Assembly: GCF_963921235.1 (NCBI RefSeq)
Contig: NC_086110.1
Location: forward strand, 9,238,001 to 9,302,000
Source: Mobula hypostoma
Lineage: Eukaryota
Direction: 5' to 3'
Length of the DNA stretch: 64,000 nucleotides
The notes under the pieces are model-generated. The model was not told the origin of the DNA, did no database searches, and saw only the letters and a list, made by a program, of their open reading frames with translations. Below, in pieces: positions 1 through 64,000 of this stretch. How positions within the stretch are numbered: position 1 is the first letter of the stretch; each line of letters starts with the position of its first letter. Position numbers and translations under genes: made by a program.

Positions 1-899
1 CCCACAGTCGACCCCAAGGCTACTTATATTCCAAGCTCAAAGATGGCAATCAGGTGCCTATGATTAACTCAAACAAAACAAGGGACAGTGGAAGACCTGG
101 AGTCCTGAATCCACGGACAGGACCGTGAACCGGAATGCGGACTTCACGGACCGGACCATAACAATTATGACAAGTTACCGCACTGTGGTTTTAAACTTTT
201 TTAGTTTATTCCTAGTTTCTAAACTACTCTACGGGAATCTAAAAGAATGATTTCAAGCAATACTCAAAGAATACGAATCTGGTAAGAAATGGTAACTTTC
301 GAGCTCTGGGTCGCAGCTCTGTGGGAATGCCAGATGCAGTATGCGATCTGAGTTGACGTTAAATATCTTCTTAACTTCAAGGACCAAAATGTGTGAAAAA
401 TTGCAGTTATCTACAGGCACGTGTTAGGATGCAAATGGATGGAAGTCGGGCTCTCACAATTGTTTAGGCAGCATATTTGTGCCTGGGATGGTGTTGTAAG
501 TTCGGGCAAGCTTTTCTTCCGAAAACGATCTGAGCGCTTGATACTCCTAATGGCATGAAAGTGTAATGCACGCAAACGTGTATTGTTGTATGGAACATCG
601 CATCCATTGATATAAAGGGACAAAAGTGAAAGCGGAACTCCGTACACGTATTCTGCCACTCCTTCACTTTCTTCTGTATAGTCTGTTAGTAACGCAAAAT
701 TTTCCTGCGGAAATTGACAGGACTGCACGGTTGTCCATGGACATATAGGTTAGAGAAACACAAACGCAGAAAAGAACGAACTCGGTTTCTTCTTCAACGG
801 ATACAACATGTATTTGTCCTTGTCTAGACATTTAACAAAATATTGGATTCGTGATTTGAAGCAGTGGTCCTAAAGTAGGAATGGTGCTATACATTACAT

Positions 900-2051
900 T
901 GTGGGAGATTTGATAAATCTATCTTGCTGAAATGGAACAATTGCCTTTTAATGTTACATAATGGAAATAAAGGTCAAGACCTATACCTCTGTTTCATTGA
1001 CTACACAAAAGCCTTTGACACAGTGAAACACCAAGTCATCATCAAAATGTTTAAGGATATTAATATCGACGGAAAAGATCTAAGAATAATCAAGAATCTC
1101 TACTGGCAACAAAGTGTATCCATACGGACGGAAAACGAGATTGGTGAATATCAACCAATAAAGCGAGGTGTCAGACAGGGTTGTGTTCCATCACCAGACC
1201 CGCTCTCCCTGTACAGAGAAAACATCATGAGAACCACACAAGACCCATCTGGAATTAGTATAGGAGGATACAATATCAACAACCTCCGTTATGCGGATGA
1301 TACGGTACTGAGAGCAACCAGTGAAGTAAATTTACAGAAACTAGTATCTACCATCAACACAGAGTGCGAAAGACTTGGCCTAACCTTAAACAAAATGAAA
1401 AATGAAGTAATGGTAATATCAAAGAAACCTGATATCACAAACTGCAGGGTCGTATTGGGAAATGAAATCCTGAAACAAGTCCACAACTTCAATTACCTTG
1501 GATCATGGGTAACATCTGATGGCAAATGCGAAACAGACATAAAAGCAAGAATAGCAATGGAAAGAACAGCATTTACAGAAATGAGAAACGTCTTATGAGA
1601 AAATAGCAATTGATATCCGCCTTAGAACTCTCAGCTGCTATATTCTTCCTATATTGATGTATGGCTGAGGGTCATGGACCATCACAAATGCAATGGAAAA
1701 AAGAATCAATGCTGCAGAGATGTGGTTACTTAGAAGAATGCTACGCATATCATATACGGACGGGCTAACCAACGAAGAAGTTCTACAGAGAACGAAAACA
1801 AAACGTACATTACTTAAAAAAATCAGAAAACAGCAATCAAAATTCTTTGGACACATCATGCGAAAAGAGACATTAGAACATTTAGTTATAGTTGGAATGA
1901 AAAAGCAGAGACAGACAGAATGAAAATGATAGATGGATTAATATCATGGTTAGAAACAGGGGAGGCAACAAATTCAATTCGGAGTGTCAGAGCCCGTGAT
2001 GGATGGAGAGACGTGATCGCCCCCGTCGAACGGCAAGGCACCTGATGATGA
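900..2051 (+). mobile_element. RTE-clade LINE, 5'-truncated, RT with stops/frameshifts
   Basis: ORF 924-1598 has RT motifs LCFIDYTKAFD, GVRQGC, LRYADD; continues in ORF 1693-1923 (RINAAEMWLLRRMLRISY); ends in GCAAGGCACC(TGA)n tail typical of RTE. Confidence 0.85.
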
Positions 2052-2604
2052 ATGGAAATACACAGGAGTTATAGTGTTTTGGATGAAAAGCTCTTTCCAA
2101 TATCACGAGGATAAACGCAGACAGAAGCGCAGAATTGTAGAATGCGAATGGACAATTCTACTCCAAGTTGAAGTTAAAATAAAACAATCAAAAAGCATGG
2201 GTGTGTGTGTGTGTATTTTGTGGCTCCATAGATGCAGGCCGATCTGCTTATTACTTCCAGCATATCTTGATACTTTATCTACGTTTACAGTTAAGATTGC
2301 GTTAGGTGCCAGATAATATTGTCTCATCATTTAAATTAAAGTTAATTCTGTGATTCCTTTTGTAATATTCAGCACAAAGTGTGGCTTCGATTCAACATAT
2401 ATATTGCAGATATAACGAAGTCATACTTGAACGTTTTTTTAAAATTCCATTATTCCACTTGTATGCTTCACAATATACTTTTCAATGAATAAGATGAATT
2501 CAGCGCTACGGGATTTTTGTTGAGTTACACGATTTTCATTTAATGTCCAATATTTACTTGGTATGGGACTGAAAATATGGATTTCTCGCTATAAAGACTC
2601 TTAC

Positions 2605-2913
2605 CGAACACAGTTAACTGCGTGCCACTTCCATTGCCAACAGATTGGTCCTGTTGCAGCACTTGGCAATAGTAAGTGCCGATATCTGTGACGGTCGCAC
2701 CCAGCAGAGAAAATGTACCCCTGCCTTTGTTTACATTAAAGTGTTTCCTGGTGTCTGCTTCTATAAAATTCTTCTCGCCCTCTTTCCACCAATAAACATC
2801 ACGAATAGCTTGAGATATCGGAAATCTGCAAAACATGGAAACGTTTTCACCTCGGAAGATGTGCAGATCCTTCGGGAATTGATCCACGTTGCCTGAAGTT
2901 ACAGCAGCGACTA
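2605..2913 (-). CDS. Intact Ig V-set exon with germline-joined J-like G strand (VJ domain) of a non-rearranging receptor (gene 1; NKp30/SIRP-like architecture)
   Basis: Acceptor ttttctAG at 2915-2914, donor GTAAGA at 2604, 309 nt, phase 1/1. Translation VVAAVTSGNVDQFPKDLHIFRGENVSMFCRFPISQAIRDVYWWKEG...DIGTYYCQVLQQDQSVGNGSGTQLTVF has canonical Cys, Trp, DxGxYYC and GxGTxLxV; no stops. Confidence 0.92.
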
Positions 2914-3098
2914 CTAGAAAATAAACACGGCAGAGACAATAACCGAACATTGTGGACAAAGACAAAAAAGAAACACATAATATAGAATTAAAATTAAAGG
3001 CAGCGAGAAAAATTGAATATGTATTATAATTAAACTTGCAGTGCGCAATCAAGGTAGCATAATGAAAAACAGCCATCGATAATCAGAAGTAAGAATAC

Positions 3099-3153
3099 CT
3101 TGCCAAATTGTGCGCAGAAGAACTATGTGTCGAACTGTAATTTCCGCAGACAT
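3099..3153 (-). CDS. Leader (signal peptide) exon of gene 1
   Basis: ATG at 3153, MSAEITVRHIVLLRTIWQ+G, donor GTATTC at 3098; phase 1 splices in frame to the VJ exon to give ...IWQVVAAVTSG|NVDQ. Confidence 0.72.
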
Positions 3154-3381
3154 ACTCCAATATAAATGAACTGCAGTTTGGAATCAACGGTTCGGTGAAT
3201 AAATAAAACTTCATCATCAAATGTATAAAACATTCGATTGCCACAAAAGGGTATCACGTGATAGCATAATGAATTTCGAGTATAGTTCTGTTTTGGGCAG
3301 AGGGCGGTGTTAGGGCTGGATCTCCTCTCACCATGTTGTAGTGTGACACCATAATTTCCTTTGGGAAAGCACCTATAAAGG

Positions 3382-3411
3382 ACCTATCTATCTATCTATC
3401 TATCCATCCAT
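3382..3411. repeat. (CTAT)n/(CCAT)n microsatellite
   Basis: ctatctatctatctatctatccatccatc directly visible. Confidence 0.9.
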
Positions 3412-4429
3412 CTTGACTGTGTTTTATCCCAGTTACTTCCAACTACTTCAGAGGTAATAGTTTAAAAATCTACCTCATGTAATTAACTCTGCACTCGATT
3501 CTGAAGATAACCGTACAACTTAGTAGGAAGGTGTCAGTGAAGGTATTTCTTCATACATGAATAGGTATGGTCCGACTAGTCATACGGGGTACCTAGATGA
3601 CACTGAGAATCAATTTGGCATTGAATCACTTTGCTTCAGTTAATTATAAAGAAACAATAACACCTATCCAGTATTTAGTCTGTGGAACATACTTCTTTTT
3701 TATGACATCTGTAAACCGACTCAATAATAGCGATCATAGAAAATGTTCTTTTGTTCATTTGAATTGAGATTCTTAATTCTGGAAATCATAAATATAATTT
3801 ATTACCTTAATATTCAGACATGATCCGTATGGTAGCTGTTAAGATTGTGTTAGGTGCCGGATAATCTGATCAACTAGGTAAAAACGTTGAAATAGAAATA
3901 TTGTATCATTTCAATCAAAGTTAACTCTTTGAATTATTTTGTAATATGCACCACAAAGGAAAGTGGTGACTTCGATTCAACAAATGTATTGCAGAAATAA
4001 CTAATTCATACTTGAACGTTTTTGTCAAAATCCATTATTACACTTGTATGCTTCACAGTATTGTTTGAGGTAAAGCCCGATACAATTCAGTTCTACGGTT
4101 CACTCATATCATTTAATTGCTAAAGGAAAATTAGGTTGATATTTAAAGACACCTAAACAGTGCATCCAATGTTGTCTTGAACCCAAACTGCCTCTTCCCC
4201 TTCCATCTTCATTTTCGCATTATGAAAATTTTCCTTTTCCTTTTTTCTCTCTGTTTTTCAGTTACTTACCAGATAATTTCTGTCTCGTCCTACCCCCACT
4301 TTCCTCATGTGTAATTCTCCTTACTTCTCTTATGTTCTTGTAAGCTTGTGAACTCTTGTGAACTCCAGCTGCTTCCTTAGGAATACTGTGAGTATTCAAG
4401 ATGATAATTCCTATTGTCGATTTATTTCC

Positions 4430-5090
4430 TCCTGATAGTTTGTTGAGTCGGTGGTGAGGAAGGCAAATGCAATGTTAGTATTCATTTCAAGAGCTCCAGA
4501 ATAAAAGAGCAGGAATGTGATGCTGAGGCTTTATAAGGCACCTTGAGTATTGTGTACAGTTTTGGGCTCCTCATCTTAGAAAAGCTGTGCTGGCGCTAGA
4601 GTGGGTCCAGAGGAGGTTAACAAGGGTGATTCCAGGAATGAAAGGGTTATCATACGAGGAACGTATGGTTCTGGGTCTGTACTCGCTGCAATTTAGAAGG
4701 ATGACCGGGATCTCATTGAAACTTTTCGAATGCTGAAAGGCCTAGACAGAGTTGATGTTTCTCATGGCAGAAGAGTCTAGGACAAGAGGGAACAGCCTCA
4801 GGATAGAGAGGTGTCCATTCGAAACAGAGATGTGGAGAAATTTCTTTAAACAAAAGGTGGTGAATTTGTGGCATTTGTTACCACGAGCAGTTGCGGAGGC
4901 CAGATCGTTCGGTGTACTTAATGTAGAGATTGATAGATTCTTCAATGGACATGGCATCAAAGGTTAATAGAAGGAGGCCAGGAAATGGGGTTGAGGAGGA
5001 GAAGAAATGATCAGCCATAATTGAATGACGGAGCAGACTCGATGAGCCAAATGGCCTAATTCTGCTCCTATGTCATATGGTCTTATAACT
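4430..5090 (+). mobile_element. CR1-like LINE 3' fragment
   Basis: CR1 C-terminal peptide (RTRGNSLRI...EMWRNFFKQKVVNLW) and CR1 3' UTR ending ctaattctgctcctatgtc. Confidence 0.85.
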
Positions 5091-5689
5091 TCCAATGAAA
5101 CAATGCTTCTGAGTAAAACATACGGGCAATTCATACAGCGTGCAATATGTTTAAGCCTCAGTATCGGAGAACTGAGAATAATTTTTCTTCAGCAATTACC
5201 ATAAGGTTACTTATTTTGTTATTTGCGAAACGACAAAGAGCTTCAAACGTCCGCTCTATGGGACTGGTCTTTTGAAGGAAGGTAGAAAATAACTAACTAC
5301 CCTCTTCAGGTTCTGTTTTGGGAAAAATGATGAACCAATTAATATCTCATTTATGATCGCATACTAATGAGGACAATTAAACTGGTTTGAACATGTGTTA
5401 CATTCTGCAAGACGTAGAGTTGTTATGATAAATTAACACTGCAATAAATTATGATTTTGGATTCTGAGCACATATGAAAACATACACAAACAAGGCATAC
5501 AATATAGAGCTGCACAGAATGTTATTTCAGTCATCTGTGTGTAATCTAATTGTCCGTTGTTTATCATCTGGACTTTTGCACGTACTCCTCAAAGTGCAAG
5601 GATAATCCTTTTAGAGTTCTGTATTTTTTATACTGTGGATAATTTTGAATACATTTCTATGAATTAATCTTACAGTTTTTATCAATTTA

Positions 5690-5970
5690 GGGATACGGCG
5701 TAGTACCCGTTTCCAGCCCTTTGAGCAGCACCGCCCCAGCAATCCCCGATTTAATCCTCGCCTAATCACGGGACAATTTACAACGACATTTTACATGGAA
5801 CAGATCACCAATTTTTGGGTTGTGGGAGGAAGCCGGAGCACCCGATGAAAACCCACGAATTCTACGGGGAGGAACGCACAATCTCCCTGGAGATGACGTT
5901 GGAATTGAACTCTGAAGTCTGATGCCCTGAGGTGTAATAACATGGCGCTAACCACTACACTACCGTGGCC
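5690..5970 (-). mobile_element. tRNA-derived HE1-like V-SINE
   Basis: Reverse strand starts ggccacggtagtgtagtggttagcg (A-box-like), gttcaattcc (B-box-like), central gtgggtttt...gggtgctccggcttcctcccaca V-SINE core. Confidence 0.75.
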
Positions 5971-6015
5971 CCCATTAATTGACCCATTAGTTAACACGAT
6001 GCCATTGAAAGATTT

Positions 6016-6120
6016 TCAATTAGCCTGATCCTGCCTGGTCGATATGACCTGTGCAAACGAAGAACAAAGATAAGAAACAAAAAACGCCGTTGATAACAAA
6101 GCATACCAGATTTTAGGATG
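6016..6120 (-). pseudogene. Candidate terminal cytoplasmic exon of gene 2 with ITIM-like IWYALL
   Basis: Acceptor ttcattaaattcAG at 6122-6121; phase-0 HPKIWYALLSTAFFVSYLCSSFAQVISTRQDQAN*; YALLS...AQV resembles YATLS...GQV of the terminal exon at 34899-34967. T-rich, so could be coincidental. Confidence 0.3.
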
Positions 6121-6510
6121 CTGAATTTAATGAAGACAGTGTTTATACGTGTAACCGCAAATTAATTTTAAAATTCTCGACAGTGACCCTAACAAGTATC
6201 TGTTTTGGGACTCGGGAGCGTTTTGCACACCGATTGTTTTTGTTTGTGAAGCAAAGTATTGTGATTATTAACCCCATTTTAAATCTTTGAATATAGCCTG
6301 ATATGCCATTAAAATATGGACATTTTTGCAGTTCTTTGAAATATTTATCAAAAATCTGTTGTTACGAAATAATAATAAGAATATTTGCATTCCCGTCAAC
6401 ATCGAGATGATTGACGGTACGCTACAATTAGTGGGCTGAACATAAAACATTAAGTAAATGACAAACAAGAGAAAATATGAAGATGCTGGAAACCCGAGGA
6501 ACACCCACAA

Positions 6511-6640
6511 AATGCTGGAGGAACTCAGCAGGCCAGGCAGCATCTATGGAAAAAAAAGCACAGTCGACGTTTCGGGTGAAACTCCGACTGCGCTTTTTTC
6601 CCCGTAGATGCTACCTGGCCTGCTGAGTTCCTCCAGCATT
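6511..6640. repeat. Near-perfect hairpin of two inverted Penelope/SINE tail units
   Basis: Arm 6511-6566 (aatgctggaggaactcagcaggccaggcagcatct...cagtcg) is the reverse complement of 6585-6640 with few mismatches; 18-nt loop. Confidence 0.9.
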
Positions 6641-8432
6641 CCGTGGGTGAAGTAACTGACAAGACTGTACTTTCCAAAACCGATCTAATTGGCAATAAAA
6701 TTGAGACAAGAGGATTTCGAGGCTGGAACCTGGAGCAACACACTAAGCATTACCGGTATTCAGTGCGCCAGGCAGCATCAATGGGGTCGAGGCTCTTCAT
6801 TTGCACTTCATTCACTCCAGTAAGAAAATTAGAGAGTGGGGAATTCCGAAATTAAAACTTTCAATCTTCATCCCTGGCCTTCTTTTGCTTTTATATCTGT
6901 TGGAAGTTTGAAATAATTCTTAAGTTTTTTTATTATTTAAATAACAATTTACATTTGCATACTTTGAAATTTAAATGATTCAAATACTTTACGAAATGTT
7001 TTGTCAATCTGGCCAAGAATAGAAATTGTCTCTCAAATTACCTCTCTGTTTTATCTGTGCGCGTCATTTAGCCATCCCAACCATTTATATATCATCTTAT
7101 AATGGCAAACTCTTAAAATATACATAGACTTGTCATATAAAATTTTCCAAATATTTCCACGATCTCCAATACGGAGAATTGCTACAGATAACATTGTTCT
7201 GAAATGTTACCAATGCCACTAATGAGCTCTGCTGGGTTACCACTCACTGCATATCAACACAATTGTTTATTACAGATGAAAAAGTAAATGCAGAAGGCAT
7301 TGGGAATAATCTATTGGTTCGGCAGCTTCTATAGAAAGAAATGTAGGCTAGGGGGCTTTCACCACGACATAAACACCGAAAATTTTAAATTGGCATTTTT
7401 CCACATTTGCTCCCTGAGTTAGTGGGGACTATAAATTTGTAACTTAAGGCATTTGCTTCCATCCGCTCCCAACCACCACCTCCTCACCTCTGTATCTTCA
7501 CTGCCTTGTTTATTTGCATTTGACATTTATAAACATAATGAAACTTCGTGATCCTGGAACAAACTCCAAAAGGTCGCCAATTAGCTCATCAGTAAAATAT
7601 GAATACATAGTTCCAAATCCCAATTCTCGTGCCTTATCGCTCTAACCATTTCTACATTCAACCTAAGGAACAAAAAAATCTGCAATTCTCATTTTGTTCA
7701 TAGACTCTTCTGTGGAATATTTCCGATACTCTTTGACTATGTCGTATTAAATAAATGCACCATGATGAAATATATGGGTCCCATAAAATGCAATTATAAA
7801 CTTTGTTTTAGTCAAGATCTCAAAGTTTTCTTCCTTATTTGAAGGGAAACATTGCAAACCTCTTGGCCTCGTTCCAGGTCTCTGTTCAGAGAGGCAACAC
7901 CATTCTCTGCTTCAGCTGAAAATAATACATAACTTTTCCAACTAGTCGTTTTCATGACGCATTAGTTCGGCGCATTAAGAGCGAGTTTTTTCTCCTGGTG
8001 TTGATTTTATTCTGCCAATTCCAGTTCTGAAAAAGAGCCTTGGCCCGACTGCATATTCATTTCCATAGATGCTGCTTGACCTGCTGAGTTCCTCCAGGAT
8101 ACTTGTGTCTGTTGCTCTGGATTTCCAGCAGCTGCAGAATATCTTTCGTTTATTCATTTTTATCCTGTCTAATACAGCAAATTACAATTATCTGATTTTC
8201 ATAGAAAAATATAAGAATATTTTAAACAGGTATTTAACTGATATTAAAATGGCAGATATGTATTTGTTCTTGAATGATATATCGTGAGTACGGAGGCACA
8301 TACTTCTTTTCAGTAGTTTTACAAGTAATTTATTTAAACTAACTTTCTTAACTTCACTTAAGCGTCAAACACGATAGCGTGAACAACTGCAACTTACTCG
8401 CTTAAGGTGGTGAAATTTCTGTCCTCATGGAG

Positions 8433-8446
8433 TTTCCATGACGTCA
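8433..8446. promoter_or_regulatory. Composite CRE + NFAT-like site (TGACGTCA-T-GGAAA on minus), intronic; RUNX-like TGTGGTT nearby (8456-8462)
   Basis: TTTCCATGACGTCA is identical at 8433-8446 and 36388-36401 within otherwise diverged paralogous introns. Confidence 0.45.
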
Positions 8447-8651
8447 CCATCTAACTGTGGTTGCAGTTACTTTCTAGCGCTGTGTGTATTATCTCAATTT
8501 GCAAATAAATCTGTAGTGTGTTATTAGCTGAAGGCCATTCGGCTCATTATGATTCATCTCATCAGAACAAAGGTTCGTACTTGAGGTTTTGAAATCGCGG
8601 TTCACAATCATAATGCGAAAATTTGTGCCACTTTCAATAAATCATATATAC

Positions 8652-8769
8652 CTCCATCACGTCAGAATAAAGAAAAACACAATTAAACATGCACAGAGTA
8701 TTGCACAATATATCGTTATGGGGCACAACAAGATAAAAACATTTTAAACAAGTTCAGATTCTGAGCCAC
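8652..8769 (-). pseudogene. Transmembrane exon (uncharged TM) of gene 2, two in-frame stops
   Basis: Acceptor tattatcttAG 8771-8770, donor GTATAT 8651, 118 nt phase 1/2: (G)GSESELV*NVFILLCPITIYCAILCACLIVFFFILT*WR; 28-residue hydrophobic run; phase matches the C1 exon end. Confidence 0.65.
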
Positions 8770-8879
8770 CTAAGATAATATGACATTTTAGCGAGCCGTT
8801 GAAGCCACAAAAAAAGTTAGATTACCAAAAGGACATAACTTGCATCAGCACGTAATCTGTTGCACTAGCGGCCCCAACA

Positions 8880-9620
8880 CACTAGACCACAGCTGCACTG
8901 CGATAAGGAATGCCTATCGTTCCCTCCCGAGACTGCATTTTGGCAAGTTGGATCATTTGGCTGTACTCCTACTACCTGCATACAGACAGAGCTCCAGAGA
9001 TCAAGACAACTGAGAGGTGGTCGCAGGTGGCTGGGGGACAATTATAAGATTGTCTTGAGCCCGCGTTCAAGAACTTAGCTGAGGACCTGAATGATTACAT
9101 CAGGGTCGTAATCGACTTTATTAAACCAGATGCAAATAACGGTGTCCTCATGAAATGGTTTAGGGTTTCCCCAATCAGAAGCCTTGGATTACCAATGAAA
9201 TCCTGAATCTCCTGAGAGTCAGATCGGAGCCATTTAAGTCTGGAGATCAAGAATGCTGCAAGAGCTGCAGCTATAATCTCCGGAAAAATAATTCTGGGAC
9301 GAAGTAGAGATTCCGGACTAGCCTGGAATCAATGAGGGATGCTAGACAGCTGTGCCATAACTTCCTACAAAGTGAAATCTTATAACATAGGGGACAGCAG
9401 AGCTTCGCTTCCAGATGAACTCATCCTTGAAGATGGCGCCGGAATTTACCTCGTTATGCTACCGTGGTGCCTATAATTACGAAATCAGGTGACTTTCTCT
9501 GAACAGCCGGACATTCTCTCTGCTGGAATTCATGGTATTGGAAGGGGACATTTTAGCATCCTCAATACAGGTTTGGACAGGAATTACATTCAGTACAGTC
9601 TGGACTGCTCCTCAATTTGA
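8880..9620 (+). mobile_element. L2-like LINE internal fragment, decayed
   Basis: Degenerate EN-RT linker sequence (DHLAVLLLPAYRQ..., FPNQKPWIT-like) typical of fish/shark L2-like elements. Confidence 0.55.
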
Positions 9621-9939
9621 ATAAAAATGTAACTCATTATTAGTTAAATTATGAATGGCGTGCACTATATCCTGCAAAGTACTACTCGAGAAATCATTTT
9701 AATTTTGGCGACAGTAGATTTAATATTTTTAGATTAGATTATGAGGACACTCAGTCCTCATTTATTGCATGCATTTTCTTCCCATCCATGATAATATTGT
9801 CCCAATTCTATTTTCTATGTAAGTATCGTCCCCTTCATTTATTGATTTTAATGCTTTTCCTAAAAATTTAAATGATGAAAGTAGCCTGTTGAATGCAAAT
9901 TCGCTTTATAAGGTTTTGGTCAAACTGCATTCGCAATAT

Positions 9940-10470
9940 TGGATTGGTATCTAAGAAGAGATGTACTGGGCCTCAAGAAGGTCCAGAGGAGGCTCACAAA
10001 AATTGTTCTAGAAATAAAAAAGATTAGCGTTGGATGTCTCTGGGCCTGTAATCGATGGAATTCATAAGGAGGGGTGGGTGTAAGAGCTATCACTGAAACA
10101 TATGTGATACTGAAAAGCCAATGACGTACAGACGTTGAAAGGGGTTGCTACTTGTAGCAGCGTCTAGGATCCAAGAACACAAATGCAGATTAAAGGGACA
10201 TTCCTTGGAAACAGAAATAACGAGGAATTTCTTCCGGCAGGGGATGTTGAATCTGCAGAATTGCTGCCGTGGAAGGCTGCGGAGGCCAAGTTATTGGACG
10301 TACTTAAGGCAGACGTTGAGATATTGTTGATTGGTAAGGGAGTTAGAGGAAGCGAGTCGAAGATGGAAGAATGGGATTCCAAAATAACAACCTGGATTCA
10401 GTCACGGGGTAGAATGGATGAGCTAAATGTCCTAATTCTGCTTCAATTTCTCATGGTCTTGTGGGCACTA
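9940..10470 (+). mobile_element. CR1-like LINE 3' fragment
   Basis: ORFs 10145-10482 resemble the CR1 C-terminus (GHSLETEITRNFFRQG). Confidence 0.7.
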
Positions 10471-10739
10471 CAGAAATCTTGAAGCTTTATTAATCTGATA
10501 AATCCCTCGTGAAAGAGATTATATATTTTATTGAATATTTTATTGAATCAATAGTTAGTTCACAGAACTTTTTATTTTCTTTTGTAGATTTCTCAATATC
10601 GAATGTAACCAAAATTAATAACTTCTCTTTTCCTTTTGCGTTTGAGCATTGCTGTCCATAAATGTAATTAAAGTAATCAAACTTAAAAAAAATCATGTAT
10701 ATCTATAAATGGAATCCAAATGCAAAATCAAGCCGTTTA

Positions 10740-11160
10740 ATCCACTTCATCACAGGCAAAGCGCTCCTCATCACTGAGCACATCCACAAATGGAGTTGCT
10801 ACAAGGAATCATGGAATACTCCCACCGTTCATGCCATGCTCTCTCCTGCTGCTGCCATCAGGAAGAATGGCAGATCCTTCCAGCAGATCAACACCGGCAG
10901 ATTCAGGAACAGTTATCATCAGGCTCATATACCAGAGTGGATATATTCACTCACCTCAATTTCAAGCTAATACAAATGAAACCCCTTTGGTTTCCTTGGC
11001 CACGTAAGTCTAGGGAAGTCACACTCCCGTCCCGCCAAACCCATGCAACTGAGACGGCCCTCCCACCCAAACCATGGGTTTGCATGGATGCTATGTAATT
11101 TGCTACCCTGTTACAGCTCAGTGCCAAGAAATAACCAAAAGCACACTGCATACCATTATA
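10740..11160 (+). mobile_element. L2-like LINE 3' fragment
   Basis: HPHHPCHALFSLLPSGRRYRS-like degenerate sequence shared with other L2 3' copies in the window. Confidence 0.6.
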
Positions 11161-12199
11161 TTTATGAAACTTACTTAACTAAAGGAAAGAAAAGAAAGAA
11201 CAAAAACAAAAAGGGCCCATAATAATTATGTGCTCAAGTTGGAGCTCATCTTGCACTTCTCTGTCACTCGCGTGCTAGGCTGTAAAGAGAAAGCTATGGA
11301 TGAAGGTGAACAAAAGTGCAGACTAGGTCTAGAATTAATTCAGACCCAGACTGGAAATAATCAAGACAATACAAACGAAATGCCAAGGCGAAATCACAAA
11401 CAGCAGCACTAGAAATGGAATTCCTTCGATTGAGCAGTCAGTACTCAACACGAGGCCTTTAGGTACAGACTTTCCATGAAGAAATGTGGCAGGAAATAAT
11501 TGGCAGCCTGGTCTTAAAGAGATAGCGGCAGCTAACCATACTCCCGGGGAATTGAATTGCCAAGACTAGCATGTCTGCACTATTCAGTCAGCACCGTGAC
11601 AATTGTTTTATCATATTATGTACTAGATTTTGAAATTTATCATCCTTGTTCTCCGATCACTAACTTCCTTGCTCTGGATCTCTATAAATTAATTCAGCCC
11701 TACTACAACTGCGAGATATTAATCGGCTTGGAATTATGTGCACTTTACCGTACTGAAATCAGTCCCACCCTGTCTCAATTCCCTATCACACAGAAAAATT
11801 CAAGAAAACCCATCAGATTATTTCCTTTCACCTTTTCACCTTTTAAATCTTGCAGAACACTTCAGCTGAACATGGAATAACACTCACAGTAGCAAAGCAC
11901 TTTGATCCATGATGCCAAACCAAATTTATCTTCTTGGACCTGATCAATATTCTCCCATACCCTGCAAGTTGATGTTGGCGTCATACATCTCCTAATTGCC
12001 ACTATCGTGTCTGCCTCCACCACCTGCCCAGGCAGCAGACTTCTAAATACCTACCAATTTCTGCTTAAAATAAAGAAATTTGCCCCTCACCTTAAAGCTA
12101 TGCCCTGTAATATTTCCCATTTTTACCAAGGATAATGACCCTACATGTCTACACGTTACCTCCCTCAATGTTAGAAACTTCTGTCAGGTCTCTGCTCAA

Positions 12200-12900
12200 C
12201 TGTTGCAAAGAAAAGAGCAATACAAACAAAATTCTGGTGGAACACCAGCAGGTCTGGCAGTATCTATGGAAAAGAATAAACAGTCCTTGCTCTTTGCTTC
12301 ATCCCTCCCCCTCCAAGTTTTGCCTATCGTGTGGCGTTTCTCTCTCACCTACCCCCACCTTTCAAATCTACTCCTCAGAATTTTTTCTCCAGTCTTGCCA
12401 AAGGGTTTCGGCCCAAAACATCCACTGTACTTTTTCCCATACATGCTGCCTGCCTGATGAGTTCCTGTAGAATTTTGTGTGTGTCACCAAGGGAAGATAA
12501 CATACAGATAAAGAGAAGAGGTAAGGTGTTAGATTGGGGAATAGAAGAGGAGAGAATGGATAGGGAAATAATCACTGGAAGGAAAAATCGATTTCTATAC
12601 CATCAGGTTGGAATATGATATGTTGCTCCTCCATCCCCAGAGTGGCCTCGACATAGCAGAAGTGAAGGCTGTAGTTGTCAAAATTGCTAGGGGAAAAGGA
12701 ATAAGAGTAGTTGACAACCAGGAAATTCTGCTCTTTGTGGATGGAGTGGAGGTCCTCAGAAAAGTGGTTCCCCATTTTACACCACACAGAGAAAATGCTG
12801 GAGGAATTCAGCAGGCAGGCAGCATCTATGGATAAAAGTTGATGTTCGATGTACCAGGCCGAGACCATCAGGACTCAAATTTATGTTGGGCCCAACAATA
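12200..12900. repeat. Composite of Penelope-derived tail fragments in both orientations with degenerate hammerhead cores
   Basis: Inverted gctgcctg/cagcagg units at 12225-12270 and 12440-12480; degenerate agggtttcggcccaaaac at ~12400; Penelope 3' sequence 12590-12680. Confidence 0.6.
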
Positions 12901-13261
12901 TAGAGCAGGGTGCATCAAGAGCACTGGATATATTAGTCGAGGGAGATTGGTGGCGACAGATGAGTGGACAAGGGAATAACACAGAGAGTGATCCCTGCAG
13001 AAAGGGAGGGGGGAGGAGGGGGGAATATTTGCTTTGTGGTAAGATCCCAAGAAGATGGCGGACGTTGTAGGGAATGATGTGTTGTATATATATTTTAACC
13101 AATTATTTACTTACCTGTCTACTTATATATCTATTTAGTTATCTAAGTATGTGTGCATGCATGTGAGTACTTATTTATTTACTTAGGGATACAGCATGTA
13201 ATAGGCTCCTCCGGCCCGTTGAGCGTACTGCCAGCAACCCATGAATTTAACCCTAGCCTAA

Positions 13262-16162
13262 TTGCGGATCACTCAGCAAGTTTTTTACACTGATAGGTCT
13301 GCCAGAGAAATTCAATTTGACCAGGGCAGTAACTTTACTTTGGGAACATTCCAGGGGATAGTTAGAGAATTGGAAGCTAAACACGTGGTGTCATCTACAT
13401 ATCACACAGCGTCCAAGGGAGGCTTGGAACGGCGCATCTCAACTCTTAAGTCCATGATTAAAGCACATTGTTTGAGAAAGGGGAAAAATTGAGATGAGGG
13501 GGTTCCCCTACTCTTAATTATTGTTGGAGATTCGATTCAGAAGGCAGTGAAGGGTAGTTTGTTGGAACTTGTATTCAGTTACAGGGCAAAAGGACTTTTG
13601 ACCCTACTTAGAGAACTATAGTCTGATTTAGAAATATGTGTCAGTGTGCTTAATTCTGTTTTAAAATTCTGGGAAAGATTTAGTAGGCTTTGTGACTTTG
13701 CCAAGGAAAGTTTACAAAATGGTCGAGTCAAAATAAGACATTTGTTTGCTAGAATTGCAGCTGGGAGAATTGTTATGGAACAAAATGGAGTCGTGGAAGC
13801 TGATAAAGGAGTGGAAAAGCATGTTTACCCACTGAATCTAGACTCATCGAGATGTCAGAATTCCATTGTTTTGAAAAATATTACTGATAAGGTCCAGCAG
13901 TTGGACCCAAAACCACAAAAGCAAGTAAAAGGACTAACTGGCATTTTGAAATGGTGCACAGTTGTAGTGCATCACGTCATTATGAATTCAGCCCAGCCTA
14001 TGAAACGGCATCTTCACAGAGCGAACTTTGAGAAAAGTAAAATGGTTGAAGAAGAAATTAGAAATAGGAAAGAACAAGGAAAGAGAATGGATGACTGTAT
14101 TGATAGAGTGGGGAAGGCTAAATACCTTGTTAAGATTGACTTGTTAAAAGGATACTGTGGTGTTCCTTTAACAGAGAGGGCTAAAGAGATTTAGGCATTT
14201 GTGACACCATCTAGACTGTATGAGTACAATGTTTTACACTTCGGGATGAAAAATCCTCCAGGGACATTTCAAAGAATGATCAATTCTGTGATTGGAGGGT
14301 TAGAAAGCACAGGGGTTTATATCAAGGATTTAGTGGTCTGGAATGACACGTGGGAAGAGCATATTGCAGCTGTAGAAAAACAGTTTGACAGACTTTTCAA
14401 GGCCAATCTTACTGTGAACCTCGCTAGAAGTGAGTTTGGCCATGCCACAGTTACATATCTGGGTTATGTGGTAGGCCAGGGCCAAATGGCTCCTGTGCAG
14501 GCCAAGGTTCAAGCTGTTGCTGAAGTTCCTGTTCTGATGGGTAAGGAAGCTTTAAGAAGGTTTTTAGGAATGGTTAGGAATTATTGTAAGTTACGTAAGA
14601 ACTTTGCTGATATCGCTCTCCCCCTAACAAAACTCCTGGGGAACAGTGAAAGATTTGAATGGAATGACCTTTGCAAGGAGGCATTTGAATGTCTGGAAAC
14701 CATCCTGTGTTATCATCCTGTGCTCAAAGCACCTAATTTTTCCAAGCCATTTTCTATAGTAACAGACGCTAGTGATGAAACTGCTGGGGCAGTACTTTTA
14801 TAGAAAGGAGTGAATGACATTGAACATCCAGTTGCTTATTTATCAAAGAACTTTAATGTATACCAGAAAAATTATTCAGCTGTTGAAAAGGAATTACTAG
14901 CACTTATTCTGGCTTTACACCATTTTGAGGTCTCAGATCATAGGCCTCAAAATCTCTCTGTTGCCCAGACACTACTTGTGGTTTACATGGGTTATGATCC
15001 ATTGATGTTTCTAACCAAGATGAAGGGTAAGAATAGAAGATTGTTAAATTGGAGTTTGATATTGCAGGAATGTGACTTAAAAATCAAACATGTGAAAGAT
15101 ACTGACAATGTTATAGCTGATTTGGTATCCAGATGTTAAATTGGAAATTGCACACATTTTTACTCAGTCATCTGATGATTTTACTAGTGTTGTTTCAAAC
15201 TCTGTAATTTACATTTAGACAAAAAAAATCATCGTCAATTTTTTTTCCTCTGAGGAAGGGGAGCATGAGGGGATCCTGAAGTGCCCCTATTAACTGTGCT
15301 TTTGAAGAGAGGGAGAGGGAGAGGAAGAGGGAGATGAACAGTTGGACTGTCAGTTTAAGGCCCTGGAAGTAACTTTGGATTTCTACTGAGCTTGGAGTTG
15401 GAGGCAGCACCGAGCAGCTCGAAAGTTGCTATGGTGACCGAAGGCAGGTTGTTGATACGTCTTCAAGGACAGTTTGCCTGCTTGCATTTCTTCACAGACA
15501 AAGGAAGGAGGGATTATTTGAATGACAGGTGGCACCCAGTACGGTGAGATAAAATAGGAGGTCAGATGATACAGACCTCAGGCACACTGTTCTGGACACT
15601 GAATGAGCATTGTTGTGCCCGCAGGAAAAGTGGGTTTTGGAGGATCGATCAGGCAGATCGATCTGTCACTCTAACAGTGGAAAGGAGGAAAAGGCGTTGA
15701 CTGCTGGGGAGTTGTCCATGTGTCCACCCTCACCTGGGGGATAGCTCCACAACAGAAAACCGGTCCCCTTTGTTGAAGTCACAGTCAGTGACTTTTAAAG
15801 GATTTCGAAGGACAGCAAGAAGATCAATGGCATCAGCTTACCTGAAGACTCAAATCTCTCCCTCTCTCTCTCCATCACTACTCAACTAAAGACCACGAAC
15901 TGAACTGAATTTTACTCATCATCGTAAGACTGTATCTTTTTACCCCTAGACTGAAAGAAGCTTGGTTTTTCATACATATATTTCCACACTTACTGATATA
16001 CTTGCTTATATATATAATCATTGCTAACCTGTTTGATTTACCTACATTTATATCACTGTATTGCGTAGTTACTAATAAATATTATTAGTTTATAGCAATA
16101 CTGGACTCCAAAGTGTTTTCCATCTCTGCTGGTACTTTATTCCCATCACGGGATATGTGACA
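13262..16162 (+). mobile_element. Gmr1-like Ty3/Gypsy LTR retrotransposon (integrase upstream of RT-RNase H), 5'-truncated, with 3' LTR ~15264-16162
   Basis: Integrase motifs (IQFDQGSNF...YHTASKGGLERRISTLKSM) 13262-13500 precede RT (KIDLLKGY, FGMKNPPGTFQR, YIKDL) 14100-14500 and RNase H (TDASD.TAGAVL, YSAVEKELLAL) 14750-15139; purine tract 15252-15263; LTR ends TGTGACA. Confidence 0.85.
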
Positions 16163-16873
16163 CTTGTCATTGTCTTCTGTAGACTTGACTATTCTGATGC
16201 ATTACTGGACAGGTGCACTTTTTCTACACAGCAAATGGGCGAGAATTCAGAAAATATCGCACAGAAAATTTAGATCCAATTCCATTCATCCTGACGATTT
16301 TTTAACCAGTCTAGGAATTCAATAACTGTAATTTAAAGTCTCAATCCACTGCCTGAATCCATGACTCCCGATCTTCACATTTTTTCATTTCTATGATCTG
16401 TGCCTTCAGCAGTCCCAATTCAATACTTCTGCTGTACAACTAATTGCTATGCATTGAAGTCCTGGAATTGCCATCCTATTATTTTAAACTTAATTTCACA
16501 ATTATTTTAAAATTATTTTTCTTAAATCCCCACCCCACACCTACTTATTTCACAGCGTTTGATTATCTGCCAAATACTGAATTATGGGGCCCAGGCACAA
16601 GTTTTGCTTGCAAAAACTTTTAAGTGTGTTTGGATTTTGGTAGGTTACATGCTCTACACAAATACAATGTTTTAAGTCATCCCACCGGACTTCATTTGGC
16701 AACATTGGCTTCGGAATGATTACTCGCAATTCAATGCCTTGCACAGCGAACGTTGCACTGTGAATGCGGCTTACATATACATTTTCTCCCAGTGTGGGCA
16801 TCTATCCATCTGAATTTCTATTATAGGTTATATCTACTCAACCGATTCCAGCTGCAGCCACTTCCAGTCATAC

Positions 16874-17676
16874 CTTGTTCGACGACGTAGCTGACTTGGA
16901 GTACTGTGCTCAGTTCTGGTTGCCTCAGTACATGAAAGGATGTGGAAACCCATTGAAAGGGTGTAGAGGATACTTACAAGGATGTTGCCTGGATTGGGAG
17001 ACATGCCTTATGAGAATAGGTTGAGTGAACTTGGCCTTTTCTCCTTGGAGTGACGGAGGATGAGAGGTGACCTGATAGATGAAGATGATGAGAGGCATTG
17101 ATCGTGTGGATAGTCAGAGGCTTTTGCCCAGGGCTGAAATGGCTAGCATGACAGGGCACAGTTTTGTGGTGCTTGGAAGTAGGTACAGAGGAGATGTCAG
17201 GGGTAAGTTTTTTTTACGCAGAGAGTGGTGAGTGCGTGGAATAGGCTGCCAGCAACGGTAGTGGAGGCGGATACAGACTCTAGATAGGTACATGGAGCTC
17301 AGAAAAATAGAGGGCTATGGGTAACCCTAGGTAATTTCTAAGGTAAGGACAAGGTTGGCAGAGCTTTGTGGCCCGAAGAGCCTGCATTGTACTGCAGGTT
17401 TTCTATGTTTCTAGGTTTCCTATCAAGTCGGCACTGGGGAAGATACAATATACCAGGCAGATGTAAATGTCTTTACCCCAGGAAGGATGCACTACTTCCA
17501 AAAAACTGAGAGCCCCGAACAATCCATCCGCACTTCTGTTTATCATGGTTTGTATTCTGGTCAGAATTTCTACATTATTTCTCCACCAGAAGATTTCTAG
17601 TTTCTTTGGATAAAACGCAGCAGTTTTACACATTAGTTCAGGAGTTCCTTCAACTTCAGCAATGGATTCGGAGGAG
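16874..17676 (-). pseudogene. Ig C1-set exon of gene 2, frameshifted and split by a CR1 insertion
   Basis: Acceptor tatttcAG 17678-17677; (A)PPNPLLKL / EGTPELMCKTAAFYPKKLEIFWWRN...DGLFGALSFLEV...YICLV...GNL [CR1 16894-17412] SYVVEQ+G with donor GTATGA at 16873 (phase 1). CxxxxFYP, W and YxC are C1 hallmarks. Confidence 0.85.
16894..17412 (+). mobile_element. 5'-truncated CR1 LINE inserted antisense into the C1 exon
   Basis: Starts acttggagtactgtgctcagttctgg (HLEYCAQFW), ends ttctatgtttct tail; removal restores GGA AAC CTC AGC TAC (GNLSY). Confidence 0.88.
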
Positions 17677-18189
17677 CTGAAATATAAAGCATATATTGTA
17701 TGTTGATACAAGAGACTGCAGATGTTAGAAATCTGGAGTAATGCACAAAAGAGCTGGAGGACCTCAGCAGATGAGGCACACCTATGAAAGGATATGGACA
17801 ACTGAAGTTTACAGTCTTGACCCTTCATCATTTCCATTCATAGAAGCTGCCTGATCTACTTCATATTTTATGTTTCCTTGCAACCTAGGTAAACGTATTC
17901 CAGATTCATTTCTATGTTTACCTTGATGTGATTCTATATTGCATTAGTTAATCAAATTACAAAGAAGAGACAATCTTCAAATGCTGAAAATTCGAGCAAC
18001 ACACAAAATGCTGAAGGAAATCAGCAGGTCAGGAAGCACCTATGGAAAAAGTATAGTCGATGTTTCGGGCCGAAGTGTTCCTCCAGCATTTCATGTATGT
18101 TGCTTGCATTAGTTAATCATGCAATTATTTAAAAACTCAGTGTATCATTAATTCAGAAATGCTTTTACAGCAGATAACAAAATTGTAAG

Positions 18190-18740
18190 TACATCCCAGC
18201 AAGTACATACTGATGGACTTTTACCGCTGTACCATTGAGAACATACTCATCAACTGCATCTCAGTGTGGTATGGCAATTGTTCCATATCAGACCGCAAAG
18301 CACCCAGCGTGTGGTGAAAACTGCCCAGCAGATTATCGGCACCCAATTGCCCACCATCGAGAACATCTACCATAAACGCCGGGCAGGGCGAAAAGCATTA
18401 TCAAGGATGCATCTCACCCTAACCATGGACTTTTTACTCTCCTCCCATCCAGTAGGCGCTACAGGAGCCTCCGCTCCAACACCTGCAGGCACAGGAAGAA
18501 CTTCTTCCCTGAGGCTGTGACCCTGCTGAACCTCACATCACAGTGCTCAGCAGTATTGCACCCATATTGTACTGTCTCGGTACTTTTACATTTGTGTGCT
18601 GTGGCACTTACTTTTTATTCGCAGTTATTTCGTAAATAACACAATTCTTTGCATTTCTGGTCCAATATTAACTGCATTTCATTGGGTTTGTATCTGTACT
18701 CGGCACAATGACAATAAAGTTGAATCTAATCTAATCTAAT
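18190..18740 (+). mobile_element. L2-like LINE 3' fragment
   Basis: FYRCTIENILINCISVWYGNC...IIGTQLPTIENIY; tail aataaagttgaatctaatctaatct. Confidence 0.8.
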
Positions 18741-19399
18741 ATATGAAACTTACTAATGTCTGCATGATGATCAGAGAAGACACCAAAGTTGAGAACTGGC
18801 ATGGAAAATCTTGCATACTATTTTAGTTATAGACGTATTTCTGTGTTAACTTTACATCAAGGCTTTCTTTTCGACATTTGATTTTTTTTTGCAAGAATCT
18901 GTGCAACGAAATGTGGTACAGCTCAGATTCGAGTTGGAAACATGAGTATATTTTACACCTCGGGTCTGATCATTTCACTGGATGGTGATTCCTCTGACTT
19001 TCAACCCCACCATGCTATCTCCCTTACCAAACAGCTCCAACGGAACTCACTGCAGTTATCTGCATAGCACTCTATTTCCTTTTTTTGTTGTTGTAGTTGG
19101 TCAGGAGAAGTACACGCTACTGATAATTTGCAACAATACATTAACTTTGCATTTTAAAATGCCAGAAAGTTTCCCGATGAATGCATTAGCAGGGGAAACG
19201 CTAGACATTATATTGTTACACATATTCTGAGGGCAGCTTGTTGACATAAGACCCATGAGACCATACGAAATGTGAGCAGAATTGGGCCAAAGGGCCCATC
19301 TGCTCTGTCGTTCCATCACAGTTGATTTATTACCCTTCTCAAACCATCTGCTCTGCCACTTCATGATAGTTGCTTTATTATCCCGCTCAGCCCTACAGT

Positions 19400-20010
19400 C
19401 CCACATTTGACATGACATCAAAATGTTCACAAACTTGTATAAATGTGTTGTGGAGAGTACATTGACTGGCTGCATCACAGCCTGGAATACAAACGCCAAT
19501 TACTTTGAACAGAAGATCCTATAAAAGGTGCTGGACTCAACCCAGTACATCACGGGTAAAAGCTTTCCCAACCACTGAGCACACCATCATGAAATTCTGT
19601 TGCAGGAAAGCAACATCTATAATCAGAGATGCTCACCACCCAGGGTATGTTTTTTTCTCACTGCTTCCATCAGGTAGAAAGTAGAAGCCTCAGGTCTTGC
19701 ACCACCAAGTTCAAGGACAGTTACTACCCCTCAACCATCAGGCTCTTGAACAAAGGCGGATAACTACACTCACTTGCCCATCCATTGAGATGTCCCACAA
19801 ACAAATATTTCACTTTAAGTACACTTTATCATATTACTTCATGTTCTCGGTATGAATTGCTATTTAATTATATTTGCAATTGCAACGTTTGTTGTCTTCT
19901 ATACTCTACTTGTTCTTTCATTGATCCTTATGTAAATACTCAGATTTGCTGAGTCTGCCTGCAGGAAATGAATCTTGGAGTTGTATGTGGTGACATACTT
20001 TGATAATAAA
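19400..20010 (+). mobile_element. L2-like LINE 3' fragment
   Basis: Same family peptide (CVVESTLTGCITAW...HHPGYVFFSLLPSGRK). Confidence 0.75.
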
Positions 20011-20029
20011 ATATACTTTAAATTGAACT

Positions 20030-21640
20030 TTAGACCCTTAGTCCTTAGCCTTTCATCCCCTTGTTTTTAAAAACCCTGTTTTAAATATACTCAATCACTT
20101 GGCTTCCAAGCTGTCTATGGCAATAAGTTTCAGGAAGTCACCAACTTCTGGCTCAAGAAATTCCTCCTCGTCTCTGTTTTAAAAGGACATCATCGTGTTC
20201 TGATGCTGTGCCATATGGTCTCAGCATCCCTCACTACGGGAATTATTCTCTCCACATCCTCTCTACCTGGGCTTTCAATATTCGATAGGTTTCAACGAGA
20301 CTCCCCCCCCCCCGTTCTTCTAATCTCCAGTGTATACAAGTCCAGAGCCATCAAACGCTCCTCATATTTCATTCCTGAAATCATTCTCGCAAACATATTG
20401 CCGCGATTTCATTTCGTAGATTAGTGGCCTGAAGCTGATGGCAATACTCCAAGTGTGGTCTGATGAATTCTTTATTAAACCTGAGCATTACATCTTTGCG
20501 TTTATAGTCCAGTCCTCCCGAAATAACTGTACCATTGCATTTGCTTTCCTTACCATCAACTCATCATGTAAGTTGAACTTTAGGACATCCTGTACGAGGG
20601 CTCCCAAATCTCTTTACAGTTCCCATTTCCGATTTTTCTCCCATTTAGAAAGTAGTATACTCTTCTATTCCTTCTGCAAAATTGCATGACCATACACTTC
20701 CCAGCACTATATTTCATCTACTACCTATTTGCCCATTTTCTTAAACCATCTAAGTACTTCTGCAGATTCATGACTTCCTCAACACTATCTGCCAATGTAG
20801 CTATCTTTGTGTCATAGCAAAATTGCCCACAAAGCCATTAATTTCATCAACCAAATCATTGGCATGTAACGTAAAAAGAAACGGTCCCAAAAACAACCCC
20901 TGTCTACCAGCACTAGTTACCGACAGCCAGACAGAAAAGGCTATCTTTCACCCCTGCCAGTCTGACTATCTTCTGTCTACGCTAGTATCTTTACTGTATT
21001 ACTACGTGTTCTTATCTTGTTCAGCAGCATCCAGTGTGGCATCCTGTTAAAGGCCTCTGAAAATCCAAGTAAATGACATCCACTAACTTTCATTTGTCTA
21101 CTCAGCCTGTCAATTCCTTAAAGAATTCCAGCAGATGTCTCAGACAAAATTTCCACTGAAGGAAACCATGCTGACTTCAGCCTAATTATCATGTGTCTCA
21201 AAGTACCCCGAGTGCACATCCTTAATAATGAGGCCAACATCTTTCCAGCTGTTGAAGTCAGGTCTATACTTTTCTATATTTGGCCTATTCTTTTCTATAT
21301 TTGTCTCCCTCCCTTCTTTGAGAGTTTTGCAATTTTCCAGTCCTGCTGAACCATACCAGTTGCGATTGATTCTCGAAACGTCATGACGATTGCCTCAAGA
21401 ATCTCTTCAGATGCCTCTTTCAGAAGCCTGAGGTGTAGTCCATCTGGTCCAAGTGACTTATCACTCTCCAGACTTTTCTGCCTCCCAAGCAGCTTCCCTT
21501 TGTAAAAGCAATTACACTCACTCCTGCCCCCTGGCACTCTTGAATTTTTGCCATACAGCTGGTGTCCTCCAGAGTGAAAGCTGATTCAAAAGACTTATTG
21601 AGTTCGTCGGATATTTCTTTGTCCCCCATTACTCCATGAT
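20030..21640 (-). mobile_element. CR1-like LINE fragment (decayed RT)
   Basis: Minus ORFs KSLGPDGLHLRLLKEASEEI, DKEISDELNKSFESAF are CR1 ORF2 linker motifs. Confidence 0.8.
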
Positions 21641-22059
21641 CATTTTCCAGTGATTCAATATCTACTCATGTCTCTCTTTTACATTTTATATACCTAAAAA
21701 AATCTTTTGATATCCTCTTTAATATTATTGCCTAGCTTACCTTCATATTTTATATATTACCCCACCACCACATTTCAGCCTTACCTGCCCTTTGCAAATA
21801 GATCTGGCGCTTAGATCAATAAGGCCCAGCTCTTGGTTGAGGTGGACAGGCCCCGAATCTGCCTCTCTTTGGCTCCACTCGGTCCTTGAATAAGCCTCGA
21901 CCTTGCCCGAAATTCACCTCAACCCATGCACTGTGACCCTCGATTCAGCCTCACCTTCGCTTGCCTCTCATTGTGGTGATCCTTTACCATATCTTCTTTT
22001 TTTAACCAGAAAAAGTGTTATTAATAAAATATTTAGTTCTCATTCTTCACAAAAAAAAG

Positions 22060-22245
22060 AAAATCTGCAGATGTTGGAAATCCAAGCAGCACACACAAAA
22101 TGCTGGAGGAACTCAGCAGGCCAGGCAGCATCTCCTCCTCGGCTTTTTTTCTCCAAAGGTTCTTGGCCTGAAACGTCGACTGTACTCGTTTCCATAGATG
22201 CTGCCTGTCTTGCTGAGTTCCTGCAGCATTTTGTGTGTGTTGCGT
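22060..22245. repeat. Inverted pair of Penelope/SINE tail units with truncated hammerhead core
   Basis: acacacaaaatgctggaggaactcagcagg...catct is inverted as agatgctgcctgtcttgctgagttcctgcagcattttgtgtgtgt; ggcctGAAACGTCgactg in between. Confidence 0.8.
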
Positions 22246-23522
22246 GTTTGAAATTCTTGTTTCGTTAATCACCAGTAAGTTGTCACTCACCCTCAGCAGT
22301 GCCATCTTTTGTCTCCTCCACACATCGTAAAACTTCTTCTATGGCATGTATGTATCCTATGCCTTCCAAACTGTTCCCAGAAACTCCATTCATTGCTGTT
22401 CTGCCATCATCGCTGCTTGTTCTCCCTTCCAATTAACTTGGGCCAGCTCCTCTCTCATGCCTCTGTAGTTGCCTTTTTTTCACTGTAATACTGATATATC
22501 TGATTTTAGCTTTTCCGTTGCAAACTGCAGTGTGAATTCTATCATATTATGATCATTGCTTCCTAACGATTCCTTTGAAATTGCATTTATTAGACAACAC
22601 CCAATCCAGAATTGTCTTTCCCTGGTGGGTTGAACCACAAGTTGCTGTACAAAGCCATTTCATACCATTCTACAAGTTCCTTCTCTTGGTATCCATCACC
22701 AACCTAACTTCCCCAATCGATATGCATTGCCTTTTGCAGCATTGCCCTTTTTACATGCCTCTTCTTTCTTTCGTTATAAGTTGTACCCCACATCCTGGCT
22801 ACTATTCAGAGGTCTGTATATGACTCCTATTGGGGTCTTTTCACTCTTGTAACTTCATCTACAAGGATTCTATATCTTCGGAGCCCATGCCACCTTCTTC
22901 TAGGGATGTCATTAGATTTTTTTGTATTGCCAGTTGAGCCACTCTGTCTACCTGTTTGTCTCCTTGATACAGTGTGTTTCCTTCATGTGTGTAAGCTCCC
23001 AACTATGATCAGTGATGCACATAATGTCGTACCTGACAGTTTTTAACTACACTACAAGATCAGCTACCATAGATGCTGCCTGTCTTGCTGAGTTGTGTAC
23101 ATTGTGTATCATTGTGTACATTCAAATATAACATATTCACCTTTGTTTCCATTTATCCTCCTTGTTACACTCCAATTCATCTCACTGACTGCAATTTTGC
23201 TCTATCATCTGGTTATCCTTCTTTTAAGTCTCAGTACACACTGCATTTACCTGCATACTACCAGTCCCATCCTCAGCCTTATCACTCCAATTCCTCTCTT
23301 TACTTTTGCATAAAGTGCTAGATGTAGGATTAAATCTAGGGAGGAGTCTCTGAACTTATTGTTGTTGTCCTTCCTTGGTGAGAAGAAATCTGGTCTTCTA
23401 CCACAGTTATCCTTTTCAAATAAAATACAGACATCTACTTCAACATCTTGTTTGCAAAGCAGCTCTAATTCTAGATCAAAGTTACTTTCTCAGCATTCAA
23501 CCTTTTTCTTAAGCCCGTTCAC

Positions 23523-23830
23523 TGAACAGAATGAACTGAGAGCCACCTCCAATCCCTAAAGAAAGTCCTTGATGTTTTGCATGACAGTAATATATGCCAG
23601 AGTCAGCAACATTCACATTCAGAAGGATAAATATCACTCTTCCCCTTTCTACATTAAATTGTTTTCTACCGTCTTGTTGTATTAATGTTTATTGTCATCC
23701 TCCCACCAATAAATATCAAAAGTATTCTGTAAAATGGGAATCTTGCAGAACATGGTAACTTCTGCACCTCCAGCGACTTCCAAGTCTTTTGGAATTTGAG
23801 AGACTCTACCCGAACTTACTTTCACAGCTA
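23523..23830 (-). pseudogene. Second germline-joined VJ exon (gene 2), 1-nt frameshift, mutated acceptor
   Basis: AVKVSSGRVSQIPKDLEVAGGAEVTMFCKIPILQNTFDIYWWEDDN / KTLIQQDGRKQFNVERGRVIFILLNVNVADSGIYYCHAKHQGLSLGIGGGSQFILF; about 46% identical to the 2605-2913 domain by manual alignment; one A missing in a run near 23690; acceptor CTAG>CTGG; weak donor GTGAAC. Confidence 0.88.
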
Positions 23831-24204
23831 CCAGAAATAAAGCAAAAAGGGGTGAGATTAGATATATATGAGAAAATGAAAAGAATAAATGGATTAAAAT
23901 ATAGAACAAAATGAACAATTTAGACTAAACAAGTTAAATCATAATTCATGAACGATACACACATCTTAGCGCACCATGCCAAACAAAAGCAAATAGTGCC
24001 ATATACCAAACGGCCGACATGTTAAAAAAGTAAGTTCTCCACTTGCTGTAAATTAAGTAATATCTTTCTAGGTTTGTCAAATCCATAGGATTTTGTAAGG
24101 AAATGTATCAACCATGTGATTATGTCGTTGAATAACACATCACTAATGGCCTGCTTGACTTTTCACGAGGGTACAAATCTCTCCAAGCAAACAACTACTT
24201 TCAT

Positions 24205-25550
24205 AGAAACAGAAATATAGAAAACCTACAGCAAAAGACAGGCCCTTCAGTCCACAAAGCTGTGCCGAACATGTCCTTACCTTAGAAATTACCTTGGATT
24301 ACCATAGCCCTCTATTTTTCTGAGTTCCATGTACCTGTCCAGGAGTCTCTGAAAAGACCCTATCGTATCCGCCTCCACCATCATTGCCTGCAGCCCATTC
24401 CATGCACTCACCACTCTCTGCGTAAAAAAACTTACCCCTAACATCTCCTCTGTACCTACTTCCAAGCACCTTAAAACTGTGCCCTCTCGTGCTAACCATT
24501 TCAGCCCTGGGATAAAGCCTTTGACTATCCACACGATCAATGCCTCTCATCATCTTATACTCCTCTATCAGCTCACCTCTCATCCTCTGTTGCTTCAAGG
24601 AGGAAAGGCCGAGTTCACTCAACCTATTCTCATAAGGCATGCTCCCCAATCCAGGTAACATCCTTGTAAATATCCTTTGCACCCTTTCTATGGTTTCCAC
24701 TTCCTTCCTGTAGTGAGACGACCAGAACTGAGCACAGTACTCCAAGTGGTGTCTGACCAGGGTCCTACATAGCTGCAGCATTACCTCTTGCTCCTAAATT
24801 CAATTCCACAATTGATGAAGGCCAATGCACCATATGCCTTCTTAACCCAAGAGTTAAACTGCGCAGCTGCTTTGAGCGTCCTATGAACTCAGACACCAAG
24901 ATCCCTCCGATCCTCCATACTGCCAAGAGTCTGACCAATACAATATTTTGCCGTCATATTTGACCTACCAAAATGAACCACCTCACATTTATCTGGATTG
25001 ACCTCCATCTGCCACTTCTCATCCCAGTTTTGCATCCTATCAATGTCCCGTTGTAACCTCTGACAGCCTTTCACACTATCCATAACACCCCCAATCTTTG
25101 TGTCATCAGCAAATTTACTAACTCATCCTCCACTTCCTCATCTAGATCATTTATAAAAATCACGAAAAGTAGGGGTCCTAGAACAGATCCCTGAGGCACA
25201 ATACTGGTCACCGACCTCCATGCAGAATATGACCCGTCTACAACCACTCTTTGCCTTCTGTGGGCAAGCCACTTCTGGATCCACAAAGCAAGGTCTCCTT
25301 GGATTCCATGCCTCCTTACTTTCTCAATAAGTCTTTCATGGGATACCTTGTCAACTGCCTTGCTGAAATCCATATACACTACATCTACTGCTCTACTTTC
25401 ATATTATGCCTCTTCAAATGTTCATAAATCCTGCCTCTCACAATCTTCTCCATCAACGTACCAACCATTGAAGTAAGACTTACTGGTCTATAATAGTCTA
25501 CTTTCATACCCTTTATCGATATGTTCCCCTCCTTCTGATTCTGATTATAA
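24205..25550 (-). mobile_element. CR1-like LINE (RT through 3' tail)
   Basis: [41 protein letters not shown] motifs; tail ttctatatttctgtttct. Confidence 0.9.
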
Positions 25551-25730
25551 TGATTAGACGAGAGCCGTGGATATTTCCTCACTATATTATCCAAGAATCC
25601 TATTCAGGGGCAATGAACAGGAGCTAATTATTCAGTACTTGTGGCTACGCGTGCTTCTATTGTCCTTCAGCTATCAGAGAGTACGTCTTGAAGTCAGTGG
25701 AATGGAACTAAGACTAATGATTCTGCACAT

Positions 25731-26394
25731 TGTTATAACCAGCAACAATAGAGATGAATTTGAGTCGAGTTTTTATAAAATAAACAACATTTATTAACTT
25801 CTACTCAAAAACATGGAACAGTAAACAAACGATTAACTTAAAATGGATAGTAGCAGCGTTATGCGTCTATTGTGATCAAACAGTCAAACTTAAAGACAAT
25901 TCTTAACAGATCTTATTAAAGCACTTAAGTCTTAAGGTGGTAATTTAATAAGTCCAAACAATTCCTGAAAATAGTCGAAAGGAGAGACTTCCCAAACCAG
26001 CTTTCGAACAGTCCGTGAAGTAAAGACGTCATTGCTGACGCAGCTCCTGAGCCGAAATGCCTTCTCCAAAGTTATGACGCAGAATACAATTTCTCAATGT
26101 AACTGACCTTTCAATAAAGTGATCATCGCACAACCCTTACCGTGCGTTCCACGTACGAACGATTCCAAATGCACCGAATGCTGCTGGTTAACACCAAATA
26201 CTTTTAGGGTTCGTTCGGAGTTGGGGATTCTTCACTCTCACTCTTTCTTCTTCTCCGATGACGTAACTACCAACGCTAGTTACCAAAACGTACTATGCAA
26301 CAACTGCGGTTTCCCCTTTTATACTAGTTGAAACATACCATCACGTGACATCACATCACTCCATTTCAATAACATACTCACGGAATATGTAACA
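25731..26394 (-). mobile_element. Solo LTR with 4-bp TSD (ACAT)
   Basis: TGTTA...TAACA termini; ACAT at 25727-25730 and 26395-26398; AATAAA near the minus-strand 3' end; 664 bp. Confidence 0.85.
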
Positions 26395-27077
26395 ACATGC
26401 ACTATTCTACAGCTTGTTCACCTTGAACCCAATTTCAATTTTTACTCATTCTTTATATTGCTGTAGAGACACTGTTAGGTCAGGAAAATCTATTAATGTC
26501 TGCAATGGAACTTCAAGGCGATACTAGCTACAATGCCCCTATACAATATCTATATATAGTGTATACTTTTTCTCTACATATGTGCCGTATAAGAAAGGAG
26601 CATGCATAAGAGAGAAAAAACTTGCAGAATTCTGTATAAGTATATTATACTGTTGGTGTCTATCCCAAATCTTCTCTGGGCTAAATTTGGTGATCTGCTC
26701 TGTAGGTGAAATCGTTTGCTGACACCGTTCCTAACTCTCACTCGGTTCCTTGTGTAAATCTTTAATATTGGCGAGGGATAGCTGGCCTGCTAATCACGTC
26801 GAAAGTCATTCTGGTGTTCTAGCGTTCCTTTGACAAACAGCCGGAATCTACGTTTTGCAAGACTATGAGAACACTTCCTGCATTTTCGCAGAAAATTTTA
26901 TTATTCTTAACTTGGGTACTTTACTTACTGATTTTGCTTTAAGGGGAATAGCATCCGACAGTTTAATTTGTTCACTTGTCTAATGTGCATTGTCTCCTTT
27001 GTTCTCTGCTGTATCTTTCTTCAAAAGCGTAATATATTTCAGCAGAGCCCCGAAAGGGAAAACTTCGCTTAACTCAC

Positions 27078-27317
27078 TTTTCCGTATAAAGAAATAGTTG
27101 AATGTGATGTTTAAGATCACTCAACTTTAAGAATTAGTGAACATCAACAGTTCTGTTTTTATCGCTGTCCTATTTATTTCATAACTTCATCGGCCTCATT
27201 ATCACCTTTTCGTTGTGCTTTCGGTACCTCCTTCAGCCAAGTAGACTCCATAACAAGTCAATTTATTCCCCCTTTTACGAGAGGCAAATTCTGATGAACT
27301 ATTGATTATTGTGGGGG
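27078..27317 (-). pseudogene. Decayed Ig-like exon candidate (gene 3)
   Basis: Acceptor ctctttAG, donor GTGAGT, 240 nt phase 1/1; starts (A)PTIINSSSEFASRKRGNKLTC, TWLKE in a shifted frame; multiple stops. Confidence 0.35.
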
Positions 27318-28227
27318 CTAAAGAGTACAGATATTTCTAAAATTATGATACTTTCCTTCATTACTGAATCCTAGAAATTAACTAGGCTCTGCTCCGATAA
27401 GTGAGTCTGTTACTTCTGAGGATAGTTGTTATAGATAACGCCCGGGCAGAGATTAACAAGGGAAACTTGTAATTTCCACATAGGCAGCTTCAAAGGTCAA
27501 GATTGGCCCAGGGTCAGTGAAGCGACGAGACGGAGGTTCTACTAGCCAGGTTGCTGTGTCGCTCAATTCTGTTGAAGGATTTCATGCCTCAAATATTTTC
27601 TCATCCTCTTCATGCAGATGCTGCCTAATGAGTGTTTCCAGAATATGCTACTTTACTTCAGATTTCCTGAATCTGTGTTTTATTATTTTTTTTTCTTTCG
27701 CGCAATAGAGGAGGTTTACTTACCTGCGGAGTTCTCGACACTGATTAGCCGGAATTTGCCAAAATCTGAATAACTGAGGCTGAATAATCAATCAAGATAC
27801 CCAGATAAAGAATGAAAATTTGCATCGAGCAAGCACTCTGTTGACTTACTGTACACGATTGTTTTTTATTTATATTCGATTTTTTATGTTTGGACTCCGG
27901 ACAAGAAAGAATGTGACGAATGGCATTTATTCGAATGTCTTTGTATAGTCTTTAAAATATCAGTTGCATGAAGTAGTTCAATATGACTAAATTTTATTTA
28001 AACTGGCATTACAACGTCACTCTTCTCTTTTTCTCTTATAATTTTGTGTATACTTTTCAAATCCTATTTTTATACAAGTCAGAGCAGGTTGAAGCAAGAG
28101 GCTATTCATTAACATTTTTTGAAATGAAGGGATCTCCCCACTAACTTATGTGAAGATAGAGGAGCGAAGTACCAACCAGGAGTGTCTATGAATTTAGTAC
28201 ATTCACATGGGTGAATGTGCTCAAACC

Positions 28228-28500
28228 ATGGTAGCGCAACAGTTAGAGCGATGTCATTACAGCTTGGGGCGTTCCGCAGTTCGGAGTTCAGTCGCCTTTT
28301 GTTAGGAGACTGTACATCCTGCCCATGGAATACGTCGGTTTTCCCTGAGTGTAGAGACGTATCGATTAGGTTAATGGTTCATTGTAAATTGCCCGTGATT
28401 AGGTTAGGGTGCATTGGGTTTGTCGGGAATGTAAGTGCGGTGAGACTTCAAGGGCAGTATGGGCCTTCTCCGCGATCTATCAATAAATAAAAAAAAATAA
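28228..28500 (+). mobile_element. HE1-like tRNA-derived SINE
   Basis: tRNA-like head (ggtagcgcaacagttagagcg...gttcggagttc), ggttaatggttcattgtaaattgccc body, A-rich tail. Confidence 0.7.
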
Positions 28501-28544
28501 CTAAATTGCACGTATTTTTAGATTTTAATAATTATGTTAACAAT

Positions 28545-31500
28545 ATAGAAACATAGAAACCTACAGCACAATACAGGCCCTTTGGCACACAAAGAAGTGC
28601 CGAACATGTCCTTCCCTTAGAACTTACCTAGGGTTACGCCTAGTCCTCTATTTTTCTAAGCTCCATGTACCTATCCAAGAGTCTCTTATTAGATGCTATC
28701 GTATCCGTCTCCACTACCGTCGCTGGCAGCCCATTCCACGTACTCACCACTCGCTGCGTAAAAAACGTACCACTGACATCTCCTCTGTACCTACTTCCAA
28801 GCACCTTAAAATTGTGCTCTCTCGTGCTAGCCATTTTAGCCCTGGGATAAAGCCTCTAACTATCCACACAATCAATGCCTCTCATCAACTAATAAACCTC
28901 TGTCAGGTCACTTCTCATTCTCCATCGCTCGGAGGCGAAGAGGCTGAGTTCACACAAACTATTCTCATAAGGCATGCTCCCCAATCCAGGCAACAGCCTT
29001 GTGAATCTCCTCTGCACCATTTCTATGGCTTCCACGTCCTTCTTGTAGCGAGGCGACCAGAACTGAGCACAGTACTCCAGTGAATTACATCCGCAACTGT
29101 CTAATCCTCTGGAACCTCTCTCGTCCCCACTGATGATGCAAAGATCATCGCCAGAGGCTCAACATTCTCCTCCCTAGCCTCCCACAGTAGCCTGGGGTAC
29201 ATCTCGTCCAGTGCCGGTGACTTATCCAACATGATGCTTTCCAAAACTCCAGCACATCCACTTTGTTAATATCTACATGCTCAAGCTTTTCTGCCCTTTT
29301 CTGTAGTAAGTACTGAAGGAAAGTATTCATTGAATTCTTCTGCTATCTCCTACGGTTCCATACACACTTTTCCACTGTCACACTTGATTGACCCTATACT
29401 CTCAGGTTTTCTGCTCTTGCTCTTCACATACCTGTAGAATGCCTTGGGGTTTTCCTTAATCCTGTCTGCCAAGGCCATCTCATGGCCCCTTCATCGCTCT
29501 CCTAATTTCTCTTTTGAGCTCCTTCCTGCTAGCCTTATAATCTTCTAGTTCTCTATCATTACCTAGTTCTTTGAACCTTTCATAAGCTCTCCTTTTCTTC
29601 TTGACTAGATTTACAACATTCTTTGTACAGTACGGTTCCTGTACCCTACCATTTTTTCCCTGTCTCATTGAACTGTACCTATGCAGAACCCCACACAAAT
29701 ATCCCCAGAACATTTGCCTCATTTCCTCCATACATTTCCCTTAGAACATCTAATTTATGCTTCCAGGTTCCTACCTGATAGCCTCATATTTCCCCTTACT
29801 CCAATTAAGCACTTTCTAACTTGTCTGTTCCTATCCCTCTCCAATGCTATGGTAAAGGAGTCACTATCTCCAATGCTATGGTAAAGGAGTCACTATCTCC
29901 AATGCTATGGTAAAAGATCACTATCTCCAAAATGCTCTCCCACTGAGATAACTGACACCTGACTAGGTTCATCTCCCAATACCAGATCAAGTACAGCCTC
30001 TCCTCTTGTAGGCTTATCTACATACTGTGTCAAAAAACCTTCCCCAACACACCAAACACACTCCATCCTATCTACACCGCTCACTCTAGGCAGGAAGATA
30101 CCAATTGATATTTCAGAAATTAAAATCTCCCACCACAACAACCATCTTATCATTACATCTTTCCAGAAAATGTCTCCCTATCTGTTCCTCGATGTTCCTT
30201 TTACTATTGGGTGGTCTATAAAAAACACCCAATAGAGCTATTGATCCCTTCCTTTTCCTAACTTCCACCCACAGAGACTCAGTGGACCATCGCTCCATGA
30301 CTTCCTCCTTTTCTGCAGCGTGACATTGTCTCTGATCAGCAGTACCACGCCCCCACCTCTTTTGCCTCCTTCCCTGTCCTTTCTGAATCATCTAATGCCT
30401 GGCACTCTAAGTAGCCATTCCTGCCCCTGAGCCATCCAAGTCTCTGTAATGGCCACAACACCATAGTTCCAAGTACTAATCAATGCTCTAAACTCATCGG
30501 CTTTGTTCATAATATTCCTTGCATTAAAATAGACACATCTCAAACCATCAGTCTAAACGTGTTCCTTCTCTATCACCTGCCTATCCTCGCTCTCGCACTG
30601 TCTCCAAGCTTTCTCTATTTGTGAGCCAACCGCCTCTTCAGTGTGTTTCCCACTCCCCAGCGATTGTAGTTTAAATTTCCCCCAATAGCCTTTGTAAACC
30701 TCCCCACCAGGGTATCGGTCCCTCTGGGATTCAAGTGCAACTCCTCCTTTTTGTACAGGTTGTGCCTGCCCCAAAAGAGGCCCCAATGTTCCAGAAATCT
30801 GAATCCCTGCCCCCACCTCCACGCATTTATCCTCCACCTCCTTCTATTCCTATACTCACTGTCACGTGGCACAGGCAGTATTCCTGAGACTACTATCTTT
30901 GTGGTCCTGCTTCTCAACTTCTTTCCTAATTCCCTGTAGTCTGTTTTCAGGACCTCTTCCCTTTTCCTACCTATATCGTTGGTACCAATATGTACCACAA
31001 CCTTTGGCTGTTCTTCTTCCCACTTCAGGATATCATGGACGCGATAAGCAACATCCCGGATCTTGGCACCTGGGAGGCAAACTGCCATCCGTATTTCTTT
31101 CCTGTGTTCACAGAATCGCCTGTCTGACTCCCTGTCACTGCTGCCGTCCTCCTCCTTTCCCTACGGTTCTGCGTCACAGTGCCAGACTCTGTGCCGGAGT
31201 CTTCCTGCAGGTAGGCCGTCCCCCCAAACAGTACTCAAGCAGGTGTACATTTTGTTAAGGGGGAGAGCCACAGGGGTACTCTCTAGCCTCTGACTCCTGC
31301 CCTTCCCTCTCCTGACTGTTACCCACTTACCTGTCTCCCGAGGCCCTAGTGTGACCACCTGCCTATAGCTCCTATCTATCACCTCCTCACTCTCCCTGAC
31401 CAGACGAAGGTCATCGAGCTGCATCTCCAGTTCCTTAACGTGGTCCCTAAGCAGCTGCAGCTCGACACACCTGGCGCAGGTTGTGGCCGTCCGAGAGGCT

Positions 31501-31690
31501 GGGAGTCACCGGGATTTCCCACATCTGACACCGACCACAGAGCACCTGCCTCCTGTCTGTATTCTACACAGGTAACCTACTTTGCCTCGACCCGTTATCG
31601 CCGACGCCCTGTTGAACCAAATCCTTGTACTCCGTCACCTGCTCCTTTGACGCCCGCTCTTTAAAGCTGTTTCCTTTTAAACTCTTCTCA
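28545..31690 (-). mobile_element. Long CR1-like LINE with ORF1 (SGNH esterase-like) and endonuclease, internally deleted
   Basis: ORF 30615-31088 CLPGAKIRDV...VVVHIGTNDIG...IVVSGILPVPR (CR1 ORF1 esterase); EN motifs GVFYRPPNS, VVVGDFNF; 3' tail at 28545. Confidence 0.9.
29839..29925. repeat. 29-bp tandem triplication inside CR1
   Basis: ctccaatgctatggtaaaggagtcactat x2 plus a diverged third copy. Confidence 0.9.
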
Positions 31691-32229
31691 GTGTTCTAAC
31701 TGGCTGATGTCCACAGTCGTGCAGTCATGCCTTGATCAAACCGCCGAAGAAATAACCGTCTACTGCTCTGCCTTCATCAATATGATGAAATCTTTGAGTT
31801 GGGACTTGGAGGGATTTGGTTCCGTGCCTACACTATCGTAAACAAGAACGTTCGGATCTCAAGATCCGTTCCAAGCATTCCTGTCCGTTTAGGATATACT
31901 GCTGCAAGTTTGGAAGACTTCTGTTCTCTAATGACAGTGAATGTCTCATTGTCACCCCGCATCCTTCTGTTCCATTCTGGGAACTAGGACTGAGAGATTT
32001 CCTAGTAAAGATTTCAGTGACAGTTTGAGGACTGTTTGCTCTATTCACCTTGTATTCACTTGCTCTGAAAGTGCTCGGATGAGTGCTTCATTCCAAAGTT
32101 TGGGATCGGAGATACTAACAATTCGGCCTATTCATTGGAACCAACTGAGTGTAATGGGGCTTCGATGCCATGAATGGTGGCATAGCAGAGAGAAAATAAA
32201 AACAACCCAAGCAGTTATTCTAATCTTAC

Positions 32230-32568
32230 CTGTTGACTTGGAGGATTTCACTGGAACACCACTGGTGGTATCTGTCTGGGAATACTGGCAATCCAAACCT
32301 AAGAAGAGACCAGGAGAATCGGAATACTGCTCCCCAATAGGCCATACATTGTTGCATTTGAGGTTCTCATTTTCAAAATCCCTTTACTCAGAACAATAAT
32401 GCTTATAATGGTCGAAAACCTTGGGATTTTCTGTATTAGTATGCCGTCACAGAAATTCAAAAGTCATTGGAGTGGTTTTCCTCATATCCAGTTTATGATT
32501 TAATATTGGACTTATCACAGGGGAATTCTCAGGACCAGGACTTTGGACATATTGTTCCACACTTTGAT
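32230..32568 (-). pseudogene. Decayed V-like exon candidate (gene 3)
   Basis: Acceptor ttttttttcttgataAG, donor CAG/GTAAGA, 339 nt phase 1/1; DQSVEQY start, FEFL*RH (TGA at the expected Trp), two stops; canonical Cys not recoverable. Confidence 0.35.
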
Positions 32569-33011
32569 CTTATCAAGAAAAAAAAATCTCACCAATTTTT
32601 TGCAGATGCAAAATATTTTCCGCGAGCGCTTGAATGAATGGAACAGACATGGGATCCTTAAGCGGTGATTTTTTAATATAAGATGTTAATTCAGCATTTG
32701 TCTTTCATTCTCTAATGGTAGTCTGATTTAAATTTATTTCAGTGTCAAAAAACGTAATTAGGGTGGAGAAACGCGCAGGATCTGACAAGAAGTCCCCTCG
32801 AATCTTCTGGGAGGCTAGTGCAGAAATTGCAGTCTTTAGCAGAGATACTTAAAGCATCCTTCACCGCGGTGAAATGCCGGAGGATTTGCGGATAGCTAAT
32901 ATCGTTCTTTTGGTTAAGAAAAACTGAAAGGATATAGGGAAAATTATAGGCTAATGAGCTTGACACCAGTACTGGGTAAGTTGACGAAAGCTATTTCAGG
33001 GAACCGGATAT

Positions 33012-33576
33012 ATACACTCTGTGGATTCCTTAAAAGTACCTGCATGTACCTAATAGGATTGCCACTGAGTGTATGTTTGTGCTCTTCTGCTGCTGTATCG
33101 CTTCCTCTTCAAGGTTCAACGTGTTACGCGATTGGAGATGCTTTTCTACACACCGCTGTTGTAACACATGGTTATTTGAAATTACTGACGCCTTCCAATC
33201 AGCTTGGACCCGTCTGGCCATTCTCCTTTGACCTTTCTCATTAACAAAGGTGCTTTCGCCCACAGAACTGCCGCTCCCTGGATATTTTTTGTTTTGATTT
33301 TTGCACCATTTTTTGTGAACTCTAGAGACTGTTGTGCTGAAAATACTAGGAGATCAGCAATTTTTGCGATAGTCAAACCACTCCGCCTCGCACCAGCAAT
33401 CAAGTCACGATCAAAGTCACTCAGATCACATCTCTGCTCCATTCTGATGTTCGGTCTGAACAGCAACTGAAGCTCTTGACTTTATGTATTGAGCTGCTGC
33501 CACATGATTAGCTGATTAGATACTTGTATTAACGAGAACGAATACAGGTGTACATAATAAAGTGGCTACTGGATGT
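33012..33576 (-). mobile_element. Non-autonomous Tc1/mariner element
   Basis: ORF 33182-33466 RCDLSDFDRDLIAGARRSGLTIAKIADLLVFS is a Tc1 HTH N-terminus; degenerate TIRs related to tacactcagtggccactttattaggtacacc at both ends. Confidence 0.8.
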
Positions 33577-33639
33577 AAATACTGTATTTGAATAGACAGG
33601 GACTGATTAAGGGGAGTATTAGGAACATGGCTTTGTGCA

Positions 33640-34690
33640 TGGTCGGTGGCATCTGACCAATCATAGAGTTGTTCTAAGAGGTTACCAGGAAAGTTGATGA
33701 ACAAAAGGCAGTGGATGTTGTCTACATGGAATTCAGCATGCCTTTTGACAAGGTCCTGCATGGGAGGTAGGTCAGAAAGTTTCAGTTGCTCGACATTCAA
33801 GATAGGGTAGTAAATTGGCTTAGACATTGGCTTCATACGAGAAGCCAGAGAGTGATTGCAGATGGTTGCTTATCCAACTAAAGGTAACTGGTGAGGTACC
33901 ACGGGAATCGGTATTGGGCCTGTTATTGTCTGTCTTGTTTATTGTTTGTATTGTTTATTGGATGATAATGTAATAAATTTGTGGATGACATTAAAAGCAG
34001 TGAACAGCAAGGAACGGTATTATCAAAACTTGCAGTAGATGTCGACTGACTGGAAGAATGGGCTGAAAATGGCAGATGGAATTTAATGCATACAGGTGTG
34101 AGATTTACACACTGGGTGGAGAAACCAGGGTAGAACTTTCTTAGTGAATGGTAGGGCACTGAGGAGTGCTATGGAAGAGAGGGGTCTGGGAATACAGATT
34201 TAAAATTCATTGAAAGTGGCATCACAGATACATAAGGTTGCAAAGTGTGTTTCTGGCATATTGACCTTCATAAATCAAAATATTGAGTACAGAAATTCAA
34301 ATGTTTTGATGAAGTGGTAAAGGATGGATGGTGAGACATAATCTGGAGTATTATGTGCAGATAGATAGGGTAAATGCAAGCAGTTCTTTCCTTTAAGATT
34401 GGGTGATATGAGAATGAGAGCTTATGTGTTAAGGGTGTAGGATAAAATGTTTAATGGCAACATAAGGAGGAACTTCTTCACTCAAGTGGTGAGAGTGTGG
34501 AGCGAGCTGCCAGCAGAAATGATGAATGCAGATTCGATTTCAACATTTAAGACAAGTTTGTATAAGTACATGGATGGGAGAGGTATGGAGGGCTTGGTCT
34601 ACTTGCAGGATAATGGAACTGGGCATAATAATAGTTCGGCACGGACTAGATGGGCCAAAGTCTCTTTCTGGGCTGTAGTTCTATATGATG
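33640..34690 (+). mobile_element. CR1-like LINE, decayed RT to 3' tail
   Basis: VDEQKAVDVVYMEFSMPFDKV; IRRNFFTQVVRVWSELP; tail ttctatatga. Confidence 0.8.
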
Positions 34691-34898
34691 CCATGATTCT
34701 AAATTTTGCATATGGTATTATTCTGGTCTCCACTTTTATGATGGCAGACTTTTAAAAAAAATATATCCTAACCAGTGGGAATTTTACCTGTGTTTTTAAC
34801 AAGATTTATTACATTTCCTTAGTTTATGTTTTTGTTTAAATCGAAGTTAGGATCAAGCGCCATTGGATTGCCAGTGACCGCAAAATCCATGCTGGTAT

Positions 34899-34967
34899 CT
34901 ATGGCACCTGTCCTAAGGAAGGCTTGGATAGTGTAGCGTATTCCTTCTGAACATTGGAATCTGAGGG
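34899..34967 (-). CDS. Terminal cytoplasmic exon of gene 4 (YATL in phase 0)
   Basis: Acceptor gtatgttcAG 34969-34968; PSDSNVQKEYATLSKPSLGQVP*; AATAAA on minus at 34810-34805. Confidence 0.55.
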   Translation of the reverse strand, partial: PSDSNVQKEYATLSKPSLGQVP

Positions 34968-35511
34968 CTGAACATACAGATCTTTATACATGTATTAAGA
35001 ACATAAATAACATAAATCATCAGAGTCCTTTTGGCAAAGCATGTGAGTCTAGAACTAGAGAACACAAGTGTAATGTGAGAGTAGCGACACTTAAATTAAA
35101 TCTGAGAGGTTTGTTTCTCAAAGTATGGTGATTACCTGGAACTTGTTGTCAGAGGCAATGGTAGAGGGAGACACATTTGCAGTCTTTGCAATTCATTTGG
35201 GGCCAAGTTCAGTCAAATGGGATTAGTATGGATAAACATCATGTTCAACAACCTTTCTGTGCTGTACAATTCTTTGATACTACAATAACATAAAAGATGC
35301 TGGAAATACTGTACTCTGTAGGTCAGATAATATTGTGCAAAAAGAAACTGAAGGGCTATCATCTTTCATCAGGTCATCTACCTCTATCTCTAAATACGCT
35401 TCAGTCGGCACACATGTTCTCTGACGCGTAGAGGATTTTCAGAATTTCCTATGTTTTTCTTGACTTGCAACATATGCAGCATCTTACTCGCCTCCTCCTC
35501 CTAGTACTTAC

Positions 35512-35542
35512 TGTCATTGCTAAACTGATGTTCCGATATTGG
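35512..35542 (-). CDS. 31-nt cytoplasmic exon of gene 4
   Basis: Acceptor cacttcagatttcAG, donor GTAAGT; phase 2/0 reading xQYRNISLAMT is in frame with the terminal exon. Confidence 0.55.
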
Positions 35543-36209
35543 CTGAAATCTGAAGTGCATGAACTTATCTAAGCATTTGTAAATGCACTAAAACGAGTTG
35601 GTTGAAGAGGAAACTCCCAAGGCCTGAAATTTACTATTTCTTTCTATTATTAGTACATACTCCTTACAGCCTGCTTTCTACTCATAATGTCTAAACGATC
35701 CAGGAGATGAAGGGCTTGATGAGGGGTATTGGCCCGAAACGTTGACTCTTTATTTACCTCTATGGATGCTGCCTGACACGCTGAGATCCTCCAGCATTTC
35801 ATATGTGCTCCCCATCCAGAGGAACAGATTACCTCGAATACTCAATGCACTCATTTGTGTTAATAGATATTTACGTTGAATTTTGTCAACTTTTATTGGA
35901 AGTCTGTATTGAGAGCACGTAAAACTGTAAAATTCATAGGTCCAGGAATATCAATGAGTTCATAGGTCCAGGAATTTGAAATACGCAATGGAACATGAGC
36001 ACATTTTTTCCTGCATTTATTGTCCTGATATGAAGTACTGTATCACAAATTGACTAATCCAACCCATTCTACTGTTATGATATAAATGTGACAAAATGTC
36101 TAAAGGCACTCATGTTTCTCTCAGGTTAAAGTAGCCGCATTCTTTAGTCAATCAAAGACAGCATAAAAGAGCTATCAAATCATAATCTGGATTTTATAAT
36201 GACTCTTAC

Positions 36210-36222
36210 TTGATAGATTGAA
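36210..36222 (-). CDS. 13-nt micro-exon candidate of gene 4
   Basis: cttaatcttgcctAG|TTCAATCTATCAA|GTAAGA; good acceptor and donor. Confidence 0.4.
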
Positions 36223-36575
36223 CTAGGCAAGATTAAGGAAGTTAAAAGTGGTATTTAACCTGTATCAAGATAATTCCTTTTAGTATCTTATTGAATTATG
36301 AGGATCAGGATTTCAAACACATCGCTTAAGTTACATCTTAGCAATTCATTTAAACGCCGAACAGGCTGCAGCCTTTAACACAGAATATTTCCATGACGTC
36401 ATCAGCAGATTTGCGGCGATATTCTCGTCACCTTGTGTCTTTATTGGATCGAACTACAAATGAGTTTGTAGTAAATCATTAGTTTAAAAAAAAGTTGAAA
36501 AAATGCGCATTTGAGCAATAGTAATTTCGAATTATAAACAGAAACCTAAAATATTTGGCACCAGAAGACGCATTC

Positions 36576-36789
36576 CTCCATCAGAATGGATCAAAATAGA
36601 ATGTATTTAAAATGAAACCTAATAAACCATAAAGGAGACAAACTCGCAGACACGGACAAATGCACTTTCATACATTTAAACATTGATGTGAATCACAGAA
36701 ACACGTACAGCATCACCTTTGATGTACACAGCAGTTTAACATTATCAAATGCAATCGATGGGGTTTTGAAATAATATAAAGTGTTGTAT
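36576..36789 (-). pseudogene. TM-coding exon of gene 4 (Arg-containing TM), stops and mutated donor
   Basis: Acceptor ttgtttaactgtttAG at 36791-36790; 214 nt phase 1/2; CLRVCLLYGLLGFILNTFYF at 36652-36593; ends TGA TGG AG like the 8652 TM exon but the donor is GA instead of GT. Confidence 0.5.
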
Positions 36790-36799
36790 CTAAACAGTT

Positions 36800-38715
36800 A
36801 AACAAAAAGCAAATTCCAATGAGCGCGATTTTGTAGGAAGAGGCGGAGATTTCGGGACACACAATTGGTATGTTGCCTCCCAGATGCCAGGATCAATGAG
36901 GTCTCGGGTCGCGTCCATGGCATTTTGGAGGTGGGGGAAGGGAGGAGCCAGATTCCTGGAATATATTGGTACCAATGACCACAGGAAGGAAAAGCAAAGA
37001 GGTCCTGAAGAGAGAATCTAGGGAGCTAGGCAGAAAGCTGAGAAGCAGGACCTCTGGGGTAGTAATTGCTGTATTGCTGCCTATGCCACGAGCCAGGACA
37101 GTAGAAATAGGATGATTTGGCAGGTAAGTACATAGCTAAAAGCTGGTGCAGGGGACAGGGATTAACGTTCATGTATCATGGGGATCTCTTTTTGAGGTAT
37201 GGCCTGTAGAAAAGTGCCTGATTGCACCTGAACCCGAGGGGGTACAATATTCTCACAGGCAGGTTTGTGAGAGCTGCTCGGGGTTGTTTAAACTAATTTG
37301 CGAGGGGGTGGTGGTGGTGTGGGAACCGAAGTGAAGTGGCTCAGGATAGGTCGGTTTGTAAAAAAGCAAAGAAAGCTTGCAGTCAGACTCTAGGGTAGGG
37401 CAAGCAGATGATAGGACAAAATTGCAGTCAGCAGGGTGATTATCAGTACATTAGGGATACAGAATCAAAAAGGGTAGTGAATACAGTAATCAAAGTGTTA
37501 TATCTCAATAGACAGAGTATAAGAAATAAGGTGGACGATTTTGTTGCACTCAACACAGTAGCCCCTCAGAGCTGTGTACTAAGTCGCCTCCTTCACTCCC
37601 TGTTTACCCATGACTGTGTCGCCACCCACAGCTCTAATCTGCTAATTAAATTTGCCGACGATACTACATTGATTGGCCTTATCTCAAACAATAACAAGGC
37701 GGCCTATGGAAAGAAGTCATTTCTCTGACACAGTTGCGTCAAGAAAACAACGTCATAAAAACAAACGAGCTAGTTATGGATTACAGGAGGATAGAGACGG
37801 GCCAACCCCTATTGACATCAATGGGGTTGATAGGGTAAACAGCTTTAAGTTCCTCAGCATCCACATCACCGAGGACCTCACGTCACCTGTACACACCAGC
37901 TGTGTGGTGAAAAAGGCACACCAGTGCCTCGTTCACCTCAGACGGTTGAGGAAGTTTGGTATGGGTCCCCAAATCCTGAGAACTTTCTACAGGGGCAGAA
38001 TTGAGAGCATCCGGACTGGCTGCATCACTTCCTGGTATGGGAACGGGACCTCCTTTAATCGCAGGATTCTGCAGAGAGTGATGCGGACAGCCCAGCGCAT
38101 CTGTAGTTGTGAACTTCCCATGATTCAGGACATTTACAAACATAGGTGTGAAAAAAGGGCCTGAAATATCATTGGAGACCCGAGTCACTCCAAGCACAGT
38201 CTATTCCAGTTGGTACCATCTGGGAAACAGTACTACAGCATAAAAGCCAGGACCAACAGGCTCCGGGACAGCTTCTTCTTCCAGGCCATCAGACTGATAA
38301 ACTCACGCTGATTTGAGTGTATTTCTATGTTACACTGATGGTTCTATTTATTATAAATTACTATGATTGCACAGTGCACATTTAGACGGAGACGTAACGT
38401 AAAGATTTTTATTCCTTGTGTATGTGAAGGATGTAAGAAATAAAGTCAATTCAATTCAATACAGATTGCCAGGTATGATGGTGTGGCCATCACTGAATCA
38501 TGGCTGAAGGATGGTTGCAGTCTGGAGTGGAATGTCCAAAGTTACACCTTGTATGAGAGGGCTAGGAAGGCAAGCAGAGAGAGAGTGGCATGGATTTACT
38601 GGTAAAAAATGGCATCAAATCAGAAGAAAATTGTGCCATAGGATCGGAAGATGTTGAATCCTTGTGGGTTGAATTAAGAAACTGCTAGAGTAAAAGAAAC
38701 CTGATGGCAGTTATA
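36800..38715 (+). mobile_element. CR1 ORF1/endonuclease fragment with nested L2-like 3' fragment (37550-38460)
   Basis: IGTNDHRKEK esterase; VLYLNRQSIRNKVDDFVAL resumes as QIARYDGVAITESWL after an L2 piece (LIKFADDTTLIGLI...KKAHQCLVHLRRLRKFG) ending (aattc)n. Confidence 0.85.
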
Positions 38716-39638
38716 ATGTCACAACCACCGATTCGGCAGCGCAGCAGATACGGCAATTGCGCTTGTGAATTTGCACGTGTCAGCTAATTATAATTTCATT
38801 GTGATAGTATTTAGCTCCATTCATTCTGTTGCAGTATTTGTCGAGACTTGAACCCAGCACAGCAACGCTTCGCTGCCTGCTTGCCTAAAAAAGTTGGACT
38901 GTCCAGTCAAGTGACTCTGAAGACTAGCGGTATTGGTTTTATATTTAGTTATTCCTTTCAGCTGCAGTGTAGGCTTTGTTTTCCATTTGAGAGTTTTAGT
39001 TAATATCTCTGTTTGGCCTGGAGTTTATTGTTTTCTTTTCCCTCTGACTCAGTTCGCACTAAAGTCTGGTAATGCACAGACATAGAAGAGGAGTTGCTAT
39101 TCTCATGTCAAGCAAGCTAAATTTTGAAAAAGTATTCGAAATGGGAGATAATGGGGGCAGATATATTCTGGTAAGGGGGAATATAGATGGAAATCCAGTT
39201 ACTTTATTGAATATATACGCACACCCGGAAGTGATACTAGTTTCTTCCAGAAAATTACTAATATTATGGTAATGGAAACAGAAGGTCTCTTGAAAAAGAT
39301 AGAAACAAAATAACCACTTGTGGAATTGGGACAATAGATGTAAGTGACCATGCACCTATATATTTATCTGTTGATTTTGACCTACAACCAAAGAATACTA
39401 TTTGGAAACTAAATTCAAGTCTACTCAATGATCCCTATTTTAAGGAACAAATGAAAAAAGAAATTGGTCCTTACTTAGAATTCAATGATAATGGAGAGGT
39501 TTCACCTCCCATTCGGGATACTCTGAAGGCTGTCTTAAGAGGGAAAATTATAGCGAAATCTTCATATAAGAAAAAATAAGGAATAAAACATTAGAGGAAT
39601 TACAAAATAAGCTGAAAGAACTAGAAAAAACACACAAA

Positions 39639-40151
39639 CAACAGGAATTCTGCAGATGCTGGAAATTCAAGCAACACACATCAAAGTTGCTGGTGAACGC
39701 AGCAGGCCAAGCAGCATCTATAGGAAGAGGCGCAGTCGACGTTTCAGGCCGAGACCCTTCGTCAGGACTAACTGAAGGAAGAGTGAGTAAGGGATTTGAA
39801 AGCTGGAGGGGGAGGGGGAGATGCAAAATGATAGGAGATTACAGGAGGGGGAGGGATAGAGCCAAGAGCTGGACAGGTGATAGGCAAAAGGGGATACGAG
39901 AGGATCATGGGACAGGAGGTCCGGGAAGAAAGACGGGGGGGGGTGACCCAGAGGATGGGCAAGAGGTATATTCAGAGGGACAGAGGGAGAAAAAGGAGAG
40001 TGAGAGAAAGAATGTGTGCATAAAAATGAGTGACAGATGGGGTACGAGGGGGAGGTGGGGCCTAGCGGAAGTTAGAGAAGTCAATGTTCATGCCATCAGG
40101 TTGGAGGCTACCCAGACGGAATATAAGGTGTTGTTCCTCCAACCTGAGTGT
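39639..40151 (-). mobile_element. Penelope-derived insert carrying a hammerhead motif, 10-bp TSD
   Basis: AACACACAAA duplicated at 39629-39638 and 40152-40161; insert matches the Penelope 3' end at 56400-56885. Confidence 0.85.
39734..39769 (-). ncRNA. Minimal type-I hammerhead ribozyme motif
   Basis: Minus strand AGUC CUGACGA A GGG UCUCGG CCU GAAA C GUC GACU: conserved CUGANGA and GAAA core, stem I AGUC/GACU, short stem II, GUC cleavage triplet, palindromic ACGU stem III. Confidence 0.7.
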
Positions 40152-42185
40152 AACACACAAATTGAGTTTGGCCCAGGATACAATAGAGGAAATTTTAAAA
40201 ATTAGGAATGAAATTAATAGTTTGCCTACACAAGAAATTAGAAAAAAATTAATGTTTCTGAAACAGAGACACTATGAGAGTGGATCTAAATCTATGAAAA
40301 TACTAGCATGGAAACTGAAAAAAAAGATAGCAGAAAATACAATTCATAGAATTAGGGATCCAAGAACAAAAGTGATTTAAAAAAAAACTAAGTGAGATTC
40401 AAGAAACCTTTGAAATGCTTTACAATACTCTATACTCCAAAGTTCCAGGGGGAAGCATAACCCAAATTGACACCTTCCTGAATTCTTTAGAGTTACCCAT
40501 TTTAAGCAAAGAACAAAATAGAATGATGACTGCTGACATGACTGAAGCTGAACTAAAAACTGCAATTAGTAGGCTTAAATTAAGCAAGTCACCAGGATCA
40601 GATGGCTATACGGCAGGTGGTATAAAGAGTTTAGAAGTGAGTTAATTCCTGTTTTACTCCCCACACTGAACTGGGCTCTAAGAAAGGCGCAAATGCCACC
40701 CATCTGGAAGGAGGCGATAATCTCAGCTATACCGAAAGAAGGCAAGGATAAAATGGAATGTGGGTCATTTAGACCAATATCTGTTCTTAATGTGGATTAT
40801 AGAATATTTACCTCCAACATGGCCAAACGATTAGAAGAATTTCACTGATACATAATGATCAGACAGGTTTTGTACAATCATGCCAAACACAAGACAATGT
40901 ACGAAGGACACTTCACATTATGGATCATATTAAAAAAAAATGAAATTGAAGCAATAGTGCTAAGTGTGGACGCTGAAAAGGCATTTGATTCAGTTAATTG
41001 GAATTTTCTTTACAGAGTTTTACATAGATTAGGTCTACATGACACAATTATTAAAACTACACAGGCAGGCACTATACGACAATCCTACTGCCAGGATTAA
41101 AATCAATGGATATTTATCTAATAGTTTTACCCTAGAAAGGGGCATGAGACAGGGTTGTGCATGGTCACTGCTACTGTCCGCGTTATATCTGGAACCATTA
41201 GCTCAATACAGGGGATATCAGGGAAATTACTATTAAAGGGACAGAGCATAAATTGGCCTGTTACACAGATGATATTTTGATCTATCTAGGGCAACCAACA
41301 TACTCTTTACCTAAATTGATGTAATCCTTTGAACAATATGGCCAATTATCAGGATACAAGTTCAACATAGATAAAACCCAACTACTTTCATAAAACTATA
41401 GCCCACCAACAGAAATTTAAAGTAGATATCCTTGGGCATGGCAAACACAGTCCGTCAAATATTTGGGCATCATTATGCCAAAAGATTTGGCAAAATTATC
41501 AGAATGCAATTATCAGCCTATATATAAAAAAATTAAGGAAGATATAACAAAATGGAACCTAATTCCTTTTCTTGGTCTCGGTTCAAGGATTGAATGTATT
41601 AAAATGAATATACTACCTAGACTACTATATCTCTTTCAGACCATACCAATAGAGATTAACCAAAATCAATTCAATGAATTGAACGAGATGCTATCAAAAT
41701 ATATATGGCAAGGTAAAAGGCCTAGAGTTTGTCTCAAAACTTTACAATTAGCCAAGGAAAAGGGGGGATGGGGCCTACCTTCTCTTAGAGATTATTAATT
41801 TGCAGCACAGTTGAGAGCTGTGCAACCCATCATATGATGCTCAATGGAAAAACATTGAGGAGAGGATACTTTCCATCCCCATACAGGCAATTTCAGCTGA
41901 TAATAACCTACAAAGTTACATAAATACTGTTGATAATCCATGGGTGAAAAGGACTCTTAAAATATGAAAAACTATTACGTAGTTTCATTCTTTCGATTGT
42001 TCTTTCTTTCTTCTCCTTTCTACAAGTGTATACCTCAGATAAATATTATGTGGAGATATGTGACAAATGTTATTATATGATATATATGTACAGTATCTGA
42101 AATACATCTTATGGAAATGTTTGTTTGATAATGAAATTCAATAAAAAATAAATTACAAAAAAAAAGAAAAGGGGATGAGTGGAAA

Positions 42186-44700
42186 ACAGATTTCAACACC
42201 TCTAATGGCCGCTATGAGTACTGGTGATGCCTTTTGGTCAGGCCAATGTCCCCGCTGTCTTCCACGCCTTAGTTAACGATGTGCTCAGGGACGTGTTGAA
42301 CCAGTTTGTTATTTAGATGACATCCTTATCTATTCCCGCTCTCATCGGGAGCAAGTCCAACATGTCCGGAGAGTACTCAGAAGGCTTGTAGAGAATAATC
42401 TTTACGCCCAGGCCGAAAGAAAGTGAATTCCAAAAAGACCAGGTGTTGTTTTGGGGCTATATACTTGCCCCTTTCAATGTTCAAACGGACCCTAGTAAAG
42501 TTCAGGCAGTTATAGAGTGGCCCAACCCATCTACAGTCAGACAGATGCCGGTCTGAATTCATAGGGGTTTACGAACTTTTATCGCCGCCTCATCCAGAAT
42601 TTCGTCTCTATCGCAGCTCCGATAAATGCACTCAACCAAGAAGACCTCGGTACGATTCCTTTGGATGAATGGTACCGACCAGGCATTTTTGGAGCTGCCC
42701 CATTGCCGCAACATCCAAACTCATCACAGCTATTCATTGTCGAGGTGGATGTATCCGACGTAGGCATTTGAGCTGTCCTCTCTCATTGCTTGTCTGCGGA
42801 TAGTCCACTGCTGTCATGGTCCCATCTGGCAATTCCCCATCTTGTTATTATCTCTTTGATTGGGCCTTAATCCCCTCGTCTGATTTCCAATCATTCCCAG
42901 TTCCACTAATTACAGCACACCTGGTTCCCATTAGCGAACATAGGACAAAACTCAGGCGGCAGAGCATGCTTTGCCAATTCGTTAGTCGACTCTAGTGTGA
43001 GTAAAACTCGTTTCCTGATTCCTTGGGACTGTCAGTTCTAAGCTCCGCATCATTTCCTAGATACTCTCCGTGAACATTGTCTCCATGTAAAGATACTCCT
43101 GGATACTGGTTCCCCATTCGCGTCGGTACTAACACCTCATGACTGTACTTCCGCACCTGTGTCCTACACTTCGGTTCATCCTTAGCCTCGTCCTTGCAAC
43201 AGCTGCACTCTTGTGCCTTTCTTTCCCGTCGCTTGACTCCGGCCGAGAGGAATTACGATGTTTGGAACCGGGAACTTCTGGCTGTCAAGGAAGCCCTGGA
43301 GGAATAGCGACGCAGGCTGGAGGGGGCAGAATATTCATTCTTGGTCTGGACAGATCACCAGAACCTCTCCTACATTCAGGATGCAAAGAGACTCAACCCT
43401 CTACTCCACACGGTTCAATTTCATCCTCGCCCATCGTCCCGGCAGCAAGAATACAAAGACCGACGCGCTCTCCTGGCTGTTCAATGGATCTGAGGTCAAT
43501 GCCGATCCACACCCATTCTTCCTCGCTCATGTACTGCTGCTCTGGTGATCTGGAGAATAGAGACAGAGGCGAGGGCCGCCCAACAGTCGCCCCCAAGCCC
43601 AGATGAGGGACCTCCCAATCGGCTGTTTGTACCTGATGTGGTGCATTCCAAAGTGTTGGAATGGGGTCACTCCTCCCATCTAGTTGGACAACCGGGAATT
43701 CAATGGACCCAGGAGTTTTTAAAGAGTCAATTCTGGTGGCCATCTATGTCCCAGGATGTCCACGACTTTGTATCTGCCTGTTCCACCTACGCTCGCAGCA
43801 AGACATCACGCCAGCGTCCTGTGGGTCTCTTGTGTCCACTGCCTTTGCCCCACCGCCCCTGGTTCCAGCTTTCAGTGGAATTCATCATCGGGCTGTCCCC
43901 GCCTAATGGAAAAGCCACAATTTTGGTCGATGTGGATCGATTTTCCAAGGCTGCACACTTCATTGCCCTCCCCAAGCTCCCATCAGCCCGTGAGACTTAT
44001 GGTTCAACATGTGAGCAAGCTCCATGGCTTTCCTCAAAACATAGTGTCTGATCGTGGATCACAGTTCACTTCCCGCTTTTAGAAGGCTTTCTACTCTCTT
44101 GTAGGAGCCACGGCCAGCCTCTCGTCTGGTTTCCATGGCTAATGCAATGGTCAGACCGAAAGAGTGAACGGGAGGTGGAGGCAACCCTGTGTCCTGGAGC
44201 TCCCAACTGGTTTGGGCAGAGATCGCCCACAATAACATTCAGTCGTCTTCCACTGGTATGTCTCCCTTTGAATGCTGGAAGGGATTTCAGCCCCCTCTCT
44301 TCCTTCATCAGGAGATTTATGTAACAGTTCCGGCTGTTGAATAGCTGATCCAGCGCTAGAAGCGCACCTCCAGACCAGCCGGGGCTTCTCTGCTGCGCGC
44401 CCAGAAATAGCATTCCCGGCAGGCTGATCGGCTCCGTCGAGAGGTAAGGCCATTCAAGCCAGGAGAGGAGGACTTCTGAAAGTCGAGAGCGGCAAATTGG
44501 CACTGGGCTACTTGGGACCGTTTGTAGTGAAAAGTCTGTCGACAAGCTGTCGTAAAGATTGTTTAGCAGCATCCCTGAAGACCAGCCAGTGTTCCTTCTT
44601 TTCCAGCTCAAGCCGGTTGCTGCCTCACCTCTGGTCTGAGTCACACCACCTGGTAGATAATTCCCTTGTTTATACGGCGCAGTGCCTCCTGGCATATTGA
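42186..44700 (+). mobile_element. Ty3/Gypsy internal fragment (RT remnant, RNase H, integrase), decayed
   Basis: YECLVMPFG-like, [41 protein letters not shown]...VDRFSKAAHFIALPKLPSARET, VSDRGSQFTSRF. Confidence 0.85.
42812..43201 (+). mobile_element. Solo LTR nested in the RNase H domain, 5-bp TSD (ACTGC/GCTGC)
   Basis: TGTCATG...GCAACA termini; removal restores GAT AGT CCA CTG CAC TCT TGT GCC (DSPLHSCA). Confidence 0.8.
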
Positions 44701-45091
44701 TACACCAAAAGATCAAGGCATTTTGCTGTCTGTACAGGAATGAAATAGTGCTGAGGAGCTACCTACTGATTTCATAGCTTGGGTGTCATGGTGCAATGGA
44801 TACTTAAGAATGGTGCAGATTGCAAGATTCTTTCATTAGCAAATGGACTAGTGACATAATGTTCACAAGGCAACCACTGTACAAAAAACACTTATAGTGA
44901 TAAATGATAGAATTAATTAATTTTCATATACAAAAAATTTTGCAGCCGAATGACCGCTTTTATCTTGTCACTGTCATACTGTCAGAAAAAGAATCTTGTA
45001 CAAAGTGGTGAAATGATACTAGCTGAAGTAATGAACAGAAAGTGAAACATAGGATGAGGTGTGCAATTTGTTGTGATGTGGGACAGGTCAT
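44696..45091 (+). repeat. ~395-bp direct duplicate of 52692-53085
   Basis: Collinear, roughly 90% identical by eye. Confidence 0.95.
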
Positions 45092-46199
45092 ACTGAATGG
45101 AGAGTGCTAAAAATGTCCAACCCATTTGGGAGTTCTCTGTGGTGTGAGACTGATTTGTTTTCCTGAGTTAGTCCCATTTGCCTGCACTTAGCCATAGCCC
45201 TCTCAGCCTTTTTAATGTGAGAACTTTCTCAAATGTATAAACTTTGTAATTGTATGCAACTTTTTCACTTCCTCTGGTACCTCATTCAGTATACCAGCCA
45301 CTATGCGAGAAAGTGGTGGATATGCATATTAGGTTCTGTTTATATCTTTGCCCTTCATTTTAAACATATACCATACCCTCTATATTTTGATTCTCCTGCC
45401 ACAGGGAAAATGACCTGTAACTATCCCAGTTATCTTTGCCCCTCATTATACTATAATTCCTAATAAGTTAATCTTATGACCTCCTTTGCTCCAAGGAAAT
45501 CATCCCGGCCTGTCTATTCACTGAAGCCCTTGGTTTCTGCAACATCTCTCTGAATCTTTTCTGCACCTTCACCAGTAAGATGCTTTGTGCAATAAAGAAA
45601 ATCTTCGCCAACTTCTCTACCTGTGTCACCACTTTCAGAGATCTATGCACCTGCACCTTTAGATTGCTATGTTCTACAAAACTCAAGAGCCATGGCACTT
45701 ATTTCTGCTTGATTTAACTTCCCAAAATGCATTACTTCAAAGGTCCAAGGGTTCAAAGGTATAATTTAATGTTAGATTTACTTCATATGTTTCAGTTAAA
45801 TTCCATGGCAGATGTTTATCAATTATTATGTACATAACTGGTCCTCCTTTTTCTCAGAATGGTAAAATGTCTTATCATAGTGTTCTTCCATTCGTTTTAC
45901 TACTTCTGCGCAGGCACTATTGCATCGCACCAATTGACAAGCTTTCTTCTTCTTGCCATCTGAGAGGAGGTAGAAGATCATGAAGGCGATACGCAACGAT
46001 TTAGGAACAGCTTTTCCACAATTAGATTTCCGAATACTTCATGCATCCATGATTTCCCCTCATTTTCCACTATTTTTGTTTTGTAATTTATAATATTTTT
46101 ATGTCTGCTGTATCGAAACAATAGATTTAACGTCGCATTCGTCAGTGATAATAAGCCTGAGATTCTGCCGAAGCTGGTAACACAAGAAAAACCTGATTC

Positions 46200-46382
46200 A
46201 GATTCTCCCAGTAGGAGCGCTGCAGGGCCAGCGCAATTCTGGTGACTGCAACAGTATCTGGTTTTTAAGTGGCGCTCTTCAGGAAGTGACGGAGATGCGG
46301 CGATACTGTTCTGGTGATGCTGGGTAATGTAGTTAAGTGGAAAACGTGTGCCGGAGTTAGAGGATTTGAATTGTTGTCTGGC
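46200..46382 (+). promoter_or_regulatory. OGFOD1 promoter/5' region (CpG-enriched, ETS motif)
   Basis: Local CpG enrichment 46130-46650; CAGGAAGTG at 46280-46288 just upstream of coding exon 1. Confidence 0.55.
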
Positions 46383-46533
46383 ATGAGCTTAAAGAGGCTT
46401 CGGGTTGAGTCTGAGAATGGGGGTCGAAAAAAGAGGCAGCTGAAACTGGAAGTTGCAGAATTCAATCGGTTGTTGCTGGAAACGAAGGAGAGAGTGAGCG
46501 AGGCCTGGAGTCGGGGGCTCGAATATTCACACG
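46383..46533 (+). CDS. OGFOD1: OGFOD1 (prolyl 3-hydroxylase) coding exon 1
   Basis: MSLKRLRVESENGGRKKRQLKLEVAEF...KERVSEAWSRGLEYSH aligns to human MNGKRPAEPG...KKEVMAEF...KKQVAEAWSRRTPFSH; donor G/GTAAGG, phase 1. Confidence 0.9.
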
Positions 46534-47683
46534 GTAAGGGGGAAGGGCCCCGGAGTCCGGGCTGCAACTCACAAGCTGCACAGAGGGCCATATCGCAACG
46601 GCATTCAAATCTGTGTGCACCTAGTCTGGGCTGACGTTTTATTGCCGAGAAATACATTTTTAAAAAGACGCAAGAAATAGATGGACCAGTGGACACAACC
46701 CTCCCGTGAGACTATTTCACCAACAATGTCACGATGAAACAGATGACTGATAGTTTATTCCTGCCTGATCTTTTGGGATAGGGAATTCCAAAGATTTATT
46801 ATACTCTGCATAATAAATCATTTCAATTCTAAACAACCAGTCATTTATTTTGATACTTCTGCCACTAGTTTCAAATTCTAAAGCTGCTTGTGATCTATTT
46901 TGCCAATCTGGCAATGTATCTTAGCAGAGCAGGCAGCATCTATTCCACTCCATGGATGTTGCCTGACTTGCTGAGTTCCTTCAGCATTTGTGTGTTGTCC
47001 TGGATTTCCAGCATCTGTAGAATCTCGTGTGTTTATCGAAGAATCTTGCATGATCAAATGAAATTTCTTCATTCTTCTAGTCTCTTTGGCATTGAATCCC
47101 ACAGATTTACCATCCTCTGGCTAAACATCCTCTGAGTTCTAAAGTTGTAATCTGTAGCTGTGCCCTCAGGTCCTATACTCTCCTATTATTGGAGACATTC
47201 TCTCCGCCTCTAGTCAATCTAGGCATTTCAATATTCAGTAAGTTTCAATGAGATGCCCTCACTCTTCTAAACTCCAGTGAGTACAGATCCTGAGTCATCA
47301 AATGCTCCTCATATATTAACCCTTTTGTTCCTGGGATGTTTCTTGTGAACCTTCTCTCTGGACCCTTTTCAATGCCAGCTTTCTGAGCTATGGGGCCCAA
47401 AATTGCTCACAACATTCCAAAGGTGGCCTGACCAATGACTCAGCATTGCATCCTTGCCTTTTTATTTTAGTTGTCTCAGACTGAGTGCTAACATTGCATT
47501 TGCCTTCTGTATTACTGACGGAATAGGGAACTCAATACAAGGACTTCCAGGTTTTTTGAACTTCTGGAGAATCTATCCTGGGCCCAACACACTGATGCAA
47601 TCATGAAGGCTTTGTTGTGAACTTGAGGAGATTCAGTATGTCAGTAAATACTTGCAAATTTCTATGCATGTACAGTACAGAGT

Positions 47684-47850
47684 GCTTTCAAATCTCTTAC
47701 TAGCTCTTCCTACGGTTAGTCCTGACGAAGAGTCTCGGCCCGAAACGTGGACTGTACCTCTTCCTAGAGATGCTGCCTGGCCTGCTGCATTCATCAGCAA
47801 CTTTGATGTGTGTTGCTTGAATTTCCAGTGTCTGTAGAATTCCTCTTGTT
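47684..47850 (+). mobile_element. Short Penelope-tail insert with mutated hammerhead, 13-bp TSD
   Basis: TACAGTACAGAGT duplicated at 47671-47683 and 47851-47863; AGTC CTGACGA AGAGTCTCGGCCC GAAA CGTG GACT (cleavage triplet GTG). Confidence 0.85.
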
Positions 47851-48039
47851 TACAGTACAGAGTATTCTGATTGATTGCATCACAGCCTGGTATGGACATG
47901 CCAATGCACAGGATTGCAAGGGACTGCAGAGGGCTGCAGAGCCAGTCAGTTCCATCATGGGTACAATCTCCACAACATAGATGCCATCTTCAATATACAG
48001 TGCCTCAACTAGACAGCATCTAACATTAGGAATCCTCAG

Positions 48040-48740
48040 CATTGAGACCCACAAGTGGAACAGGTCAAAAGCTTTAAGTTCCTTGGGGTCACTATCACAA
48101 ATGACCTGACTTGGTCCAACCAAGCGGAGTCCATTGCCAAGAAGGCCCACCAGTGCCTTTACTTCCTGAGAAAGCTAAAGAAATTTGGCCTGTCCCCTAA
48201 AACCCTCAATAATTTTTATAGATGCACTGTAGAAAGCATTCTTCTAGGGTGCATCACAACGTGGTATGGAAGTTGTCCTGTCCAAGACCGGAAGAAGCTG
48301 CAGAAGATCATGAACACAGCCCAGCACATCACACAAACCAACCTTCCGTCCTTGGACTCACTTTACACCGCATGCTGTCAGAGCAGTGCTGCCAGGATAA
48401 TCAAGGACACGACCCACCCAGCCAACACACTTTTCGTCCCTCTTCCCTCCGGTAGAAGGCTTAGGAGCTTGAAGACTCATATGGCCAGATTTGGGAACAG
48501 CTTCTTTCCAACTATGATAAGACTGCTGAAGGGATCCTGACCCGGATCTGGGCCATACCCTCCAAATATCTGGACTGCCCTCTTGGGTTTTTTTGCACTA
48601 CCTTACTTCCCCTTTTCTATTTATGATTTATAATTTAAATTTTTTAATCTTTACTATCGATTTGTACTCCAGGGAGCATGAAGCGCAGAATCAAATATTG
48701 CTGTGATGATTGTACGCTCTAGTATCAATAGTTAGGTGGC
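48040..48740 (+). mobile_element. L2-like LINE 3' fragment, near-intact C-terminal ORF
   Basis: ORF 48055-48540 EQVKSFKFLGVTITNDLTWS...KKAHQCLYFLRKLKKFG...LPSGRRLRS. Confidence 0.85.
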
Positions 48741-48924
48741 AATGAGGTATAAAGCCTCCTCACTGCTAGCATTGGGGATGAAGTACAGGATCCTGAGTCC
48801 CCACACTCATTGATTTAGGAACTGCTTCTTCCGCTTTGATATCAGATTTCTGAACAGTGCAGGAATCCATGAATGCTACCTCATTTTACTGGTTTTGCGC
48901 TAATTATTTATTTTTGTATTTATA

Positions 48925-50570
48925 GAAACCATAGAAACTACAGCACAGAAACAGGCCTTTTGGCCCTTCTTGGCTGTGCTGAACCATTTTCTGCCTAGTC
49001 CCACTGACCTGCACACGGACCGTATCCCTCCATACACCTCCCATCCATGTATCTGTCCAATTTATTCTTAAATGTTAAAAAAGAACCTGCATTTACCACC
49101 TCGTCTGGCAGCTCATTCCATACTCCCACCACTCTGTGTGAAGAAGCCCCCCGCCAAATGTTCCCTTGAAACTTTTCCCCCCTCACCCTTAACCCATGTC
49201 CTCTGGGTTTTTTTCTCCCCTTGCCTCAGTGGAAAAAACCTGCTTGCATTCACTCTATCTATACCCATCATAATTTTATATACCTCTGTCAAATCTCCCC
49301 TCATTCTTCTATGCTCCAGGGAATGAAGTCCTAACTTATTCAACCTTTCTCTGTAACTGAGTTTCTCAAGTCCTGGCAACATCCTTGTAAACCTTCTCTG
49401 CACTCTTTCAACCTTATTTAAATCCTTCCTGTAATTTGGTGACCAAAACTGAACACAATATTCCAGATTCGGCCTCACCAATGCTTTATACAACCTCATC
49501 ATAACATTCCAGCTCTTATACTCAATACTTTGATTAATAAAGGCCAATGTACCAAAAGCTCTCTTTACGACCCTATCTACCTGTGACGCCACTTTTAGGG
49601 AATTTGTATCTGTATTCCCAGATCCCTCTGTTCTACTGCACTCCTCAGTGCCTTACCATTAACCCTGTATGTTCTACCTTGGTTTGTCCTTCCAACATGC
49701 AATACCTCACACTTGTCTGTATTAAACTCCATCTGCCATTTTTCAGCCTATTTTTCCAGCTGGTCCAAGTCCCTCTGCAGGCTTTGAAAACCTTCCTCAC
49801 TGTCTACTACACCTCCAATCTTTGTATCATCAGCAAATTTGCTGATCCGATTTACCACATTATCATCCAGATCATTGATATAGATGACAAATAACAATGG
49901 ACCCAGCACTGATCCCTGTGGCACACCACTAGTCACAGGCCTCCACTCGGAGAAGCAATTCTCTACTACAACTCTTTGGCTTCTTCCATTGAGCCAATGT
50001 CTAATCCAATTTACCACCTCTCCATGTATACCTAGCGACTGAATTTTCCTAACTAACCTCCCATGTGGGACCTGGTCAAAGGCCTTACTGAAGTCCATGT
50101 AGACAATATCCACTGCCTTCCCTTCATCTACTTTCCTGGTAACCTCCTCGAAAAACTCCAATAGATTGGTCAAACATGACCTGCCATGCACAAAACCATG
50201 TTGACTCTCCCTAATAAGTCCCTGTCTATCCAAATGCTTGTAGATTCTGTCTCTTAGTACTCCCTCCAATAACTTGCCTACTACCGACGTTAAACTTACT
50301 GGCCTATAATTTCCTGGATTACTTTTCGATCCTTTTTTAAACAACGGAACAACATGAGCCACTCTCCAATCCTCCAGCACCTCACCTGTAGACAGCGACA
50401 TTTTAAATATTTCTGCCAGGGCCCCTGCAATTTCAACACTAGTCCCCTTCAAGGTCCGACGGAACACCCTGTCAGGTCCCGGGGATTTATCCACGTGAAT
50501 TTTCCTCAAGAAGCAAGGACCTCCTCCTTTTCGATCTGTACAGTTTCCATGATCCCACTACTTGTTTACG
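48925..50570 (-). mobile_element. CR1-like LINE (RT to tail), relatively young
   Basis: ORFs 49748-50509 and 49113-49592 with [41 protein letters not shown]. Confidence 0.92.
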
Positions 50571-50629
50571 TATAATCATTATTACGTCTTTTCTCTCTTT
50601 CAAAGATCTTTAGAAAGTCATTCACGCCT

Positions 50630-51280
50630 TTATATCCTCCCGCTTAGACTACTCTAACTCCTTGTATACTGGGATTAGTCAGTCGTCCCTGTCCCGCCTG
50701 CAACTGGTCCAGGCTCCTGACAGGTGCTCGGAAGAGGGACCATATTACTCCTATCCTGGCCTCTCTCTACTGGCTACCAGTATGGTTTAGAATTGATTTT
50801 GAGGTTCTCCTGTTTGTTTTTAAAACCCTAAATGGGCTGGCCCCCTCCTATATCGCAGACCTTCCAACCCCTTATTCTACTTCCAGGTCCCTCAGGTCGG
50901 CTGACTTGGGGCTCCTGGTTGTCCTACGATCTAAATTTAAGTTCAGGGGTGACCGCGCCTTTGCTGTTGTAGCCCTTAGACTGTGGAGCAGCATTCCCCT
51001 CCCTATCACATCTGCCCTCTCCATTGACTCTTTTTAAGTCCAGGCTCAAAACTTGCCTTTATTCACTGGCGTTTGAATCTTCCTGATGTGGCTGATTTTT
51101 GGCTTGTGCTTAGGCTCATGTGTTGCTTATTTTGTACCTATAAGCTGTATGCCTTGTTTAAATCTGTGTTTCTTGTATTTGTGATTTTTGCTACCTGTTG
51201 TGGTTTGTACAGCATTTTGGTCAACATGGGTTATTTTTAAATGTGCTTTATAAATAAATTTGATTTGACTTGACTTGATT
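50630..51280 (+). mobile_element. L2-clade LINE 3' fragment
   Basis: DHITPILASL(H)WLPV..RIDFEVLLFVFKTLNGLAPSYI; tail aataaa(tttga/cttga)n. Confidence 0.8.
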
Positions 51281-52481
51281 GCCGTGGCAAAGCAGCAAAT
51301 TTTTGTGACTTAAAAAACAAAAAAAATTCTGATTCCGCTCACCTACAGAAGGATACACTTTTAATTGAGGGAACTTTTATCAGATTAATGCCTGGTATCA
51401 ATGTTTTGTTGTAAGAATAGAGTAAGAAGCAGAGCCTATACATTCCTGGGTTTAGAGGAATGAGGGATAATGTTGTTGAAAGACTTGAGATTTGTAGTCC
51501 TAAATAGCAGTGTAGTCTGCGTGGGGTTGTTTACTAGCTTAAGGCTAAGTTAATGGACATGGTTATTGCAGAAGGCATGTATCATGCAACAATACGAGCA
51601 TATCTACTATACTAAATAAATTAGAAAGACAGCAGGTTTTTGTTTTTTTTTAGAGGTTGATGGTGCTTTCACAATTGCACTGTTTTAACAGTTGAAGATG
51701 TTGAGCTATGAGGCATATAATCTTTAGTTTTTGACTTGCAGAAAAAAGCTTATGCTTCACAGTGAAACTATGGTTGCAGTATAAATCCAGAGTTCATTTT
51801 ACCTTGGATGGGAGTAATGTGTTGTTCTCTTACGTGAAAAATGATGTTGTTTTGGAATGAGTCTTTCCTTTGGATCAGTATTCAGAGCTTGGATTACAGT
51901 TTCAAAATGGAATCAGATGTTCAGAGCTGAGATAACAAAAAGCTTCTTCACCTTGGAAGCCGTGAATATTTGGAATTTTCGGACAAGTGGAATGTGCAGA
52001 ACTCATTTCCTCACACCCAGATTGGTAGGTGTTTGCATGTTAGAAGAACTAAAGGATATTATGAGTAACTCAAGGAAGTTGGTACTGAGGTAAAATATCA
52101 GCCGTTAAATTATTTTGTGGGTGAAACAGTAATGGGACATCAATATTAACACGTATTGGAATTGATGAGGAGTACAGACAGTGATCTGCACATCTTGTAT
52201 GTTCAAATATTCATAGCTAGATGGAGAGCTCAGCACATGCTGAGAAGAGGAGTTCAAGTATACACCAGGCAGTGTAACTGGAATGAGTATTACTTACTGG
52301 TACTTGTGGTAGGCTACAAATATTTTGTCTTGCATTCTTTAGGAGGTGGCGATTATTTATTTTCCTTTTTATTTTTGCAAAGCATCTCAGTTGAAAGAGT
52401 AACATGCATACGTCTAATTTTTTGCAGCCTGGCTGCTTCTTGACAAGAGATTTATCTCTGCCTTTGTGCCTTCCTTTACAG

Positions 52482-52630
52482 AGTGTGGTCTGCTGGTCAG
52501 TGCTCAGCCATTTACGCACTGTGTGGTACCTAATTTCATCCAGAGTCAGTCATTCCTGACAGGGCTTCAAAATGAACTTCTGCAACTAAACTTTCATGAA
52601 AAATCCAATGATCTCTACAAATTTAAGCAG
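52482..52630 (+). CDS. OGFOD1: OGFOD1 exon 2
   Basis: [42 protein letters not shown] matches human [42 protein letters not shown]; cctttacAG / GTGAGA; phase 1/0. Confidence 0.95.
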
Positions 52631-52691
52631 GTGAGAAGCAGTTTTTGCAGGGAGAAAATGGAAAGGTTGCTTGTAGAAAGAACAAAATGAA

Positions 52692-53085
52692 ATTGATACC
52701 CCAAAAGATCAAGGCATTTTGCTGTGTGTACAGGAATGAAATAGTGCTGAGGAGCTACCTACTGATTTCATAGCTTGGGTGTCATGGTGCAATGGATACT
52801 TAAGAATGGTGCAGATTGCGAGGTTGTTTCATTAGCAAATGGACTAGTCGCATAATGTACACAAGGCAGCCATTGTACAAAATACACTTGTAGTGATAAA
52901 TGATAGAATTAATTAATTTTCATATACAAAACACTTTGCAGCCGAATGACCAATTTTATTGTGTCACTGTCATACTGTCAGGAAAAAAATCTTGTACAAT
53001 GTTGTGAAATGATACCAGCTAAAGTAATGAACAGAAACTGAAACATAGGATGAGTTGTGCAATTTGTTATGTGGGGACAGGTCAT
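52692..53085 (+). repeat. ~395-bp direct duplicate of 44696-45091, in OGFOD1 intron 2
   Basis: See partner copy. Confidence 0.95.
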
Positions 53086-53467
53086 GTAGTTTACAATTAC
53101 AGTGGTTGCTGGCATTTTTAGTTTCTTAATAAAGATAGCAGGTTGCGAACATTTTTAAATATTATTGAGAAGTTTTTGTTAGTTTATTCAAAGCAAATGG
53201 GAGAGCTTGAAGCAGGAGAGCTTAAAGCACAGGCAGTCTTCATGCCGTTTAGCCTTAAGCAACTGTTAATTGAAGTGATGAGATGCACTTCTGAATATTG
53301 CTTTTCTGACTCAGCTAAGAGAACAATATTGCAGATAAATATTTAGAACTAACAATTTGATGGAGGTAAATGTAGCCATTGACGGGAAAGTTCTGGTGAT
53401 ACATGTATAGTTAAAACTGATTTTTTTATTACTATGTATGTTAATATAATGTTTTGTTTCTTATTAG

Positions 53468-53514
53468 TCAGATGATCTCAGGAGAAGGAAAGAGTACCAT
53501 ATCTCAGCGCTAAG
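53468..53514 (+). CDS. OGFOD1: OGFOD1 exon 3 (47 nt)
   Basis: SDDLRRRKEYHISALR vs human SDDLKKRREPHISTLR; ttattAG / GTGAGT; phase 0/2. Confidence 0.95.
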
Positions 53515-54959
53515 GTGAGTTGCTGTGAACCAAGAGCTAATCCTCTTGTGGTGCCCCAAGTACAGTTCATTGAGACTTTCAACAAGTTCTAGAAATGAGT
53601 GTAGGAAATGGGGCCCAGAGAATCGAAAGGAAATATAGTGAGTTTTAAAGAGAGAAGTGGAAATAGGTCCTTGGTGAGTTTGGAGGAACATAGAAAAATG
53701 AGACTGCAGTGTATTTGAAGAGAATATAGAAAGAAATGCCCCAGTGAGACAGTTGCCCTACTATTGGGAGTTTTGATCAATTAGGTACCAGTTATTAGAG
53801 TTTTACCATATTCCTTAGTGTTTACCTCATCACTACTGCTGGCACTACCACAATTTGTGTCATACCATCTCTCATAGTCACAGTGCATTCACAGATCTTA
53901 CCTGTCAGATGTCTTGGTACGTATTGGTACCAATGACATATGAAGGAAAAACAAAGTGGTCATGAAAAGAGATATTAGAGACCGAGGTAGAAAGCTGAGA
54001 AGTAGGCCCTCCAGGGTAGTAACTTCTGGATTGCTGCCTGTGCCAAGTGCCGTTGAGGGTAGAAACAGGATGATATGGCATATTAATGTTTGGCTGAGTA
54101 GCTGGTACAGGGGGCAGGGCTTCAGGTTCTTGGATCATTAGGATTCCTTCTGGGGGAGGTATGACCTGTTCAAAAGTGACGAATTGTACTGAACCCGAAG
54201 GGGACTAATATTCTCATGGGCAGGTTTGTTAGAGCTGTCAGGGAGGGTTTAACTAATTTGGGTGGGAACTGGGGTGAAGGTCCTCAGGATAGGACTGATG
54301 GTAAGAAAGTAAAGGTAGCCTGCAGTCTGACTGTCAGGAAGGGCAGGCAGACGAAAGGACAAAATTGCATCCAACAAGGTGAGTATCAGTGGATTAGGGA
54401 TACAGAATCAAAAAGAGTAGCAAATGCAATATTCTGTAAGTGTTATATCTCAATGCATGGAGTATAAGAAATAATCTTGTTACATTATTAGAAATTGGCA
54501 GGTATGATGTTGTGGCCATCACTGAATCGTGGCTGAAGGATGGTTGTAGTTGGAAGCTGAATGTACAAGGTTACACACTGTATCGGAGGGATAGGAAGGT
54601 AGGCAGTGGGGTGGCGTGGCTCTGCTGGTAAATAATGGCATCAAATCAGTAGAAAGATGTGTGATAGGATCAGAAGATAGAAACATAGAAAATGTACAGC
54701 GCAATACAGGCCCTTCGGCCCACAAAGCTGTTCTTACTTTAGAACTACCTAGGCTTACCCATAGCCCTCTATGTTTCGAAGCTCCATGTATCCATCCAGG
54801 AGTCTCCTAAAAGACCCTATCGTTTCCACCTCCACCACCGCCGCCTGCAGCCCATTCCATGCATTCATGACTCTCTGCATAAAAAAACACTTAACCCTGA
54901 CATCTCCTCTGTGTGAATTCCCACACCCCGTACCGCTCTGTTTTACCTCCTCCCCAAGA

Positions 54960-56885
54960 TTCACAGGCCTGACTGTCCCGATAGACCCATAGTTTCTGCC
55001 TGCTCCTGTCCCACCGAACTTGTATCTGCCTACCTCAACACCATTTTGTCACCCATAGTTCAGTCCCTCCCCACCTACATTCGGGATACATTCCATGCCC
55101 TCCACCTCTTCAATAACTTCCAGTTCCCCGGTCCCGACTGCTTCATTTTCACTATGGATGTCCAATACACCTCCATTCCCTATCAAAAAGGCCTTAAAGC
55201 CCTCCGCTACTTTCTGGACAATAGACCTCACCAGTTCCTCACCACCACTACGCTCCTCTGGTTGGCGGAACTGGTACTCGCACTTAATAACTTCTCTTTT
55301 GGCTCTTCCCACTTTCTTCAGAGTAAGGGTGTAGCTATGGGAACTCGCATGAGCCCCAGCTATGCCTGCCTCTTCATTGGTTATGTGGAACAGTCTGTGC
55401 TCCGAACCTATTCTGGTACTGCTCCCCAACTTTTCCTTCAGTACATTAACGACTACATTGGTGCTGCTTCCTGCACCCATGCTGAGCTCGTCAATTTCAT
55501 CGACTTTACTTCAAAGTTCCACCCATCCCTCAAATTCACTTGGTCTATCTTGGACACTTCTCTCCCCTTTCTCGATCTCCTGGTCTCCATCTCTGGAGAC
55601 AGACTGTCCACTGACATCTTCTACAAGCCCACTGACTCTCATAACTACCTCGACTGTACCTCTTCCCACCCTGCCACATCAAAAATGCCATTCCCTATTC
55701 CCAGTTCCTCCATCTCCGCCGCATCTGCTCCCAGGATGAGGCTTTCCGTTCCAGGACATCTCAAATGTCCTCTTTCTTTAAGGATCGTGGTTTCCCTTCT
55801 GCCGTCATCAATGATGCCCTCACCCGCATCTCCTCCATTTCCCGCACTTCGGCCTTCACCCCATGCTCCCGCCACCACAATTGGGACAGAGTTCCCCTTG
55901 TCCTCACCTACCACCCCACCAGCCTCCAGATCCCGCACATTATCCTCCGCAACTTCCGCCACCTTCAAGAGGACCCCACCACTAAGTACATCTTTCCCTC
56001 TCCACCCCTCTCTGCTTTCCGGAGGGATCGGTCCCTCCGCGACTCCCTGATCCACACGTCCCTCCCCACGGATCTCCCACCCGGCACTTATCCCTGTAAG
56101 TGTAAGTGCTACACCTGTCCCTACACCACCTCTGTTGCCACCATTCAGGGCCCCAAGCAATCCTTCCAGGTGAGTCAACACTTCACCTGTGAGTCTGTTG
56201 GGGTCATATATTGCATCCGGTGCTCCTGGTGTGGCCTCCTCTACATCGGTGAAACCTGACACAGATTGGGGGACCGCTTCGTCAAGCACCTCCGCTCCGT
56301 CTGCCACAACAGACAGGATCTCCCACCCACTTGAACTCTGCTTCCCATTCCCATTTGGATATGTCCATACATGGCCTCCTCTACTGCCATGATGAGGCTA
56401 AACTCAGGATAGAGGAGCAACACCTCATATACCGTCTAGGTAGTCTCCAGCTCCTTAGTATGAACATAGAATTCTCCAACTTCCAGTAATTCCCTCCCCC
56501 TACCTTCCCCTATCCCTATGTCACTCTGCCCCCTCCCCTAGCTGCCTATCACCTCCCTCATGGTTCCACCTCCTTCTACTACCCATTGTGTTTTCCCCTA
56601 TTCCTCCTTCACCTTTCCTGCCTGTCACCTCCCTGCTTCCCCTCCCCCACCCCTTTTATCTTTCCCCTTACTGGTTTTTCACCTGGAACCTACCATCCTT
56701 CTCCTTCCCACCCTCCCCCCACCTTTTTTATAGGGCCTCTGCTCCTTCCCTCTTCAGTCCTGACGAAGGGTTCCGGCCCAAAATGTTGACTGATCATTTC
56801 CACGGATGCTGCCTGACCTGCTGAGTTCCTCCAGTGTGTTGTGAGTGTTGCTTTGACCCCAGCATCTGCAGAGTATTTTGTGTTT
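54960..56885 (+). mobile_element. Penelope-like element (RT + GIY-YIG), 5'-truncated
   Basis: ORF 55046-56050 FTMDV..YTSIP, GVAMGTRMSPSYACLF, YINDYI; GIY-YIG VIYCIRCSWCGLLYIGET; tail with degenerate hammerhead 56755-56792 (GAAA>AAAA). Confidence 0.9.
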
Positions 56886-57624
56886 GAGGTGAGAGTGGAT
56901 ATGGGACCGCTAGAAAATGAGGCCAGAGCAATAATAACAGGGTACAAGGAGATGACAGATGAAATAAATGAGTAGTGAGTCATCGGTCTTCACTGTGGGA
57001 AGATACCAGCAGTGTGCCAGATGTTGAAGGGTGTGAGGGAAGGGAAGTGAATGCAAGGGAGAAGGTGCTCAAAAAGCTGAAAGAACTAAGTGTACATAAG
57101 CCGTCAGGACCAGATGAACTGCACACTAGGGTTCTGAAAGAGGCAGTGGTAGAGATTGCAGAGGCATTTGTAATGATTTTTCAAAAATCATTGGATTCTG
57201 GCGTAGTGCCAGAGGACTAGAAAATTGCAAATGTCACTACACTCTTAGAGAAAGGAGGAAGGCAGCAGAAAGGAAATTATAGACCAGTTAGCCTGACCTG
57301 AGTGGTTGGGAAGATGATGGAGTCAATTGTTAAGGATGAGGGGATGAGGTTATAGAGCACTTGGTGACATAGGACAAAGTCAGCATGAAACATATATTGG
57401 AGTTCTTTGAGGAGATGAGAGGGATGTAGTGGCTGTTATATATTTGGACTTTCAGTTAAGAGCCCATGGTTACTATCATGGTTAGAGCATTGGCTGATTG
57501 GTTGGAGGCAGCAAGTGGGAATAAAAGGACCGTTTTCTGGTTGACTGCCAGTTACTGGTGGTGGTCTGTAGGGGTCAGTGTTGAGACTGCTTTTTATGCT
57601 GTATATCAGTGATTTGGATGATGG

Positions 57625-60600
57625 TGTATAACCACTCTGAGTCGGTGAGTTGGAGTTGCGATAAAGAGATTTATTCAAACTTCGCGGCCTGCTTTAAAGC
57701 CTTCCCGTTCCCGCCCTCCCTGGGGCAGGATTGCTGTGGGGAATGCATATTCCCAGACCCTTTCTGCGCGCGGGATTTTCCCCCTGCTGGTGAAGATGGC
57801 CTGGCACCCTTTTTGGGGCTGGCCCTCTGCCTGCGCGCGCTGTTGTGAGCCGGTTCATGTGTGCCAGAAAGTGGGTCACCACATAACCCCCCCCCAGAAC
57901 CGGCGATACCTCCCCCAATGTCCACAGTCTGGATCGGCCTCTGTTTGGGAGGTCTGCCCCTGCGCCGCGGTGCCTGAGCCTGGACCGGCTACGCCAAGTC
58001 CACATGGGCCGGTTTGAGTCAGTCCACCGTGAAAACCTTCTCTCTCACCCCAATGTCCAGCACGAACGTGGACCCATTGTTCCTGATCACCTTAAACGGC
58101 CCCTCGTAGGGCCGCTGTAGCGGTGCCCGGTGTCCGCCCCATTGTACAAAAAGAAACTTGCAGTTCTGCAGGTCTTTGGGTACGCAGGTCGGGCTCTGTC
58201 CATTCTGTGAAGTGGGTATGGGGGCCAGGTTACAGAGCCTCTCCCGTAGTCTGTCCAGGACTGCTGTGGGTTCTTCCTCTTGTCCCTTGGGGCTGGTATG
58301 AACTCTCCTGGGACGACCAGGGGTGCGCCGTACACCAACTCGGCCAACGAGGTGTGTAGATCCTCTTTGGATGCCGTGCGGATTCCGAGCAGGACCCAGG
58401 GAAGTTCGTCCACCCAGTTAGGCCCCTCCAGGCGGGCCATGAGAGCCGACTTCAGGTGACGGTGGAAACGCTCCAGTAGTCCGTTCGACTGTGGGTGGTA
58501 GGCAGTTGTTTGGTGTAGCTGTGTTCCTAAAAGGTTGGCCATAGCTGACCACAGGCTGGAGGTGGACTGGGCGCCCCTGTCGGAGGTAATGTGGGCCGGT
58601 ACCCCGAAGCGGGCTACCCAGGTTGCGATCAGTGCTCGGGCACAGGATTCGGAGGTGGTGTCGGTGAGCAGGACTGCCTCTGGCCATCTGGTGAACCGGT
58701 CTACGATAGTTAGGAGGTGCCGCGCTCCTCGCGACACTGGCAGGGAGCCCACGATATCCACATGAATGTGGTCGAACCTCCGGTGGGTGGGTTCGAACTG
58801 CTGCGGTGGAGCCTTGGTGTGCCGCTGCACCTTGGCCGTTTGGCACTGCATGTATGTTTTGGCCCATTCACTGACCTGTTTACGAAGCCCATGCCGCACG
58901 AATCTGTTGGAGACCAGCTGGACGGTTGTCCTGATGGAAGGGTGCGCTAAGTTGTGAATGGATTCAAAAACCCGCCGGCGCCAGGCTGCTGGGACGACGG
59001 GGCGGGGTTGGCCGGTAGCTACGTCACATAGTAGGGTCCTCTCACCTTGGCCTACGGGGAGGTCTTGGAGCTGTAAATCGGAGGCTGCAGTCCTGTAACT
59101 GGGGATCTCAGCGTCTCCCTGCTGTGCCTCTGCCAGCGCTGCATAGTCCACCCCCTGGGACAGGGCCTGTATGGTCGGTCTGGAAAGTGCGTCTGCCACA
59201 ACGTTGTCCTTTCCCGAGACATGCTGGATGTCCATCGTGTACTCGGAGATGTAGGACAGATGTCGCTGCTGGCGGGACGACCAGGGGTCGGACACCTTCA
59301 TGAACGCAAAGGTAAGCGGTTTGTGGTCTGTAAACGCGGTGAAGGGCCTACCTTCTAAGAAGTACCTGAAATGCTGGATTGCCAGGTATACTGCCAATAG
59401 CTCCCGGTCGAAAGCACTGTATTTGAGTTCAGTTGGTCGTAGGTGTTTGCTGAAGAACGCCAGGGGTTGCCAGCGACCCTCTGAGTTGTTCCAGCACTCC
59501 ACCGACTGCTGTGTTGGACGCGTCCACCGTGAGGGCAGTAGGAACGTCCGTTCTGGGGTGCACTAGCATCGTGGCGTTTGCCAAGGCTTCCTTGGTTTTA
59601 ACGAAAGCGGTTGCGGCCTCTTCATCCCAGGTAATGTCCTTGCCCTTACCCTTACCCGCTGAGGGGAGGAAACGGTGGTAGAAATTCACCATACCCACGA
59701 ATTCCTGCAGGCCTTTGATTGTGTTGGGTCGGGGGAAGTTGCGGACCGCGTCTACCTTGGCGGGCAGAGGGGTTGCCCCGTCTTTAGTAATCCTGTGGCC
59801 CAGGAAGTCGATGGTATCGAGTCCGAACTGGCATTTGGCTGGGTTGAAGGCCGAATTCGCTCAGGCAGGAGTAGAGCTGGCGGAGGTGGGACAGATGCTT
59901 CTGCCGACTACTGCTGGCTATGAGGATGTCGTCCAAATAGATGAATGCGAAGTCCAGGTCGCGTCCCACCGTGTCCATTAGCCGCTGGAAAGTCTGTGCG
60001 GCATTCTTTAGACCAAACGGCATTCGGAGGAATTCGAAAAGTCCGAACGGGGTGATAAGTGCTGTTTTGGGGATGTTGTCCGGATGTACCGGGATTTGAT
60101 GGTATCCCCGGATGAGGTCTACCTCGGAAAAGATTCTTAGGTTTGCTGCGAAGTCTTGAATGTGTGGCACAGGGTAGTGGTCTGGCGTTGTAGCCTCATT
60201 CAGCCTGCGGTATTCACCGCATGGTCTCCAGCCCCTGTTGCCTTGGGCACCATGTGCAGGGGGGAGGCCCATGGGCTGTCGGACCATCGTATGATCCCCA
60301 ATTCCTCCATCTTGAACAACTCCTTCGCCAGTCGGAGCTTGTCCGGGTAAAGCCTTTGAGCACGGGCGTGGAGGGGTGGTCCCTGGGTCGGGGTGTGGTG
60401 CTGGGCATGGCTGCCGTGAACTGCGGTGTCAGTATTGATGGGAAATCCGCCAGGACCCTGGTGAATTCATCGTTGGACAGAGTGATGGACTCCAGCCTGG
60501 CAACTTAGCTTCACCCAGGGAGAATGTTTGAAAAGTCTTGGCGTAGACCAGTCGCTTCCCTTGCAGGTCGACCAGCAGGCTGTGGGCTCGCAGAAGATCC

Positions 60601-61818
60601 GCCCCCAGGAGTGGTTGGGCCACGGCGGCCAGTGTGAAGTCCCACGTGAACCGGCTGGAACAGAACTGTAGCCGCACAGTGCTACGTATTGTGCTGCCAT
60701 TTGCGGCCCTCAGCGTGGATCCCGGTTCTCTGTTGCGGGTGTCGTAACTCGTTGGAGGTAAGACGCTGATCTCTGCTCCGGTGTCGACCAAAAATGGACT
60801 GCTTGTCCCAGACATACAGGAGGCTGTCCTGATGGCCAGCCGCCGTAACCATCAGTGGCGGCTGGGCCTTGGCATTTCCCGGGAATTTGCAGGGTGGTCT
60901 ACAGCGGCGGGCCACTGTGCCCCACCACTGGTGGTAGAAGCACCATTGTTCGTTGGGCTCTGCTGCCGGGCCTGGTCTGGTCTGTCGTTGGGTACGCGGC
61001 TTGGTGATCTGTGTGACTGATGCCCCTCTCTCCTCCTTGGCATTCCACAACACATCTGCTCGGGCTGCCACCTCCCGGGGATCGCTGAAATCTGTGTCGG
61101 ACAGCAGCAGGCTTATGTCCTCGGGCAGTTGCTCTAGGAATGCCTGCTCAAACATGAGGCAGGGTTTGTGTCCTTCAGCCAGGGCCAGCATTTCGTTCAT
61201 TAATGCTGAAGGCGGCCTGTCTCCCAAACCATCCAGGTGCATTAAGCGGCGTGCTTGTTCGCGCCGTGAGAGTGTGTATTTGCCGTTCTCTGGGGGCGAC
61301 TGTATAAACTCCTCAACTTGTGCAGCAGTCTCTTGGTCAAGAGAGCTCAGCAGGTAGTAGTAGCGAGTGGACTCCGAGGTTATCTGCCGAATGTGGAATT
61401 GTGCTTCTGCCTGTTCCAACCACAGATGAGGTCTCAGCGGCCAAAAGCCTGGCAGTTATAACGAAACTGCGTGAACAGATGCGGCGTCGGTCATCTCTGG
61501 CCCAAATATTGTTTGGGTTGTCGGGGTCACCAAATGCAGCGGTGCGCTACACACAGCGCTAGAATAACCACACGGAGTCGGTGAGTTGGAGTTGCGATAA
61601 AGAGATTTATTCAAACTTCGTGGCCTGCTTTAAAGCCTTCCCGTTCCCGCCCTCCCTGGGCGGGACTGCTGTGGGGAGTGCATATTCCCAGACCCTTTCC
61701 GCGCGCGGGATTTTCCCCCGGCTGGTGAAGGTGGCCTGGCGCCCTTTTTGGGGCCGGCCCTCTGCCTGCGCGCGCTGTTGTGAGCCAGTTCGTGGGTGCC
61801 AGAAAGTGGGTCGCCACA
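57625..61818 (-). mobile_element. Ty3/Gypsy LTR retrotransposon with both LTRs, PBS, PPT and 4-bp TSD (ATGG)
   Basis: LTRs 61535-61818 and 57625-57883; PBS TTTGGTGACCCCG; PPT G-run 57886-57895; gag 60682-61419, protease FLVDTGAEIS, RT 59784-60287 (YLDDIL), RNase H/integrase ORF 58087-59502; ATGG at 57621-57624 and 61819-61822. Confidence 0.95.
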
Positions 61819-63072
61819 ATGGAATATTTGGCTTTGCCAAGTTTGCAGATGATATGAAGATTGGTGCAGGAGCAGGTAGTGTTGAGGAAATAGGTAGGAT
61901 GCAGAAGGACTTAGACAGATTAGGAGACTGGGCAAGAGAGTGGCAAATGAAATACAGTGTTGGAAAATGCTTGGTCATGGACTTCGGTAGTAGAAATAAA
62001 TGTGCAGACTATTTTCTAAACCTGGAGAAATCCAAAAATTTGAGATGTCAATGGACTTGTGCAGAACACAAGGTTAACTTGCAGGTTGAGTTGGTGGTGA
62101 GGAAGGCAAATGCAAAGCATTCATTTGAAGAGGTCTAGAATGCAAAAGCAGGAATGTGATGCTGAGGCTTTACAAGGCACTGGTGAGGCCTCACCTTGAG
62201 TATTGTGAACAGTTTTGTGCTCCTCATCTAAGAAAAGATGTGCTGGCAATGGAGTGGGTGCAGAGGAGGTTCACAAGGATGTTTACAGAAATGAAAGGGT
62301 TATCATACGAAGAACATTTGGTAGCTCTGGGACTGTACTCTTTGGAACTTAGAAGGATGAGGAGGGATCTCATTGAAGCTTTTCTAATATTGAAAGGCCT
62401 AGACAGAGTAGATGTGGAAAATTTGTTTCCCATGGTGGGGGAGTCCAAGACAAGAGGGCACGGCCTTAGAATAGAGGGGCGAACATTTAAAACAGAGATG
62501 CGGAGAAATTTTTTAGTCAGAGGGTGGCGAATTTGTGGAATTTGTTACCGCAGGTAGCTTTGGAGGCCAGGTCATTGGATATAATTAAGGCAGAACTTGA
62601 TAGGTTCTTGTTTGAACACGGCATCAAACATTGCGGGGGCGAAGGCCAGGGAGTGGAGGTGAAGAGGGGAAAAAAGGATCAGCCATGATTGAATGGCGGA
62701 GCAGGCTCAATGGGCCAAATGGCTGAATTCTGCTGCTATGTCTTGTGGTCTTTGGAGCTTTCTGCCTTTCCTGCTGACTCTGCAATGTAATAATTTTATT
62801 AATTTCAACTTTCCACAGTTCTAATGATAGATAATCCATCAGAATTGTTTCATATACCACGAATGTTGCCAAATCTGTGTATTTCCAGTATTTTCTGTTT
62901 TTATTTTGCCTTGTAATATATCATTATTTCAGAGTTACATATTGTTCACTTGTAAATTTTTTTTATCCAATCAGTGTTTAAATGTAATTGAACATGTGAT
63001 CTAATGTGTTTAGTTGAGATTAAGCTGTTTATTTTTTTTCTCTCTCTCTTCTCTCCTCCCCCCTCCCCCCAG

Positions 63073-63173
63073 GAAAATACTTTATGAAGACTTTCGTATG
63101 TTGCTGTCAGATATCGTAGGTGTACAACTGGAAAACACAGTTGATATATCCTGCACTAAGTATGAATACACAG
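63073..63173 (+). CDS. OGFOD1: OGFOD1 exon 4 (101 nt); gene continues beyond the window
   Basis: [33 protein letters not shown] vs human [33 protein letters not shown]; long pyrimidine tract, AG 63071-63072, GTATGA; phase 2/1. Confidence 0.95.
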
Positions 63174-63574
63174 GTATGAAGTGATAAATGTAGAATGTGG
63201 GACATATCAGGGACATTGATTGCATGTCATTTTACAAAATATAGAATCTGGTATTGGTGATAATTGGTTACATGCTATTTTCCTTTGTCTGCAGCCAATG
63301 TTGTATTATGTGGTGTATGGTGTCACAGTTGAAATGTTTTCAGCATATACATTTCATTAGCTCTGTGATATATATAGCATGAACATTTTTGTTTTAATTG
63401 CAGATATCCACGTAATGTTTTACACTGGGAGTACTCTGGTGTATCAAAGCAGGGATGCAAAGCAGATGTGATGATACATTATCTTACCTGATACATTACA
63501 GAATGGGGTGGAAATATTTCATATAATTCAGTTCAGACTGCTTCAAGAATGGCGCTTTAAAATTATCAGACGGT

Positions 63575-64000
63575 CAAATATGCAGACATCCCACCTCTCT
63601 CTCCCGGAAGTTCCGGGAGTCTCCCGCATATCGATAGTGGCTCCCTGATGCCCGCAAATTATACACAATATCCCGGAAATAGATTTTTTTTGAGAGAGAG
63701 CGCGTGAGAGAGAAAGAGCGCCATGGCAGAGTGTTCGAAAAAAAGAAAATATAAAACGTACATCACCCCAGACTACACTAAAGTGTACCCCTGCCCAATA
63801 GAGGTCAAAAATAATGACAGTGTTGCTCGCTGCACTGTTTGCAACAGTGACTTTTCTATTGCCCATGGTGGGCTAAGACTGTAAAAGACATTTTGAGTTT
63901 AACAGGTGTCATTCGTTCATTAGCATAGCTAACGTTATTTAAACCAGCTGGCTAGCTGCTAAGGAGCTACTCTATTGTAGACATCCCACCTCTCCCGGAA
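63575..64000 (+). mobile_element. hAT-like non-autonomous DNA transposon with BED-finger-like remnant (truncated by window end)
   Basis: ATG 63723 MAECSKKRKYKTY...VARCTVCNSDFSIAHGG; direct repeat agacatcccacctctc..ccggaa at ~63583 and ~63978. Confidence 0.6.

Follow-up and report, generated by a model that had tools for sequence, protein, structure and literature searches.

A locus beside OGFOD1 in Mobula hypostoma probably marks the edge of a cluster of non-rearranging, single-C1 VJ receptor genes of cartilaginous fish

Chains in which V and J are joined in the germline and combined with C1 domains are the material from which immunoglobulins and TCRs are hypothesised to have arisen, and the candidates now discussed for this precursor are UrIg, UrIg2, NKp30 and PRARP. 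To our knowledge, little has been described of the NK- or myeloid-type paired receptors of cartilaginous fish beyond the NKp30 family. PRARP, a set of non-rearranging VJ-C-TM chains, was reportedly proposed by Fu et al. 2019 (J Immunol) as a relic of the antigen-receptor precursor. The UrIg and UrIg2 genes map to the MHC or to the antigen-receptor complex; the UrIg2 chain comprises nine C domains in the nurse shark and eleven in the epaulette shark model, and its crystallised N-terminal V-C1-C2-C3 portion is a disulfide-linked dimer (PMC12227049). Here, we analyse a stretch of 64,000 nucleotides of the M. hypostoma genome (the window; Table 1) which probably forms the border, on the side of OGFOD1, of a tandem cluster belonging to a receptor family of cartilaginous fish, with one live gene (gene A) and one dead one (pseudogene B).

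Table 1. Positions in the window of the family exons, of the exons that had been claimed and of neighbouring features
Feature	Position	Strand	Remarks
Gene A leader exon	3099..3153	-	ATG at 3153; 18 codons + 1 nt; GT donor 3097-98, phase 1
Gene A germline-joined VJ exon	2605..2913	-	AG 2914-15, GT 2603-04; phase 1 at both ends; stop-free, intact
Pseudogene B V exon	23524..23827 (approx.)	-	1-nt deletion near 23690; degenerate J motif GIGGGSQFILF
Pseudogene B C1-set exon, 5' part	17427..17676	-	Pfam C1-set; family frame starts at 17675
5'-truncated LINE 3' fragment inside pseudogene B C1 exon	16893..17426		534 bp; copies elsewhere in the window
Pseudogene B C1 exon, last 19 nt	16874..16892	-	SYVVEQ plus G; GT donor 16872-73
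Claimed TM exon	8652..8769	-	Hydrophobic ORF between AG and GT; not supported as a family exon
Claimed TM + tyrosine-tail exon set	34899..36789	-	Not supported
OGFOD1 coding exon	52487..52633	+	phmmer to human OGFOD1 (PDB 4NHX residues 73-121), E 4.9e-17

Gene A is probably a live, spliced member of the family, with its C1 and TM exons beyond the start of the window. The original prediction of an intact leader and VJ exon on the minus strand at 2605-3153 has held up: an ATG, canonical splice sites and a stop-free frame are all present, and the VJ exon matches both the Pfam V-set (E 2.4e-8) and the family HMM (E 1e-51). It encodes two Cys separated by 53 residues and a J-like motif, VGNGSGTQLTVF, and the gene shows the features by which we recognise the family, namely a split leader, a single-exon V(J), phase 1 and the motifs YWW, DSGxYYC and GNGSGTxLTV. 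Its sister in the tree (100/99) and closest relative is P0001, a 247-aa protein of Hemitrygon akajei which NCBI calls 'NCR3LG1-like', 95% identical over the VJ exon and 83% over the leader; the two could be either recent paralogues or alleles. P0001 is a V-C1-TM protein; its TM bears no charge and its tail is 7 residues long. Neither comparison with relatives nor the family HMM located a C1 or TM exon of gene A in positions 1-2604; since the gene for P0001 spans 5.3 kb, the remaining exons should lie some 2 kb past the window edge.

Transcription of gene A is seen in assembled RNA contigs that carry no strand or tissue labels. Contigs with 100% identity begin exactly at 2605 in runs X5, X9 and X11, and those of X5 branch at 3099, the border of the leader exon; both predicted borders are exact contig breaks. 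Depth in X5 is 48 over the VJ exon, about double the 25 and 12.5 of the flanking introns, and record 29 of X9 continues 29 letters past the start of the V exon, as a spliced leader would predict; these letters probably represent the leader. Introns and upstream DNA are also covered in X5 (depth 10-25), and part of the signal is therefore unspliced or read-through RNA. Over the V-J junction the contigs are collinear with the germline, with 0 differences across 2605-2915; V and J are contiguous within one exon, and a search for the RSS heptamer (CACAGTG/CACTGTG) came back empty. The VJ of gene A is thus non-rearranging, in agreement with the earlier reading of V and J as fused in one exon with no RSS, and on the same grounds an identity as a rearranging Ig light chain or TCR gene was rejected.

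The family itself is real and large, and its members have the shape of a single antibody light chain or TCR chain with no need for DNA rearrangement. An exhaustive profile search gave 3105 matches with an E below 1e-3, of which 119 were also below 1e-30. All 29 named matches sampled in one set and 38 of 39 in another belong to Chondrichthyes, the sole outsider being one gecko protein, and the range takes in the chimaera Callorhinchus, about ten sharks and six batoids. The exon map of the Callorhinchus gene reads L / VJ / C1 / TM / cytoplasmic, and only one C1 is present in each member that was examined in detail. Our literature search found no published description of a chondrichthyan VJ-C1-TM family. 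Automatic names such as SIRP-alpha-like, NCR3LG1-like, Ig lambda-like, MHC class II-like and PD-L1-like are unreliable for these genes; other relatives are called SIRP-beta-1-like, TCR beta-like, tapasin-related-like or CD276, and close paralogues carry names from nine unrelated families. The suspicion that such genes had been lumped as SIRP-like was correct, but the companion label NCR3-like was not, the name in use being that of the NCR3 ligand (NCR3LG1-like).

Two tail types occur among the relatives, one long with an ITIM (LTYAAL type) and an ITSM (TEYAxL type), the other short and preceded by an Arg-bearing TM. Because near-identical ectodomains carry either type (pairs of relatives that are 93% and 89% identical in their ectodomains differ in TM or tail), we regard the family as one of paired receptors. 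In the tree the signalling types are intermixed among species-specific expansions, and pseudogene B, at the end of a long branch (0.62), is the sister of a batoid clade (99/93). This interleaving, together with an expressed copy beside a multiply broken, silent one, supports birth-and-death evolution. At the level of the family, then, architecture, tails and tree uphold the idea of a paired-receptor-like, TCR-shaped group of innate receptors evolving by birth and death. Its members would be type I membrane receptors, each with a split leader, a germline-joined V(J), one C1-set domain, a TM and, in some, a signalling tail; the compact V(J) domain may bind a putative ligand, with the C1 domain as a stalk. 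Judging from their motifs, long-tailed forms could recruit SHP-1/SHP-2 through the ITIM/ITSM tyrosines and inhibit, and the TM Arg of short-tailed forms could pair with an ITAM adaptor and activate, a two-way signalling that would resemble that of SIRP-alpha/beta, KIR or NITR pairs. Such roles for the tails and TMs are predicted, motifs alone being no proof.

Pseudogene B (~23.8 to 16.9 kb) is probably a dead and silent copy from another batoid subclade than that of gene A. The VJ paralogue that had been placed near 23523-23830 is indeed a V exon of the family, 49-51% identical to that of gene A over the aligned halves and matched by the family HMM in its two halves (E 2e-16 and 5.6e-14), but it is broken: it can be read only in two frames jointly, and frame 1 meets a TAA because of the 1-nt deletion, which was seen in DNA runs only, possibly the assembly's own data. 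Words of this exon were found at 0.00 in every RNA run looked up, the gene A-expressing runs X5 and X11 among them; DNA runs do contain it. Similarly, the exon claimed at 16874-17676 is C1-set by homology (Pfam E 1.9e-8; family HMM E 5e-21; 59% to Mobula and Hemitrygon relatives by tblastn), but it is split by a LINE and out of phase. About 270 bp of true exon lie in this 803-bp interval, and the rest is the LINE fragment, with copies at 24206-24747 and 28546-29079 (82-85% identical) and at 54662-54912 (74%). The family frame of the C1 exon is shifted by one nt from the phase that the V donor sets; in phase 1, translation runs PPNPL before it meets a stop. Behind the second Cys, the conserved 'SH' has become 'YC', with loss of the conserved His; the end of the exon fits the family exon end SY(I/V)(Q/L/I)EQ plus G of P0020, P0179 and P0184. 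Retroelement ORFs were confirmed at six sites of the window, and many further RT-like ORFs are visible.

A second gene running V-C1-TM in compatible phases, as had been proposed, is contradicted by the stop in the phase-1 frame of the C1 exon and by the TM candidate at 8652-8769, which has an in-frame TAA in phase 1 and stops in all three frames. Against the family TM profile this candidate scores -1.1 (rank ~830 of 3181 ORF segments), with no detectable homology. The TM and tyrosine-tail set proposed for 34899-36789 fares no better: the family profiles give noise there (tail E 35-82, TM E 53), tblastn with 172 relatives finds no match in it, and RNA depth over 34800-36799 is zero in 4 runs expressing gene A, bar a repeat at 35600-35799 in one of them; this silent stretch served as the zero-depth control in runs expressing the gene A V exon. 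No segment of the window rises above noise with profiles for the TM exon (GCAxGG or Arg-bearing) or the ITIM/ITSM tail, and family HMM matches in the window are confined to V1, V2, C1 and the leader. The OGFOD1 neighbour is confirmed by a match to the human protein over residues 24-72 of ORF 52418-52687. The window's own contribution is only half a gene, a well-dated wreck and the linkage to OGFOD1.

It is very unlikely that nothing here is functional and that gene A is a further relic, an orphan leader and V present in read-through RNA, leaving only decaying copies. The absence of its C1/TM exon from 1-2604, the coverage of introns and upstream DNA in X5 and the abundance of retroelement and RT-like ORFs are consistent with decay, yet both exons are undamaged and flanked by canonical splice sites, the exons are covered about twice as deeply as the introns, contigs break at both exon borders in several runs, and the span of P0001 would put the missing exons just off the window. 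The family might also consist of B7 ligands of the B7H6 (NCR3LG1) type, borne by target cells for NKp30-like receptors, and not of receptors at all. NCBI's 'NCR3LG1-like' for P0001 and many others points that way, as do the V, C1, TM layout and the short tails of P0001 and P0002, and Flajnik 2012 reportedly noted that B7H6 and NKp30 vary together in copy number across vertebrates from sharks to mammals, which we count in its favour. However, near-identical ectodomains joined to either ITIM/ITSM tails or Arg-bearing TMs are a hallmark of receptors, a J-type motif is found in the G strand, and the best 60 PDB matches for the whole protein or for V hold no B7-H6 or NKp30 chain, PD-L1 being a weak, partial match; we consider ligands highly improbable.

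That these genes are the SIRP orthologues of cartilaginous fish, with one C1 rather than two and so a known kind rightly named, is unlikely but keeps some weight. Many relatives bear automatic SIRP-alpha-like or SIRP-beta-1-like names, SIRP-alpha (2WNG) is within the best 30 PDB sequence matches (E 2.7e-10), and a VJ-like V, C1-set domains and ITIM tails versus a basic TM residue form a common logic. Still, the SIRP-alpha match is no better than those to lambda chains or UrIg2 (~5e-12), paralogue names switch among the nine families, and all members examined in detail have a single C1 where SIRP has a V and two C1-set domains. OGFOD1 is the only neighbour seen; human SIRPs are at 20p13 and OGFOD1 at 16q, and we count this against SIRP orthology.

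If the window is instead the edge of a cluster of a distinct receptor family, as we favour, this family represents a candidate paired receptor system of the NK or myeloid type in cartilaginous fish and would serve as a new outgroup in trees of V and C1 domains. Its layout of one V, one C1 and a TM, as in a TCR or light chain, occurs in dozens of copies, with a range that stretches from chimaera to rays. We also consider it conceivable, if rather improbable, that the family is a third surviving pre-RAG lineage of non-rearranging VJ-C1 genes beside UrIg and UrIg2, one which kept the single-C1 membrane layout and became paired innate receptors in the chondrichthyan ancestor. If true, it would be the closest living model of an antigen-receptor chain and its signalling before the RAG transposon split the V exon.

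With SIRP the family shares a non-rearranging V whose G strand is J-like and which precedes C1-set sequence, and inhibitory ITIM-tailed and activating basic-TM members on similar ectodomains. Beyond the number of C1 domains it differs from SIRP in its compact V (53 residues between the Cys and no C'' strand in the model), in a similarity to SIRP no higher than to Ig light chains, and in a range limited to Chondrichthyes in the searches made. NKp30 and the NITRs also have a germline VJ-type V, activating and inhibitory variants and, in lower vertebrates, multigene clusters; however, NKp30 lacks a C domain, and identity with it was rejected on account of the C1-set domain of family members (NKp30 is also absent from the best 60 PDB matches for the V domain), and NITRs combine V with an I-type domain and are confined to teleosts. 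PRARP reportedly has the VJ-C-TM architecture in common with the family but is a gene pair of bony vertebrates, the chicken among them, and not a large paired-receptor family. UrIg and UrIg2 share the split leader, single-exon VJ, C1-type domains and cartilaginous-fish hosts, and UrIg2 (PDB 9DMX) is the top PDB sequence match (E 5e-12; E 3.5e-12 for C1 alone, summed over three domains). The family, in contrast, is anchored by a TM, carries paired signalling modules and runs to dozens of copies, with OGFOD1 as its neighbour here; identity with UrIg/UrIg2 was rejected on its one C1 against the nine C domains of nurse shark UrIg2. Finally, Ig light chains and TCRs share the V(J) and single C1, and TCRs the TM as well; they are the best fold matches (Foldseek E ~1e-12), and lambda chains match in sequence at E ~6e-12. 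Unlike them, the family has no RSS, joins V and J in the germline with mRNA identical to it, has no Cys between C1 and TM in the sequences read, and carries a conserved Cys inside the TM (GCAxGG, most members) and ITIM/ITSM motifs in its tails.

What the window yields is the expressed 5' half of a gene, one clear pseudogene and linkage to OGFOD1. The observation from which this work started is partly confirmed, and its interpretation is supported at the level of the family. When 3181 stop-free segments from both strands of the whole window were scanned with a profile of eight relatives, only five family pieces emerged, all on the minus strand; these and the OGFOD1 exon are collected in the table.

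Table. Receptor-family pieces and the OGFOD1 exon in the window
Feature	Position	Strand	Score
Gene A, leader match	3100-3153	minus	family profile E 0.15, weak
Gene A, V exon match	2605-2913	minus	family profile E 1e-51
Pseudogene B, V exon	23524-23827	minus	two halves, family profile E 2e-16 and 5.6e-14
Pseudogene B, C1-set exon	~17.4-17.7 kb	minus	family profile E 5e-21
OGFOD1 exon	52487-52633	plus	PDB 4NHX, E 4.9e-17

An intact leader and VJ exon had been predicted at 2605-3153, and gene A has both. As read from the sequence, its split leader starts with ATG at 3153 and runs for 18 codons to a phase-1 GT donor, the weak leader score being expected for only 18 residues; after an intron of 185 bp, the 309-bp VJ exon lies between canonical borders, an AG at 2914-15 and a phase-1 GT donor at 2603-04. 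The encoded V-type domain is compact, with 53 residues between the two cysteines and no C'' strand in its AlphaFold model. Pfam places it in the V-set (2.4e-8), with a weaker I-set match, and among V-type sequences of solved structure it lies nearest to Robo I-set domains, shark V-NAR and TCR V-alpha. YYC continues unbroken into a J-like G strand (VGNGSGTQLTVF) and no RSS heptamer was found, bearing out the proposal that V and J are fused in one exon without RSS.

The annotated protein nearest gene A is P0001 of Hemitrygon akajei ('NCR3LG1-like'; 247 aa comprising leader, VJ, C1, TM and a 7-residue tail), which is 95-96% identical to it over the VJ exon; Mobula proteins reach at best ~55-57%. 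Given this identity and the grouping of the two in the tree (support 100/99), gene A is either an allele of P0001 or its very recent paralogue. Neither a C1 nor a TM exon for gene A is present in 1-2604. The P0001 gene spans 5.3 kb, and the 3' exons of gene A are therefore expected just beyond the window edge.

Four RNA runs of the window's organism contain the gene A VJ exon at 100% identity. Contigs begin exactly at 2605 in three of them, and one contig (run X9) spans 2605-2915, beyond which its next 29 letters depart from the intron sequence. Contigs of run X5 branch at 3099, and in the same run the VJ exon has a depth of 48, about double the 25 and 12.5 of the introns on either side. Since the gene A-expressing runs have zero depth over 34.8-36.8 kb, one run's repeat at 35600-35799 excepted, they are not simply contaminated by genomic DNA. 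Our reading is that gene A is transcribed and that its splicing uses the predicted sites. Its VJ exon starts at a tandem NAGNAG acceptor (ctagtag, 2908-2917); the X9 alignment to 2915 fits use of the upstream AG (QVVAAV), and QVAAV in P0001 corresponds to the downstream one.

Two further observations concern the extent of the transcript. Run X5 covers 130-6000 throughout at depth 10-25, including DNA upstream of the start codon; gene A may be part of a longer transcription unit, or it may possess a promoter or 5' exon further upstream. Past the donor, the VJ frame has 20 more open codons before it stops at 2543 (2543-2604), and unspliced contigs cross this donor in X5 (1816-2634), X11 (2504-2634) and X12 (2585-2888). 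P0094, a protein of 183 aa from the exhaustive search, terminates in similar intron read-through. A soluble V-only isoform through intron retention is possible at gene A.

Pseudogene B is an old, silent pseudogene. The VJ paralog proposed at 23523-23830 is indeed a family V exon and begins in the correct phase, but a 1-nt deletion near 23690 shifts the frame, so that the original frame meets TAA, and its J motif is degenerate (GIGGGSQFILF). Likewise, the C1-set exon proposed at 16874-17676 contains a real C1-set domain, but the exon proper is ~270 bp and is split by a 534-bp 5'-truncated LINE 3' fragment (16893-17426), of which three further copies lie in the window. It resumes after the insertion with SYVVEQ plus one nucleotide and a GT donor at 16872-73, matching the family exon end, and Tyr-Cys stands in place of the Ser-His that the family conserves after the second Cys. 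The two exons had also been thought compatible in phase; the phase-1 frame at the 17676 acceptor reads PPNPL (PPTPL in the family) and then hits a stop, with the remaining domain in the next frame. Words from the pseudogene B V exon are present in DNA runs and in none of the RNA runs of the same look-up, including the gene A-expressing X5 and X11. In the tree pseudogene B has a long branch (0.62) and is the sister of a batoid clade (99/93). Of the 31-mers of the gene A region (2450-3250), 76% recur in DNA runs of a second, related organism, against 52% of those of the pseudogene V exon (23510-23840), which fits faster pseudogene decay. A degenerate leader (MCVSF..., near 23963) is not claimed for pseudogene B because it lacks a phase-1 donor.

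The TM and tail exons of the original prediction did not survive comparison with profiles of 59 TM and 40 tail segments from relatives. The proposed TM exon at 8652-8769 (xFILLC...) is bordered by AG and GT and encodes a hydrophobic run of 28 residues; it also has a TAA in phase 1 and stops in all three frames, and ranks ~830th against the TM profile. The proposed TM plus tyrosine-tail set at 34899-36789, in which a LYVQP...KEYATL stretch and an ORF of weak hydrophobicity can be seen by eye, gives E 35-82 with the tail profile and 53 with the TM profile and, apart from the repeat excepted earlier, has no RNA in the four runs. Neither ORF was found by the family HMM or by tblastn with 172 relatives as queries. 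The family resemblance of both is by eye only, with profile scores at noise level, and on these grounds we do not count them as exons; they may be decayed relics.

The placement of the cluster beside OGFOD1 is upheld. Residues 24-72 of ORF 52418-52687 match human OGFOD1, an identification that came from the PDB sequence search; Pfam did not recognise the exon, and a scan with a catalytic-region motif gave no match. OGFOD1 and the receptor cluster are divergently transcribed. The window is otherwise vertebrate DNA, AT-rich and dense in retroelement ORFs, among which Pfam confirms LINE reverse transcriptases and LTR-type RNase H/integrase pol. An LTR-retrotransposon-like element occupies 57600-62100 (minus strand), with a pol ORF carrying RNase H and integrase (58090-59562), gag-like (60685-61455) and protease/RT-like ORFs recognised by eye, and near-identical flanking repeats at ~57585-57845 and 61563-61800. 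At 4400-5200 and 37600-38700 lie short interspersed repeats whose RNA contig depth rises to ~76,000 and ~6,000 and whose contigs show many variant joints; they are SINE or LINE-tail elements with high copy number and strong transcription.

Beyond the window, an exhaustive profile search returned 3105 proteins at E<1e-3, of which 119 passed E<1e-30; giant multi-Ig proteins aside, V-C1 proteins of 200-450 aa head the list. All sampled hits carrying a name were chondrichthyan (29/29), as were 38 of 39 named hits in a word-indexed search, the remaining one being a gecko protein. Genera include the chimaera Callorhinchus, as well as Heterodontus, Heptranchias, Scyliorhinus, Mustelus, Chiloscyllium, Hemiscyllium, Stegostoma, Carcharodon, Cetorhinus, Narcine, Pristis, Mobula, Hypanus and Hemitrygon. 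A Callorhinchus milii member (MU249845.1) maps as leader, VJ in one exon, C1, TM and several small cytoplasmic exons with one tyrosine motif each; a second member lies in tandem 10 kb upstream (1-441 and 10001-17750 of our extract, L001). NCBI names for family members are spread over nine unrelated families, and literature on SIRP, ITIM, DAP12 and sharks contained no description of the VJ-C1-TM family that we found; as far as could be read, it is undescribed.

In many relatives a tail of 70-150 residues carries both an ITIM (LTYAAL type) and an ITSM (TEYAxL type). Other relatives are short-tailed, and the outer half of their TM contains an Arg; one such TM (xRLxLGFLVILxLxGIIVDH) is conserved in several sharks. 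Some, like P0001, combine a short tail with an uncharged GCAxGG TM. The ectodomains of two Scyliorhinus proteins that differ in their TM exons are 93% identical, and those of a Hypanus Arg-TM form and a Mobula ITIM/ITSM form are 89% identical. The signalling types do not form clades on the tree but are interleaved across it (32 changes for 7 labels). Near-identical ectodomains across types, together with this interleaving, give the family, by sequence comparison, the apparent pattern of paired inhibitory and activating receptors evolving by birth and death, as had been predicted; live gene A and dead pseudogene B are a local example.

In the PDB sequence search the best matches to the ectodomain as a whole are UrIg2 (9DMX) and Ig lambda chains (~5e-12), with SIRP-alpha slightly behind. 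Searched by itself, the C1 domain is of generic C1-set type, its best hits being UrIg2, MHC class I alpha-3 with beta-2-microglobulin, C-mu and MHC class II beta-2. Foldseek returned antibody light chains only, at TM-scores kept modest by the elbow angle, and did not discriminate among candidate families; ESM Atlas look-alikes were generic V-C1 clusters only.

Membership was compared with that of several known systems. The family is not one of the rearranging receptors (IgL, TCR), since it has no RSS and its mRNA is germline; nor is it NKp30, because it has a C1. It departs from SIRP in domain number, having one C1 domain where SIRP has two. UrIg and UrIg2 have many C domains and loci in the MHC or the antigen-receptor complex (PMC12227049), which sets the family apart from both. 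A B7H6-type ligand is a further candidate reading, although signalling pairs of receptor type speak against a role purely as ligand. PRARP is reported to have an architecture like that of the family. The family belongs among the IgSF paired receptors whose VJ domain is germline-joined, and it bears on the debate over antigen-receptor origins. In architecture it looks like a non-rearranging TCR or light chain, and by analogy it would work most like the SIRP-alpha/beta or NITR pairs.
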